Part shown: in pieces, positions 1 through 64,000 of the stretch
Layout: each line of letters opens with the position of its first letter
How positions within the stretch are numbered: the stretch's first letter is position 1
Source of the DNA: Lingula anatina
Lineage: Eukaryota; Animalia; Brachiopoda
Reading direction: 5' to 3'
NCBI GenBank assembly: GCA_051362555.1
Contig: CM120640.1
Coordinates: 20,708,001 to 20,772,000, forward strand
DNA length: 64,000 nucleotides
Made by a program: the position numbers and the translations under genes
The notes under the pieces: model-generated
What the model was told of the DNA's origin: nothing
Database searches by the model: none
Seen by the model: the letters and a program-made list of their open reading frames with translations, nothing else

Positions 1-2641
1 TTCGTATATATATATATATATATTTTTTTTTAACATGCTCTACCCACGCTCTGCCTACTCTTTCACTCTTTCTCTCTTCTCTCCCTTGCATCTCTTTCAA
101 AGCCATTCCTTGTTGCATATTAAAATGATAGATATGACATCCTGTTGGCCTGATTGGCATGTTCTACCCAAGCAACAGCAGAGCTGAACAGACAGATGAT
201 AGTTCTATCAGTTTCGTGTTCACCAGCTTATATTCCCTGAACAACAATAGTATTTATGTTGTATTCACTGTATCCACTCCATTTAGTAAATGTTCATCAG
301 TTACAATAAACGTATACGCACAATGCATTTATTAACCAATGTGTCGTCTTCTATCGGTATGACACGGCCACTTCATGGATCTAAAACACATGTCGACAGC
401 CCGATTCTTGTTGCACAACATGAGGGCATGTGACCGTGTGATCAGGGACCGATAACGTGGTTCAGCCAACCCAACTCAGTTAACCAAAAACCAATTTACA
501 AAAAAAGTCTCACTAGATTATAGAAATTTACGACGCCATTAATCCGTTAAGCTGAAACGAGTTCCTTGATTAAAAGCCGTTTTCGTGCAGTAAATTACAG
601 AATTACTAGCAGTCTACTAGAGCTACGTATAATGAGTTGGGATTCGCGGTGGTTATTAAATAATCAGGACAAAATCCAGGGACTCGTGAAATATCAATAC
701 AGGATTCTAGAAACAGTATACAAGTAGAAGGATGGACAAATATCTGGTTTTACAAGTCGCTAGGAAGATTTTGACCAAAAAATGACTTGTCGATCCCTTC
801 CACATTTCACAATATGATATGTAGTTTGGTTAACGTTATTTCGTATGAGAGCCTACTGCACAAGACCTGCCTTTTCAGTTCTATTCCGTTTCCGTTTTGC
901 ACACCTGCTTTTCAAAAAATCAGACTGCAACGCAAGGCGCCGTTGAATAAGAATGAAAGAAATATAATTATGGGTCCCTAAAAGGATGCATAATAATATG
1001 TATCAATACAAAATGAACATCATCATCATGATATTGGCTGATGAAGGCTTTAGAACTGCAAATCCGTTTTGGATTGTTTAAATGAATTTTTATCTAAAAA
1101 GTTATACTATACATTACTTTACCAAAGACATACTCTGTCTCTGTTTTTTATTCACCGTGCACGTGACCTGATTTGTCCCCCCCCCTCCCCTTAAAAAAAC
1201 CCAGACACCCGTAAATAAGGCGGATCATCCTTTGGTTATGGAGGAGGCAAGGGGCCATTTACAAGTCGTTTCCTGAATAATTTTGTGTTGAGATACGATT
1301 TTCATCACTCGACTGAGTCATTATCGTGTTGAAAGCTGAAGCCCGGTCGTTATTGATGTGAGAACAAAGGGATTAGCCTAAATGCAAACTATCATGATAC
1401 ATATGCAATCTTTTCTATTGCTTTTCTTACTGTGTAAATATTCAAACCGCTAAAACAATTGTTCGTTGGTCCTCGGCAGTGGTAACGCTTTCAGCAAATG
1501 TATAAATCTATGTGCAAATGGATACAAGTAACACAATACATCGAAGCACCGTCTCAATCTCAAATGATTTCAATCTCAAATGACTCAAGGAGGTAAAGGA
1601 GAGAGGGACTGCTTGAAACATCTGGCAACTACACGTGACCAAGGAAAGTCTAGCTATAATTCCTTGATATGAAGAAGGAGCTGTCCTGGGCAGCTGGGAA
1701 GTAATTTGTGGTTGGCAAGGCGCCTGCACATGGTACTAATTATGTTGATAACGTCCACTGAGTGCTAAGAAACATTCGAAACACACATTGAAAATAATAT
1801 GTTTTGTTAAGATCCCCCTTGTTTCCACGAGAAACATGAAAAACAAGACGTTAAGAAGAGTATCACTGTGGAGACAGAAATGCAGAACAGAATCCATTAA
1901 GGTTATGTAGCTTGAAATATATCAAAACATAACCTAATTTGAGTTTTTTTTCTTTCACGTTCTTATTTATGTATCACTCAATCATATCTGACATATACTA
2001 AGAAACTATGCTAATCAACATATCGATGACAGGTAAGGCTGTTATTGTGCTCTGGTATCATTTTTACTTGTTGAAGTACCTGGAAGTGTTTTTGGACTAT
2101 AATTCAATAATCCTAATTAAGTGTAGATAACAATCGGTTTGGGGGATAACTGTCTAACCACTGCCAATAAAATCGCCTGAATTGGTTTAGTTATTGACAA
2201 AATCGTGGAAAAAAGACCCGGTGCCACGGGTTTTTGATAACATCTTTTAAACCGGTGTTAGGCAGTCTTGTTTACAAAGGTCTATTGAAAACTAGTGCAA
2301 TTTAAAGTAATTATTGATAGACTCTCAGAAATCTGCACAGAATGATTTTATGAAAATCAATCGCACCGTACTATAGTATTCATGTACAACTCCTATTTGC
2401 CACTGAAAATTTTCTGTTACATGCCCAGTGGCCAGGTAGTAGAGAACATCAAGAAATCGAAAATAGGACTTTCACTCTAAAACCGCTAATATGACGTCAT
2501 CCGCTAATATGACGTCATCTGAAGACAAATAATGCCCATTAACATTATGTGATAAAATCATAACAACTCCTTTGATATATATCTTTTTAAATCTGACTTT
2601 AGCTAACAGGGTATATAATCTTAAGGGAAAGTAGCAACGGG

Positions 2642-2643
<2 letters not shown>

Positions 2644-2704
<61 letters not shown>
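2644..2704. repeat. Compound (GT)n(GA)n microsatellite
   Basis: Seen directly. Similar compound repeats at 23603-23660 and 48826-48882. Confidence 0.95.
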
Positions 2705-2709
<5 letters not shown>

Positions 2710-5700
2710 GTGGGTGGGTGTTCGCATGTATGTTTGTATTCGTATAAGCACACGTGAATTATTTCTATCTTTACTCTGTATACCTGTCAAGTCGTTCCTT
2801 GTATTTCAAATACGTGTTGTACAAAATGTATCATTTGTAAAGTTTCATTTTAATCGTCTTCCTATACTTTTCCTTTTATAGTTTTATTTGCCACAGACAC
2901 AAACCTCGCTTTGTGTATTTTGATTGCAGGTAAACTGACTTTTGGCTTAAATAGCGTTTTACTGAGGATATTTTACTGCCAGATAGGAAGCAGCTTAAGC
3001 ACAAATATCTTAATTAAGAAAGGATACCATACTGATTGACCTCATTTTATGATGGATACTAGACATTGGTCATTTTGGTCAGATGAAAACATCCGTTGAT
3101 ATTTCAAAGCCGTCGAAAAAAAATTACAATTTTTCAAAGAGCATGAGGCGTTTTTAACTCTTTAATGATCCAGCGTCATCCTGGTTGTCTGCCACTTCTC
3201 TCTCAGAACTCAGGTAAATAGTTGCATGTTTAGCAATGCGATTTTACACTAACAGCACTCTTCCATGCAATTGCTGATGCTAACTCGTGCACATATGCGT
3301 GAGTGCAGATCTCTATGTATAATGCACCCAACGTGCAGGGGAGAATGGATGACAAACCTGGGATTCATAAAGTTAAGACTTAACTATGAGAGAATACTGT
3401 CAAGAAAATAAAATGTGTAAGTTGGTTACCACTGTCCACTTGCATATCTAATATGCCCCACCCCCAATACTGGAATGTTTCTATTCACCTCTTGTAAGAA
3501 GAGTGATCAACGCCCTACCGTTATGTTTTGAAGAAGTAAGGGTGTCTATAGGTGTTATTTAAACAAGTCTTTAAAATGAAAAGGGCCCTTCGGTACGTTT
3601 TGAAATCACGCCAGCAATTTAAAAAAGAAAAGGGAGAAAAAAATAATATAAAAAGAAATAAACGGAAATAAAAAGTTAAGTAGATGATTTCCCCCTGAGA
3701 CTAAATCAAACGAATGATGATCTTAAATGTATATATATTTTTTCTTAGTGCTATTTATTATCATCATTTTATATTTTTGAAATGACCCAAATAGAGCACT
3801 TGAAAATGGATTTAGTGATAAAAGTTGAAAGGAGGCGCGTTAAAAATCTACGTGAAGAAAAAAAGCCGAGAGCAACGCTTAAACGTTCAAGACTGGCAAT
3901 GGTTTTCCCACATTCTAGATGTTTGCTGATTTGTTGCACAACCTTTAGAATCATAGCAGTGACTGTCCCTAAGGTCAATCAATTTCTAAAGATTGTGCAA
4001 ATCTAACAAATGCATCGCCTGCGTGACCATATAGATAACTGTCACAGATGACATAGTGGTTCATTAGCATCAGTCATTCCACGACCGTGTCGCCTTCACC
4101 ATATCAAAGTTGCTCTTATAATCGTCTTAACTTATTCATCCAAACGGTGCCTAATCGATGTTTTCTTATCTCTTATCCTTTCACGAAATGGCTTCTAGGC
4201 AATGCTTCACCAAAAGGAAAACCAATCTCAATCAAACGTTCCTTCATGGCATCTTATGCATATCATACATTCAGAGTGGCTTAGATGGAAACAGTAGATA
4301 TACATGGACGTACAAACCCGCATCGCTCTGATAATGCTGTTTACTTAAATACAGCTTATGACTCACCTGCAAACACACAGACTGTCTGTAATGGCACTGA
4401 ATTAGTTCTCCTCGAAAATTGGACCTTCAGTCCGGTGATTATTTTATAACGGTGGGTCCAGGAAATTTGACGATGATGTCTACCCATAGGCAGTTCTCTA
4501 TATTCTGGTCAATACTCCGTGTACTGTTAGTCATCGCCGCATCTTGATCTCGGCTAGTACCTCGGCGTTGTTTTTGTGGTGTTCAGTGCATCCAGATCCT
4601 ACCCTTTCTTTTGTTTTACGTTGTACACTAGGAACGTGATCTAAATATTGAGGCAATCATAGGCAGCGTTGCCATGGTGACCAATGCGATATCCAATATT
4701 TTGCATGTTATTGGTACGCGAGCTTTGTCTGGCACAGATCGTTATCAGGGGCTTACCAGTCACAAAACTTCACAAGAGCCTCGCAGCCCAGCACGTCGAG
4801 GTTCCAGAGAAGCCAACCGTTCTCAGCTGATGTCTATACCGTTCCTCTTCACAGAACAATAGGCAATGAATATCGTGAATTGATCGCTGGATAAATTAAT
4901 TAAATCTAACCGCTTACTTCCAACTGGTTCTGCGCGACTCCAAACTGTCTGTGCAGTTATCGATCGCCGTTAGAGCTCTTACAACCAGCACAGGCGCTGT
5001 TTGTATTACAACAATAGCAAACGGCTTTGACAGGAGAACCATTTTTGCTTCTGGATGAGCACGCGAAGAGAGGTGTTTTACGACAAACACCGAAAGTGCT
5101 CGATTGATTATTCATAATGTTATCATCTTTGCATTCAGTGAAAAATACACCAAAGCCGTAGCTAAAAACTTCAACTCACTCGGCCTACTTGCAAGTATGC
5201 GCTTGGAGCGATGACGTGGCTCTATGCAGGTGTCCATCGTTTTCTCACGAAAGCAGTTTTACTAGGTCACCGAATATCTTAAGGACAAATAGAACGCGTA
5301 ATTTCCATCTGCCTCCTTGTATCCCAAGCCCTCTGTTTGTCTGTCTATATGCTAGTAGTCTGTCTGTCTGCTTCTCTGCCTGTGTACATGTACGTATGTA
5401 CCAGTATGCCTGATTTCTAAAATAGACCCCATTGCGGTCATTCTACCTACATGCAGTTACGTTCACATGGCCTAATAGCTAAGAATCAAAAGATATGGAT
5501 TTGCACTGAATATTTTCTGCTAGTGCCTACAGGGAACTTTACTTAGCAGGGCCTGCACATTTGTTAACTTGCATGAAATACGTGTTAAAGTATTGCACAT
5601 ATTTCACGCGTGGGGAGGTTAGGTGCCTAGATTTAGATGGTTTATAGCCTTATTACAGGACGCGCCCTGGGCCTTGCTGTTCGCGATCTTTACATCACAT

Positions 5701-7739
5701 GCTCTAATTATGCTTTCGGCGAGTCAAAGTAAGGTTTTAGAATTTATTTTGATAAATTTAAAAACTGTCAATTTTTTTCTATATGTCAAGTTTCTTTTAA
5801 GTTCGGGGAGTAAATTTAGAAATATACGGTAAATAACTGGCATTTCATACATAAAAAAGGGTAATAATAATGGACACAATCGTTTTAATTCTTTACCTTC
5901 TCAAGATACGGCCAATCTACATAAGTTGACGAAATATGGTATTCTTTGTTTCTTTGTTTCATCAATAAGCGCCACATTTCGTACTTGATCATATGGCTGC
6001 ATGGTAGCGATTTTCACTGAAAAGGCACCAGAATTACCTTTCCTTTCATTTGCACAACGGGGGCTACATTGGGAATGCTGTACCCTTATACATTACGTTT
6101 ATGATTCATTAGTGTCGAAGTGCCTGGATTCAACACGTTATTCGATACTTAAAACGAGTGCTAAATTTGCCAATGACACTTACCGATATCTACTTTTTCC
6201 CTGTATATTTTGTACTCTGCACAAACGTGCAAAGAATATTTTGAGAACAGTGAAAAACTTCATGTACCCTTAGTTTTTCCTTATTAACATATAAGTAAAG
6301 ATCTGGGCCTCCAAAAGACCCTAGCTAGTACAAGCTTGAGTTCCAGGAATCAGTGATGATACAATATCAATATATGAGACTAGAGCCATCAGTTATATTC
6401 TGTGGGTGGCTTTTAAGTCTCTTAGTCAGGCATAATCAGTTTCTTTTGTTGCATTAGACTCTGGTAGTGCTAAAACTAATCTAAACGCTTTTGCAAAGCA
6501 AAACCTCTGAAACGACTGAAAACCTTTAAACTATATCTTCCGTGAAACTGCAAAAAAAAAGTCATATTTCTATACATTATGAAACTACTGTAATGCTTGT
6601 TTCTTTATTTTTGGTTCGCTTCTCCAGCTCATTTTGTGTGAACTGTGTCGAACAAAATGCATTTCAATCTCAATAGGAATGCACTTGTGTAAAGCAGCTA
6701 AGTAGACAAGCATGTTATTTATTACCTTACGTTGTGTCTGCCAAGCGTCAGATGTTAAAAAAAGTGAGTAACGTTTTAAAGAAATCCCCAAGAAAATTAA
6801 GTAGTTTGTGCTTTCTAGTGTATCAAGTGAAATAGCAGAAGTATATGTAAGACTTGTTTAAAAATATGTGCCCAACTTGTGATCTATGAATGTAAAGACT
6901 AAGATTAGCAGACTTGGCTGCAGTCCATTGCCAAATGTTCTCGTTAAAGAATCGATAGAGGGCACCTGTGACCCTAAAATGGAATACAATATACACGCAA
7001 ACGCGCGCGCGTACATGTTCATCGCATCAATGAAAGAAGTCCCGAAGGTGCTTACAGTGTTTGAAGTTCAAACTGAATTAGCATATTGTAAATATAATAC
7101 AATTTTGCTTAAAAGGTTGGTACTCCTTTCAGCAATTGTTTGTGAATTTCGCTTAAACTTTGTGTACATATTTAAACATAGCAAATGTGAACAGGGACGT
7201 TAATTACAAAGAATGATTAATCATGTTTTAAATGTCCACTTAACTTATTTTATAAATAGCAGTTACATCCACAAGTTTGAAATCAAGAAAATGGTTTAAT
7301 TCAAAATTTGATACATCTTACATTAGCCCCGACATACCATGAGATTTGATTGAGCGGATCATATCCCGCAAAAAATATGCCAACTAATGATTTCTTTATC
7401 AAAATATACAAATTGAAAGTTCATTTTGTAAATATCGAGTTTTACAAATGTATCCTTTCGCTAGGTCTTGAAATGAATGAATGACATACGTGGTCACGGG
7501 GTCGGGTAAAGCCACACAAGCCACAGGGAAGAGAGCCAGCATGTGAAGCTATCAAACTGAGTAATCATTACCTGTACCTGTAAGACAAGTTTCTAAACTC
7601 CCGATAGCAGCCCATACACCTTCACTTTTTTACATGATGGGTGTAAATCTTCGTGAAGGCATGTGAAGCCATTTTCCTGTTTATTCAATTCTTTAAATAG
7701 CATTTAATTATGAATATCTCTACTAGTATAAACAGAGGT

Positions 7740-7742
<3 letters not shown>

Positions 7743-7805
<63 letters not shown>
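7743..7805. repeat. (CT)n(AT)n microsatellite
   Basis: Seen directly. Confidence 0.95.
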
Positions 7806-7809
<4 letters not shown>

Positions 7810-10592
7810 CCATTTGGAGAAAATAGAAAAATGAAATGAAACGAGTTGAAGATATAGTCGCGAATTCTTCTTCTTCTAAAACTCTGCTGACGGAAAGTGA
7901 TACATTTAGTTTTCTGTGTAATCATGCCAACCAATGCCCATTAGCGGACAATACCCATTTTGTAGAGTGTCATAGTGCTGACGTGGTTGGTTTATATTTG
8001 GTGCTGATCTCTGTTCCCGGCAAGGGAACATGTCTAAATAAATCCGCAAAAACCACATAGTTTCAATGACCACCATAAAGGTTGCTGTCACGCCCACTAA
8101 AGTCTGAAAGCGCGGAGATTATATATCAGCTTAGGTTTCATAATCATTAATCTTGCTCTAGAATAATATTCCAGCAGTTTATGATATTAGATTTAGCGAG
8201 AAATCCGAAAGAACTGTTGGGCATGAAGTTCTGGAAATAGGAATTCGGCAGACTTGAGTACAACCTCGTCACTTCTAGCCTTTTAGCACAAGTGAGGCAG
8301 GACCGATCCCCATAATCATCAGCGTGACACTGTCATTAATAACCCCTCTCAGGAGAATTTTAATAAGAGTTTTCTGGTCGATTTCAAGGCGTCTGGCAGT
8401 TTTTATCTTCTTGACGCCTAAGTCCTCTTAGGCGACCGTCTCACTTCTAATTTCGTTATCAGTGAAACTTGACATGGTTAAAACACATGTAATGTTTTTG
8501 TTCACTTCTATTTACACATAGTTTAACCAATAAAGTCGGAACGAGGCGACCACAGGTCTGCTAATATCCTGGCCATAAAACACGAACGTATGAGGGGATG
8601 TCAAAAAGTTTTGAGCCTTGCATATTGCGCCAAGTAAAGTAGTGTATTCAGGGTCGAAGATTTCATGGCCAGAAATGCGCAGCATTCACGCGATACGCGA
8701 GGGCGCTACAGTAGGGCTTCACGTGACTCAACTAGCCAATCACAGCACAACAATGGCATCGCACACAGACTCTGTGATAAGTGCTCAGCCCATTGTCAAG
8801 TAGTGTTAGTTCATGGTAACAAGCGTCTGACATGTGCAGAGAAGTTTATTGTAATATATATTGTTCTTATTGTTACATTATTAAATCTAACTCTGTACCA
8901 AGTCAGGTACTGATAATGTGCAGAGGTCATATTTTCCAGAATAAGCCATTAGCACTAATTTATAACTTTAATTTTCATGAAAGTTCATGAAAGATTATTT
9001 TAATTTGTTAAATCGTGATCTTATTTTTTTTATATTCAAATAATTGAATAATGTGGGTAAAATTGGTCTTCCACTTCTTATTTGCATTTTTCCTTTACTA
9101 CAAGATTATTTTGGAACAGTTGCAGCATTAAAATTTTAAATAAATAGCAATCTGAAAGAATTTTGCATTATTATTAAATGATGATAGCAATTTTGGATTA
9201 AGAGATTAGTTAAATACTGAGTAGTGATATTGTCAGTCAATTTATGTAGAATCTGATAATATGATTGAAAATACTGATTGAATTCTGGGCAGTTTCACGT
9301 TCAATTGTGCCAAGTGCTTTTTTTGGACTCCATTGTACAGTGGTAAAAGTTCTTCAATTGCCATGAAAGTTTTTAATCAGACTCTGCATGGTGCTGCTGT
9401 CTGCTGGTGCTATCGGCAACGAATTAGTTGGCCTTTGTTTCTGAGTGAATCTACCGTCTAAAATCACTATTTCTGAAAATATGTGCGTTTTGCTGAGGGT
9501 AGGCTAGGCAATACACAGCAAACTTCTTAGTTCGTGTGTGCAACAGAATTTTTTTTTAAATCCTAGCGATATTTGGTCAGGAGTTGCTTGAAGCATAGCA
9601 CAGTGTTGCTGTCTATCGGCATCAGGCTGTTTGTTTGTCAATTATCACGAATTACCCACGAATCGCGAACCTATATATTTTCCTATGGCAATCTAGCAAC
9701 TCATTAAAAGTGCACGCATGCGCAGTGGGCTAAGCGTGACGTCATGCAGTGCATTTCTGGGGATGGAGGAATATGACGGGTTGACAACTGCTGTGGATGT
9801 TTTGTTCAGGACGATTTAAAGGTTTATATAACGGCCAATGACCAGTAGGGGTTCAATGGCAGGCAGAAATAAAATGGAGCAGTGAGATGCAATTATGTAG
9901 TTTTTTGTGTGAAGCTCAAGCGTTTCTGACATTCCTTCTTATTCCTATAGTTTGGACAGGGTGACAATAAACATTATCATCAATAAATAAGTAAGTTGAT
10001 TCCTGAAGACTTACAAACAAGAAAAATTATCTTAAGATATTCAGCCTATTGAACAACTGTGTATATTTGAATGAATTTGAAACTCTATTAGGAAAAACAT
10101 AGATTACGCGATCAAAACAGCGTTTTTACACGACATTACATGTACCAGCTGTTAATTTGGCCATCTCGTCTTTAAGTAGGTCTGATCTGTATAACAATGT
10201 ACTGCACTGAATCATTCACTTATTATTGTATTGGTTACAGCATTCTGTAACAAAGCTGTTATCCTAATGGCTTTCATTTTGCTCCTTATTAAATGTAACT
10301 GCTTCTATACAAATAACGAAACTAATTTCGACCCCAGCATATGTCGACATCGAGAGATGAAAACAATTTATTCGTTTTATCGATCCTCGGCTAATATATA
10401 AATCACGTTGCAGGTTTGTATCGTTATAGATTAAGGTTAAATGAATTAAGACGTTACAATTAACTGGGACACACTGGGCACATACAGATGTCCATAAATA
10501 GACCCGTTAATTGGTCTTTAATTTACATATGAAACTAGAAAAGCAAGCCAAAGCAGCGATTTTTGATTATTATTGATTATTGATTGATTATT

Positions 10593-10769
10593 GATCCGGA
10601 TCACCACCAAAAACTAATAATCTCTTCTTTGGCCCATTTCTGACAGTTCCTGATAATTTCATCAAAATCGGTCCTAACTTTTTTAGTTATGTTGATGACA
10701 AACAAACAAACAAGCAAACAAACAAACAGACAAACAGGGGTGAAAACATAACCTCCTTGGCGGAGGTAA
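10593..10769 (+). mobile_element. Helentron/Helitron-associated non-autonomous element, 3' part
   Basis: GATCCGGATCACCACCAAAA..., a (ACAA)n microsatellite and terminal hairpin ACCTCC-TTGGC-GGAGGT; the arrangement is typical of DINE/HINE-type elements. Confidence 0.6.
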
Positions 10770-12795
10770 CGAGCGTATATTCCGTGTAACGCATACTGTA
10801 CAAACCACTTGTACTAGTTTCTTATACGACTCAAATAAAGTCTACATACAAAAGAATAAACCAAATAATTCACCGGTCAGTGAAATAATAGCGTTAAAAC
10901 TGCACATTCTTCAATAGAATTTGTTTAATCAATAGCTATAAGAAATTCACTGATATTTACAATCTAATTCGTCGTCCGCCAACAGGCAGACTTCATCAGG
11001 GAAATGAGGACTGTGATAGGTATTATAACCTCTCACCTTCTTCAAATTTCTGGTCGTAAACTTGACATTTTTAACAGTTCCTCCAGTTTGTATAAGTCCG
11101 CTTAATGACGTAGTAATGTATGACGCATTATTACTGCGGTCGCATTAACAAATATTTGAATGGGATTTGACCAAGTGTTATTTATAGCACAGAAAGAAAG
11201 CATAAAATGCCTGTTCAAATATCAGTTTTCGGGAACTTTGGACGATACCCTATGATATTCCCTTAAATCATGCTACTTGAAACTAAACGGAGGCATTTAG
11301 TCTGATTGCAAAGTTTGACTTCGTATGTAACTTTAAGTTTACATGTACTGTGTACAAGTCAGTTAGTCGTTTTGTCTTTCCCCAGAACGGGCTACAGTTT
11401 TAGTCTATTCGTTGAAAGGTATATACCAGTATCAGGATTTATAACATATAATTGATAAATAAGCAACACGTGCAAATTTAATAATGCATCACGTTGATCA
11501 AAATAAGCTCCATTGATATGCTCCAACGCGAGTTTCTCCGGTGAAATTTTAAAAAAGGAAATATGGATATCAATTTAATGGAAGATTTATTCACAATGTG
11601 ACCTAGTTTAAACATACTTGAGTGATGAAAAAGGCAATAAGGCACTAGCGCTGTATTTTCATAACCCCTGATGAGGACGGTTAATCTCATCTCAAAAACG
11701 GTGACACATTTAAAGTCATTATTACCTTTCTTATGATATTACGTATACTCAAGTCCATTATGCAAGTCGGTGGCTTGGCAACGTATATTCCATTAGTTGA
11801 GACAAGCTCAGCAGCACGTGTTCGTCACCTGAATGAAAAAAAAACTGCGTATATTGTTGAGCTCCTCAGTTTTTTCCTTGACCAGACCATTGGGGAGTCG
11901 CACCTACTGCATTCTCAGGTCAACCAGTTGCGACTCAAAGAACCCGAGCACTGTGCCTATTATTGGCTGTTTACGCAGACAAAGGGTTTGGGAATATTAA
12001 TTCTTCATAAAAATATGGGTTATTCGGTACATTTTAAGTCTTTCCTCGAAATTGCAATCACAATTCGTCCCATGGTGTATTTATGTAAAGTATGTCTCAT
12101 GATCACTTTGCCTGACATTTGAAAAAAAAAGAAATATTGCACAAAATTATTGCAGAATGTAAAAGAAAAATTGTACTGAAAATCACATCTGCCGTTCCAC
12201 TGTGAATATAATTTTACTGTATAAAGCAGTTATTTGTCTCAAACGAGGAACGAGAAAATCAATACCATGGAATAAATCTCAGTTTGTCCCTATGGCATAA
12301 AATTGAAAATATTAGAACCGGTCTTTTTGATATCGAATCTAATCAAATCACCCGGTGTCCTGCTAATGGTCATTAAGACTCGCCTCAAAGTCATGTCCAA
12401 GTCACATATACTGGAGCGATGAACATGGGTCTTTATTTAGTGGCTTTAACACGCCATAGTCCCAATACAGCACAGAACGGGATGAATTCGGATGGTCACT
12501 GGAGAGTGACTTTTTTAAAGCCAGCTTATAATAATGTGACAGCTAAATAGTATTTTAAAATTATTTACACGGCCGTGTAAAGGTACATGATTACTAAATC
12601 CATGGAAGCACTGCAAGGTCGTATTCAATGGTGTAAAGAAAAAGGTCATTCGTGAAGCGTATTTCAATAGGCGTATGCTCGTAGCTAATTGGCTGGCCTG
12701 GAAAATAAAAAAGGTGTGTCGCGTTTGTTGTTAAAATACCAGCAGAAGGACGCGGTCACGGATCTAACGTTACATTATAAACACCTTTCCCTTAG

Positions 12796-12844
12796 GAAAG
12801 ACTCACTGGTTGAAAGACTTTTGCAAAGAGAAGGCCTTTCCAAG
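12796..12844 (+). other. Possible 5' UTR exon of the large gene
   Basis: Acceptor CCTTTCCCTTAG and strong donor AAG|GTAAGT, 1.9 kb upstream of the acceptor at 14712. Splice signals are the only support. Confidence 0.3.
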
Positions 12845-14192
12845 GTAAGTTATTTATTTGTATTAAAAGTAATAAAAAAGGATCTGCCGGGCATTAGATA
12901 AGCCATCACTTAAGGAGCACAGGCGTCAATTAAGTGAGTTGATTTTTAATTTTTATCGGTTTCTAGTCTTTTAACTTATCACTTTCTGTTTACGCCTTTT
13001 AACTTAACACTTTCTTTTAAGTTGTACTAGTACCCAGTCCCCACAGGAGGTAAGTACATCCATATCAACTGGCAAGGGTCAGTCACTCAAACGTTGATTA
13101 AATCTAGAAAGAAAGCACATCGTCATTCACCTTATGGGAGTGTTAGTTGTGACGATCCCTTTTTACAGAATAAAGGATTAACCCAATTCTAGTTGTAATA
13201 TGTGGTGCTTTAACTGCAAGTCTGATATTTTATATTGTCCTGTGGTCTATCCTGCAACAATTGCAGTCCAGCAATTGTTTCAGCTATGAGGTATATTACT
13301 GGTAACATATAATTCTAACGAGGTATTTGTAACCCTATGCAACAAGATAGCAACCAGATCGCTTTACTTTAAATGATCCCGTTTTCATTTCACGTTGGGT
13401 TATTTTGTGCATCACCCCTTGCTTGCCGACAGGCACAGGTAAACCCGTATGACAAAGAGAGTAAACCGTATGACAAAGAGACGATATAAATAGCAAGGTA
13501 AATTATTCGAAAAAAAAAACGTGGAAGACATCCACCGGTACGTGAGACATACAGTACGGTATCCATACCAACGGGAAGGGGGCTTAATTTTAAACAAGCA
13601 AAAAAAAAAAAAAAAAAAAAAAGAGAATACACAAGGCGGTTAAACCGAACATACATGGATGTATCATTCATAGATTGGATTTTTCAGTTATTTTTATTAA
13701 CTCCTTCCGTCAACAATAAACATATAAATGGGCCCGAAAAATGTCCCAGGGAATATGCATCGCCCCCACAACCCAGTCTTCACAGAGACACGTGGCTAAA
13801 TGCCTGGGGGATGACAGAGATCGTCTGTCACGTAGTGACTATAAAGAGTCCCTGTTCTGTCTGACTTTTAATAATGGTGATTATACTTAACATCTACCGG
13901 TATCTAATTGGATAAAATGCAAATGGATACTTTTGTATACTGACCCGTTGTCGGTATACGTTATAATGGAATGTACCGGTAGGCACCAAGGGCGGGGGAA
14001 AATGTAAGACGCCCAACTCACTATCAATTTCATCTACATTTCAAGTGTAAGCAAAAAGTTTGTCATGATTTCGGAGCCTGATTAGATAGGCTGACTGCAG
14101 TACGCATTTAAGGCGACACATGGAATTCTTCAGGTGGTGATACATTTTCATACCCAGCTTTTTGTTCATACTACGGTTCCATAACAAATGGA

Positions 14193-14234
14193 CACACACA
14201 CACACACACACACACACAAATAAACATGTTTAAT

Positions 14235-14266
<32 letters not shown>
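14193..14266. repeat. (CA)n and (CT)n microsatellites
   Basis: Seen directly. Confidence 0.9.
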
Positions 14267-14270
<4 letters not shown>

Positions 14271-14771
14271 GAGATGTCAAAGTGGTTGCACTTCACGTAT
14301 AAAGCAGCATGACAAGTTGCATGGCTTCTACATAATTATGTAACACCCTGTCGGATGTCGTGCCGTGAACAACGTCTTTAACGCACACCCAACAAAGTCA
14401 TCATCAGTAGCTACCTGCATGTACATGTTTTCGATTAAAACACGTTACGCGTACCTTGCTCCATGTCAGCCCACTGTACCTTTAAAGCATGCAATTTATT
14501 TGCTTGTCCGGTGGCGTGACCCACTATATGTCTTTTAAGATTTATTTAGTTTATTATAATCCTTGTCTCATCGTAGATTGTTTTAAGCATGTTCTGTATG
14601 CGTTCTTGTCCACTACCAATCTATACCTTCAGCGATCGGCGTGGGGAATTTTAATAATTTTTTTTGTATGATTTTCCCGTGAAATCTCTATTTGACATAT
14701 CTACATTTTCAGTTTTATGAAAGGATCCCTAGAAGAAATATTCACATCTGAGACGCAATTCACGTCCAGTT

Positions 14772-14844
14772 ATGCAGTGGACGGGGGTCCTCAAGCTGCT
14801 GCTGTTTATGAGCTATGTCCACGGATCGGCCAGCCAGCAAATGT
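14772..14844 (+). CDS. Exon 1: start codon and signal peptide MQWTGVLKLLLFMSYVHGSASQQM
   Basis: Hydrophobic N-terminus followed by small residues (HGSAS). Strong donor T|GTAAGT in phase 1 matches the phase-1 acceptor at 23843. An upstream acceptor TTTTCAG ends at 14712, which implies a further 5' UTR exon. Confidence 0.7.
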
Positions 14845-15494
14845 GTAAGTCGTGTGTTTATCATTTTTCTGTTTTTTTTTTTGTCTTCCCAACAGGCTGT
14901 TACTGATGAACAGTATTCGTGGCAATAATAGCAACTAAAGTTCATTGTTTCGAGTAAAATGCACATAATAAATTTCTCATATTTGGTCAGCAGTATGCGG
15001 TTTATTTATAGTTTTGTGTTTGTGGAAAGAAATAAGTGCTTTATTCTTTTCAAATGTATTTGTTCACAAGTGTGTGTGTGTGTCTGTGTTTGTGTGTGCG
15101 TGCGTGCGTGCTCATGCGTGTGTGCGCGCGTGTGTGTACAGAATTAATTCATAAAAATGAAGCGTTCTCTCGGTGCTTTTTCTTCCAAGAGCAAAACCCA
15201 TTTTACTATCCCCATATTTGGTGTATTTTGATAAGCTCCCATCTGAACTTCAAAGGGCCGCCAGACCAACCGCTGCAACCCATATCAAAAGGGTTCTTGA
15301 ATTTTCTTAAATGCACAGATGCACAATGGTCGCATTTTCCGTGGAACTTTTCTTCAAAATGGATAAAAAAAACACATGCATGTTTTTTTTATGTTTGATG
15401 GGGGTAGGGTGAGGTGAATCCAGTTGTTTCCGGTTACTTAGTAAAATAGTAACAGTGTTACTTTTCAAAAGTTTTCTGAAGTTCAATGCATCTG

Positions 15495-15543
<49 letters not shown>

Positions 15544-18500
15544 CCCAGAATGATAGTGAAATATCTCCTTGAACATAAACAAGGCGTGCTATAGATGACC
15601 TTTTGTTCCCTTTTAGTTTGTTGTTGACCTTATATTACATGGTTTAGATATCATCTATATCAGATTTGATATCAGTTTAATCTGGAAACAATGATTGTAA
15701 GCACGTGAATACGCTCTTTAACAATTGTCTTTCCCGCCGATCTTCAAAACAGATTAATTTATTTTTATTTTGTTTTGATGACATATAGATAAGAAAAGAT
15801 AGAGTACAATAACATTGTTTATTTCTTCTAATAAAACCATGCAATCCTTGTTGTGAAGGAAAGAATAATAGATGTTATTATATTGGAAGGGTTATTTTCA
15901 CTTTTTTATAAACTTTTCTTGATGTCCATTGAAAAATCATTTGTATACATCCAGTACACAATTATGAACGCGATCTCGTATCAACATTTTATGTATCTGG
16001 TCCTTTCCGAAATTCGCTGTCAATTGATAAGCCTCCCTTTGTTTTTCTCGAATTTCGAAAGTCTTAATTTTAATTTAAAAGAAAATTATAACAAGGTGTA
16101 TCTAAGTCATCTAATGACCATCAGGGTCAAATTTTGCTTTGTTATTTTACACAGAATTGACCCATATACTAGACAGAAATAAGGGTAAAGTTGTTACTTT
16201 TAGCTTCCTACATATCCCCATACCCGATGCGAACTACAGGTACACTGTATATATAGATTAGTTTGGGGTATTTTACAAAACTTTTCCCAAGCCTTTTCCC
16301 AAGTTTTGGTAGGGGAGAGTAGTAGCCTACATGCCATTTTGACTTGGATAAGGGGAGGGCTTTATTTGGTTATGAGTCTGATATAAAGCTCATGGTTTAT
16401 TTATGTATACAGTGTTGAGATATATTTTCATTCATTCATGTATTATTATAGCGCAACGAGTCACATTGCTTTATAATAGGAGAGCGCCCAGGCTCTCGGG
16501 CTTATACATGTGCTAAAGTCCCTTTGTCGTTTATAATATATCAATTTTCGATATTAAGAAGTTTGTGTGATTGTTAATTTTCATAAAAGTAACTGCATAT
16601 TTGTCTTCACAATATGATCTGCTAGGTAATCGCAATATACTGATCCACCTCACCCTATGATTATCGTTTTTCTGTGAAGCACTGCATAATGGCAATTTCT
16701 TTTCCACTAAACCCATTATCTCCGCTAGCATTTGTGAAATACCCGATCATGTCAATGCATGACAGTGCAAAATATGCACTCATCTATTTCTACCGATACA
16801 ACTTTTTTGCTTGTCATCGCCTATAAGATGGATTATTCCGAGTTGCCCAGAGAATGCACTAAAGTTTCTCTTTTCCTTTCGTTTTAATACAAACTCTTTG
16901 GACCATAAGCATGGATAGGTCTTATAACAACAATGGGTCTTTCATTAGTTCCGCCAGTTTTTGAAAAGCATAAATGAAAGAATTGTTATGTACATATATC
17001 ATAGTGTGTTTATTTGTTCTCTTTGACGCCTAACTTTTAGTGAAACGTGCTTGTAATACAATAGCACGTCTTCCCAGAAAAAATATTTTCGGGATGAGTC
17101 ACTGTTAAACGAAACTTAGTATAATAAAATCATAAGAATCTCGGGGGTGGGAGTGCCCCTCCCCTATAGCTGTTTTCGTTTATTATTTATTTATTTATTT
17201 AACTACCTGTTTAAATTATTATTCTGAAATTCTGGTTTATATATATCCAGACATTGTACATATATGACTGAGTAAATATTGATCACTGTGTCCTGTCAGT
17301 GTCGCCGCTGTTGCTGCCACTGCTGGAAACTAGGGACCCTTTTTACACAGAGGGAAACCATTTAAATTGAAAAGTGGCCAATTCTTCAGTTTTAAGTTTT
17401 TCTTTCTTTTGCATCAGCTCAAATTAAAAACATTAATACAGTATTAACTTGCCATTGGTGCGGTGAAAACTATACAGGATAAACCGGTGACACACTCCGA
17501 CCAAGTGCTTTAAAAACACTTTGTTTCGACACGGCATGATTGTCAAAAGAGAATGCACTGAAAGTCAATATAGATTTTTACCACTCATACAACTAATCAA
17601 TTCAAACTTGAAAGGGGGCATTAAAGATAATCATTCCATAAAATTATCAGTTTATACTGCCTTTTCTACATAGGGTTATAATATTATAGATTCCTTTGTT
17701 AAATAAAATGATATCTGTGCCCTGCAGTAAAAAACACTATAGTACTCCAAGTGTTGTTTTCGTAACAATTTTCGTAGCAATCGCACTGATGGAATAAAAC
17801 CGGTCAGGATAAAATGCAGCTGTTCTTGTGTGTGTGTGTGTGTATGTGGGTGTGTGTGATCGGTGATGTATTGGAATTAATTAAATATATTATAAATATT
17901 TATCACTTAAACACTTTATAAAATGAAGTGAAAATAAATCAACAGCAAGAATTGATACACACTAGATCATACAGAAATCATTTATGACATGTAGGCCTAT
18001 ACCAAATAAATACCAATATATATGGATTAAGCTTTACATTTATTGCAAACAAATATTCCAAGACACGAACGAACCAAAAATCAACCCACCCAGGTGCTCC
18101 ACTCTTTTCACACCTCAACTTTGTAATTTCTTTCGCACTTGTCATATGTCATGTGCGGTAAACCCCGGTCAGTAATAAATGACAGTGTATCCGCATTCCA
18201 AATGTTAAAAACTGTCGCTATGGGCACTGCACTTCTTTTGAAACTAAAGGACATCACGACTGATAAATAAACTAGATGTTGCCGATGGGGAGAGTTCCAG
18301 CAACTGATAAATAGGAAAAAACGAACAAATATTTATTCCATTTGTTAAACGCTATAGAAATTAAGATGAAGTGTAACAGCCAAAATTTCGTCTCCTGACC
18401 AGTTGTGACGAAGCTATTGGCTTGTCTTCGTCATGTTACGCGAGGTAGCAAATACAACTCAGATATTATCTTTCTTATCATTTATTGAACTACTGTCCAG

Positions 18501-21500
18501 TTATTACCCGCGCCGCTTCTTTCATTTCTATTCCTACCTCATGCAATCTCTAGCGGCCTTCTCTCTGTTTACACTAAGCGCAGTTGTATAAATACCATAA
18601 GAGCATGTCAATCAACTTAAGTTACTCTACTAAACACTCCCCACTCTTATTCACTGCATGCTGTCACTTACTAACATTACATTATCTCCCGGGGACGATA
18701 TGCCTGTCCCTAGGCATATTTAAAATTAAAATATACGTTAATTAAAAGTAAACTTTCTTAAACACTGTATTTGTCTATTATCATAAATTCATGCAAAACA
18801 AAACTAAGTACATAGATTTTTATAATAAACTTACGATAAGATAGCAATACATTTGACATGAAACCCCAAATATAACTTAAAGGAAGATAGATTGACAACT
18901 CTTCAGAAAATATGGTTGTTCGTGGATGTGTATTTACATGTTGTAATGTGCGGCCCAAGAGTACAGATACTTTTAATTGTTTTCTCCGCGCAGATGTTTA
19001 AATCTGTTACTCTCTTATTATGGCTCTGACACATTTCCATATACGGTTTCTCTTTTCTAGTTGTTATTTCAGATAAAGTATGCACTACGTGAGACAATAG
19101 GGTTAGCTACTCCCTGTCCGATGAATAGCATTCACCACAGCATTGCCCAGCGCATCGTCTATGATGAAATACCTTTTCATCTTCATATTTATCCACACTG
19201 TAGCGCTCTCTTTTGATGGCTATAAGAGAAACAATCGTTTTATATCAAACCCAATCCACGATTGAACAAAAATGTACCGAAAAAATAATATGGTAAGAAT
19301 CTTCCTTAATGCATATCATCAGTTTCACGTCATCATCTTTATAAAAGTTAAGTACACTGTTCCTATACTAATAACTGTATAGTTAAATATCAATAACTAA
19401 TAACTATAAGACCGACAAACTGAATATAGATATATTATAAATACTAAACGTATTTATTATTCAACACACAATACTTAACGTGTCATTATAACCACATGCA
19501 ATAACATTTGACGCAAAGTTAACCAATAAAATCTAAAGTTCATTTCCCACAAATGAATAGTTCCATTTGGTATGGTCCGTTACATCCTCCTTGAATTTTA
19601 GCACGTAAGTTCAGTTAGCATATAATGTCAAATCCGTCCTTCTAGACAGTGCATAGCGATTGTCATCTGCCACTCATTGTATATGGATAAACGTCTTATT
19701 CGCGCACGTTGGCATACGTGTGGATAAATGTTCACAGTTCCCTGTATGTCCACGAACGTCTATGTCCAGCGTTTACGAATATATCCAAAATGAATGAAGC
19801 AGAAATGCATGTCAAGAAAAACTTAACTACGTATATTATAACAATCATCATCAAACTTGAATACAGTCACATTTAACAGGCAAGATTTTAACTTGCCATA
19901 GTATTATCCATCCAAAAGATTATGATAACAATAAAACATATATGGAACCATGCTAATAATACGATAATTTTTCCAACAATAATACTTATGCTAATAATAA
20001 AAATAATAATAATAACGCAATCTGGCGTCCCAGATGCTAATATTTATCTGGCGTCCCAGATTTTAGTATTTATATGACGTCATGCTCACACTTTTATACC
20101 TCAACTCCACGTATTCAGTTATCCATAACCACATTGATATCCGCCACATCTTAATCATTTTATTCCTCACAATATATCAAATAATATCCAAATATGACCA
20201 TTTATCCTTACATCATTTATACTCATTAACTCATTTGTTCCACTCGATCTTTTGATTGCCAATATAACCACATTATCAACTGACAAGATCATTTTAAGAA
20301 GATCGTCGAAATGCCAGTGATTAGGACTTTAATTAAGGCAATTTGTCGAGAAAGTTCAAACTATTCTCCAATTTTATTCTTCGCAACCCAAAAACATAAT
20401 TTTATTGAAGGGACTTCCAATAAGGTAGATTAATCATAATCTTAATATTTGCTTGTCACCTTCAAAGGTGCATGCGCACTATCGATGATGTTTGACATTG
20501 CAAGGGGGTAGTGGGCGAAACAGAAGGGGTATTCTTATGAAAAGAAACCGAAACAAAGTGCAATGATAATTAGTATTGCCTGAAATTAAGGTGAATGCCA
20601 TTTAAGTGTCGTATCCTGTAAAAGAAAATTTAAAAACTCGTTATGATGGATATTAAAATTATAAGAGTAGGCGAACAACGAAAAATTCATTCGCTGCCTG
20701 GCTAACCTGGAAAATTTTATCAATATTGATTAGTGCAACATTTTTGTTCAAGTCAACAACAAAATATTTTCAAATGCAGTTCTCCGTCTTGTCACGAATT
20801 TTTCAACAGTGAAGTGAGATATCTCAGCTGTTGGCATCTCTTCAAACATTCCGCAACCTGTAAAATTCTTAAGGTCAATAGATGCATAAAATGTAAACGG
20901 AAATGAGTTTACTTAATAAACATAAGACGTATAAAAAAAATGAATAATGTTTATATTTATCTAAATTAGCAGGTAACGGAAAATATAAGACATACAAAAT
21001 ATATTCACCAAACAAATTTTATAACGAGTCTACAACCAATTCAAATTATTTCTTTAATCAATACTCACACTTACTTACGTGAATCTTTTACGGATTCCGA
21101 GGGAAAATGAGGGACAACCATATCGCCGTTGAACTCCTAATAGTATTGTCCTAGAAAAGACTTAGCGTACATGTTTAAAAACAAACGTCAATGCCATTGA
21201 AATTTAAGAGCATCTTTTAATATTTTCCATAAAAAGTTTAATGACATCACTTTATGATAGTCTCTTTATAAATATCTTAATTCTATCCAATTAAAATTCA
21301 ACTTCGTCACGTTTGCTACTCCCATCTTACTGTCCTGCTTACAGCGTATTAATATCAGTTGCGTCTGTTAACCAATTTTTAAACGGGCGTGTTCTATTTC
21401 ATTGACACACCCCTACTTAATTTTCTTTCCCGTCACTTTAATATTATTCTCTTTAATGTCACCTCGTTTAGTTTTTAATTGGATCCCTAATATTCTAACC

Positions 21501-23601
21501 AAAAGGGAATCCATTTCCAATAAGATGCTGTGCTTCAACTTTTTATCTGACGCGACCTCGTAAGTCTTTTACTTCAAATAATTCATCAGTGGTCTGGGAC
21601 AAATTCGCTTGTCCTCCAGCCTCATTTTCTCGTTCTTCTTCATTTTTCTATTTTTTTCTTACTCTCTTTGTTTATGGGCAAAGTTAGCAACGAAGCCCTG
21701 GAGTTATTTTGAAGGAACTTTCCTTGTCAAACATTCAACACAAGAACGAACATAATGACATCTGTAAATGACCTTTTCTAAAAAGTACACCGTGTGCGTA
21801 ATGGTAACTACGTGTTTTGAATAACCTTATGACCGATTGCATTATCGTTGTGTAAACTAGACAAAACTTTATACTCTAACTTGTCTGAAAAACAAGTTGC
21901 AAAGAACCTCCTGGGTGGGGTGATTTTCTGCCATCAATTATCACGTTATCTCCTATCTCTAACAACAAGTAGCCGAGCGCCTTTACAACTAAGTGGAAGT
22001 TCGTCTAATGTCAAGTATGTGATAATTGACGCAAAATTCTTATCTTTACGTTGGAGTTTTTAAAACAATACCTCTTTAAAACAAATGCCTCGCAATCTTG
22101 ACATTTTGACAATGTCATATTTTTGTCACCTTTCACTAACTGTTAAAAGCATTCCAGACCTTTAAATTCGTAGCCACTCTGTTTTAATTTAAAGTAAAGT
22201 ACTTGTGTCTAGATCTAACATATGTATTCTGTTCAAACATGCATCATTAAAAAACTGTGCGGGGTTTATTAGGTTTTTCTAAGTTTTATTCTTCAACGTT
22301 TCCCTCATGGTAATGGCGGCGGCTAATCGCTTCTGCATTCGCGAGGTGTTTACCTTTACTCTGCTTAATTGAAATCTGTTAGGGGATAAATTCAATAACC
22401 AATAATTCATTACTTCTAGAAATTCGATTACATTCAAATGGGCATGGAATTCTGGCACTGCCTTACACTTTGTCAACGCGAATATCAGTTACTGAAACTA
22501 TGTACCCTTAATACCTGACCTCTTCTCGCGCCATGAAACTATTCAGATAATGCTAAGTTTGCATAACTCGGCCTTCGTAAAACTGTTTACCTCACTAAGG
22601 CAATATTCGAAATTGTGACTGGCTACCATAAAGTCATCGAAATATCGCAAAAAGAATTTTCTAAAATAATCGCTTAAAGCAATTGTCTTACCTTCCGTTT
22701 TATGTTTGTCCAATTCCAATCTCCCATCTAGATACTTTGTGTTCGCCTACGTATTTTCGTCCGGTGATCGTTCTCTCTCTTTTCGACAAGACTCATGATG
22801 TCAAACATCTATGTTTATATTTTGCATCCTCCACATTTTGTGACGAAGCTATTGGCTTGTCTTCGTCATGTTACGCGAGGTAGCAAATACAACTCAGATA
22901 TTATCTTTCTTATCATTTATTGAACTACTGTCCAGTTATTACCCGCGCCGCTTCTTTCATTTCTATTCCTACCTCATGCAATCTCTAGCGGCCTTCTCTC
23001 TGTTTACGCTAAGCGCAGTTGTATAAATACCATAAGAGCATGTCAATCAACTTAAGTTACTCTACTAAACACTCCCCACTCTTATTCACTGCATGCTGTC
23101 ACTTACTAACATTACATTGTCAGTCTTAATCACGGTAATGAGGGCTGTGATAGGTAATGCAACCTATCACACCATGTGTGTTGGTTCAGTCAGGTGACTC
23201 CACCTCTGCTTGCCACCTCTCCCTCAGGAGTGGAAGCTAAAGGTTGGGTAACTTACCTGGGGGGGGGGGGGGGGGGGGGGATGGGTTGTATTACTTTTCG
23301 TCATGATTGCGTAATTATCGCGTTTTATTTACAACTGCTTTTGTAAATAGGCCTACCTCGCTGCATTGTCGTGCCTTGCAGAGAGTGATATTCATCTACT
23401 GTGTGTTTATTCGAGCGCTCGCGTGTTTGATTGTTGTAATAGAACGTTTAAAATAATACTTATATAAACCTTATAAGGTGCCATCAATGACATACGTTCA
23501 TTCTTTCCTAAAAAATTATTTTCTAATTTTACAAGCTTTTAAGTAGAGCCTATTAGTAGATGCATCCTAGATTTTATCAGCCAGTTCGTCTGTTGAACCG
23601 A

Positions 23602-23664
<63 letters not shown>

Positions 23665-26600
23665 TGACTTTCAAACAACGCACTCTTTATAAGAATAGAT
23701 GGATGTTCTTCATAAGAAAAGTTGGATGTTTGTTTTTCATTTTAGGTTTACTTACCGAGGGGTAGCAGTGGATAATCTTGTGGCATTTTTAACACTTTTT
23801 TCACTCCGTACATGCACCTGACCGGTATTTTGAAATTTCCAGCTTGCCCCGGGGGTGGCAGTGCCCTGGGTATGAAGGACGGACGAATCACAGACCAGCA
23901 GTTGTCTGCATCTAGCATTTACAGAGCTGACTCAACCCCCCAGATGGCTCGACTGAATAACACGGCATCAGGTAGGTGAAAATAACACAAAATGGGACAA
24001 AATATACATTCTACCAAGATATGCAGTTTAAAGTCCAAAATTAGTACTTAGTGGCATAGCCACGTGACCTAATAATAGCTGCCAGTCTGCGAGGCAAGGA
24101 TTCTTATAATTTTCTGATCCCTTCAGGGCTTATGCTGGCCCAAGCATGAAACACTGAATCTAACAGAGTTTGTCTGCTGGTTGGACGGGCATTTGTCAAA
24201 AGTTTTGACATATCATTCCACACATTTTCTATTATGTTTGCATCTGGACTCTGGGCAGGCCACATCACCCTGCGAATGTCCTGTTGGTCAAACCAATCAT
24301 CAACTGCTCTGGGTCTGTGACTAGGAGCATTGTCATCCTGGTGAATAAATGGATAATTCCTGTCACCAAACATGTTAGTAATAGATGGTACATGTAGCAA
24401 GCCTGACTCCAAAACATCGATATATTTCTGGTGATTCATGTTTCCATCAACCACTACCAATTCACCCACGCCACGGATGCTGATGCAGCCCCACACATGA
24501 TAGATATGCAGCTCCGGGTTCGAAAATTCAGTGCCTGTGGTTCAAATGCTTTACCAGCAGTTCTCCAGCATCGGACCCGTCTGTCATCAGAGGTCAGACC
24601 AAAGCGGCACTCATAAAAAATTATATAAGACCATTTGTCATCGACTGTCCAGTTCCAGATCCTGTTGGCCTTAGTTCACTCTACGTTGCCTGTTTTGTAA
24701 CGATATAAGATGTTTCAGTCTTGCTACCCTGCTGTACACTCTCTGAGCATGTAACCGACGCCTAGCAGTTTTCACAGACAGATTCTTATGTGTGAAATTG
24801 TTCCACAGTGTTGTCAATTGACAAGCAATGTCGAACATTGACAACCTGGACATCAAAATCAGTCGTCGGTCTTCACGGTCGGTAGTTTTTCCTGGACGAC
24901 CCATCAGAGGCAATTTGTCTCTTGATCCAGTGTTTATATACCAAGACCTGACCCTCTGCACAGTTCTGACTGAACAATTCAACTGTATCGATATTCTGAC
25001 ATTGCTTATATCCCGCCTCTTCAGGTTAATAACTTGACCTCTATAATCGTAAGATACTTGCCTGTATCTTGTCATATTGGAGGAAGACAGGAATAACATT
25101 TGCTGTAAATGTACAAGACCAACAATACAATTCCATGGTACAGCGGTTTTATACTCATTAGTCACATTATAAGTAGACCAGGCATTATAACTACCCAAGA
25201 TCTGCCTACTTTGATTGCTCTGATTTAGGGGGTGACACTTCTATTGTCCAGTCACCAGTGTATGTATGGCCAAATAATCCTCAGGCTTATTTTCACTCCA
25301 GTTTTGATTTGATGATTTTATTTATAGACTTATAGACAAAATATGATTACGTACAGCTAATTGTCGATTAAAATATTTATTTTGAGTATTGAGCCATTTG
25401 TTATTTATAGGTTATAGGGGAGCCTGGGTTCCACGGTGGGATCATTCCTACGCAAACGAATACCTTATGATTGACATGCTGGTGCCTCACATTATCACTG
25501 GTATAGCTGTACAGAACGGGGGAGCATACTGGATAAACTACTGGATGAAAGAGTTTGAAATCATGTACGGTAATGATAATTTGTCCTGGAGAAAGTACCA
25601 GCGAGTAGAAGGAGAAGACATGGTGTTTGCTGGGATTTCGTCGCACGCCAGAGACGATATCGTGACGTACACACTGGATCGGCCTTTTTCGGTGAGAATC
25701 GACCGTATCCGCTTGCTAGTTAAGAGACGTTGTTCAGACCAGTGTTAAATGGTAAACATTGTCGATATATGTACATTGTAACTTACAATTGATTTTTTGT
25801 GAAATGGTAAACGTTACAAAAAAAAAAAAAAGTTAAAAAATTTTTGAAAATGTATTATCAAAAATGTTTGAAATATACATAAATATACATGTCCACACAT
25901 CTGCATCAACTTCTGCAATGCAACCTTAAAGTAAGATATAAACGCTTTTCTCTATAGGCAAGGTACATAGTTGTCTCTGCTACCAGTTGGCAGAATGCCC
26001 CCGCCCTTCGTATGGAGCTGTACGGCTGTCACGACCCAAATCCAAGTTCAGCTACTTACACGCTGGTTCAGGCAGATATAGTTGTAAGAAGTTACTTTAT
26101 TTATATTAGTGCGATGTTGTAATGATAAATCGATTGAATGAAAATTAAATTCCACTAATTTATTTTATATCTGAAGTTGGTATCACGTAAGGCATGAAAT
26201 GTTTATGAAATAATGGTAATTAGTCCATAAGGTCTAACCAGAAATTATGTTTAGAAATGAGCATCCTATTCCATTTTTGCAAGTGTATAATATTGGGGGA
26301 GTTATGAGCTCCTAATGTTCTAAAGTCCGTTAACTTCATGTACCTTGCCGATAAGCCATGATTTGGCTAGAAAATAGGAGCAGTCACCTACATGTACCCC
26401 TACTCACTTGTGACATTGTCCGTTACTATCATAGGAAAGGTAGAGCGTGATTGAGTACTGCTGAGCAATCAAAGCCGTCATTTCAAAACGGCCAGGTCAT
26501 ATTTAACTTATCACCGGCAATATAAGCCTTCTTATTGGTTCGAAGGTACAGTATAAATTGTTCCTACAGGACAAAGAGTTATTCTTTTTTACTGACGACT

Positions 26601-29600
26601 TATGAGAATTTGGCACTTTTAGTGTGGTTAACGACTTTCAATATTCATTAATTTATACTTTTTTTTTAGCAAAATCTATAAACAGAAATTACACTCAAAA
26701 AAATAGAAATGGTTTGAAACGATATCGATGGACACCTTACAGACTGAATTGATTGTTTGCAAATTTCATTATCTTTTAGAAATAGTCAAATCAAGAATTA
26801 CAACGAATATTCATCTCCTGATAACTGGTGAGACGAAATGAACTGGGATGTTGATTTAATTTACATTATTAAATTTTGCCACTTACAATTTTATAGACAC
26901 CTTCAACGTGGAGCCCGTCGCAGGGCCCTTTTATTTTAAACCGACCAATCACAGTAACCGCCAATGGTCAGCTGACCATTCAGGCTGGTGTTGACGTCAT
27001 CCTCAATTCTACTTCAGCAGGTTTTTTCGTGCAAGGTAGGTACTGTAGCAGCCCCCACTTTTAGCTTTTTGTTCAATAAAAGGTAACCTCATCAGTGTTG
27101 GTTCACGCAGTTCAGATTTTTAGTGTGTTGTGGTCTTAAAAATACTGGTATTGAATCTAGAACGTTTCTTTTTGATTAGTTTTTATTCCAATGTGTATAT
27201 TGGGGAAGTCAACAAACACGTGTATAGAATTATTTATGGTTAACTGATCATACGGAAGCGTATTGCTGCCTCGTTGTTTTAATTATATTTTGCAATTGCA
27301 ACCTACAATCTCGAAAATTCGAGTTAGTATCTCAAAGTTTAGACTAAGTAACTCCAAATTTCATGTAAGACGGCCTCACTCGAAATTTGGACTTACTAGA
27401 TTTTATAAATATAGCTCGAAGTTTCAATTATATAAATATTTCAAAATTTCGAGACAGGCTCTATAAAGTCGAAATATCGGTAACCAAGTCGAAATTTCAA
27501 AACAAAACAACTAATACGATCCCGTAACTTAAGATCAAAACGCATACTGGGCTTTTTATCCAGGTTGTTTCAGAACAGAAGGTCTGCAGGGATTTGAAGT
27601 GAGGTTTATGAGCAGTGACAAGTCGTCTGCCCTTGGCCGTCGTGGAAACTTTTGGACTGGCATAAAAATCCAGATGCAAAGTATGTCATTGAATTAATTG
27701 ATTTGACAGTATATGCAAAGTACCTTGAGTGCGTAAGCCTGAACAGGTCGTTCGCGTTGTCTTGTTTGTGTAATCAGTTTTAAATCTTTTAATTAATGCT
27801 TCGCTGAACATAAAATAAGGCATGAGTAAAATTATTTGCTTTTCGGGAATTATGAAACATAAATAATTACGAGTGAAGGGGTAACATTTTGTACTTACCC
27901 GAAATCCAGGAAATTCTCCATTGTGGTGTTAACTGCTAGATGAATATTCCGAAAGCTAATTAATACCTCTTTACTCCAGCGTGTGATGTGATAGACCTGA
28001 GTCACACTTTGATTCAAGGAGCAGAAATTGGACTGAACCTCCTCACAAGTGGCGCTGTCTTAAACATGGATCACGTATTTGTAAGACACTGCAGCTCAGT
28101 CGGGGTAAGATTAGCGTCCGTCAACTTAACCATGAATTACTCAGAGGCGTCCAACTGCGGGGGAGATGGTGTCGAATATAATGGCAATGGTAACATATCT
28201 GTGACCGGTAGTCGTTTTACGGAGAATTACAATCAAGGGTTCTACTTTTACAGAACGTCAGGCAGCACAAACAGAATTACCTTCGACAAATGCTATTTTC
28301 GTTCGACGCGTAATCGACTGTTATATCTGTACCAAATGGTTTCAACTGTTATCCAAATTGAGAACTCTACATTCATTTCTGGGTACAGCAGTGGTCTGGA
28401 AATTAGTACAAGTAGTGATTATTATAATGGTGCAAATATTTCTGTGACTAACAGTTCGTTTAGTGGAAGGTCAAACACACTTTATGTTTATGATCGGTTC
28501 AGGTCATCGATTACTCCAAACACTTACGTAGTAGCAGGGAATGTATTTAACGGCGCTGTGCACCTAGAGTGGCAAAACTACCGAAATCCCAACCAAAAAC
28601 TGACATTCCATAACAACACTCTAAATTCGTCCACCAGCAACCCCCTGTACATCTACAGGGTCAGAGGTCAGGCCAATTTCACTTCAAATCGTTTTTACAA
28701 TAACGGATACAGGTCTCTGATAATATTGCGTGACGAAGCCCCTCCTCTAACAATCAGAGACAACGTTTTTCTCCAGAATTCTGGACCTTCTGTGTTGGAA
28801 GTTGCACGTATAACTGGTGATGCATTTTTGGGACATATTGAAAGGAATGTCTTCAGGAACAACAGTGCCACTGTTACACTGGAACTTTCAGGCAAAGCAA
28901 ACGCCACGGTCAACGAGAATACGTTCGAGAACTTTGCCGCCAATCGGGAGGTTCAAATAGCAAAATCGTGGAATCGAACCCAATCGATGGACATGCGGTA
29001 CAATTACTGGGGAACCGCTGACCCTCACAATATCTCCGCCCGTGTGGACGACTTCTACATCAACAACCGAAAGGCAGTGGCGAAGTTGTCGCCATATCTG
29101 TCTACGGACAATGCGACAAAGGCCAACGGACCATTTGGTACCATTGAAAGACAGTACAACAGTACTGAATCAGATGGTATTGGCGGTGTTCTTATTGGAG
29201 ATACCAGCATCGCGCCAGTTACGCTACCAAACGGCACGGCGGTCCCTATCAATGTGAGGTACACAATCTACGTTCCACAGGGTGCCAGTCTTACAATAGA
29301 TCCAGGGGTGTCTTTGAAGTTCCTGGAGAACAGAGGGATTGTGGTTGATGGCAAGTAACGTTATTCTTGATATTACACAATCAAACCTTATAATCCACAT
29401 TACAAAAACATTAATACCATGTGAAATAGTGTCTTTAAAGGTGCTACATATTTCATTCGACCTGAGAGTAATTGTAATGAATCATTCTAACACTGTGCAA
29501 GTAGAGTCTCCTACATATTTCATCAAGAGAATTACACAAAACTTAGCTTCTCAAGTTACATATATCTTACCAAAGTATATGTAAACATGTGATGGACATA

Positions 29601-32600
29601 TTATGGCTGGTTTTAATGGTACAATGTAGATCCTGAAATGGGAATTTTGGAGTGTGGAATGTATCTGTTCGTTACAGGAGTTTTAAATATTAATGGAATT
29701 GCGTCTGATATGGTGAAACTGACGCCTGTCCTCTACCAATCTCCATGGGGAGGTATCGTATTTACAGAACTCACAGGTAAGTGTTATGTAGCCGTGGCGT
29801 ATAAAAATCGTCACTGTTTCAATAGGAAACTTGAAAACTAAAACATTTCAAACACTTTAAGATTCAATATGAGAGAGAGCGTACAGGTTTCTACACCATA
29901 TGCAAGCCCTCTTTTAGTATGCTACCTACCCACTTCTTTAAATGCATGACAGTGCACATGTATCTCTGATACATGAACTTTTGAATGTTTATTGTCGCCC
30001 AGAACAAAACAATAACGTACATGTATAAAGTCTTAACCCTATTCTACATGCAAATACCGTGTATCCCTATATGTTCTTCTCTAGGCCCAGAACCAATTAC
30101 CACTACAACGCCGACAAAAACGACTTCAGCCACAACTCATAAAACAGGCTGGAGTACTAGTACAGAAACCCCCTGCGAGGGATATCCTGAAGTACCTTGT
30201 GGGGATAACACAGACTATGCAGTGAGAAGAAAGCGGATGGCAGAGGCAAACTCAATAGGTATTCATATTTTGATATTGATACTTTGTTTCACATGACCGC
30301 TGGAAACTTTTTGAAAAAAGTTGGCTACTGTCGAAAACAATCATTCTTTAATTGTAATAAGGTGAGTCTGTTTATATTGAAAATATCGATACTGATTTAA
30401 CGCCAAAAGAAAAAAAAAAAACATTCAGCTTATTAAACTGCCGGTGAGCTGAACACGCACTCCACGTGGTGTTTATTCAGAAATTTATTTATTTATTCAC
30501 AGGGATGTCGACACTGAACTACATGAACATCAGCAGAGGAAGCACGTGCGTTGAAGTCTTGGGTGGCCGTGGGCTCGTTCTCCTTAATTCGAGGCTTGAT
30601 TCCTGCACCCAGGCAGGCATATCCATCACCACCGGGTCTGCAGACCAGACCATTGTGATAAAAAACACAACACTAATGAACATGCCTAGTAGGAAAGGAA
30701 TGGTTATTGGCGCCAATAGTGACTCAGGAGCTACGATTTTGGACGTTCAAGGGTCCAAATTTCTCTCGAATAGTTTTATATCTATTAGCTGTTCTGAATG
30801 CCACATTTCGTTCGAAAATTCGACCTTCTTCGGAAATACAATTCTTCTTTTGCTCACCCAAATATATTCTTCGAGTCGTAAAGATCTGGTGAGTTTTCTG
30901 TGCGCTTGCAATTTGGTAGGACTTAAAATGCTGAGATCATTGTCTGGAAATTAATGAAGAGGTTATCGACAGTCAACTATGTACAAACTGTACAAGTACC
31001 GATATTTAATAGCTTTTTCAAATGAATTCAAAAAGCATATATTTGATCAAGATAAAGATTCGATGAAAGTTGTATTGCAAATACTTTAAACATCCGCACA
31101 TAGATATTCCCAGACTATGCAGTGCCTCATGAAAACAACTGCTTACTTTCAGGAATACCGTTTCGTTGGAAACCACTTTGAAACCACGGCATGGAGCACT
31201 AGCCACATAATGCACGTCAATGTTGAGCGAGCCACAGACAACTCCCAAGTTAAGTTCATCAACAACACTGTGATTTCTAATAATAGATACAACACCATTT
31301 ATTTTGAGAAAGAGCGCTACACAGACCCTTTTTATAACATAAGCGGTAACTATTTTACTTCACCAAGAGGCGTTTCCATGAGGTTTTACTTAGAAGGACT
31401 TACCAATGGGTCGGTCAAAGGTAATTACTTCAACAATACAGCAGGAGCTATTCAGTTGCAAGGATCATGCTGCTATTCTTCTCCAAAGTTGTTCGAAATA
31501 ACCGAAAACGTCTTTGCAGATACAACAAACGGAGGAACGCTTATTGACCTGAACACTTATTTTGTGAGAAATAGGGAAGTTGTCGTGAAAGAGAACACCT
31601 TCGTGAACAACACAGTCAGTCAGTACATTATAACCATGCGGTCAATAGATGTAAATATTACCGGCAACTTCTTTGACAATCCAGGCTCTACTTACGATTT
31701 AGGCATTACATTTAGCTATAACGAAAACGATGCTGCCAATGCCAAAAACAATTGGTGGGGAGGACCAGGTTTCTCTCATGTAATCGGGAGAATTTTTGAT
31801 TATGAGGACAATCCTAGTAGAGGGAGAGTCGAATTTCAGCCGTATCTCAACGCTCGCAATTTGTCGGCTTTGAGCGATTTAGAACCACCTTTTGTCATAG
31901 GACCTGGTCGCATAGGTGGTACTGTAAAGGGAGGGGAGATTCTAACAGCCGCTGATAGTCCATACGAGGTGGTGCGTGACATACTGGTACCCGAAACGTC
32001 CACTCTCACTATTGAGCCTGGGACCAGCATTTTGTTTCATCCGGGCATTGGAATGGATGTAAAAGGTAAGTGGTTCTTTTTTTTTTTTTTGTTATTTCTT
32101 TTTTCTTTTCTTTTTTCTTAAAAAATGCTTCACGTACGTATTAGTATAAATTCTATTGGACTTCGGACGATTCGAAATTCTGTATCTGGTTCATTTAATG
32201 TCAGAAATATTTAATATAGGACCTACACATTTTTTATATTAAGGAGAACTTATGTCCACTGGTGCCCCAGATAACCCTGTGAAGATGACCGGCCTAGATG
32301 GTGGTAGTTGGAAAGGAATAACTTTTGAACAGTACCTGCCAGGTAATTAAGGAGTCGGGCGATGGTGTGCATATACAGACTTGACATTTAATATGGAATG
32401 TTTTTTTCCAAATAATTTTTCATCAGTTTTTTCCTATTTTGCTGACTGATAAATGAAAATAGGGATTAAAATCGTGTTTTAATAACTTTTAATTATCTCT
32501 TTGATGTCATTGTGACATCAGTTCATTAATGGAATTCGCCAGAGAAGCAAACAAAAGCACATTGCCTATTCTGTCATCCGACAACAATTAAAAGAGATAT

Positions 32601-35600
32601 TTTGGATCTCCATACTTTCCAAATTATTTTCTGTAAAAGAGATACACGCCTCACAAAGAAACCACATGTCAGTGTGTAGTCACACTAACGGTCGCTGTTA
32701 CGCTTGACCTCTTCTGTTTGCTACCAGCGCTCTCAAGTGGCAAGGCATTCCTTGGGTTAGGTTTTTAGAGTTCAATCTGGAATAACATTCCAGGCATTGG
32801 TTAAAATCTGTCCAATTTGGCCCAGTTTTGTTGTAGGACATGTAGACCATTGATTCGGCGAGTAATGGCCTACCCACATATTGTCTATGTGGTTCAAATA
32901 TGGCGATTTTGATTACCGAGGTAGCTGCTCATTCCCTTGGTTCTGTAAGTAATTTGCTATTAAAAGTGCTATGTGTGTACCGGGAATTTCACCGTGCAAC
33001 CTAAAATTGTTCCTAAGGTGCCCCCTATCATATGATAGTCAAATGGTTTTCAGGTTATTCCTTTATTTGATCTGGTTCAGGTTTTCGTGGATGACCATCA
33101 TTGGTGTTTTGGTATCCACTGTGGTATCCGCTCCAATTACCGACGCTGTTAATGACCTTAGTCACTTTAGACGCGGCACACGCTTAGTCGTTGGCCTCTT
33201 CTGGATGTCTGTAAGCTCTGTTTTGACTGGTTGAGCGGTACAGTTGAAAGCTGACCTCAATAAAGAAAGTCACGAGGTTTCAGTGTTCAACTCAGAAACG
33301 ATCAGGGTCCCCAATTTATTATAGAAACATCCCGCATGAAAATGCAGTAGTATCGAAGTAGCAAAGAAGCATTAACGCAGTAGTGGTGTGGAGCATATTT
33401 GCAGTAGAAATGCAGTATAGCCTACTGCAATTCTACTTCAAAAATTACATAGGGTTGTACAGAGGAGGAGCATTAATGCAGTAGATTAGCAGCATGATAG
33501 AAGCATGTTTCAAATATGCTAATTAGCTCCCACATCGAAGCAGATTTGAAGCATGTTTGCAGTATGATTGCAGTAGTCTACTGCGCTGGAGCATCTACTT
33601 CGTTTTCGTGCGGGATACAACAATGTTTTGCTGTTAACAGTGGATTCCCCTGAGGTCGTCTGGTATTCTAACCAGCTAAAACCAGTTTGGTGTTCGCCAA
33701 GGGCCTTGAAAAATGCGTTTTGGTGGCAATTTACCCCTTATTCTGAACGGACTGGGTGGTTTTTGTTAAGTTGAAATAGCATATCCCGACAGACAGTGGG
33801 TCCTGTACCCAGATTTCAATACATTGGTTGTGGCCTCTGTGTAGGTATGGGCATTACTCTATAAAACTGTGCGGACCGTTTCGTTTGGCGCAATTATCTG
33901 TCTGGCAATGTCTGTCTTTTTAGCGCCATTCTGCCACAGATTAACAAATAAGCAGAGCACTGCATAGCTCATTTTACACCTTGCAAAACCGGCCACTTGC
34001 ATGCAAAATTTCAAATTCTTCTATGCAGTAATTGCCGACATATGGATACTTATTTGACAGAACCATGCTTTGCCATAGCCAAGCTTTGACCTGCCCAAAA
34101 GAGAACTACCCAATTAAATCACTGCATATTATATAATGCAGCAGCGCAACAAACCTGGTATTCAGCTAATTGGAAGCGACACACCTGACTACACACTCCT
34201 CCATTCGCGTATCTTATATGAGATCGGAGTTTTTTGAAAAAAGAATGCATATTTACCTAGGCATACCTTCGAAACTGAAATATTCCATATTAAATGTCAA
34301 GTCTGTATTTGTCTCAAATGATGGGGAGAAATTTGATGAGGTTTATATTTATTAAAATTGAAAAGAAAAAGTTAATAAAAACGTCTGTATATGCAGTATA
34401 ACATTCCCTTTTTGATATATATAATTGAAGATCCTTACCTCCGTGCCGCCAATGGCAGTGGTCCACACGAGGGGAGACTAGAGGTGTTCTTCAACAATAC
34501 ATGGCAACTAGTCTGTGGCACGTACGGCTGGGATATGAGGGCAGCACAGGTGGCGTGCAGGCAGCTGGGATACGGAGAGGCATTGGAGTTCTTCAAAACT
34601 GAAACTGTGTCTAGGTGGGTTTCATTACCTCCTCGATCGTTTCTCATGTATTTAAAAGTGATTTTAATTATACGTTTTTGATGTTTGATTTTGAATATAT
34701 AGTACAAATGTTTAGGGAAAAAGTTTGGTGCACAAGCGCTCTTTGTCTCGCAGTTGATAATTTATATTTTAAAAGGGAATTAGGCGTAAGTTTGATTATT
34801 GTAGTGACATATGAGTTTACTGTGGTTGCTATCAAATAAACAGAAAAAATATAAAGGGGCAATATGCCTGTGAAATTACTTAGTCAATCAGTGCTGATAT
34901 TCATTACATGGAGTATATTGCTGACACAACACCATGCGATGTACCTAGCATAGTACTGGCAATGAAAGATGACGTGTAATTGACATGTTTAAGTGTTTCA
35001 CCCTAGGTTCACGCGAGGAAAATTGCGAGAGTACCACATGACAAGCATGAACTGCAATGGGGACGAACACTTTTTACAAGAGTGCAGCATCGCAGTGAAT
35101 ATTCGATATTGCAGTGACAGTAATCTTGCTAGCGTCGTCTGCAATCAGAGTGCAACTATACGTAAGTGAGAAGACGCAGCTCAAAGAAGGGACATGAAAT
35201 CAAATAGGAGTAACATGGTTTAACTGAATGGGCTTGTTCATTGTAAGACCACATTGCAAAATTATTCTCACTTCTCCATAACCCATTCTTTCCATATTTT
35301 CTAGTTCGTGTTGTTAAGTTATTAGTATCACTTTACCTTTTCAACAAGATGAGTGAAGCAAATCAACAAGGGACAAGCTATCCTGAGATATATAAATTAA
35401 GGTTTAGGGTGTCATTAAGACAGATATCGATTTTAGCTATAGTACACTGGTGCTCCCGATGAAAATGGCATTTTTTTTATCAATTTCACTGTCACAAAAC
35501 TATTTTATATGGCTTAAGTAATGACTTCGTAACAGTTTCCAAGCTACAGAAGTGAAATAGTTTTTAAACAAAAACCAATAGATAATTAGAGTTTCACTCC

Positions 35601-38600
35601 TTTTGCAACATATCTGCATGAGCAGGATGATCGGTTATCACATTCACATTGGTTTTGCTGTCACTATGCTTTTGCAAATCGAATTCTGTGCAGCGAATTT
35701 TAAGGGTGATTATGCCTCTTAATATGAGCCAAGGAAAGCGGTTTGCATGAATTATTTTCAAGTTTGGTCTTATTTAGGGTCATATGATGTGAAGGAAGGG
35801 GGTGTAACGTATTGCAGTTGCGTCCCTAGAGGATTTTGATAATCGGGGATTTTTATAAAGTACCCCTAGAGACCTTCCATGTGCTTTAACAGGCATCCCT
35901 CAGTAATTTTTATTAGCCCTGTTTTCATATTATAGATAATATGTTAGAACACCCCACCACTTTAGCAAGAAGTATAAACCGTTTTGCTTTGCTTTATTTA
36001 TTTATTTATTGATTTGATTTACATTTTTAGCGACCAACAGATCCTCCCTGGTCCATACAGTCGTGTCTAATACAACCAGAGGCGTGTCGGTCCGGGGCTC
36101 ACCTCCTAGCTTCAAAGGCATTGAAATCACCAACAGCTCACAGAACGGCCTCACGTTCTCAGGTTACATACCGGAAGAGACTGCTATTTCCGATTGTATC
36201 ATTGCTAACAGCGGAGCAGATGGCGTGTCTTTCACTGGCGTAAGCGACTCGAGGCAAAACCATGGCATTTCCATTAGAAACTGTACGATTTCCAACAATG
36301 CGAAGCGCGGTGCATACATTTACCGCACAGACATCGCTTTGTCCAACAGTAGCATACACGATAACGGCGAACAAGGTGTCTATGAACGACGGGTTCTGAA
36401 CACGGAAATTCAAAATGTGGATTTCGTGCGTAACAAACAGGGTGCTGTTTACTTTACAGATACCCGCGATTTGGAGACTTTGATCATACATGATAATAGT
36501 TTTAAAAACAATTCAGGTTCTGTCATGTATATCGAAATTCCGAGCAATTCTCGGCCAAATGTTTCAATCGCAAGAAATGTTTTCACTTGGAACGATGGTC
36601 AACCAAGAGGACTAAGCTATTATGGCACTTACGGCGTCATTGATTTGAGATTTTATTTCTACACACAGAATATCACTGGGTCCTACTCCGTAAGTTTTTA
36701 TTTTTGTCAGGTTTCTACTTCAACAAAGTAAATGTTCGAATTTGCAAACCAACAAACCGATCAAACATGTAATGTTGCAGGGTCACCTGTCCTTCCTCGT
36801 GCGTCCTGACATCTAAATCTGACTTTATAATTGACTTCATACATTCTAATCTTAATATCCCACACAGAGAGAAAGAGAGAGAGTACAGAGAGTACATACA
36901 GTTTTAAATTGCAATTTGCATACTTTTACCTGTGTGTTTCTCGTTCACGGAATTTTTGTTCACGTTATTTCCAGATCATGAAGAATTCGATGGAAAACAA
37001 CTTAGCTGAGTTCGTTGTTCGCCTATGGAGCAATGCAAGAGACAACTATGGTGTGGGTGAAGATATCTCCATAATTGACAACATATTTAAGAACACGTCC
37101 CGTCGCATCTATTACAGAGAAGTCAACAGCGTCACATTGGAAAATGTGTACAATGTCAGCATTAACAGAAACGTGTTTTCAAATCCTTTAGCTACACGCG
37201 AGTTTGTTGCACCAAAATATAAGCCCATGGAATACATCGACGTTTCAGAAAATTGTTGGGACGTCTCAGAGGCTGTTGATGTCTATAAAAGGTACACTGC
37301 AGCAGTAATTTATAATCAGGCTTTCATTTTTTTAGGTTTCAAATTAGTTACCTGGCGTGAATATCTATAGAATTTCTAAACGCAGAATAACTGGACTTAT
37401 AATATACCTAAGGCCAATCGTGTTCCATGATTGAAAAAATAAACCTCGTCGTCCTCAAAGAATTTGGAAAATGTTTATGTCATCGCCCGTTGAATTTCAG
37501 AGTATTGAGTATTTATGAAGATACCACTCGGGCTGACGTTCAGCTGTGGCCAATTTTTTTAAATGGTACTTGTGGTGACGTAGCCCCAACACAGAGACCG
37601 GTGGGGTGGGGATTTAGCGACATACAGGATTCTGGCGGAGAGGTCGATTCATTAACAGATTTAGGTACAGTACAAGGTACCGTCATTCTTGGGCGAAGCG
37701 TAGTGATCAGGTATGGTATAACGTTCTGTTTTATATTTATATACCTTCGTTTTGGTTGGTTGTATTATTCATGTCGATAAACGTGCACTTTTACAATGAC
37801 TATGACTTAACAATAATCTAAAATAGTCTACAGTGAAAGAGGTGCAGAAACAGTTTTAAAACTACGTATTAACAAAAACTCATTTTCAGTAAATATTACA
37901 TAAAAATATATCAATTTCATTGACAAATTAATTAATGAATTAATGAAAATATTGAAAATACACAGCCTTTGAGTTTAGAATTACATTGTTAAATCTTTTT
38001 CATGCAATAAAATGGCATAACGTTTCGTATTCAATGTATAATCTTAAATAAAGTCAACATTGTTCTATAACGATTAACATAACCTACTTTTTATGAAGAC
38101 CAAAAGGTGTACTGTCTGCGACGATTGGATCAAACTTAACTTTACGTTTTAAGCCTGGGCGAGGTTTAATTGTAGCAGGTAGGACTTACATATATGTTTT
38201 TTTTTTCATCTGGAAGAATAAAATAATGATCAGATGAGTTGGCTTTTCTTTTCCCTTGATATTGGGGAACTCTGATTATTATTTCTTCAATTAGTTTATA
38301 GAATACCTGAAAATGTAGTATCATAGATTCAACTATTACTTACAATTTGCATCTTTTGTCATGCGCTGTGCCTGAAATGAAATTGCTTTCGACTATTCTG
38401 TTTCTTTTTGCAGGGCAAATGCTTCTCGACAATCCTCGAGGTTCACCAGTGGTATTTACCTCTGACAGCCCTACGTCCTCTTGGAGCTCTAGTGGACGAT
38501 GGAACGGAATCATTTTCGAGCCAGAAGACGGTATGTCAGGGGAAAGACGAATTACCTATAAAAGTGACTTTTGTATAACAGTTTATGTAGTGCAAAATTA

Positions 38601-41600
38601 CCTATCAGTTTGGTTTTATTAACGCCAGAAACTCGTACACACATACACACTCAAGTACAAAACCAGTCCGCCTGAAGAAGATCTTGCGATAAGGTCGAAA
38701 CGTCGTGATCATCGATTCAACGTAAGGTGATGTATTAGATTATATTTCCTCATTTAATCATTGAAGTATAATATATTTGGATGAATCAAAATATTCACTT
38801 TCATAGAAGTGAAAATGCTTGTGTGTATGTTTATGTATGTGTTTAAAATTACAACTTTTTGGTTATCGAAAACAAAATAAAATGCAGAAGAACTTAACTT
38901 GGTGATATAATTATTTCTTCATTTTCTTTTATGTCTATTTTTTAAGTTCCGACAAAACGCTATTTAATTCCTTTGCTTTTATATCAGTTAACTGTCTCTA
39001 ATCAGGTACATACAGTTGCTCAAACCAATTAATCTTTTTACCCATTATTAGGCCAACACAGTCTTTCCTTAGCCACAATATCACAGGCAACGACATGCTT
39101 GACTATCAGAAGAGCCAACTTAACTGTGGGTTCCGTAGTTGTTACGGACTGCTCTGGCGTTGGCATCTCCTCTGCCTTGAATGACCGTGCATCCTTCGTC
39201 AAGATTTTCAATTCAACAGTAAACGCCACTAGGTCTCAGGGTATTCGGATGACTGGGAAGGGTGATCTCAACCTGGACAATGTACTGGTGAAAGATACTG
39301 GCAGCCATGCGATTGAATACAGTGCAGCAGGTGACCTAATTGTGACCAACTCCGTAGTCAATAAGAGCAGCTCTTATGGTATCATCAGGTCCTCTCAGAA
39401 CGGCGGCGTTAAAATCATGAACAGCCAAATCACGGAAATCAGCAGGCCTGGGATACAGCTCAGTGCTTATTATATGGATTATGTAAATATCGAGGGAAAT
39501 TATATCGCACGCACCAGTAACTACTATGATTGGGCGTTAGCTTTGTACAGTATTTCATACCCGGTTACTGTGAAGAACAATACAATAGAAAGTAATACAG
39601 GTGGGGGAATGGTTGTAAGCCTAAGTTCCTATTCAGATATCTCCAGTACTATTATATCGGACAATATTTTTAGAGATAATAGAAAAGGGGGTCTGTGGTT
39701 GCAAAATGTTTGTCAAAGGGATGTCTTAGTAAATAACAATCGCTTTGAAAACCACGATCTTCTTTCCGAAACCGTGCTGAAAATTACCGCTTATCAGTAC
39801 ACTAGCCAAGCAAAGAATATTACAGTTCGAGGAAACGAACTGATTGACAATTCTGGACAATTCATACTCCAAATACAGAACCAACTTGCCAGTAAATGCA
39901 CTATCCTCGTTGAGGGTAACTTTCTCAAGGACAACCGTGTATCGGAATCCATCGTCGTCACGGAAACCGGAAAGCCCCGGATCAATTACAACATTTTTTC
40001 AAACCCAATATCAGCCTATGATCTGCGAGCATTTTATACGGACGATGAAATTTTAGATGCTAGGCACAACTGGTGGGGCAGCAGCGACCATAACCAAGTA
40101 AAATCCCGCATACAGGACCGGGAGGTCAGTGCCAATTATGGAAACGTAAGCTACGTGCCGTTCTTGCTGTCGCCAGAGTTTTCTTGCAATAACGTCAACA
40201 ACTGCTCAGGCAATGGGGTTTGCATTCGACCAGATACCTGCGAGTGTAATATTGGCCGGAAGGGGGCGGATTGTTCGCAAGCATCCTGTGCCCAGGTGTT
40301 TGAATGCCAAGGGCGCGGAACGTGTGTTGGACCAAATACCTGCCAGTGTGATAGTGGCTGGATGCCCCCGGACTGCGTGAGAGCCACCTGTGAGGGGAGA
40401 AATAATTGTTCTAAACATGGTTTATGTATAGAACCAAACAGGTAAATGATTAGTTCAAATAAAAAGTCCACCTATGTGTTAATAACGCACAACGTTTACT
40501 ATTTGAAATCATCGATAACCACTGCAGTAGAACTTACGTTGCATCGTGATCCATCATTTCATTATCTCTTAGAGAAAAAAAAACAAAACTTCTAGCCTAC
40601 CACAAAAAGATATTTCTTGTGGATTCTCACCTTTGTTTATACAGAGTATATGATATGAAACTTGTTTTTATGCATTTTAGATTAATTTTTCCACATGTGA
40701 AGGTATACATTTTATTCCGGTGTTATTTTTGAAGGTGCCGTTGTTTCACGCGTTATCAGGGAGAGAATTGCTCGGAATGTTCCGGGAATCACTGGGGCCC
40801 TGAATGTCGTCCGTGTCAACCGTGTGTGCATGGGTCATGTGATCAACAGACAGGTTTGTCATTATATTTTATTAATGGTTATTTTTCCTTGCGTATTTAT
40901 GTAAAGATGTTGTAGTCCATGGCTGCTTCATTAACCATAACTTCATTTTTTAAAGCAATTGCAGCCCTACATATTTAGACATTCGACTTTTCGGTTGCAT
41001 TAAATCGTATATAATTAAGTTACAACGTACAATGAACAACATCAAAAGTACAGTGTAAGTTCACACATCACACGATATGACAAACATATGGTACATGTGC
41101 ATGTGGGAGTAAGGTGCAATTTTTTTAGGATCGTGTGTATGCAGCGGCCCTAATTGGACTGGAGATCAGTGTAACCGCTGTAGTCCAAAGTTCTATGGTC
41201 CAGCCTGCTTGCCTTTGATGCGTGTTTTGTCGGTGGCTCCTGATGGAGGACCAGATATAGGGGGCACTGTAGTCCGCGTGACAGGACACAACTTCCCTAA
41301 CTCCACCGAATATTCGTGCAGGTAAGGCAAGGACTAATATCTAGGAAGTGTTATATATTCATAATTGATCAATGCGAAAAGTTTTGGTCATTTGCCATAC
41401 AGATGGTGGCCAATTCAGTACATAAGAAAAGGGGGATTAAATGTCGCAAATTACTAAAAACCGATTTATTTTGGCTCATTTTAACATTAATGAAAGATAT
41501 ACACCTTTTGAGTCTAGAGAGATATTTCTCTGTTTTCCTTGACTGTCCCATCATATTCAAGTATTTCCAAGATAATTAAACTACATTATGTATCGCGATT

Positions 41601-44600
41601 TCGGTTTCTTATCTAATTCAATCTGTCGATGGAATACTTGACATATACAAGCACGCATTTATGGCACAACAGATTCATATTATGATATTCGTATTTACGT
41701 ACTAGGTTTGGTAGCGTAGAAATTCCAGGCACATGGATATCCACAGAGGAGGTAACCTGCAAGGCACCTAAGCAAAACCCCAACACTGTACGAATTGCTA
41801 TCCGGTCACAAAACGATGGAAGCTTCAGCACTGAACTGGTAAGTTCCTGAAGGATCGTAAGTTTGGGATCCTTTTTGAGTCAAAGATTGTATAAAGTAAG
41901 TCTATCTAGAAGATTTTCACATATAGTAGATTGCGTCTGTAGAAATACTACTGAATGTACACAAGTGAAGAAAGCGCTTCGGTTCTCAATAAATGGCAAC
42001 GCCGTGCAGCATTACTCGAACCTCAATATTTAAATTTTATAATGTAGTAAATCGAATTCAGCCTACTTTAGTAGCTCTACTATTTGAATCGCACAGGTCT
42101 TTTTTACCTACTACGGCATATGCCCGGCTTCAGCGTGCGGTCGCCTGTATCAGCCCCCTAGAGGTATATGCTCCTTTGGGGAGTGCCTGTGCTCAAAGCC
42201 GTGGTCCGGTGATAATTGCACTGTCCTGAGACTTGCCCCCAAGATCGCAAATATTCCAAACCTGCTGGTTACTGAAGGAGAGAGTGTAGAAATCCCGTTA
42301 TCATTAACCGAGGTAGATTTTTTTTTTACAACGTGGCCATGGAATGTTCAAGATTAAGATAATAAGAAGCATGTTACAAGCGTTTCCATTATCTTATTAT
42401 TGATTTTAAATTAAAAAAAAACGTATGTTATAACGCAATTGTGAGAGAATTGAGCTAAATGGTTCAGTCATAAAAGGTATAAATGGGTAAATTTAGCATG
42501 AGAAATTCGCACAAACCAAACATTTTTACATATATATTCTTGAAATGTCATTTAAAGTGTATCTGCAGTGGCATTTGAATATGATAAAAAAAAAAAACAG
42601 CCAGTTCAATTACCCCTTATACATGTACATGTTATGATAGGGTTCGACACCAGTTGAATGGAGACTTTTAGGATCCCCCAGCGGCATGGCTTTGGACTCT
42701 GGCTCCCAAATCATCCGCTGGGATTCAGCCGTGGCATCACCTGCGCCGTACACCGTCGGAGTATCAGCCCAAAATGACATAGGCTCTGACAGGAGACAGT
42801 TTAACCTGACTGTAAGAAGATCTTACGAGGCAGAGCTAGATCCGGTTAATTACGGCCCATTCATCAGTGCTACACCAACTCTACTGACTGGAAGAGTGAA
42901 TTTCATTGAAAGCTCACCATTTCGCAATAGCCCGGTGCCTGTGAAAGTAGTGTAAGTGTTTTAAACTCCGGCGCACAGGTTGAGAAACAGACTGAACTCC
43001 TGATAGTTTAGTTCTTTGATGTCGCCAATAATGAATTAATTGCCTTTTTGGTTTTTGTGAATTGAACCATGCACAGATAATTATACACGATAGTTGCTGA
43101 ACTCTCATCCACCTTGTGCGCTGGACATATTGTTACACCCTTTTTTTTTCAACCCGTAAGATATCTGTTCATTTCCATGCCAATATATTGCAGTCCAGTT
43201 TAGGCAATACGTAGAAATTATGTAAACTTATTTCTATGATGGAATTTTACTTTCATTTCATTAAGTGATTTATTTTTAGGGTTGTATCACAGACCTCGGG
43301 TTCTAGACGAGTACTGAGTGCGACCACCTTCGCTCACAGCAATACTTTCTTTGTCCGATTTTATCCATCTTCATCCGAGGCAGGCATCTACGTTGCTGTG
43401 AGTATTTGTAACTGATTATATTTTTATTAATTGTTGGTTTAATTCAGTATAAAATAATTAAGCTGTGACAATTTTCCCAAGTTTAGATTGTTTAAAACTA
43501 TAGGATAAGGAAGGATATCTTGAACAGACAATGTAACAACGCCCCTCTTTATTTCGCCTGCATTTTTGGGGACGTATTTCACTATTTTCTTTTTTTTTAC
43601 TGTTTAATGTGTGCATAATATATGAGATTCCGTTGACGATAAATATATCCAAAACTATGCTTAGCATACCGTTTGTTTAACCTAATGAAGGGTGCATCCC
43701 ATCCAAAAGATCCACAAGACTACAATCAGACTAGATGGTCATTCCTTGGGATGACTGTATCGCCAAGATACCTGCGTGTCGGTGGGTATCTGGGATTTTA
43801 TTCCTACAACGAGAGTATGAAGGTGACGAATCACGGAGGTGATCGGCTGCACAACGTTACAGTTCAGGTGAGGAACAAATTACTTTACCAGCTAATAAAG
43901 AGCCTTTTCGTCGCTGTTTTTGTGTTTGGTTCAAGTGTTCTAAACTGTAAATATAGCTGCAGTGTGTATAAATATTCAATGAAAATGAGATAAAAACTGG
44001 CATGAACCCCTTCTTTCAACTTGCCACTGCTTGGGAAATGAATTTTGACCAAAGTTCGTTCTCCAAGCAATAGCAAGCCCGGAGTTACAGCTAAGAGCTT
44101 AAAATAAAACTACTAGAAAAGGGGGCTTACAACACGTTCCGTTTTGGGAAGACCTGCAGGACTAACCCGTGAGAAGTCGGGTCTATATTGTACACCCTTT
44201 CTGTCGTCGCATACACGACTTGAACTTAAAACAGGCAGGTAAATTAATTTTGGTTTAATTGATATTTAATTTAATTACTTAATTATTCATGATTTTTACG
44301 TTAAAAAGTGGAAAGACACAAAGTTTGGTTCGTGTCAGCTATTTGCATGGTGTCACAGCGTCAGAAATGAGATATCTGAACAAATTTGGTTATTTCAGAT
44401 TCCTGAATTTGTCACCGGAATCGTGACTTTGAAGCCAACCGGTGAAGGAGTCTGCACGTCCTTCCCATGCTCCCTCAAACGAGTGTTTCAACCGGGAGAA
44501 GAAATCAGTCTTGATTTAGACTTTTCTGGTAAGATTATGCTTACAGATTTTTAAAATCAATTTTGGCAAAATGAAAAAATAAAGAGAAGATAAGTGAACA

Positions 44601-45115
44601 AATTCTTATTGAACTATCTGAATGAATATGAATATGAAAACACAGAGAAACCGATAGACGCGTAATTAGGTGAATTATTGGATACATAAATAAATAAATA
44701 AATTTAAAAACAGCTGCAATTCTTCCTCTAAATCTCTTTTATTGAAAAATCAACCAGAACTACAATGAAGTCGACATTCCCTTACAGTGACCCAGTCGGC
44801 GAGTGGGTACTTTGAGGTGGCATTCGTGAGTGGGGAACAGGTGTATGCTTCTGGTCAGGTTAACTACAACTTTCAACCAAAAATGCCAACATTGACTTTG
44901 ACTCCAAGTTCCATCAGGACATCGATATCCAGGGGAAAAACTCGACTCTTTGAGGTAAGTTGGTCGACATCCCCCCCTATTGCCATACCTGACACTGAGC
45001 AGCTCGCGGACCGACAATGTGTTCGGTTTTATGAGGACGGCTGTATAGCAGAAGACGGTCGTGTCGATACGGGGCCACCCATCAGTGAGTGAAATAAACA
45101 CGATTTTAGCCTTTG

Positions 45116-45157
<42 letters not shown>

Positions 45158-48100
45158 TATTATTATTATTATTATTATTATTATATTCTTATATGGCGCA
45201 TCCCGTTTAAAACCTCAGTGCGCCTTACAATTAAAGAACTAAATAACACAATTGAGAAAGATTTAAAAATGACAAAATTGCGAGTTAAAATGGCTAATTT
45301 AAAGTTAACTATAAAGATTACAGATAGTTTGTCAAAATTCTAAAAGTTGGAGTCTAAGACTTTATGATGATGATCTAGAATTATGAAAAGGACAAAAGAT
45401 CTAAAAGAATAAAAACTAGGCTTGATCAATCACAATAAGCTGTTTAGGCAGAGTGAATGGCGCACAATTTTTCAGAATTCACAAATTACTGCAATCCTCC
45501 CTTCCTTATAAAAAATTTGGTAACCGGATCTTTATGTGTTGTAGAATATATGGCATATTTTATTTCTTTAGTAAAGTTTGGAGTAGAACATTTTGGACAT
45601 TTATTTAGGTGAACGTCACTAACAGTGGTCTTGCCACCGCACACAACATCTACGTAGATCTGGGATCAGTGGACATTCTATCAGTGGCTTCCTTCAGCAA
45701 GAAGGGTGATCCGTCTACCGAGGATATTAAGTTCCATCTGGATCAGGGGGAATCAGCAACTCTAGTTCTTTCTGCTCTGATTCAACAAGACGCATCGCTG
45801 GGGCAAACAGTCGGGAATATCCTTGTACGATCTGACGAAGTCGGCTCGAGCATTAACTTCAGGTGAGTAAAAACTTACCCAATCGGTCCATTTTGGAGAT
45901 GATGCAGGTAGGGCTGCTGCCATGTTGTTATACGTTGACGTAGCTTGCAATGAAAAAGTTCTGAAGTCCTTGGCTGACGTCTGTCTGGCAGCATACATGC
46001 TATTCTGTATACACTGTACCAGATAAGGTCTGGTTGCTCTGTTTTTTTTTAAGTAAGATTTGGCCTATATCTATGTGAAATTGGATTTGGAACCCCTGGA
46101 CACAACCTAAAACCGCCTTGATGTGTTTTCAGAATCACGACCACCTCAACTCGCCTTGTGGACATCTACGTTCTTGTAGAAGACGAATACACGTATTTTG
46201 GCACAAATAGATCCTATCTAGCCAACGCAACTGTCCACCTTAGAAACAAACTAGAAAATATACGTTTAACAGCTAAATCTAATGCATCAGGTGAGTATCA
46301 TAAAATGGGTCCGTGTTGTTTCATTTTAATAAATTTATTTAAACCAACATTCTTTGAAAGCAGTGAATGCAAATATAATTTAATAGACCAAAGCTGCTGC
46401 AGTCCTCATCATAAATATATTTTCATAGTAATTTAAAGGTTCGTCAGTGTCAGGGTCACAAAATAATAATAATAATTTCTACAATTTTCAGGGATAGCTG
46501 TTTTCAAAGATGTAGCAGAGTCTTTCTATGATGTATATGCCGAGGCAGAGAAACACACCCCATTGTCCAAAGTTATTGCGGCAAATGAAGACCAAAATTT
46601 AGTTCGAATGTTTCTGGAGAGAACTGGTGTCACATACAAGTAAGACTAAGTGGATATTAGAGAGTTTTGGCAAGGCCTTCCGTATGACGTGTAACGTATA
46701 CTTCAATACGTAATACGTTTTACGTACACGAGAAAGCTAGCAGTGGTTTTGGCAGGTCTCACTCCGTATGTGGTTTTTTCCGCCAGGAGCCGCTGGGGTT
46801 TTAAATGGGTTGTAGAAGTTTACCTCCTTCAGCAACATCTCGTCTATGTCATCAGTAAAATTTATGGATTTTTTCTTGGCTGACATACTGACTTTCCTGA
46901 CTTTATTAGCTAGGCTATTATATTATGATTATCTGCAATTCAAAGAAATAAAATGATAAGGGTATAGGCCTATATATATGGATTACACGAACATGGGGCT
47001 GCTTGTGGATTCTTTTTAGATAGATGAATAATTAAGATGTTGAATGGAATGTGTTATCTACGTCAATTGATGTCGCAGATCCTGTTGTTTATGAAAAAAA
47101 ATCAACTTAAATTGAATTTGATACTACTACGGACGACTGATTGACTGGCTGTTTTCCCAGCTGTTTTCACAGAGTATTTCTACCGACAGCGTCTAAAAGT
47201 GATTCAGTGGAATCTTAACACCCTATATATTCCTCTGCAGTATGTTAAACTTGAAAGAAATAAGCGTAAATCTATTAAATTTGATACGTTTCTTACCTAC
47301 GTGTAATCACCGATTTATACGTAGTGCCGTATGACTTATGACTTGTCGTTGAGAAAAACTACGCACAAAGTGATGACGTCGCACGTTATACGTCGTACGG
47401 AAGGCCTTGCCAAAACTCTCTATTAATATTGCATACGTATCGATATCAAATGATTTTCGGGAATCATAACCATAAAAAATAACACTCAATTTTTCTTTAA
47501 ATCTCAATTAGAAGAGAGCACATAATTTTGTATGTCATTGAATTCCTTATTTTTTACTATTTATACCTATTGTCTACAAAAAAATGATTGTTTCACTAAT
47601 AATACTTGTATACAAACTGACCTCCTGAAAACATTATTTTCCACAGTTGGAGAGTAGAACCAGTGACGTTTGAGGACAGATACGTCATCACTTTAGAGGC
47701 AGATTTTGAAACTCAGGTTCCAATGCCAGTTGTCACCATAGACCCAAAGGAACTGGATCTGGATGTATTAGAACGTTGTGCATACGGCAACAGCATAACG
47801 TTTACTGTAACCAACCACGGTCTCGTACGAGCAGACGATTTCCAGTTCACTTTGCCAGATGCAAACGCACACCCTTTCTTGAGATTCGCAATGGTAATAT
47901 TCTTGTTTATAAGTATCTAATAAGTCTTGCAGTGTTTTGTGAGCAATACATCTAATGAAAGAATAAGAGAGAGTCATAATAATATATCACATTAGATTGC
48001 GCTTTGCAAAACACAAAAACACACTTTTTTGGGATTGTTGGCAAGACCAGCGTTTAAACGAAAATCTATTACCAGCTTATGTCATACCAAGCTTCATGTT

Positions 48101-48825
48101 TGCATGGTGAGGTATGTGGCACAGAAGATCCATTTTTTATGCAAGCCAAGTTTAGCATAAATGTGCATTCTCGTTTATCGATTAGTGTAGGTCCCTTTAT
48201 AGTTTTATAGTTTCACGTCCAATGACAAAAACAGAACGTCTGTTAGTGTCTAATGTGTGAAAATTGTTTTATTTTCTACAAGTCTCAGACAAATCGACAA
48301 TAACTACATGACTGTTCTTCAAATGAAAACATTTTTCAGGCACAGGATGGTCCTATCGGCGACATTGCCGCCAATACTTCCGTTCAGTTTTCTGTACTGG
48401 TATATGGGTGTGGGGTGCAGGCTGATGAAGCCACTGGTCTTGCCCCTGTCGTTGCTCGGCAAAGAAGGGCATTTGGAGGCACTGTGTAAGTTAACTGCAT
48501 ACGCATGCATACGCTTCCCAGCGGGCAAATTATGTTGCTTTAACGTTGAAACAACGTTGAACCATAACGTTGAGAAGACATTGAATAAACGTTGGATTTG
48601 AAAGTTGTGTCAACCTCAGATAACAACGTTGTATCAACGTCAGAAAACAATGTTATATCAACCCCACCCAGCGGGAAATTAGCCTGGATGTGTTTAGCAG
48701 TAGGACATGTTTGATGGCTAAATATATGTAGAGTATAAATGAATGGCCTTTAAGTTAAAATTTCCAAGGTTTAGATAAATATATATATAAGAAGATAACT
48801 ACAACCATATATAACTGTTATTACA

Positions 48826-48886
<61 letters not shown>

Positions 48887-51800
48887 TTGAATCAGCTGTT
48901 TATCTATACATACATTTTCATTCTCTCACTGCAGGTGTAGCAGCGGTTTTTCTTTTAGTGGTTCATATTCGTACATTTGTGACACCAAAAGAACAAGGAG
49001 TTTTTCAGTGCCTGCTCGACCCAGGACTGCAAGACCAGCTTGTATCTCGATAATAATTAATCCTCCTCGCGGAGGTGGAGGGCCAGATGGAGGGCCAGGT
49101 GGGCCAGGTGGAGGGCCCAGTGGTGGCGGCTGCTGTGCGGGTAAATACATTTAGTTTTGTGCCCTCACATTCTATTTCTCATTTATTTGATAAAAACACA
49201 AATAGCTAGCTACATTTGTGTGAACAACCTTTGGCTGGCTCAAATTTTGGTTTACACAATTTTTGGTAAAGAGGAAAAGAGCGTACCTCCCCCTCCCTCA
49301 AAAGAAAGGGAGTTGGGGTTGGGTAGCCCTCCACAGCTGATCTGTCTCCACCCATTTTTTCTCGAATTAGCTCAAGGCTCGACCGGTCGTCATTTCACTA
49401 CACAATGTCAGCCTTAGCATGTGATTGAACTGATGCTGATTTTTTCAGCTTCCACAATATTTCGGCTAACACGTTTTTTGGCTTACACGTTTTTTGGCTT
49501 ACACGTTTTTGGCTTAATCCTCTTTAGGTTCACACGTTTTTGGCTCACCCTACTTTTTGGCCTCTTTGCAACCCCACAAATTGAAATGTGTGCACTATTT
49601 CTTTGGAAATTATATTTTAAATGTGGATATTTCAGCCGCACACATTATGTTAAATGTCATTTTTCAACACTATTCAATGTTTATCATTAATCTGCTTATT
49701 TTTTTAAGTAATGGGACTTTCAATAAACCCGGCCGTCATCGGCCAAATTTCGAACATCATACTGGAGTTTGTTTCATTATTTTATCTGCACGTCATATTA
49801 TTTAAATTAGCTTAGATCAAGGAGACATAAATGCACTATATCACGTTAAGTCAACATACATGCATTTTGTTATTGATATCAGTGCTACACATTCGATACC
49901 ATTCTATTGTATCCATATTCCAGGTTCCTCCAGTCTTACCGTCACTGTCACCCAGGACGTGTCTTGTGAAAAATGCGTGCTCAACGTTGTCGACTGTATA
50001 CTTGGAAACGTTCCACCTTGTACGTAAAGAGATGTTTTGTGGTCCAAAATATTCTCCTTTAGATACAACATAATTAAACTTAGTTTTACCGGATATTAAA
50101 AAAATTGCAGCTTTCTTTATTTTAGACCCAGGGCGAGAAGTTCACTATTTTACCAATTGAAGGCTTTTTTTCTATCATGATTAGTAATTACAAGAGCTGT
50201 TGAGTATATACTGCAGAAATGTTTAAGCAACATACATGTACTTTATAATTGCAATAGATTATTTTTGACAAATTTTATTGTATTTTTTAACCACCTAAGG
50301 TTTTTTTTCTTTTTTTCCGATATAACTCAATTGGTTTGTGCGTCCTTTTTGCATAGATACATGCGTGTAAGATGAACGTTAAATAAGACACGTTATCTTT
50401 ATTTCGTAGTCCCGTTCAGTTGCGGCTATACCATCGGAACAAAGGCTCGTCCAGGAGCTCTAGGAAACGGCGGCGCAGTGGGCTGGGCAAAGGATGTAGC
50501 GGACGTTGTTTTTGCCTGTGTTCCCGCTTTGTCTGTCCTGTCGTCAATTTGGGGAGGCTTAAGGTAAGATAGAACTTACATATACTAGTAAGTGCTAAAG
50601 AAAAAAGAGATAAGATGGAAAGGAAATGGCCATAGAAAACATAATGCTTAACTTGGCCAAGTTAAGCAGAAAAGGGCGTTTTAAATCGCGTCGGCAGATA
50701 CGATTGTCTGTATATAATGGTGAGACAATTACCAGCCTAGCAGTACGTGCGCAATTGCATCCAAAAAGTCAGCGCAGAAATGTATTGACGTAGGGGCTAA
50801 AGTGAAGCTGATAAGATTGACATCATCTATATTTATAGGAGATTGTGATTTTTACACATTGCTTTATGAGATTCAGATAAGAATCTGTTTTAAATTCGGG
50901 TCGATTTTGAACTTGATATTATTTATCATGAATCAGGTGTATAGAAACGATTGGAGACGCATGTTTGCCGTCAGTGTCATATGAAAGAAGACGAAGGGCA
51001 ATAAGTTTACTTACAAAAGAAGAGGTCGCTCCCATCTTAGCCTACAGGGTTCAGTCGCTCCAGAATCTGGTTCAGTTGATGCTCATGTTCGTTGATGAAC
51101 CAGAACAGTGGTAAGTATATCTTTAAAGGAGGAAATTATTTCACTTATATTTTATATAATATATCAGGATTTTTCTAGATTTTAAATGCATAGCGCTCAC
51201 ATGCAATTGGTAAATAGCTTTCTGTTATCTGCCATATGTTCTTTTCAATTTCCATCGTTTTCGAAACCTTTTTTCTCTATATCTAAATACGCATTTGTGT
51301 ATCTAGACTGATATGGTCACCAATATATCATTTAAGGCAATTTGTGGACGCCAACGTGTGGTGGAAAAATCAACTCCGACCTCTGCTGGCAGACGACAGT
51401 GACGGCGGCCATCTGATAACTAGAGCTGAACTAGATTCCGTTCGAGGAACTAATCCAACAAACATGTCTGAAGTCATGATGGAAAACTTTGTCACGAGGC
51501 TAAATAATTCCTTGACTAACTGGGAAAATGGAATACTTGAAGGGCAAGGAGTCATCAGTTATAACAAGGCGTTAGAACGTATGAACAGAATCACCAACGA
51601 TACACGGACCGCAAAAGATGTTAGTTCAAATGGGTAGTTTGATTACTACTTTTTCCTTAACACGTTTTTAAAGAATATCTTGAGAGATAAAAAATGTATT
51701 AAAGCTGTGTTACATATCAATGATATTAAAAGGATGTACAATGTTTGTCGCAAATACTGTAGTAAATTTAGATTTCATAACGAGAGGAAACAAGCCTGCA

Positions 51801-54800
51801 GAGATTTGCACTAAGGACTCCATCTAGTGTTTTTTTTATTTTTATTATATTTTTTTAAATTTTTTTTTTTACAAAATGTGCGCATTGAATCCTAATGTTA
51901 TAAGACACATATGTTTCATTGGCGAAAAATAGATAAATAGACAGTTTTATTTTTACTCTAGGCGGGGGCGCAAACCATTTTTGATTGGCACAATGAAGCG
52001 AATCAGCAGTTTTTAGACGCAAAGACGGTAACCATTTCTTTTTTTTTACATTTCCCCAATGTTTTCACAGTTGGAAAATGTTGTTTCTGTCAAAATGTTT
52101 ATTTGAATATGATGATCTTTCTTTATGGGCGGTGGTTACAGGTTTTTAAGTATCAAACAAAACGGGTATAATCAAGTGTATTACATGTTTGTAAGCTGCA
52201 ACATATTTATGAACATGTGTATTTTTCTAGGGCAGGGGTGTCTGTGCCAAAGTTCGGATCCAGATCGTGCAGGAATTGGTTCTCACAAGAGATGCGTTTG
52301 AAGCGACACTGGAAATTGAAAATGGCGAGACAAATACTTTGGAGAAGATTAGAGTTGAAATAATAATCACTCGGAGTGAAACTGGCGAAAGAGCAACCGA
52401 ATTGTTTTCGATAGGTAATGCATTTTTTTTGTAAGAATAATGATCTCCAGTAATCTTTTATGGCAAAAATGCTCATGTTATATGTAATTAAAGAAAAGCC
52501 CGTCAATTTAGATGCCGATTAATTCTGTTTATGTCATGATACTTAAAAACGTCTTTTTCAGACAGATATGGTCACAGTTGAACTAATATTTAAAAATTAT
52601 GCCAACTTTTTTTTCGTATGCAGGATTAACAAACAGAAAAACGGGGTCGTTTTACCGAACTTCCCTGTGGTTGTTCTTTTTAAAAAAAGACCAGTTTGGA
52701 TCACATATTATATTTTATACTCAGGTCAGCCCAAGCTATCCGGATTAACGGACGTGTCTGGAAATGGTACCCTTACTCCAAAACAAGAGGGAAGCTCTAT
52801 CTGGCTTATAGTACCTTACAGTGAGGCGGCACCTCAAGAGGACACTCAATATGACATGGGTACATTAAATTAATCAGTGATTTGTGTTTAATAGTAGTTT
52901 ACAGTTTTCAAGTATTGATAGTGGCATCCGGTGCTTTCGAAAGTAAATGCATTATGGTGGAAATCAATGACTAATATTTGTTTGAAAAAAATCCGAGTTT
53001 AGAATAGAATTAATAGAGTATTTACAGTATTTTAAACATTTTTCACTTGTAAAAATGCTTTGATTGGATACTCGCATCTATTTTACATTTCATTGGTATA
53101 ATTGGTGGTAGGATGTTCAATATTTAGCCCTTACTTATCTTGCAGGAGGGAAACTATTTTATACACTCAACGGAGAAGAAATCACAGTTCCTCTTTTCCC
53201 TGACACCGTGACCGTTAAACCAGACCCACGCCTTCACATTAACTACTTCTTGGAAAAGTATGTCCTAGGGGACGATCCATTCACAACAGGTACCTGGTGT
53301 ATACAAAATAATTTTTCTATTGTAGAGGTGGCAGATATTTATTATTTCAGTGACGTGTCAGTTGAGCAGCAGTATGAAGAGGATTGGCAGCTGAAAGCCA
53401 TTGCGGAAATTGGCGTAATTGCATTGGCTAAGATGAGTACAAAAAAACTGAAAGACTTTCAAAATGCAGCTTTAAAAAATGAGAACTCCTCTCATCTGTC
53501 GCTTTTTTCCGCAAGTTCATTTTACGAATATATATTGCATAGTAGGTTAATAAGACACTTTTGTTGACTTTTTCCAGATGTTGTTGAACCATCGGTCCCA
53601 TTCTCGCTGGGAGTACTGGTTTCAAATACAGGGTATGGTTCCGCAAACCAAATGCAGATCACGTCAGCTCAGCCTGAAATTATTGATAACGAGAAGGGAC
53701 TACTTATCAGTTTCAAAATCACTGGCGCTCAGTTGGGGGCAGAACCGATTTCGACGTCCTTGACTGTGAATTTTGGAGACATACTACCAAATACTACAAA
53801 AATGGCGAGATGGATGATGACGTCATCGCTACCAGGAAGATTTTCTAATTATTCGGCGACGTTCGAGAATATCAATCCATTAGGTAATATTTTAAGATTT
53901 TATACTGTTTTTGATATTATTGATAAATATAAGTGTGTATTCTGAATAGATATTGTGGGTTGAAATAGGTATATCCCATGTTATTTATTCATAAGCAGAA
54001 ATGTCTAACATTTACAGAAAGGTCAGTACAATCGTGACGATGGTATTGACTTCTGTTTTTGTTGCTACCCGAGGTAGAAAGTACAAAACCTTTTTTTCTT
54101 TCATATTATTTATTCACTATTTCCAGTCCCATTTTCTCCATCTCTCCCTTTACATCTTTCAATCTCCTGCGGCCTTCTCGCTGTTTTACCCGCTTCGTGA
54201 AATTTAACCGCCAACCTCACAGAATTTCGACCCACAAAAATGTTTGTCCACTCAAATTGAATGTGAAATATTAATTTGTTTTTTTAGGAGACCCTCAGTT
54301 ATCAGTTTTAGATTCCGTTGAATTTCACGAGCTTCTACATGTCGTTCGTGTGGAACCAGACGACGGCATTCCGGACTTCTTGGTCGTGCCAGACATGAGT
54401 TTGGATTTACTTCCCAATTTTATATACACCAGTCACGACGGAAACAACCCATACCCTGTGTCGTCTGCAAACATAACTCATGTTCAGTTTAATGGAGGCA
54501 AAGAAATAAAGGTACCACAATGGCAGTAAAAGCTTTTAAACTCCTAAAGAAAAATTACTATGTGTTCATTGGCATATTTCTTAATGAAGATCAGAAATTA
54601 TTTATCTGAATTTTTTAAATTCTTCTTGGCAAGTGAAAACATATAGACATGTATACAGTAGGCCTGTTAACGCTCACTTTTTGATATGAAATAAACCAGG
54701 TAATGCACGTAATCTTTATTAAACAATCTGTTGTTAATATAATCTATCTTTTTACAGTTAACAGTGAAGTCGGACAGCAGCGGTTGGATTTATGCCAGAA

Positions 54801-57800
54801 CTGAATTCAGTGAAGATTTATCACTAGATGTCGACTCTGTTACTCGTTCCGATGGAAAAACAATATTACCTGACTACAATATGTGGATTGGCAAAATAAA
54901 CGACAATTCGTTACTACAGATTGTAGATTTTTATGAAAATACAACCGGCGTGCACATGTACATGTACACCGTCAAGCTGGCAAGAAAAAATATCTTTGCT
55001 CCAAAGTTTGACCCGACATACATATCACTGAATGTTACTGAAGGGACACCAACTGACACTCTTATTTACACTGCTATGGCCACAGATAACGACACTCCCC
55101 CTGAGAACATGGTTTCATACCACTTACAGAGTACCGGTAGTGTGCCTTTCAGCGTAAACGATCAAAGCGGGGAAATCAGGGTGTCAGGAGATCTGGATAG
55201 AGAAATGGAGGACATCATTTCATTCCGTATTCTAGCAACGGACGGAGGGGAGCCACAAAAAACTGGAACTCTGTCCGTGGATGCCCATGTTATCGATGTC
55301 AATGACGAGTACCCTGTATTCAACCCCACTCAATATTCAACAAACTTAGAGGTTGATGCGCCAGTATCATATTCAATTGTTCAAGTATCGGCTACAGACC
55401 GAGATAGCGGTTCCAATGGCCAACTTACATACGGCATAAACAATCCAGATGGAACATTCGAAATTGATCCCGACACTGGTGAATTACGGGTGGCGTCTTC
55501 GTTAAACACCTCTTTGTCGCCTTATGTGTTGGAGATATTTGCTGAAGATCGTGGAATTCCCCCGAGGCGCAGCCCAGTGCTCGCACAAGTGACCATTAAA
55601 GTAACACCTGTAAATCGCAATGCCCCTGTATTTGATGCTGACGTCAACAGTTTCTCGATAGCGGAAGCTGCTATTATAGGCACGGTGGTTGGCTCTGTGT
55701 CAGCATCAGACCACGACACCTCACAGACGGTCACATACATGCTGGGTCCAAACCAAAACATTCCTTTCGAAGTGAACACAACCAGTGGAGCCCTGAGAAC
55801 AACTGGTGTTTTGGACTACGAAAAGGCCAAGTTGTACGAGTTTACCGTTCTTGCAAAGGACAACGGCAACCCACCGACTGGAAGTCTAACTGGCACCACG
55901 ACGGTGTCGGTAAATGTTACTGATGTGAACGACAACGCAGCCGCATTCGCTGACAATGCATACGACGTGACTATCCTGGAGGACTCTGAGATGGGAACGA
56001 ATGTCATTCGCACGGTCGCTTTTGATGCAGATTCTGGTGAAAATGGTAGGATCTCGATTGTAACGTTAATAGGATCTGACCTTCCATTCGAAGTCAATTT
56101 TGATGGATCCAACGTAACTGTGCGGACTGCGGGTTTGTTGGACAGGGAAACCAAGGACTCGTATGTTTTTAATCTGGTTGCTGTGGATGCCGGGGTTCCT
56201 CAAAAGACGGGTTTGGCACAGGTCACGGTGACAGTAGAAGATGTGAATGACAACCCACCTGTCATTACGCCGCCAGCCGACCCGGTGACCTTGGCACCAG
56301 ACACGCCCGTTAACACTGAAGTAACCACAGTCCAGGCAACCGATGCTGACATCACAGGTTTATATTACGTTTTTCTAGATGATCGACAACGAATTATGTT
56401 CATGTCTTATAATCTTAGAGTGAAGTCTCGCTTAATGAATATCTTAAGGTAAAACCTGCACGTGATATGCCACACGGTACTTTTACTGGTACCGTCAATG
56501 TGTATATGAGGAATAGATGTGTTATCATAGAATGAACTAAACTTGTATGATTATTATAGTCCATTGCCAATATCAATTTTGTACTATGCTTTTAGGAATG
56601 CTTCGATATTCTTTGTCGAATGATGGTTCCGGAAAGTTCGCCATCAACGCTGAGACTGGGGCTATTCGTCTAATAAAGCCATTGGCCGCGGCCCAGACAT
56701 CGTTTACTGTCGACGTTTTGGTAACAGACGGCGTGCATAATGTCACGGCCAGTGTCAACCTGCAAGTTGCAACGTCCAACACCTTTGCTCCCTTTTTTAA
56801 CAAAACCAAATATGAAACGATGGTAATCAATTATATTCTTTTATCAGAAAATTGTACTAAGTTGTGTCAATCTTAACTTAATACCTCAGTACTATTTACG
56901 CTAACTTCCGCCCTCCTTAATGTAAAAATAAAGAAATAGTTCGTTATAAAACAGATACAACAAAAGTGTTACCTTCTCTAGACATGAGACCGACTTAGAA
57001 TGTAAGTGGAGAGTCAAGATTTACCAATATTGATGTTACAATTAATCATAACACTTAATATATTACAGGTACTCGAAAACTCTGCCCCAGGGGTAGTTGT
57101 AGAGACGGTAGTTGCAACTGATCAAGACAGCAGCGTAGTGACGTATTCTATAGCTGATGGTAATGTTGGGAGTGCATTCACAATTGACGCCGTTTCTGGT
57201 AAGTTTTCATTCCACTTGACACAGTTAAGTTTATACAACATTATATGGAAAATATGTAGTACTGGATGTTCCATATGCATTTATTTTAACAACAGTATGT
57301 AATTCTGCCTTATACACTTTATACGTCAATCACCCTACGTATTTATATCGAAACAAGGGGTTGGTGCAATTAAGAATTTTTTTTCGGAATTAGACCTAGC
57401 ATTTATACTAAAGAACATACTTTTAAGTATTAAAATTAAATTAAAATTAAGTATTTGGTATTTTAATCAATAGCCTTAGAAGGGCAAATGGGTCCGAAGT
57501 TAATTGATTGCTGACACTCTGTTGAAAGGAAGAAAAATGGCGGTCATTTTATGATACGGACACTACGATAAGCTCCTTCACCGATCCCTTTTTGTGGATA
57601 GCAGATACAAAATATTTATCTAAGAATTGAAGAAATTTCTAGAACCAGAAGTATTGGTTATAATGTAATTCAATTTTATTTTATTTTCAAGGCCAAATCA
57701 CTGTCCAAGGAAGTTTAGACAGAGAAAGCAGACCTATGTATAATTTGACAGTCGTGGCAAGTGACAGTGGCATCAACGGGCAAAATATCCTCACCTCAGC

Positions 57801-60800
57801 TGTACCCGTCTTCATCACAGTTGGAGATGTCAATGAGTTTACTCCAGAATTTCAGGAGACCGAACTGGTGTCTCGCATATATGAAAATCTGCCCGGGAAT
57901 ACTTTCCTAAGAGAGGTGAGCTTTTTTGTTCTGTTCAGTAACATCAGTTCGAGCTAAATACCTGTTTTGTAATTTTAATGCGTAAGGTGATGTGAACTGA
58001 TACAGAACGTTTAGTTTGGAGAGAGAGGAACGGAGCTATGATAAATTTTATCCCCAAATATCCCACGCCCTGCTCGGTCAAGCAGCCTGTTTTGTTTAAT
58101 ACCAATAACACTCAATAAAACGGTATTTTCCTCCATCTTTCAGTTTAAAGTTCAGGACAATGACACTGATCAGACTATCCACTTCACGTTGATACAATCA
58201 GCAGAAAATGCTTTCTTCATCTCTTCCGACGGCCAGATATATATAACCAAATCACTGGACAGGGAGATGACTGGCCTTTACAGAATGGCAGTAGTTGCAA
58301 AGGACGATGGTAAGATCCACACAAAACATACACGTGCACTCCGTATATGGTAGTGTGAAAGTACTTAATATTAATGGAACACTAACCATTGTTTTTAAGT
58401 GAGTGCAGAACCATCTTGAAATGCTTTTGATTGACATAAAGGATATTCGTTATGTCCCTTTGTCATTGTTACCTGGTGATTTGGTTCTGAAATATTCATT
58501 TTGGTTCTTTCACACTTGTTCATTGCAAATTTGATATTTTATGTAGGTGTTCCCCCACGAAGTTCCACCATGGACCTGGAAGTACAGGTCCTCGATGTCA
58601 ACGACAACGCCCCGGTCTTCACTGCTCCCTCCTATAATGAAACTGTAAACCTGGCTGACCTCCCTGACGGTTCAGACGCAATCCTCACCGTGAAAGCCGT
58701 TGATGCAGATATTGATGCCAATGGTGTTGTACGATACGGCTTAGAGTCCTCCCCAAATGATTATTTTGAGATCGACAGCATAATGGGAGTAATCCGCATA
58801 CTGCCTGCAGGCCGGAACGTTGTTGGAGAGAGGACCGAAACCCTTACGGTTGTCGCTACAGACCGGGGTACCCCGCCACAAACTTCAGCTGCAGTAGCAA
58901 GAATCACGTTGATTGGGGCTGAGACTCCACGTACAAACTATTCAATTGAGGTAAGAAAACCTAACTTAAGATCTGTCAGTAGGAAAAGCACATATGCACG
59001 TATCACCCAACAAGGCCCTCTGTTGAAGTAGAGTAATCTGAGATATTGGTGGTGGATTGATTTATTTCATTTCTTTGCAACTTATGATAATTTGGCCTCT
59101 TCGTCGTATAAAAGTGTTTGACCCAGTAAACGGATTGATTATTAGACATTACGTTATAGTTTCGCAGTTAACACGTCAGGAACTTGGTCCTGGGGACGAT
59201 TTCACATATTACAGGACTGTCTTAAAAATGAGTAGTGACTTGAGGCATATGCTTATAAGCAGTTATCTTTCTTAGGATGGGAAAATGAATCTCTTAAGAC
59301 TAAATCCTTGTTACAAAGTAGGCGCAATACTTAATTTAACACTACTTACTTATTGTGGGTCAAGGAAGACTTAAATATTGGCCTTAAAGTTCGGATCAAT
59401 TTTTATCTTATAGGTATCTGAAGACACATTGCCCGGATCCACCATTCTACACTTAAATGTAACCCAGGTTGGTCTCAGTGTTGTCTATACAATAGTGGAC
59501 GGAAATGCGGAAGGGAAATTTTCTGTCGAGGTGCATGGTAAGTACAACCACCTGCTGGAATTCAATTATCTTTTCTACTGATTGTTCCCCAGCTACTGAT
59601 AAGATATTTATGTCTCCTCCATCCCAGTGCATCACAAACTTGCATATTCCCGTTCATAGCAAAAGAGAATGTAACAAAGACTATCGGGTGTTCGTGATTT
59701 GGCCAAACAAGGCCGCTTTTATTAATTGTTGTCGCCATAAAATATCGTTTGACTACGCCAAACTTTCCTTTATTCAGTTGGTTGCAATCAAGTCGCGCTT
59801 TCGCAAATGTTGGAATTAGAAAGATGCCAACCTGCAGGTATCGGGATAATATTGATGAATTGATTTATATAAATGAAACTTTTAATGTAGATGGTTTTCC
59901 TGTCATCCATTTTTTTGTAAGAATATTTAGCCACTGTTGATTGTTTTATGGGTCATTCCTCCTACAGGTCACCTCGTGTTGGAATCACGGTTGGATAGAG
60001 AAACGACACCGTCATACGTTTTAACACTGAATGGAACAGATGGACAGTTTACCGTTCATATCACTGTAACAAGATCGACGTCATCCACGTCAACAACGAC
60101 GTCAACAACGACCCCGACAACGACGACGACAACGGAGACTTTGACAACGACGACGGAGACTTCGACAACGACGACAACGGAGACTTCGACAACGACATCA
60201 TCAGAAACGGAGTCAACGACAACGGTACTGACACCGTCTACCACCACTCCAACTATCCAGCAGCTGAATGAAGGTGCTTTCGTTTTTCTTTATTTTTATG
60301 TCAAACTGCGTTGGAAGTTTCACTATGTAAACATCTGTGTTTAACTCAGTTGTCTTTACGCTTGTATTTTAATTACGTCCCATGTTTGCATGTTTTCAAT
60401 GTGTTGTTCATGTCTGAAAAGACACAGAACAAATGTTTTGCTTAATAGCAACAAAATGTCCAGTATGTTAATGAATTACATAAATAGATTTGTATGGAGT
60501 TTTGAGTTCATAATATGTAAACTTAATTTGTCAATAATTCCTTCAGAATTGACTGCGAAGAGACGGGAAGTGTTTGACGTCATGGAACAACTCAAAGACG
60601 CAGCTCTGCCTACCCAGGACTTCATGCGTATGTTTAACCAGTGGAGGATAATGGTAGGTTTTGACAGTAGAGATCTGTCATCAACCGTTATATCGTGTGA
60701 AATACTTTCAACATGCTGTCGTGCTTTAGGACCTCTTTCTCTACCTTCATGTACATACTATTAAACGGTAGTCGTTTTCTTTTTCGAGGCCAATTTTTTT

Positions 60801-61316
60801 TTTACATTTCTAAATATTTACGTATGTTTCCAAGTAATTATGTTTTGGATATGTATTAAATAAGAATATTTGGAAAGGACATTAAAGGAAGTGAATGATT
60901 TGGACAAGTATATAAAGGGGTGTAAATCCACGTGCATGGCGCAGCATTACATCTGCTCCATGAAAAGTAATATACTGTGCGGGTATCCAGAGACAAAGGT
61001 CCTTGAGAAAGAAAAAAACAGGTTAAATCAAAGAATACAAATGTATTGGTTAGTTCGGGGTCAAGATAAAGATATAAAAGTCCTGTGTTTGGGTAAAATA
61101 ATATTAAGACCCATGCCAGGTTCTAGTAATGTGACTCCGACTTTCCGAAGACTGCCCTCCCCCAATTTACTCCCAACCCCGGGTAAAATTATACAAAGCA
61201 AACAAATCTTTTTAATTCAATGTATGCGGTTTTGTAGATATGATTATTTATTATTCCAGATTTTTGAATACCTACAAGTTTACAATGAGCGACAGGAGCG
61301 AATGAATGAAGAATAG
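14772..61316 (+). CDS. Giant multidomain secreted protein, about 4,950 aa, 55 coding exons: signal peptide, F5/8C, 4x beta-helix (with SRCR), EGF, IPT, Ig/CARDB-like module, about 9 cadherin repeats, Thr-rich stalk
   Basis: Manual exon chain: 14772-14844, 23843-23971, 25411-25691, 25958-26083, 26897-27035, 27564-27680, 27980-29350, 29678-29776, 30085-30258, 30503-30888, 31153-32065, 32244-32342, 34431-34614, 35007-35161, 36031-36689, 36975-37291, 37501-37710, 38099-38178, 38414-38530, 39052-40441, 40735-40853, 41129-41321, 41706-41838, 42097-42312, 42641-42951, 43280-43397, 43691-43867, 44399-44528, 44788-44954, 45609-45862, 46133-46290, 46492-46639, 47647-47893, 48340-48485, 48935-49140, 49924-50019, 50410-50563, 50937-51110, 51337-51619, 51962-52027, 52231-52414, 52725-52859, 53146-53289, 53578-53883, 54288-54511, 54758-56357, 56596-56822, 57069-57198, 57692-57915, 58144-58309, 58547-58950, 59414-59537, 59968-60273, 60547-60653, 61260-61316. 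All introns are GT-AG except one GC-AG. Phases are consistent, there are no internal stops, and domains continue across junctions. Confidence 0.85.
15496..15542. repeat. (TAA)n microsatellite
   Basis: Seen directly; it produces the spurious poly-Tyr ORF. Confidence 0.95.
18404..18681 (-). repeat. LTR (3' LTR of the minus-strand element)
   Basis: TGTGACGAAGC...AACATTACA. Matches 22839-23116 with one substitution seen (TTTACACTAAG vs TTTACGCTAAG). Confidence 0.93.
21713..22670 (-). pseudogene. Fragmented Gypsy pol (RT core and integrase zinc finger)
   Basis: YFDD motif, then VLRR..ANLAL and EEVRY*GYIVS. LHNDNAIGH...YVRSCVECLTRK gives HHCC. Multiple stops and frameshifts. Confidence 0.8.
22824..22834 (-). 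other. Primer binding site, probably tRNA-Ala
   Basis: Plus-strand GCATCCTCCAC matches the 3' end of metazoan tRNA-Ala(AGC) as I recall it (...GCATCCTCCACCA). It lies 4 nt inside the LTR. Confidence 0.6.
22839..23116 (-). repeat. LTR (5' LTR of the minus-strand element)
   Basis: Second copy of the 278-bp repeat; the PBS-like sequence lies immediately inside it. Confidence 0.93.
23258..23280. repeat. Poly-G run of about 23 nt
   Basis: Seen directly; could form a G-quadruplex. Confidence 0.9.
23843..26083 (+). CDS. Exons 2-4: F5/8 type C (discoidin) domain
   Basis: CPGGGSALGMKDGRITDQQLSASS...ARLN / GAWVP...EYLMIDM...ITGIAVQ / ARYIVV...WQNAPALRMELYGC follows the FA58C consensus from start to end. 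Confidence 0.92.
24041..25260 (-). mobile_element. Tc1/mariner (DD34E) transposon relic in intron 2
   Basis: Transposase pseudogene runs 25075 to 24041: paired-like HTH, GRPGKTT, WGCIS, QDDNAPSH...SPDANIIE (34 aa between D and E), C-terminal RGYATKY*. Stops at 24671 and 24104, frameshifts, and the first catalytic D is lost. One TIR-like end CACTGGTGACTGGAC is next to TA at 25261-25262; the other end was not found. Confidence 0.92.
26897..32342 (+). CDS. Exons 5-12: beta-helix modules 1-2 (PbH1, bark beetle/Anakonda-like) and start of module 3; Thr-rich furin linker in exon 9
   Basis: Asn/Ile/Phe-rich repeats (IxxNxFxNN) with recurring caps LTIxPGV..GIxVxG, WxGIxF, NYWG/NWWG..RIxD..PYL. ORF track 27988..29358 and 31117..32121. 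Confidence 0.9.
27305..27455. repeat. Degenerate tandem repeat built on CTCGAAATTTCGA, likely TE-derived
   Basis: Recurring TCGAAA(A/T)TT units in intron 5. Confidence 0.5.
33331..33614. mobile_element. Small CACTA/EnSpm-like MITE in intron 12
   Basis: CCCGCATGAAAATGCAGTAG ... CTACTTCGTTTTCGTGCGGG inverted ends, AT on both flanks, internal GCAGTAG repeats. Confidence 0.7.
34431..35161 (+). CDS. Exons 13-14: scavenger receptor cysteine-rich (SRCR) domain
   Basis: LRAANGSGPHEGRLEVFFNNTWQLVCGTYGWDMRAAQVACRQLGY ... MNCNGDEHFLQEC ... C ... ASVVC. Confidence 0.95.
36031..40441 (+). CDS. Exons 15-20: beta-helix modules 3-4, then three tenascin-type EGF repeats
   Basis: PbH1 repeats with ENCWD and HNWWG caps, then CNNVNNCSGNGVCIRPDTCEC, CQGRGTCVGPNTCQC and CSKHGLCIEPNRC. 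Confidence 0.92.
38668..38708 (+). ncRNA. Minimal hammerhead ribozyme motif, Penelope-like element type, in intron 19
   Basis: CTGAAGA (38672-38678), A, stem II GATCTT-GCGAT-AAGGTC, GAAAC, GTC. Predicted cut after 38704. Stem I is only about 3 bp. Confidence 0.6.
40735..42312 (+). CDS. Exons 21-24: laminin-type EGF repeats, IPT/TIG domain, EGF
   Basis: CFTRYQGENCSECSGNHWGPEC; VLSVAPDGGPDIGGTVVRVTGHNF..CRFG..GTWISTEEVTCKAP (IPT consensus); GICSFGECLCSKPWSGDNC. Confidence 0.88.
42641..54511 (+). CDS. Exons 25-45: Ig-like / CARDB-like / carboxypeptidase-regulatory-like module with a Cys/Gly-rich insert
   Basis: Beta-rich segments PSGMALD..IRW, VNVTNSGLATAHNI, VEDEYTYFG..LANATV, WRVEPVTFEDRYVITLEADFETQVPMPVV, GVCAKVRIQIVQELVLTRDAFEATLEIENG, GDDPFT..EPSVPFSLGVLVSNTGYG..ITSAQPEIIDNEKGLLI. 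Domain names are inferred from motif resemblance. Confidence 0.8.
45116..45184. repeat. (AAT)n followed by (ATT)n, an inverted microsatellite pair
   Basis: Seen directly. Confidence 0.9.
46659..47421. mobile_element. MITE (non-autonomous DNA transposon) in intron 32
   Basis: Terminal inverted repeats of about 37 bp, AGAGAGTTTTGGCAAGGCCTTCCGTAYGACGT. ATT on both flanks is a possible 3-bp TSD, as in PIF/Harbinger-related groups. No ORF. Confidence 0.85.
48517..48675. mobile_element. Small CACTA/EnSpm-like element in intron 34
   Basis: CCCAGCGGG at both ends, with multiple AACGTTG subterminal repeats. Confidence 0.6.
49470..49565. repeat. Degenerate minisatellite, unit about ACACGTTTTTTGGCTT
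   Basis: About five imperfect tandem units. Confidence 0.75.
54758..60073 (+). CDS. Exons 46-53: about nine cadherin repeats
   Basis: Repeated Ca-binding motifs A.D.D, LDRE/LDYE and DVND..P.F (for example DVNDEYPVF, DVNDNPPVI, DVNEFTPEF, DVNDNAPVF). ORF 54764..56452. Confidence 0.95.
60074..61316 (+). CDS. End of exon 53 plus exons 54-55: Thr/Ser-rich mucin-like stalk and short helical C-terminus; stop TAG at 61314-61316
   Basis: STSSTSTTTSTTTPTTTTTTETL..., then IQQLNEELTAKRREVFDVMEQLKDAALPTQDFMRMFNQWRIM|IFEYLQVYNERQERMNEE*. Phases match. Confidence 0.72.
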
Positions 61317-61411
61317 AGGTTGGGACGACAACGTTTTGTTTAAAACACACACACGCTGAACTGTTGCTTTGATCATGCGTAATACATCGAGCTGACATGC
61401 AGAAATAATTC

Positions 61412-61559
61412 AATAAAAATCATATATATGACATTAAGTTGGGGCTTTATGTGTGATTTGATTACTCGAAACTTAATATATACAGAATAATAAATAAACT
61501 ATTTTTCCTTCTTCTGTTGGTGTGTGTATTCGATGTGTGTGTGTGTGTGATTTAATAAA
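61412..61559 (+). terminator. Candidate polyadenylation signals of the large gene
   Basis: AATAAA at 61412, 61489 and 61554, about 100-240 nt after the stop. GT-rich sequence lies between the second and third signals. Confidence 0.45.
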
Positions 61560-63690
61560 TTAAGATGTAAGTACACCATTGTTTATGAATTATGTTGTCA
61601 TACTTTTGACGAATTGGTTGTTCCAATATAGAAGAAGACGGAGTGGTGCTGATTAAAGGCGGGAAAAACCTGTACATCAGATGTGCACCATGTTAGAGAT
61701 ATTTTTGTGGAATGATATATTAATCAATGAAGTGACTGCTGAAAGAAATTGACTACTTTTATAGTACTAAACAACTCATTGAATATACATTCCACTGCAA
61801 AGCTAGTTTTGTTGTAAGGATGGCAGATTTAAGATAATACTTGTATGATACGCTTTTGTTGCTGTGAAATTTGAATTGAAATCTATTTTTCCAGTATTTT
61901 ACATTTGTCAACAGCATTAGCCTACAATTGTTTATCATTAGAAAGTGCGGATTTGAAAAACAGAATAACAGATAACAATCAAAATCTTTAATATTCCAGA
62001 AGTATATGCTTGTAATAATTTTATTCTTATGTTCTTAGTTAAGGCAGTTTTTTTTTTTTTTTTTTTTTTTTTTTGGTATTTGATTATTGTTTCATGGAAA
62101 GCCTAAAACACTTTACATAATGTTTTAATTATGTAATTAGAGAAAGTTTGCATAGCGTCAGGGGTGAACACATTGCTTTCTTCAAAATCGTTATTTGCTT
62201 TTTTAATTGTCTTTTGTGTTAAGATTGATTACTTACTCCTAATATATGGAAATAAATGCTGTGCTCGGAAAAAATACCTTCTTGTCAAATATCAACATTT
62301 TATTCACAGCACAGTATATAAACGTGTAGCTTGTAAATAGATATATTTATGTGGATTTCTTTGTTCTTCCTTGTTTGCATAGAACAAGTCTGTTTACATC
62401 TGCTAATTATAACAGCAGATCCATAATTGCTAAACGGAAAAGAAGAATCGTGTTTAAAGTCATAATAACTCTTCGTTTTGGCCAAAAATACGATTTTCCT
62501 GGAAAAAACGGCAAATTTCCCGTACTTACCAATGGTCAACGACCCCATTCCTGCATTCAAAGTTAATCCAGGTTTTTTTCCTTAACGTACGGTTCTCTTA
62601 AGAGATTTTAACTGACGGAGCCCTCTCTCTGACATGGCAAGTTCACGCGATATCGAGCGATAGTTTCTGGTGGCCTACTTAAAACCGCGGGAAAAGCAGA
62701 CGACAACAACAACACTATATAACAATATTATAAGATTCATAAGATATATTCGTCTTATTGCTCAAAATGCATTTATATCTACAATGTGTGAATACTGGGT
62801 TTTTCGTTATCCGACGCACTGTACAAAAACTCGCAACTTACGTCTGAGGGTTTCCCGCCATGTTATTTTGGTCTCGAATGAACGCGAGAATCCGCGTGAC
62901 ACCTAAACGTCATTGGCAACGGATGCACTTGTCGACCGTAAAGAAAGGCATCGAAAGCCCAAGTGACAAGCACAGATTTTAGTTTTACTACAATAACAGT
63001 CGTTTTAATGGGAAAATGCAATAGAATATATTTCCAGGCGTTGTTTACAATGTATTTCTTGCGGAATTTTGAATCTCAAAGGAAGAGTTATTATTGCTTT
63101 AACTATTCAAGTAAGTAGTAGTGTGGGAAAGGGCTGTACTTTACATATACATCGCAACAGAAATTAGGATGATTGATTCTGACCACATATGTCAATAATT
63201 GCCGGGTTTTTTATTTGGCCTTCGGGAGGACCTTCCTTTAAATAAACACAACTAAAATGTATTGATGTCTCTGAAAGACCAGTATTGTTTCATTTGATCA
63301 ACTGAAACAACGAATAGGAATTGTGAATTTTCTGTTGTTGATTTGAGACTGTAAATTGTTTTTATAGCGTCCTGAAAATCAGTGCATTGAACTGTAAGTA
63401 CAGAACTAAAACGAAACAGATGAAAAAAATGTTCAGAATACAAAAAAAAAAAAAAAAAAAGAGTAGCCCACAAACAAATTACCCAATAATCCATGTTTAT
63501 TTTAACAGTTCAACAGAGTAGCTTCCAAAGCCATGGGTACATATAATGATATGTTAAAACTCATCAGTTTATTTATCATACGGTGAAATAGGATTTTCGT
63601 TGCATCTTGTATAAAGGTGGTAAAGGTAAAAACTGTATTTATAGACGGAGTTCTTTTACCCCAGTAAAGGCGTCGCGATCCTTCATAGAT

Positions 63691-63935
63691 CTAGAGTCGG
63701 CTACTATATATATATTCGACACTTTCTCCCTCGTGGAACCATCGGTCGTGCATGCTTAATACGAAGTCAGGTAGACGCCAATATACAGTGTTAAACAAAA
63801 GGACTGCGGAAATGAAGATGTACTGCGATGTATAATCGACCATTTCTGCGGGCGTCCTTTTGGCGCAGTGGATCAGCAGTGATGTTTTCACGCCGACCCA
63901 TGACGACATTGACGGTGTGGAAGAAGCTCACTGGC
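63691..63935 (-). CDS. Probable last exon (or pseudo-exon) of a Cys-loop ligand-gated ion channel subunit, M4 helix; the gene would continue beyond the window
   Basis: AEMVDYTSQYIFISAVLLFNTVYW resembles the GABA-A/GlyR/GluCl M4 consensus (A..ID..SR..FP..F..FN..YW). Acceptor TTTTAG precedes 63935, but an in-frame TGA lies at 63930-63928. Confidence 0.45.
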
Positions 63936-64000
63936 CTAAAATCAGACAGATTTTAAAAATATAATCTTAATGTCTTTGCTGATATAATATAATATGTTAT

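Follow-up and report, generated by a model that had tools for sequence, protein, structure and literature searches.

A predicted 4,950-residue extracellular protein of Lingula anatina belongs to an uncharacterised bilaterian family and carries a module shared with bacteria

Gene model and domain layout

The window (the whole stretch of DNA analysed, 64,000 nucleotides) contains on its forward strand a single open frame of 55 exons, 14772-61316, which we rebuilt manually and checked by script: its 14,853 nt encode 4,950 aa and the only stop is the terminal one. This reproduces what an earlier note on this DNA had read from the sequence, namely 55 phase-compatible exons in one frame of about 4,950 aa from signal peptide to stop, and the 15 RNA joints listed below agree with it. 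The features of the model are as follows.

14772..14844, + strand: exon 1, predicted signal peptide, aa 1-24 (from sequence); a 9-kb intron comes next
23843..26083, + strand: F5/8 type C (discoidin) domain, aa ~26-190, exons 2-4 (Pfam PF00754, E 4.5e-12)
26897..40170, + strand: four right-handed beta-helix repeats, exons 5-20 (PF13229 on 4 exon frames; motif scan; RNA joints)
30085..30258, + strand: Thr-rich insert in beta-helix repeat 2, exon 9 (both flanking RNA joints seen)
30225-30236, + strand: furin-type site RRKR in exon 9, aa 826-829 (from sequence)
34431..35161, + strand: single SRCR domain inserted in beta-helix repeat 3, exons 13-14 (Pfam PF00530)
40171..41838, + strand: EGF repeats and IPT/TIG, end of exon 20 to exon 23 (Pfam; RNA joints)
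42097..54979, + strand: ~1,400-aa module shared with bacteria, aa ~2490-3910, exon 24 to the start of exon 46 (homology; 22 introns)
48457..48468, + strand: furin-type site 1, RQRR, aa 3170-3173 (motif; animal copies)
48469..50997, + strand: 178-aa piece between sites 1 and 2, comprising a beta-hairpin, a Gly linker and a Cys-rich helical bundle (12 Cys)
50986-50997, + strand: furin-type site 2, RRRR, from aa 3348, closing the 178-aa piece (motif)
52231..54979, + strand: conserved core, aa 3506-3910, beginning with Cys3510 (52243-52245); outside Pfam and NCBIfam
54980..60065, + strand: cadherin repeats, 9 Pfam stretches, exons 46-53 (Pfam)
60066..61316, + strand: Ser/Thr-rich stalk with a short, polar, helical tail; stop at 61316 (sequence; hydropathy)

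Of the 54 model introns, 53 are GT-AG and one (29351-29677, backed by an RNA joint) is GC-AG; 26 lie in phase 1, 17 in phase 0 and 11 in phase 2. Two elements were discarded during reconstruction, an extra exon at 26780-26827 in the first model, which broke the frame, and an acceptor at 51307, which creates a stop. Polyadenylation-type AATAAA motifs lie at 61412, 61489 and 61554. Head motifs of the beta-helix repeats were located by motif scan at aa 229, 726, 1250 and 1816, and Pfam additionally returned a weak He_PIG match. Pfam scans of exon frames recover F5/8C, beta-helix, SRCR, EGF, IPT/TIG and cadherin domains; of the fusion that the note described, the beta-helix, EGF/IPT and cadherin components stand, while its “lectin” proves to be the F5/8C discoidin domain and its SRCR repeats reduce to one. 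Counted before the final choice of acceptors, the model holds 88 N-glycosylation motifs and three furin-type sites (aa 826, 3170, 3348). Beyond the N-terminal signal-like peptide no 19-residue window exceeds a hydropathy of 1.9, so that by hydropathy the Lingula protein has no transmembrane anchor; its C-terminus is identical in three RefSeq isoform sequences, and up to position 64000 we found no convincing alternative or read-through last exon that would supply an anchor.

Transcript support was assessed by mapping RNA reads over 23700-43699 in four runs with the same species label (X1, X4, X7, X8). Within this interval 34 joints were found, and among the joints listed all 15 of 15 coincide with model introns, between 27680 and 43280; the interval contains 24 model introns, 9 of which are absent from the joints listed. 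Runs X7 and X8 gave depth in 30/30 bins, and runs X1 and X4, at a similar base count, gave coverage almost purely of repeats and one read on one joint, so that expression of the gene was detected in 2/4 runs. Most reads are only 90-99% alike to the window, so they derive from other individuals or populations. Exon 1 is the least secure exon, being one of two signal-peptide exon candidates in a scan of 1-23800; the other, at 23093-23153, is less likely, and orthologues align from aa 1-7. Collinear single proteins of leech, bivalves, gastropods, hemichordate and lamprey bridge most of the joints beyond those listed from RNA, and single homologous polypeptides run through aa ~2480-3920. The model very probably represents one real, single gene.

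An uncharacterised bilaterian family

Existing annotation captures only the end of this gene. A 101-aa exon used as query returned a Lingula anatina “protocadherin Fat 4-like” entry at 99%, and RefSeq covers under that label only the last 1,815 aa, in isoforms of 1,573 and 1,815 aa that correspond to aa 3379 or 3130 to the end (isoform X3 matches the model at 99% over aa 3379-4950; isoform X1, aligned by eye, begins at Met3130). The “Fat 4-like” name thus reflects a partial and misleading gene model, which the present reconstruction corrects.

We sought relatives among proteins of 2,754-5,000 aa and found 370, of which the best 120 were listed; among the matches listed, the top named animal ones are uncharacterised proteins of Helobdella, Solemya, Mytilus, Haliotis, Gigantopelta, Mya, Mercenaria, Sinanodonta and lamprey. 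Domain order in the orthologues is identical (F5/8C, beta-helix, (SRCR), EGF, IPT), and seven chained orthologues cover 2,540-3,893 aa of the model collinearly (Sinanodonta 3,893 aa, Solemya 3,533, Helobdella 3,488, running on through the cadherins, and lamprey 3,051), while a Saccoglossus protein of 7,485 aa matches aa 2-1872 and 2022-4004. Homology is therefore collinear from the signal peptide to the module, as expected of an unnamed F5/8C-beta-helix-EGF/IPT-module family. When the exon carrying the fourth beta-helix and EGF was used as query against proteins of 810-2,310 aa, only EGF matches were returned.

These collinear orthologues indicate that the exact domain string marks an uncharacterised bilaterian family and is no one-off fusion. 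The earlier note's view of a giant extracellular scaffold is supported (one frame, signal peptide). The combination is nevertheless shared with other genes, as uncharacterised bilaterian orthologues have it too. That the note recognised no characterised protein with the whole combination agrees with the literature: the main texts searched, chiefly of openly accessible papers, contain no description of the protein, its accessions or the module.

The family varies at its C-terminal end. In Helobdella the match extends over several cadherins as far as aa 4620, and molluscs retain about one; most orthologues terminate in a Ser/Thr stalk followed by a transmembrane segment or GPI-like tail. Lingula has the stalk and lacks the anchor, as does the Helobdella model. 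Because most orthologues have a membrane or GPI-like tail, the absence of the anchor is read as a feature of Lingula; as judged from sequence, an old bilaterian family here takes a Lingula form with a long, unanchored cadherin rod.

A module common to animals and bacteria

Between the IPT/TIG region and the cadherins lies the ~1,400-aa module, in the order EGF, Ig-like string, furin-bracketed piece, helical domain and three-sandwich core. For aa 2490-3910 Pfam returns little overall and nothing for the core, and NCBIfam returns nothing. The earlier note had spoken here of bacterial-type Ig domains; the bacterial likeness is confirmed, and the Ig-like domains are part of a much larger conserved unit. 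That note passed over both the bacterial-type 1,400-aa module and the conserved furin-type sites.

A scan of GTDB genomes confirmed 584 of 598 pattern matches to the module; the best 80 of the 584 are mostly from Verrucomicrobia and Planctomycetes, with cyanobacteria, Armatimonadota and Desulfobacterales also represented. Bacterial ORFs are collinear with Lingula over aa ~2530-3910 at ~27-47% identity, and the carriers are giant exported proteins of 2,000-4,700+ aa whose flanks (12 scanned) hold Calx-beta, CARDB, LamG, PA14, C-type lectin, cadherin-like, dockerin, subtilase, RTX or PEP-CTERM elements and can be likened to surface adhesins. A profile search of 50%-identity representatives returned 5,499 clusters when E up to 0.001 was accepted and 2,772 at 1e-30, the latter being the safer count because the profile also held some flanking columns. 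Among animals the module is known from sponge, lophotrochozoans, decapods, hemichordate and lamprey, and no relative was found in viral contigs. Atlas matches to the core were “hypothetical” clusters only (0.91), nothing scored above 0.81 for the Cys-rich bundle, and one look-alike cluster carries an algal label and consists half of eukaryotic sequences.

AlphaFold2 modelled aa ~3250-3910 (mean pLDDT 84) as three beta-sandwiches, which make up the whole modelled core, preceded by a helical domain and, at low confidence, a Cys-rich bundle. Fold searches with the core, including Foldseek, yielded nothing beyond generic matches of Ig or pilin-like type (best Z 9.1, rmsd 2.2, 94 aligned) and the helical part gave none at E 0.001 (best Z 5.1, rmsd 6.1, 138 aligned), though these missing matches do not amount to a new fold.

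Identity to Lingula in the two best core domains averages 57 and 66% in 16 animal-clade copies and 44 and 53% in 8 bacterial ones. Core trees, which are unrooted and exclude rows aligning over <300 aa, place the named animals and the sequences grouping with the sponge Dysidea on one side of a long branch (SH 99 with 176 rows; SH-aLRT 100 in a quick tree of 55 chosen rows). With 22 introns and host-like GC, the module is neither a contaminant nor a recent insert. The animal subtree departs from the species tree, and this, together with the unrooted trees and the half-eukaryotic Atlas cluster, gives no direction or date of transfer; one old transfer from bacteria to animals would be the simplest reading, and is a probable one.

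Furin-type sites and core cysteine

All aligned copies share a layout of loop, Cys-bearing hairpin, Gly linker, variable Cys-rich helical bundle, helical domain and core cysteine. In the animal copies site 1 falls in the loop and site 2 after the helical bundle; site 1 is present in 21/25 animal copies versus 4/46 bacterial ones, and site 2 in 22/25 versus 3/46 (24/26 named proteins gave a segment for these counts). In the segment upstream of the core cysteine the number of cysteines is even in 24/25 animal and 36/46 bacterial copies; the Lingula segment itself has 13, with the extra one lying upstream of site 1. The 369 aa that follow the core cysteine contain no further cysteine in 199/231 copies. 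An even number upstream and the lack of a second core cysteine point to an unpaired Cys3510, which is conserved in the core along with Gln3519, Gln3691, Asn3676 and Asn3697; thioester and isopeptide domains of adhesins are marked by a reactive Cys-Gln or Lys-Asn bond. In 9/73 loci scanned the core cysteine lies near an ORF start. Five of those 9 (Desulfobacterales, a deltaproteobacterium, Armatimonadota) have a signal-like peptide immediately ahead of the cysteine, so some bacteria make the core as a separate secreted subunit. The furin-bracketed piece (18 kDa) shows 19-25% identity, although some upstream Ig-like domains are equally divergent (18-24%).

Interpretation

An adhesive, matrix or pattern-recognition function is what we infer from the domain content. 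On our leading reading, on which our judgement is evenly balanced, the product is a predicted secreted 4,950-aa glycoprotein, likely cut by furin and likely serving as a cross-linked scaffold, adhesive or in the matrix, around a module that animals probably took over once from bacteria. The discoidin, beta-helix and SRCR arm would bind glycans or cell surfaces, with the cadherin repeats as a calcium-stiffened rod. Judging by the motifs, furin would cut at aa 829, 3173 and 3351, and as site 1 seems to sit in a loop that belongs to the last Ig-like domain, the cut pieces would stay threaded together; cysteine parity suggests that an unpaired Cys3510 might bond to another chain or partner. The module could thereby act as a coupling joint between the variable binding arm and the stalk or anchor, held by an Ig domain that is cut yet still threaded and by a disulfide between chains. 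The Lingula form would be free in mucus or matrix, and molluscan, hemichordate and lamprey forms would be held at the cell surface. It is worth noting that a purely structural role does not demand the low conservation of the furin-bracketed piece, and that the proposed cleavage and disulfides are read from motifs and parity only.

That piece is also the centre of a different account, which we regard as unlikely: an innate-defence trap in which the glycan-binding arm catches microbes and furin releases the 18-kDa disulfide-bonded helical piece as a membrane-active (for instance pore-forming or saposin-like) or signalling effector. The piece would be cut out exactly by two conserved sites, it is amphipathic, Cys-rich and variable in animals and bacteria alike, the Lingula copy has a pI of 8.8, and abalone, Gigantopelta, Tegillarca and shrimp have expanded sets of paralogues; invertebrate recognition proteins frequently contain SRCR and discoidin domains, and the toxin-like C-terminus of teneurins, bacterial in origin, offers an analogy. 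Charge nevertheless varies (pI 5.2-9.3 across 9 pieces), the starting hairpin seems to complete the Ig domain ahead of it and would so impede release, and basic sites are mostly missing from bacterial copies. A broader proposal, equally speculative, would make this a second teneurin-like case: a 1,400-aa bacterial surface machine captured before the sponge-bilaterian split, with furin sites freeing a hypervariable disulfide-bonded payload, a reactive cysteine stapling the rest to chains or surfaces, and later redeployment of the module in membrane proteins, a sponge adhesion GPCR and secreted scaffolds.

We hold as more doubtful still that this is an Anakonda-like junction or adhesion protein, in which the beta-helix repeats would be homophilic between epithelial cells and the remainder a spacer. 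Anakonda, as described in PMC11698045, combines a signal peptide with SRCR and beta-helices, and its repeat ectodomain mediates adhesion; many orthologues of the Lingula protein are membrane-anchored. Against this, the Lingula protein lacks an anchor, carries four repeats where Anakonda has three, and has one SRCR; the cytoplasmic tails of its orthologues measure only ~10-25 aa; and no CUB or Lectin_C match came from the 44 exon or frame pieces scanned, nor from 10 full-length homologues.

A shell-matrix role, in which an acidic cadherin rod would organise calcium phosphate, is improbable. The C-terminal fragment has a pI of 4.3, and cadherin is the top-counted domain among Lingula shell proteins in PMC4595640, but the two cadherin entries listed there (662 aa and 5,471 aa) are not linkable to the gene, the 2015 shell proteome table shows no beta-helix or SRCR domain, and the shell section and supplement of that genome paper make no tie between gene and shell (PMC4595640). 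Orthologues also occur in leech, hemichordate and lamprey, which are shell-less. Finally, we give very little credence to two or more adjacent genes, as the separate “Fat 4-like” entry of 1,573-1,815 aa implies: its isoforms begin at aa 3130 or 3379, downstream of the interval to which read mapping was confined (23700-43699), and the module is split in some bacteria, but the RefSeq starts lack a signal peptide and lie inside a domain, many single polypeptides cross that region, all phases are compatible and splice scores there are ordinary.

The furin sites and lone cysteine open direct biochemical tests, feasible on small stand-alone bacterial core proteins. The analysis also defines a large unannotated extracellular module common to bacteria and animals, with a core outside Pfam and NCBIfam.

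Comparison with known systems

Fat cadherins have about 34 N-terminal repeats followed by EGF/LamG domains, a transmembrane segment and a cytoplasmic domain. The likeness of the Lingula protein to them is confined to tandem cadherin repeats (9 Pfam stretches here); its ~9 repeats are C-terminal, and it has no transmembrane or cytoplasmic part. With Anakonda/Bark beetle it shares, comparing domain features and not sequences, a signal peptide, right-handed beta-helix repeats, an inserted SRCR and a large adhesive ectodomain. In PMC11698045 and PMC8006247 the ectodomain of Anakonda is described as built of three repeats and as containing CUB and C-type lectin-like domains, whereas the Lingula protein has its four repeats and single SRCR without transmembrane segment or cytoplasmic tail and carries 2,700 further residues (EGF/IPT, bacterial module, cadherins). 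The likeness pointed out in the earlier note thus extends to the beta-helix/SRCR region and not to the rest of the architecture, and the gene is neither Anakonda nor a true Fat cadherin.

The closest match over the module itself is with uncharacterised giant CARDB/Calx-beta/RTX surface proteins of Verrucomicrobia, Planctomycetes and cyanobacteria, in which all 1,400 aa are collinear and the cysteine pattern is alike; these differ in having bacterial flanks and export tags, in mostly missing the basic sites, and in sometimes being encoded by two genes.

Teneurins are marked by a YD/RHS shell, an NHL propeller and type II topology. No Pfam match to a YD/RHS shell or NHL propeller was found in the exons or in full-length orthologues, the topology is secreted or type I where teneurins are type II, and the cores are unrelated. 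Both are nonetheless giant animal proteins with a bacterial-type core, and the Lingula EGF repeats match Pfam teneurin EGF models, partly below cut-off. Teneurins are described in PMC6425310 as giant, EGF-decorated animal surface proteins whose core comes from a widespread bacterial family. If the bacterial origin of the module is true, the Lingula family joins them among early animal surface proteins derived from a bacterial part, and teneurins are its best analogy for origin, not its relatives.

Repeats and an unusual splice site within the gene

The introns of the 55-exon gene contain several repeated elements, together with one intron whose boundaries are non-canonical (window coordinates).

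Repeats and splice site in the introns
18403-18686 and 22838-23121: direct duplicate of 284 nt at 99% identity, its copies 4.4 kb apart in intron 1
24107-25240, minus strand: broken Tc1/mariner transposase in intron 2 (Pfam DDE_3 and HTH_Tnp_Tc3_2)
29351-29677: GC-AG intron, confirmed by RNA reads
32371-34370: repeat in intron 12, with the peak RNA depth within 23700-43699, which comes from divergent reads
46655-47425: 43-nt terminal inverted repeats separated by 685 nt, in intron 32

The intron 32 element is MITE-like. Divergent RNA reads cover the Tc1/mariner remnant in all four runs, and their source is other copies of the element.

The module in other animal proteins

The module recurs in tandem within single proteins, with three copies in Saccoglossus (P0244) and two in Halocaridina (P0124). 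A second animal architecture, in which the N-terminus ahead of the module differs, is found in decapods and in unnamed sequences resembling those of the sponge clade (P0249, P0253, P0110, P0247, P0248 and P0252). In unrooted trees of the core, sponge, shrimp and lamprey sequences cluster together, opposed to the lophotrochozoans.

We also observed the whole module in a sponge adhesion GPCR (Dysidea avara, P0139), where it lies N-terminal to nine Calx-beta repeats, an Ig domain, GAIN and 7TM.

Bacterial carriers and separate core proteins

Five module-bearing contigs (L021, L036, L050, L055 and L063) are titled Bifidobacteriaceae or Akkermansia muciniphila, and their cores cluster in the tree with lineages other than those titles; these contigs are possibly mis-binned. 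At some loci, the core is encoded as a separate bacterial protein.

Separate bacterial core proteins (locus and coordinates)
L002: 128-2539
L003: 7863-10256
L007: 2357-3520
L009: 7878-11123
L011: 5908-8502
L016: 5221-7155

In these proteins, which offer small targets for structure determination, a signal-like peptide immediately precedes the conserved cysteine (Cys3510 in Lingula).

Follow-up and report, generated by a model that had tools for sequence, protein, structure and literature searches.

A bacterial-type surface module interrupted by 21 introns in a giant gene of Lingula anatina

Layout and splicing of the gene

The window, the whole stretch of 64,000 nucleotides of Lingula anatina DNA that was analysed, contains a giant gene, with a predicted single transcript of about 4,800 codons, that encodes, in order, F5/8, beta-helix, SRCR, EGF and IPT regions, a long central module and cadherin repeats. 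Its features are the following (positions are those of the window).

23843..41321, + strand: upstream exons of the same gene, with F5/8 type C, several right-handed beta-helix blocks, one SRCR, EGF repeats and the start of an IPT domain (Pfam on the exons; tblastn with mollusc, leech and lamprey orthologues, which share the order; RNA joint 41319>41704; exon ends set from homology and splice sites)
41706..42312, + strand: two exons with the IPT end, one EGF and the lead-in to the module (RNA joints; Pfam EGF)
42641..46157, + strand: module N-part (model aa 117-510), a putative-Ig domain (He_PIG, E 2.6e-4) and probable further Ig/CARDB-type sandwiches (24-30% identity to bacterial giants; RNA joints); exons 42641-42951, 43280-43397, 43691-43867, 44399-44528, 44788-44954, 45609-45862 and the start of 46133
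46158..46639, + strand: transthyretin-like / carboxypeptidase-regulatory-like domain including VEDEYTYF (placed according to the predicted structure of homologue P0047)
47647..47725, + strand: long strand WRVEPV...FETQVP, which spans 29 residues in the model and is predicted to complete the first beta-sandwich in the C-terminal core
47726..49019, + strand: MSP/ASH/PapD-like Ig domain, one loop of which carries basic site 1 (VIA Z 9.5-9.7, model 175-290)
48457..48468, + strand: candidate furin-type site 1, RQRR (model aa 726; motif)
49020..50985, + strand: Gly-rich linker, then the variable helical insert, which is rich in cysteine and moderately hydrophobic (four helices predicted with low confidence; fold matches reach Z 7.1 at best)
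50986..50997, + strand: candidate furin-type site 2, RRRR (model aa 904; motif)
50998..52027, + strand: helical domain linking insert to core (exons 50937-51110, 51337-51619, 51962-52027; pLDDT ~85-95 in both folds)
52231..54892, + strand: conserved all-beta core GVCAKV...NMWIG (model aa 1062-1440; exons 52231-52414, 52725-52859, 53146-53289, 53578-53883, 54288-54511 and the start of 54758)
53268-53285, + strand: near-invariant D-D-P-x-T loop within the core (row conservation)
54989..61313, + strand: nine cadherin repeats, a Thr-rich stretch and a short tail (Pfam on P0001; tblastn of P0001 on the window)

The 24-exon model covering the module (41706-56357, + strand) has AG/GT at every junction and zero stops across 1,925 codons. 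A sequence-only reading of this DNA had proposed a module of about 1,200 aa split by about 21 introns. The intron number proved exact, namely 21 GT-AG introns of 201-1007 nt each between 42641 and 54758, and the module is somewhat longer, at about 1,350 aa (model aa 117-1470). All 10 pieces of the motif string on which that reading was based were recovered on the + strand, at 46176-53705. Raw reads of four RNA runs were aligned to 41100-51800, and junctions past that segment rest on RefSeq. Among the joints listed for run X7, 12 lie inside the module and 3 just upstream, and a loose read end of the same run matches a 13th module junction; the other three runs together contributed just one joint read. 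The remaining 8 module junctions agree with the RefSeq Lingula proteins P0214/P0001 at 98-100% identity. Homology, splice-site reading and tblastn with orthologues upstream of the module did not locate the first exon of the gene.

The RefSeq "protocadherin Fat 4-like" models (XP_023932455, XP_013414156) start within the module, and RNA joints continue upstream of them. They are a truncated, misnamed portion of a larger gene, and the label derives from the cadherin tail alone. The RefSeq isoforms lack a transmembrane segment by hydropathy (maximum 1.42); in several orthologues the C-terminal end is a hydrophobic, anchor-like tail.

Bacterial homologues and distribution in eukaryotes

The module is homologous to giant bacterial surface proteins, as the sequence-only reading had suspected for CARDB/putative-Ig proteins. 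One module exon by itself matches named bacterial proteins at E 1e-25 to 1e-26, and the 375-aa core matches 2,777 clusters at 50% identity (1,907 of them at E<=1e-30), with no Pfam, NCBIfam or PDB match. The homology extends through N-part, insert and core without a change in their order, with identity reaching 40-50% in the core. The Lingula core is 58% identical to that of the best other animal and 50% identical to that of the best prokaryote, and 53 core positions are at least 90% conserved in both groups in an alignment of 494 rows. The bacterial carriers are secreted CARDB, putative-Ig, RTX, T9SS or dockerin giants. No module match was found in phages, and none of 37 pattern matches in viral contigs was confirmed. 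The ESM Atlas gave unnamed clusters for the core and no usable match for the insert.

Named eukaryotic carriers comprise a sponge, molluscs, annelids, shrimps, a hemichordate, lampreys and a dinoflagellate, whereas jawed vertebrates, insects and nematodes are absent among the named matches. The predicted patchiness thus holds for animals, but it is not confined to invertebrates, since the module is also present in lampreys and in the Symbiodinium-labelled P0394, which lies outside the animal clade. Two further points need correction. The module is not an acquisition of invertebrates, given the sponge, lamprey and P0394 copies, and it was not inserted between "animal" domains: P0394 already combines beta-helix, EGF and module, and P0306 combines EGF, IPT and module.

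In a core tree of 70 rows a single branch sets the eukaryotic rows apart (support 100/98), and a second tree (540 columns, 44 rows) does the same (98/92); the root was chosen, and any statement that these rows are nested in bacteria depends on it. The bacterial rows of the 44-row tree group largely by phylum (Bacteroidota, Cyanobacteria, Alphaproteobacteria), which fits a long residence in bacteria; most "prokaryotic" rows were assigned by tree position and domain content. Bacterial rows were not found nested inside the eukaryotic ones. The closest prokaryote to the eukaryotic branch differs between trees, and P0394 and P0086 form long branches. The proposed old horizontal acquisition is supported as far as the separate eukaryotic branch goes, and the module is intronised as proposed, with signs of lineage-specific intron gain.

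A bacteria-to-eukaryote origin of the module is probable on this evidence, and a single old transfer is its likely form. Because the sponge, the lampreys, P0394 and P0306 all carry the module, this transfer would either predate animals or have been followed by spread between eukaryotes. Lamprey and shrimps group with the sponge (support 100/99), but transfer between animals is unsupported, as an AU test does not reject bilaterian monophyly (p 0.093). That result, together with the shared layout of the dinoflagellate copy P0394 and its position outside animals, would also suit ancient vertical inheritance. In this reading an early eukaryote possessed the module, whether through an old transfer or from its own beginning, with beta-helix and EGF domains already attached; many losses followed, with no transfer near the animal base. 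An ESM Atlas cluster with Prasinodermophyta on 2 records offers a lead in the same direction. We nevertheless consider vertical inheritance improbable: it requires very many losses, P0394 is the single named non-animal eukaryote in three named searches (best 120 of 498 and of 128), and this protein may reflect eukaryote-to-eukaryote transfer or one mislabelled assembly. Transfer from eukaryotes to bacteria, which an unrooted tree would allow, is very hard to reconcile with the far larger, phylum-structured bacterial diversity, and contamination is ruled out by the 21 spliceosomal introns, the polyA/oligo-dT reads over joints and the orthologues in many animals.

Predicted fold, variable insert and candidate processing

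The predicted fold was made on the homologue P0047 rather than on the Lingula protein (model pLDDT 82.6; below 50 in stretches of the insert, its least confident part). It suggests a new nested arrangement, with an MSP/ASH-like domain and the helical insert set within a split beta-sandwich. The transthyretin-like domain is matched at VIA Z 12.5 (rmsd 1.5, 83 aligned), and CarboxypepD_reg is found by Pfam in homologues of the module. Split-domain matches spanning model residues 141..708 point to GAE/appendage-type sandwiches (Z 9-10.4). A bacterial helical insert (L001) folded alone reached pLDDT 72, with a best fold match of Z 7.1. No solved structure matches the whole module: PDB sequence searches were empty (P0047 best E 0.5; profile A2 none), and Foldseek against PDB and viral models, a check that had been suggested together with structure prediction, gave generic Ig-chain matches only (TM-score <=0.14) and no support for a viral fusogen or pore-forming toxin fold.

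The insert is variable. The helical domain is present in 65/65 animal and 163/210 prokaryotic inserts; the 47 prokaryotic inserts that lack it include a 23-member unrelated class, 11 of less than 80 aa and singletons. Among bacteria the insert is swapped or absent. The Cys helices are 33% identical among animals, compared with 61-74% for the core. The best 19-residue hydropathy is at least 1.6 in 32/65 animal and 73/163 prokaryotic inserts versus 1/113 and 2/275 core controls, and is 1.89 in Lingula.

R-x-K/R-R proprotein-convertase motifs are clade-specific at the level of sequence. Site 1 reads KR or R-x-R-R in 40/46 animal versus 9/128 prokaryotic rows, and site 2 reads R-x-K/R-R in 36/51 versus 2/133, counts that are not independent, as the animal rows represent one clade. 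The full site 2 motif is missing in 15/51 animal rows, those of lamprey and leech among them, and 5/51 have no dibasic pair at all. Against a background of 0.05-0.06 per 1,000 aa, furin-type sites are confined to the eukaryotic branch, where they flank the cysteine-rich part of the insert in animals, and furin-type proteases are likely to cut the animal module there. The partner domains all belong to extracellular adhesion or binding (cadherin, SRCR, F5/8, kringle, Calx-beta, SEA, sponge adhesion GPCR). PMC11817969 lists, with no further study, a 39-fold change of a mussel transcript annotated with the identifier of the Saccoglossus homologue.

A working scheme, which we regard as evenly balanced between right and wrong, is that the module was acquired once from bacteria before animals and is a beta-sandwich scaffold that holds a variable insert, undergoes furin-type cutting and serves extracellular adhesion or recognition. 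The transthyretin-like domain is predicted to lead into strand pairing with the distant C-terminal core, while the MSP/ASH-like domain, glycine linker, cysteine-rich helices and helical domain would loop out as a nested insert. In bacteria the module is part of secreted RTX, T9SS, dockerin or CARDB giants, and its insert is exchanged. Animal precursors would be cut at both basic sites (after aa 729 and 907), which enclose about 180 aa, after which the shared sandwich would keep the N- and C-terminal parts together and two strands of the ASH-like domain, with disulfides, would tether the middle piece, exposing its variable helical tip. A processed display or adhesion role is proposed tentatively, following the precedent of teneurin as given in PMC6425310 and bioRxiv 10.1101/2025.11.11.687626.

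A bolder version, to which we attach little confidence, takes the module as a cassette-carrier superfold of bacteria, so far undescribed, whose internal cargo can be exchanged and which a eukaryote captured a single time before animals arose, in a second teneurin-like domestication. Furin-type proteases would unmask or release its fast-evolving, disulfide-bound amphipathic helices as a membrane-active defence molecule or a recognition ligand in sponges, lophotrochozoans, shrimps, hemichordates and lampreys.

It is unlikely that the module is a domesticated bacterial effector carrier whose scaffold shields a hydrophobic four-helix bundle, a latent membrane-active or antimicrobial cargo, until furin-type proteases release or expose it. 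The hydropathy excess of inserts over core, the two sites bracketing the piece and the unrelated domains in some bacterial inserts, one with an HExxH string (P0278), would fit such a cargo, but a hydropathy of 2.0 is reached by just 7/65 animal inserts, the odd inserts have no Pfam, NCBIfam or PDB match inside, and no pore-forming fold occurs among the matches, a weak test at a best Z of 7.1. Nor was a recurrent small downstream immunity-like family seen at 48 genomic loci, biased to Bacteroidota and open to oversight of divergent immunity genes, or at the Nostoc plasmid locus. More doubtful still is a self-processing scaffold in which the Asp-Asp-Pro-x-Thr loop, as an Asp-Pro autocleavage or calcium site like that of VWD or wreath, is the conserved function and the insert is secondary. 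The loop is indeed highly conserved, with the first D in 158/160 and 327/333 rows, P in 152 and 312 and T in 160 and 331, and Asp-Pro cleavage is described for VWD, wreath, RGM and ITIH in PMC11670116. However, there is no VWD Pfam match, 27 rows have Ala in place of Pro and 30 have Asn in place of the Asp before it, and the fold search hardly covered the core beyond residue 708.

Comparison with known systems

The module, which measures 1,350 aa, is represented by thousands of clusters and shows about 50% identity in its core when bacteria and animals are compared, has no family name or solved structure. A description was not found in the literature searched; supplements of HGT screens or skeletal proteomes may list such genes. 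It is a candidate to join the few bacterial surface machines that became part of the extracellular toolkit of early animals. The tractable cyanobacterium Nostoc PCC 7120 has the module on plasmid alpha.

Members of the Fat/protocadherin family have a long cadherin array, laminin G and a transmembrane segment. The Lingula protein shares cadherin repeats with them, nine in number, but has none of these three features by Pfam and hydropathy. The giant CARDB, putative-Ig, tandem-95 and Calx-beta proteins of Planctomycetota, Verrucomicrobiota, Cyanobacteria and Bacteroidota, such as WP_044523664.1 of the Nostoc plasmid and the Microcystis tandem-95 proteins, are true homologues over the whole module. 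Their names come from flanking repeats only; they differ in having no furin-type sites or introns, and their insert is interchangeable.

The wreath domain of the sponge aggregation factor, reported as demosponge-specific in PMC11670116, resembles the module as an all-beta extracellular domain with a conserved Asp-Pro that adjoins Calx-beta in sponges; the module differs in its wider distribution and in lacking a VWD Pfam match. Polymorphic toxin systems (PMC3482391) place exchangeable domains on a conserved secreted scaffold, as do the bacterial copies of the module. Their variable part is C-terminal, whereas that of the module is internal with the core following it, and neither a toxin family in the inserts nor a recurrent immunity-like neighbour was found at the loci surveyed.

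A further comparison is with teneurins and bacterial teneurin-like proteins, which according to PMC6425310 and bioRxiv 10.1101/2025.11.11.687626 combine Ig/CARDB repeats, a transthyretin-like domain, a conserved superfold and variable cargo, and were taken up early by eukaryotes behind EGF repeats. The module shows the same bacterial surface organization and likewise has EGF repeats followed by a transthyretin-like domain, and teneurin chains match it at Z 9-10, a generic fold. Pfam scans of homologues gave no NHL propeller, YD-repeat shell or RHS core, and the model has Ig sandwiches and helices there. The cargo is internal rather than C-terminal, host convertases would do the processing in animals, and the module occurs in a sponge and a dinoflagellate-labelled protein, with none in jawed vertebrates, insects or nematodes among the named matches. 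Our best guess for its function is a processed adhesion or recognition display, a parallel to teneurin built on a different fold.

Gene model, RNA and domain layout

All ten motif pieces searched from the motif string of the sequence-only reading were found on the + strand, in differing frames. The features on which the analysis draws are as follows:
41706-56357, + strand: 24-exon gene model, open for 1,925 codons
42641-54758, + strand: stretch containing 21 introns, in agreement with the approximately 21 introns first proposed
48457-48468, + strand: site 1 (RQRR), furin-type basic site
50986-50997, + strand: site 2 (RRRR), furin-type basic site

The model, built on RNA joints and splice sites, has AG/GT at each junction. 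Four RNA runs under the same species label were analyzed over 41100-51800. Reads of the oligo-dT run X7 cover exons with mostly 95-99% identity, and therefore stem from another population or a close species; they provide at least 15 joints, at least 12 of them within the module, and a loose end matching the following exon. The other three runs gave one joint read in all. Two RefSeq proteins of Lingula anatina, P0214/P0001, which share 98-100% identity, match the eight junctions absent from reads and point to this species as the likely source. The module is about 1,350 aa long (model aa 117-1470), a little more than the 1,200 aa or so first proposed.

The longest RefSeq isoform, labelled "protocadherin Fat 4-like", begins at model aa 686, a position across which RNA joints continue. 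Isoform starts within the module at aa 686 and aa 935 (window 48340-51110) possibly reflect split annotation or internal start sites. Stretches of intron at 48500-48900 and 49270-49840 are read-covered with loose ends in all four runs and are probably dispersed repeats. Similar non-coding text at 21499-23023 and 53995-54271, together with the similar translations of 18409-18588 and 22844-23023, suggests a short repeat family.

The module lies between EGF/IPT and cadherin domains, as predicted: the exons ahead of it code for F5/8, beta-helix blocks, SRCR, EGF and IPT, an order shared by mollusc, leech and lamprey orthologues, and nine cadherin repeats followed by a Thr-rich stretch lie downstream. 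No transmembrane segment was found in the RefSeq Lingula protein, and the full protein would reach about 4,800 aa by a rough exon sum. No entry of Pfam, NCBIfam or the PDB sequences covers the module, its flanking Ig and carboxypeptidase-regulatory-like domains aside.

Distribution and bacterial gene neighbourhoods

The resemblance to giant bacterial proteins is real: named prokaryotic carriers include Microcystis, Nostoc, Verrucomicrobia, Planctomycetes, Armatimonadota, Bacteroidota and Proteobacteria, the core hits 2,777 50%-identity clusters, and of 160 stretches picked out of GTDB genomes by pattern matching, 48 were confirmed. Albimonas and a relative (G001, G004) carry it in open frames of 9,823 and 10,166 aa. 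In Bacteroidota (loci L003-L047), another large gene, which codes for about 850-1,700 aa and belongs to one of two families (21 and 10 loci), lies directly upstream. The Nostoc plasmid copy (L049:1-973) sits between transposases, with a secretion gene of an NHLP bacteriocin system about 5 kb upstream.

The patchy invertebrate presence was also confirmed and extends, among the matches listed, to molluscs, Helobdella, Owenia, three decapods, Saccoglossus, two lampreys and the sponge Dysidea; Symbiodinium P0394 (4,080 aa; beta-helix, EGF, module) is the sole named non-animal eukaryote among them. Four other proteins are eukaryote-like, as judged from EGF/IPT domains or a hydrophobic segment and tyrosine-motif tails in their sequence. 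P0108 of Dysidea avara is an adhesion GPCR headed by the module (module, ten Calx-beta, Ig, GAIN/GPS, 7TM), a layout that would tie it to signalling, and the 7,485-aa Saccoglossus P0233 has three core copies. Halocaridina P0093 contains two complete modules in tandem, and three further, consecutively numbered paralogues of this shrimp occur on a contig of matching size; N-parts are repeated in P0109/P0110.

Insert, basic sites and predicted fold

A helical domain is present in all 65 animal inserts (269-334 aa) and in 163 of 210 prokaryotic ones (39-548 aa); the remaining 47 include a 23-member unrelated class, 11 shorter than 80 aa and singletons, with no family match inside the insert. The bacterial inserts of P0278 (residues 598-989) and P0270 (residues 966-1356) look enzyme-like, the former through an HExxH string and the latter through a Cys/His pattern resembling papain-like domains, without a database match.

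The furin consensus is of the R-x-K/R-R type, and the 1,925-aa model contains it at sites 1 and 2 only. After reduction of the set to 187 of 214 rows, site 2 (R-x-K/R-R) occurs in 36/51 animal, 2/3 eukaryote-like and 2/133 prokaryotic rows, and site 1 (KR or R-x-R-R) in 40/46 animal versus 9/128 prokaryotic rows, although the animal rows are related, so that these sites count as one gain.

The AlphaFold model of the homologue P0047 (78 rows, pLDDT 82.6; positions carried to the window by alignment) comprises a transthyretin-like first part (Z 12.5), a sandwich of strand 144-172 and core 578-708 (Z up to 10.4) and an MSP/ASH-like domain at 175-290 (Z 9.7), followed by a linker and cysteine-rich helices of low confidence, then a confidently modelled helical domain and beta domains that the fold search barely covered. 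The proposed fold search matched individual domains but gave no global match for this model, and the helical part folded alone had none above Z 7.1.

With moderate confidence, we propose as the most likely reading that an early eukaryote once captured a scaffold from the surface of bacteria that displays an exchangeable tip, and that convertases would process it in animals for adhesion or recognition. The cysteine helices are moderately hydrophobic and the least conserved module part among animals (33%); that they form part of a furin-gated, membrane-active cargo is unlikely.

Origin and comparison with known systems

In the core tree (70 rows hand-picked out of 387), animals form one branch (100/98), as do animals plus the four eukaryote-like rows (100/98). 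In a tree of 540 columns of N-part and core (44 rows chosen by hand), all eukaryotic rows, Symbiodinium included, share one branch (98/92; animals 91/96), placed under the chosen root inside a 97/93 group with Planctomycetota, Armatimonadota and other rows, the remaining bacteria sorting largely by phylum. Sequences of lamprey and shrimps fall with that of the sponge, but a monophyletic Bilateria could not be rejected (p 0.093). A single eukaryotic origin is therefore well supported, whereas transfer from bacteria is likely, with Bacteroidota chosen to carry the root, two rows on long branches and a different nearest prokaryote in a smaller tree. The single eukaryotic branch fits the old transfer first suggested; its nesting within bacteria depends on the chosen root. 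Vertical retention from a far older ancestor appears improbable.

Of 54 animal-clade fragments examined, eight have their start no more than four residues from the junction at aa 1123 in Lingula and continue without a break over four of its introns further on; ORFs of the sponge clade do so over up to 15 Lingula junctions. If the compared fragments are genomic ORF calls, as contig sizes suggest for some, one intron would be common to Lingula and bivalves, and many Lingula introns would be lineage-specific.

A D-D-P-x-T loop in the core is near-invariant, and self-processing at Asp-Pro is very improbable; the once-captured, convertase-processed scaffold is preferred.

The Fat family combines a long cadherin array, laminin G and a transmembrane segment, features missing from the Lingula gene, which is not a Fat cadherin. 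Nor is it a standard polymorphic toxin, in which the variable domain stands at the C-terminus; here the insert is internal, with the core behind it. No recurrent immunity-like neighbour was seen at the bacterial loci examined, mostly of Bacteroidota. No description of the module was found in the openly accessible article texts searched. The module protein is not a teneurin; in mechanism and history it would resemble the teneurin case (PMC6425310; bioRxiv 10.1101/2025.11.11.687626).
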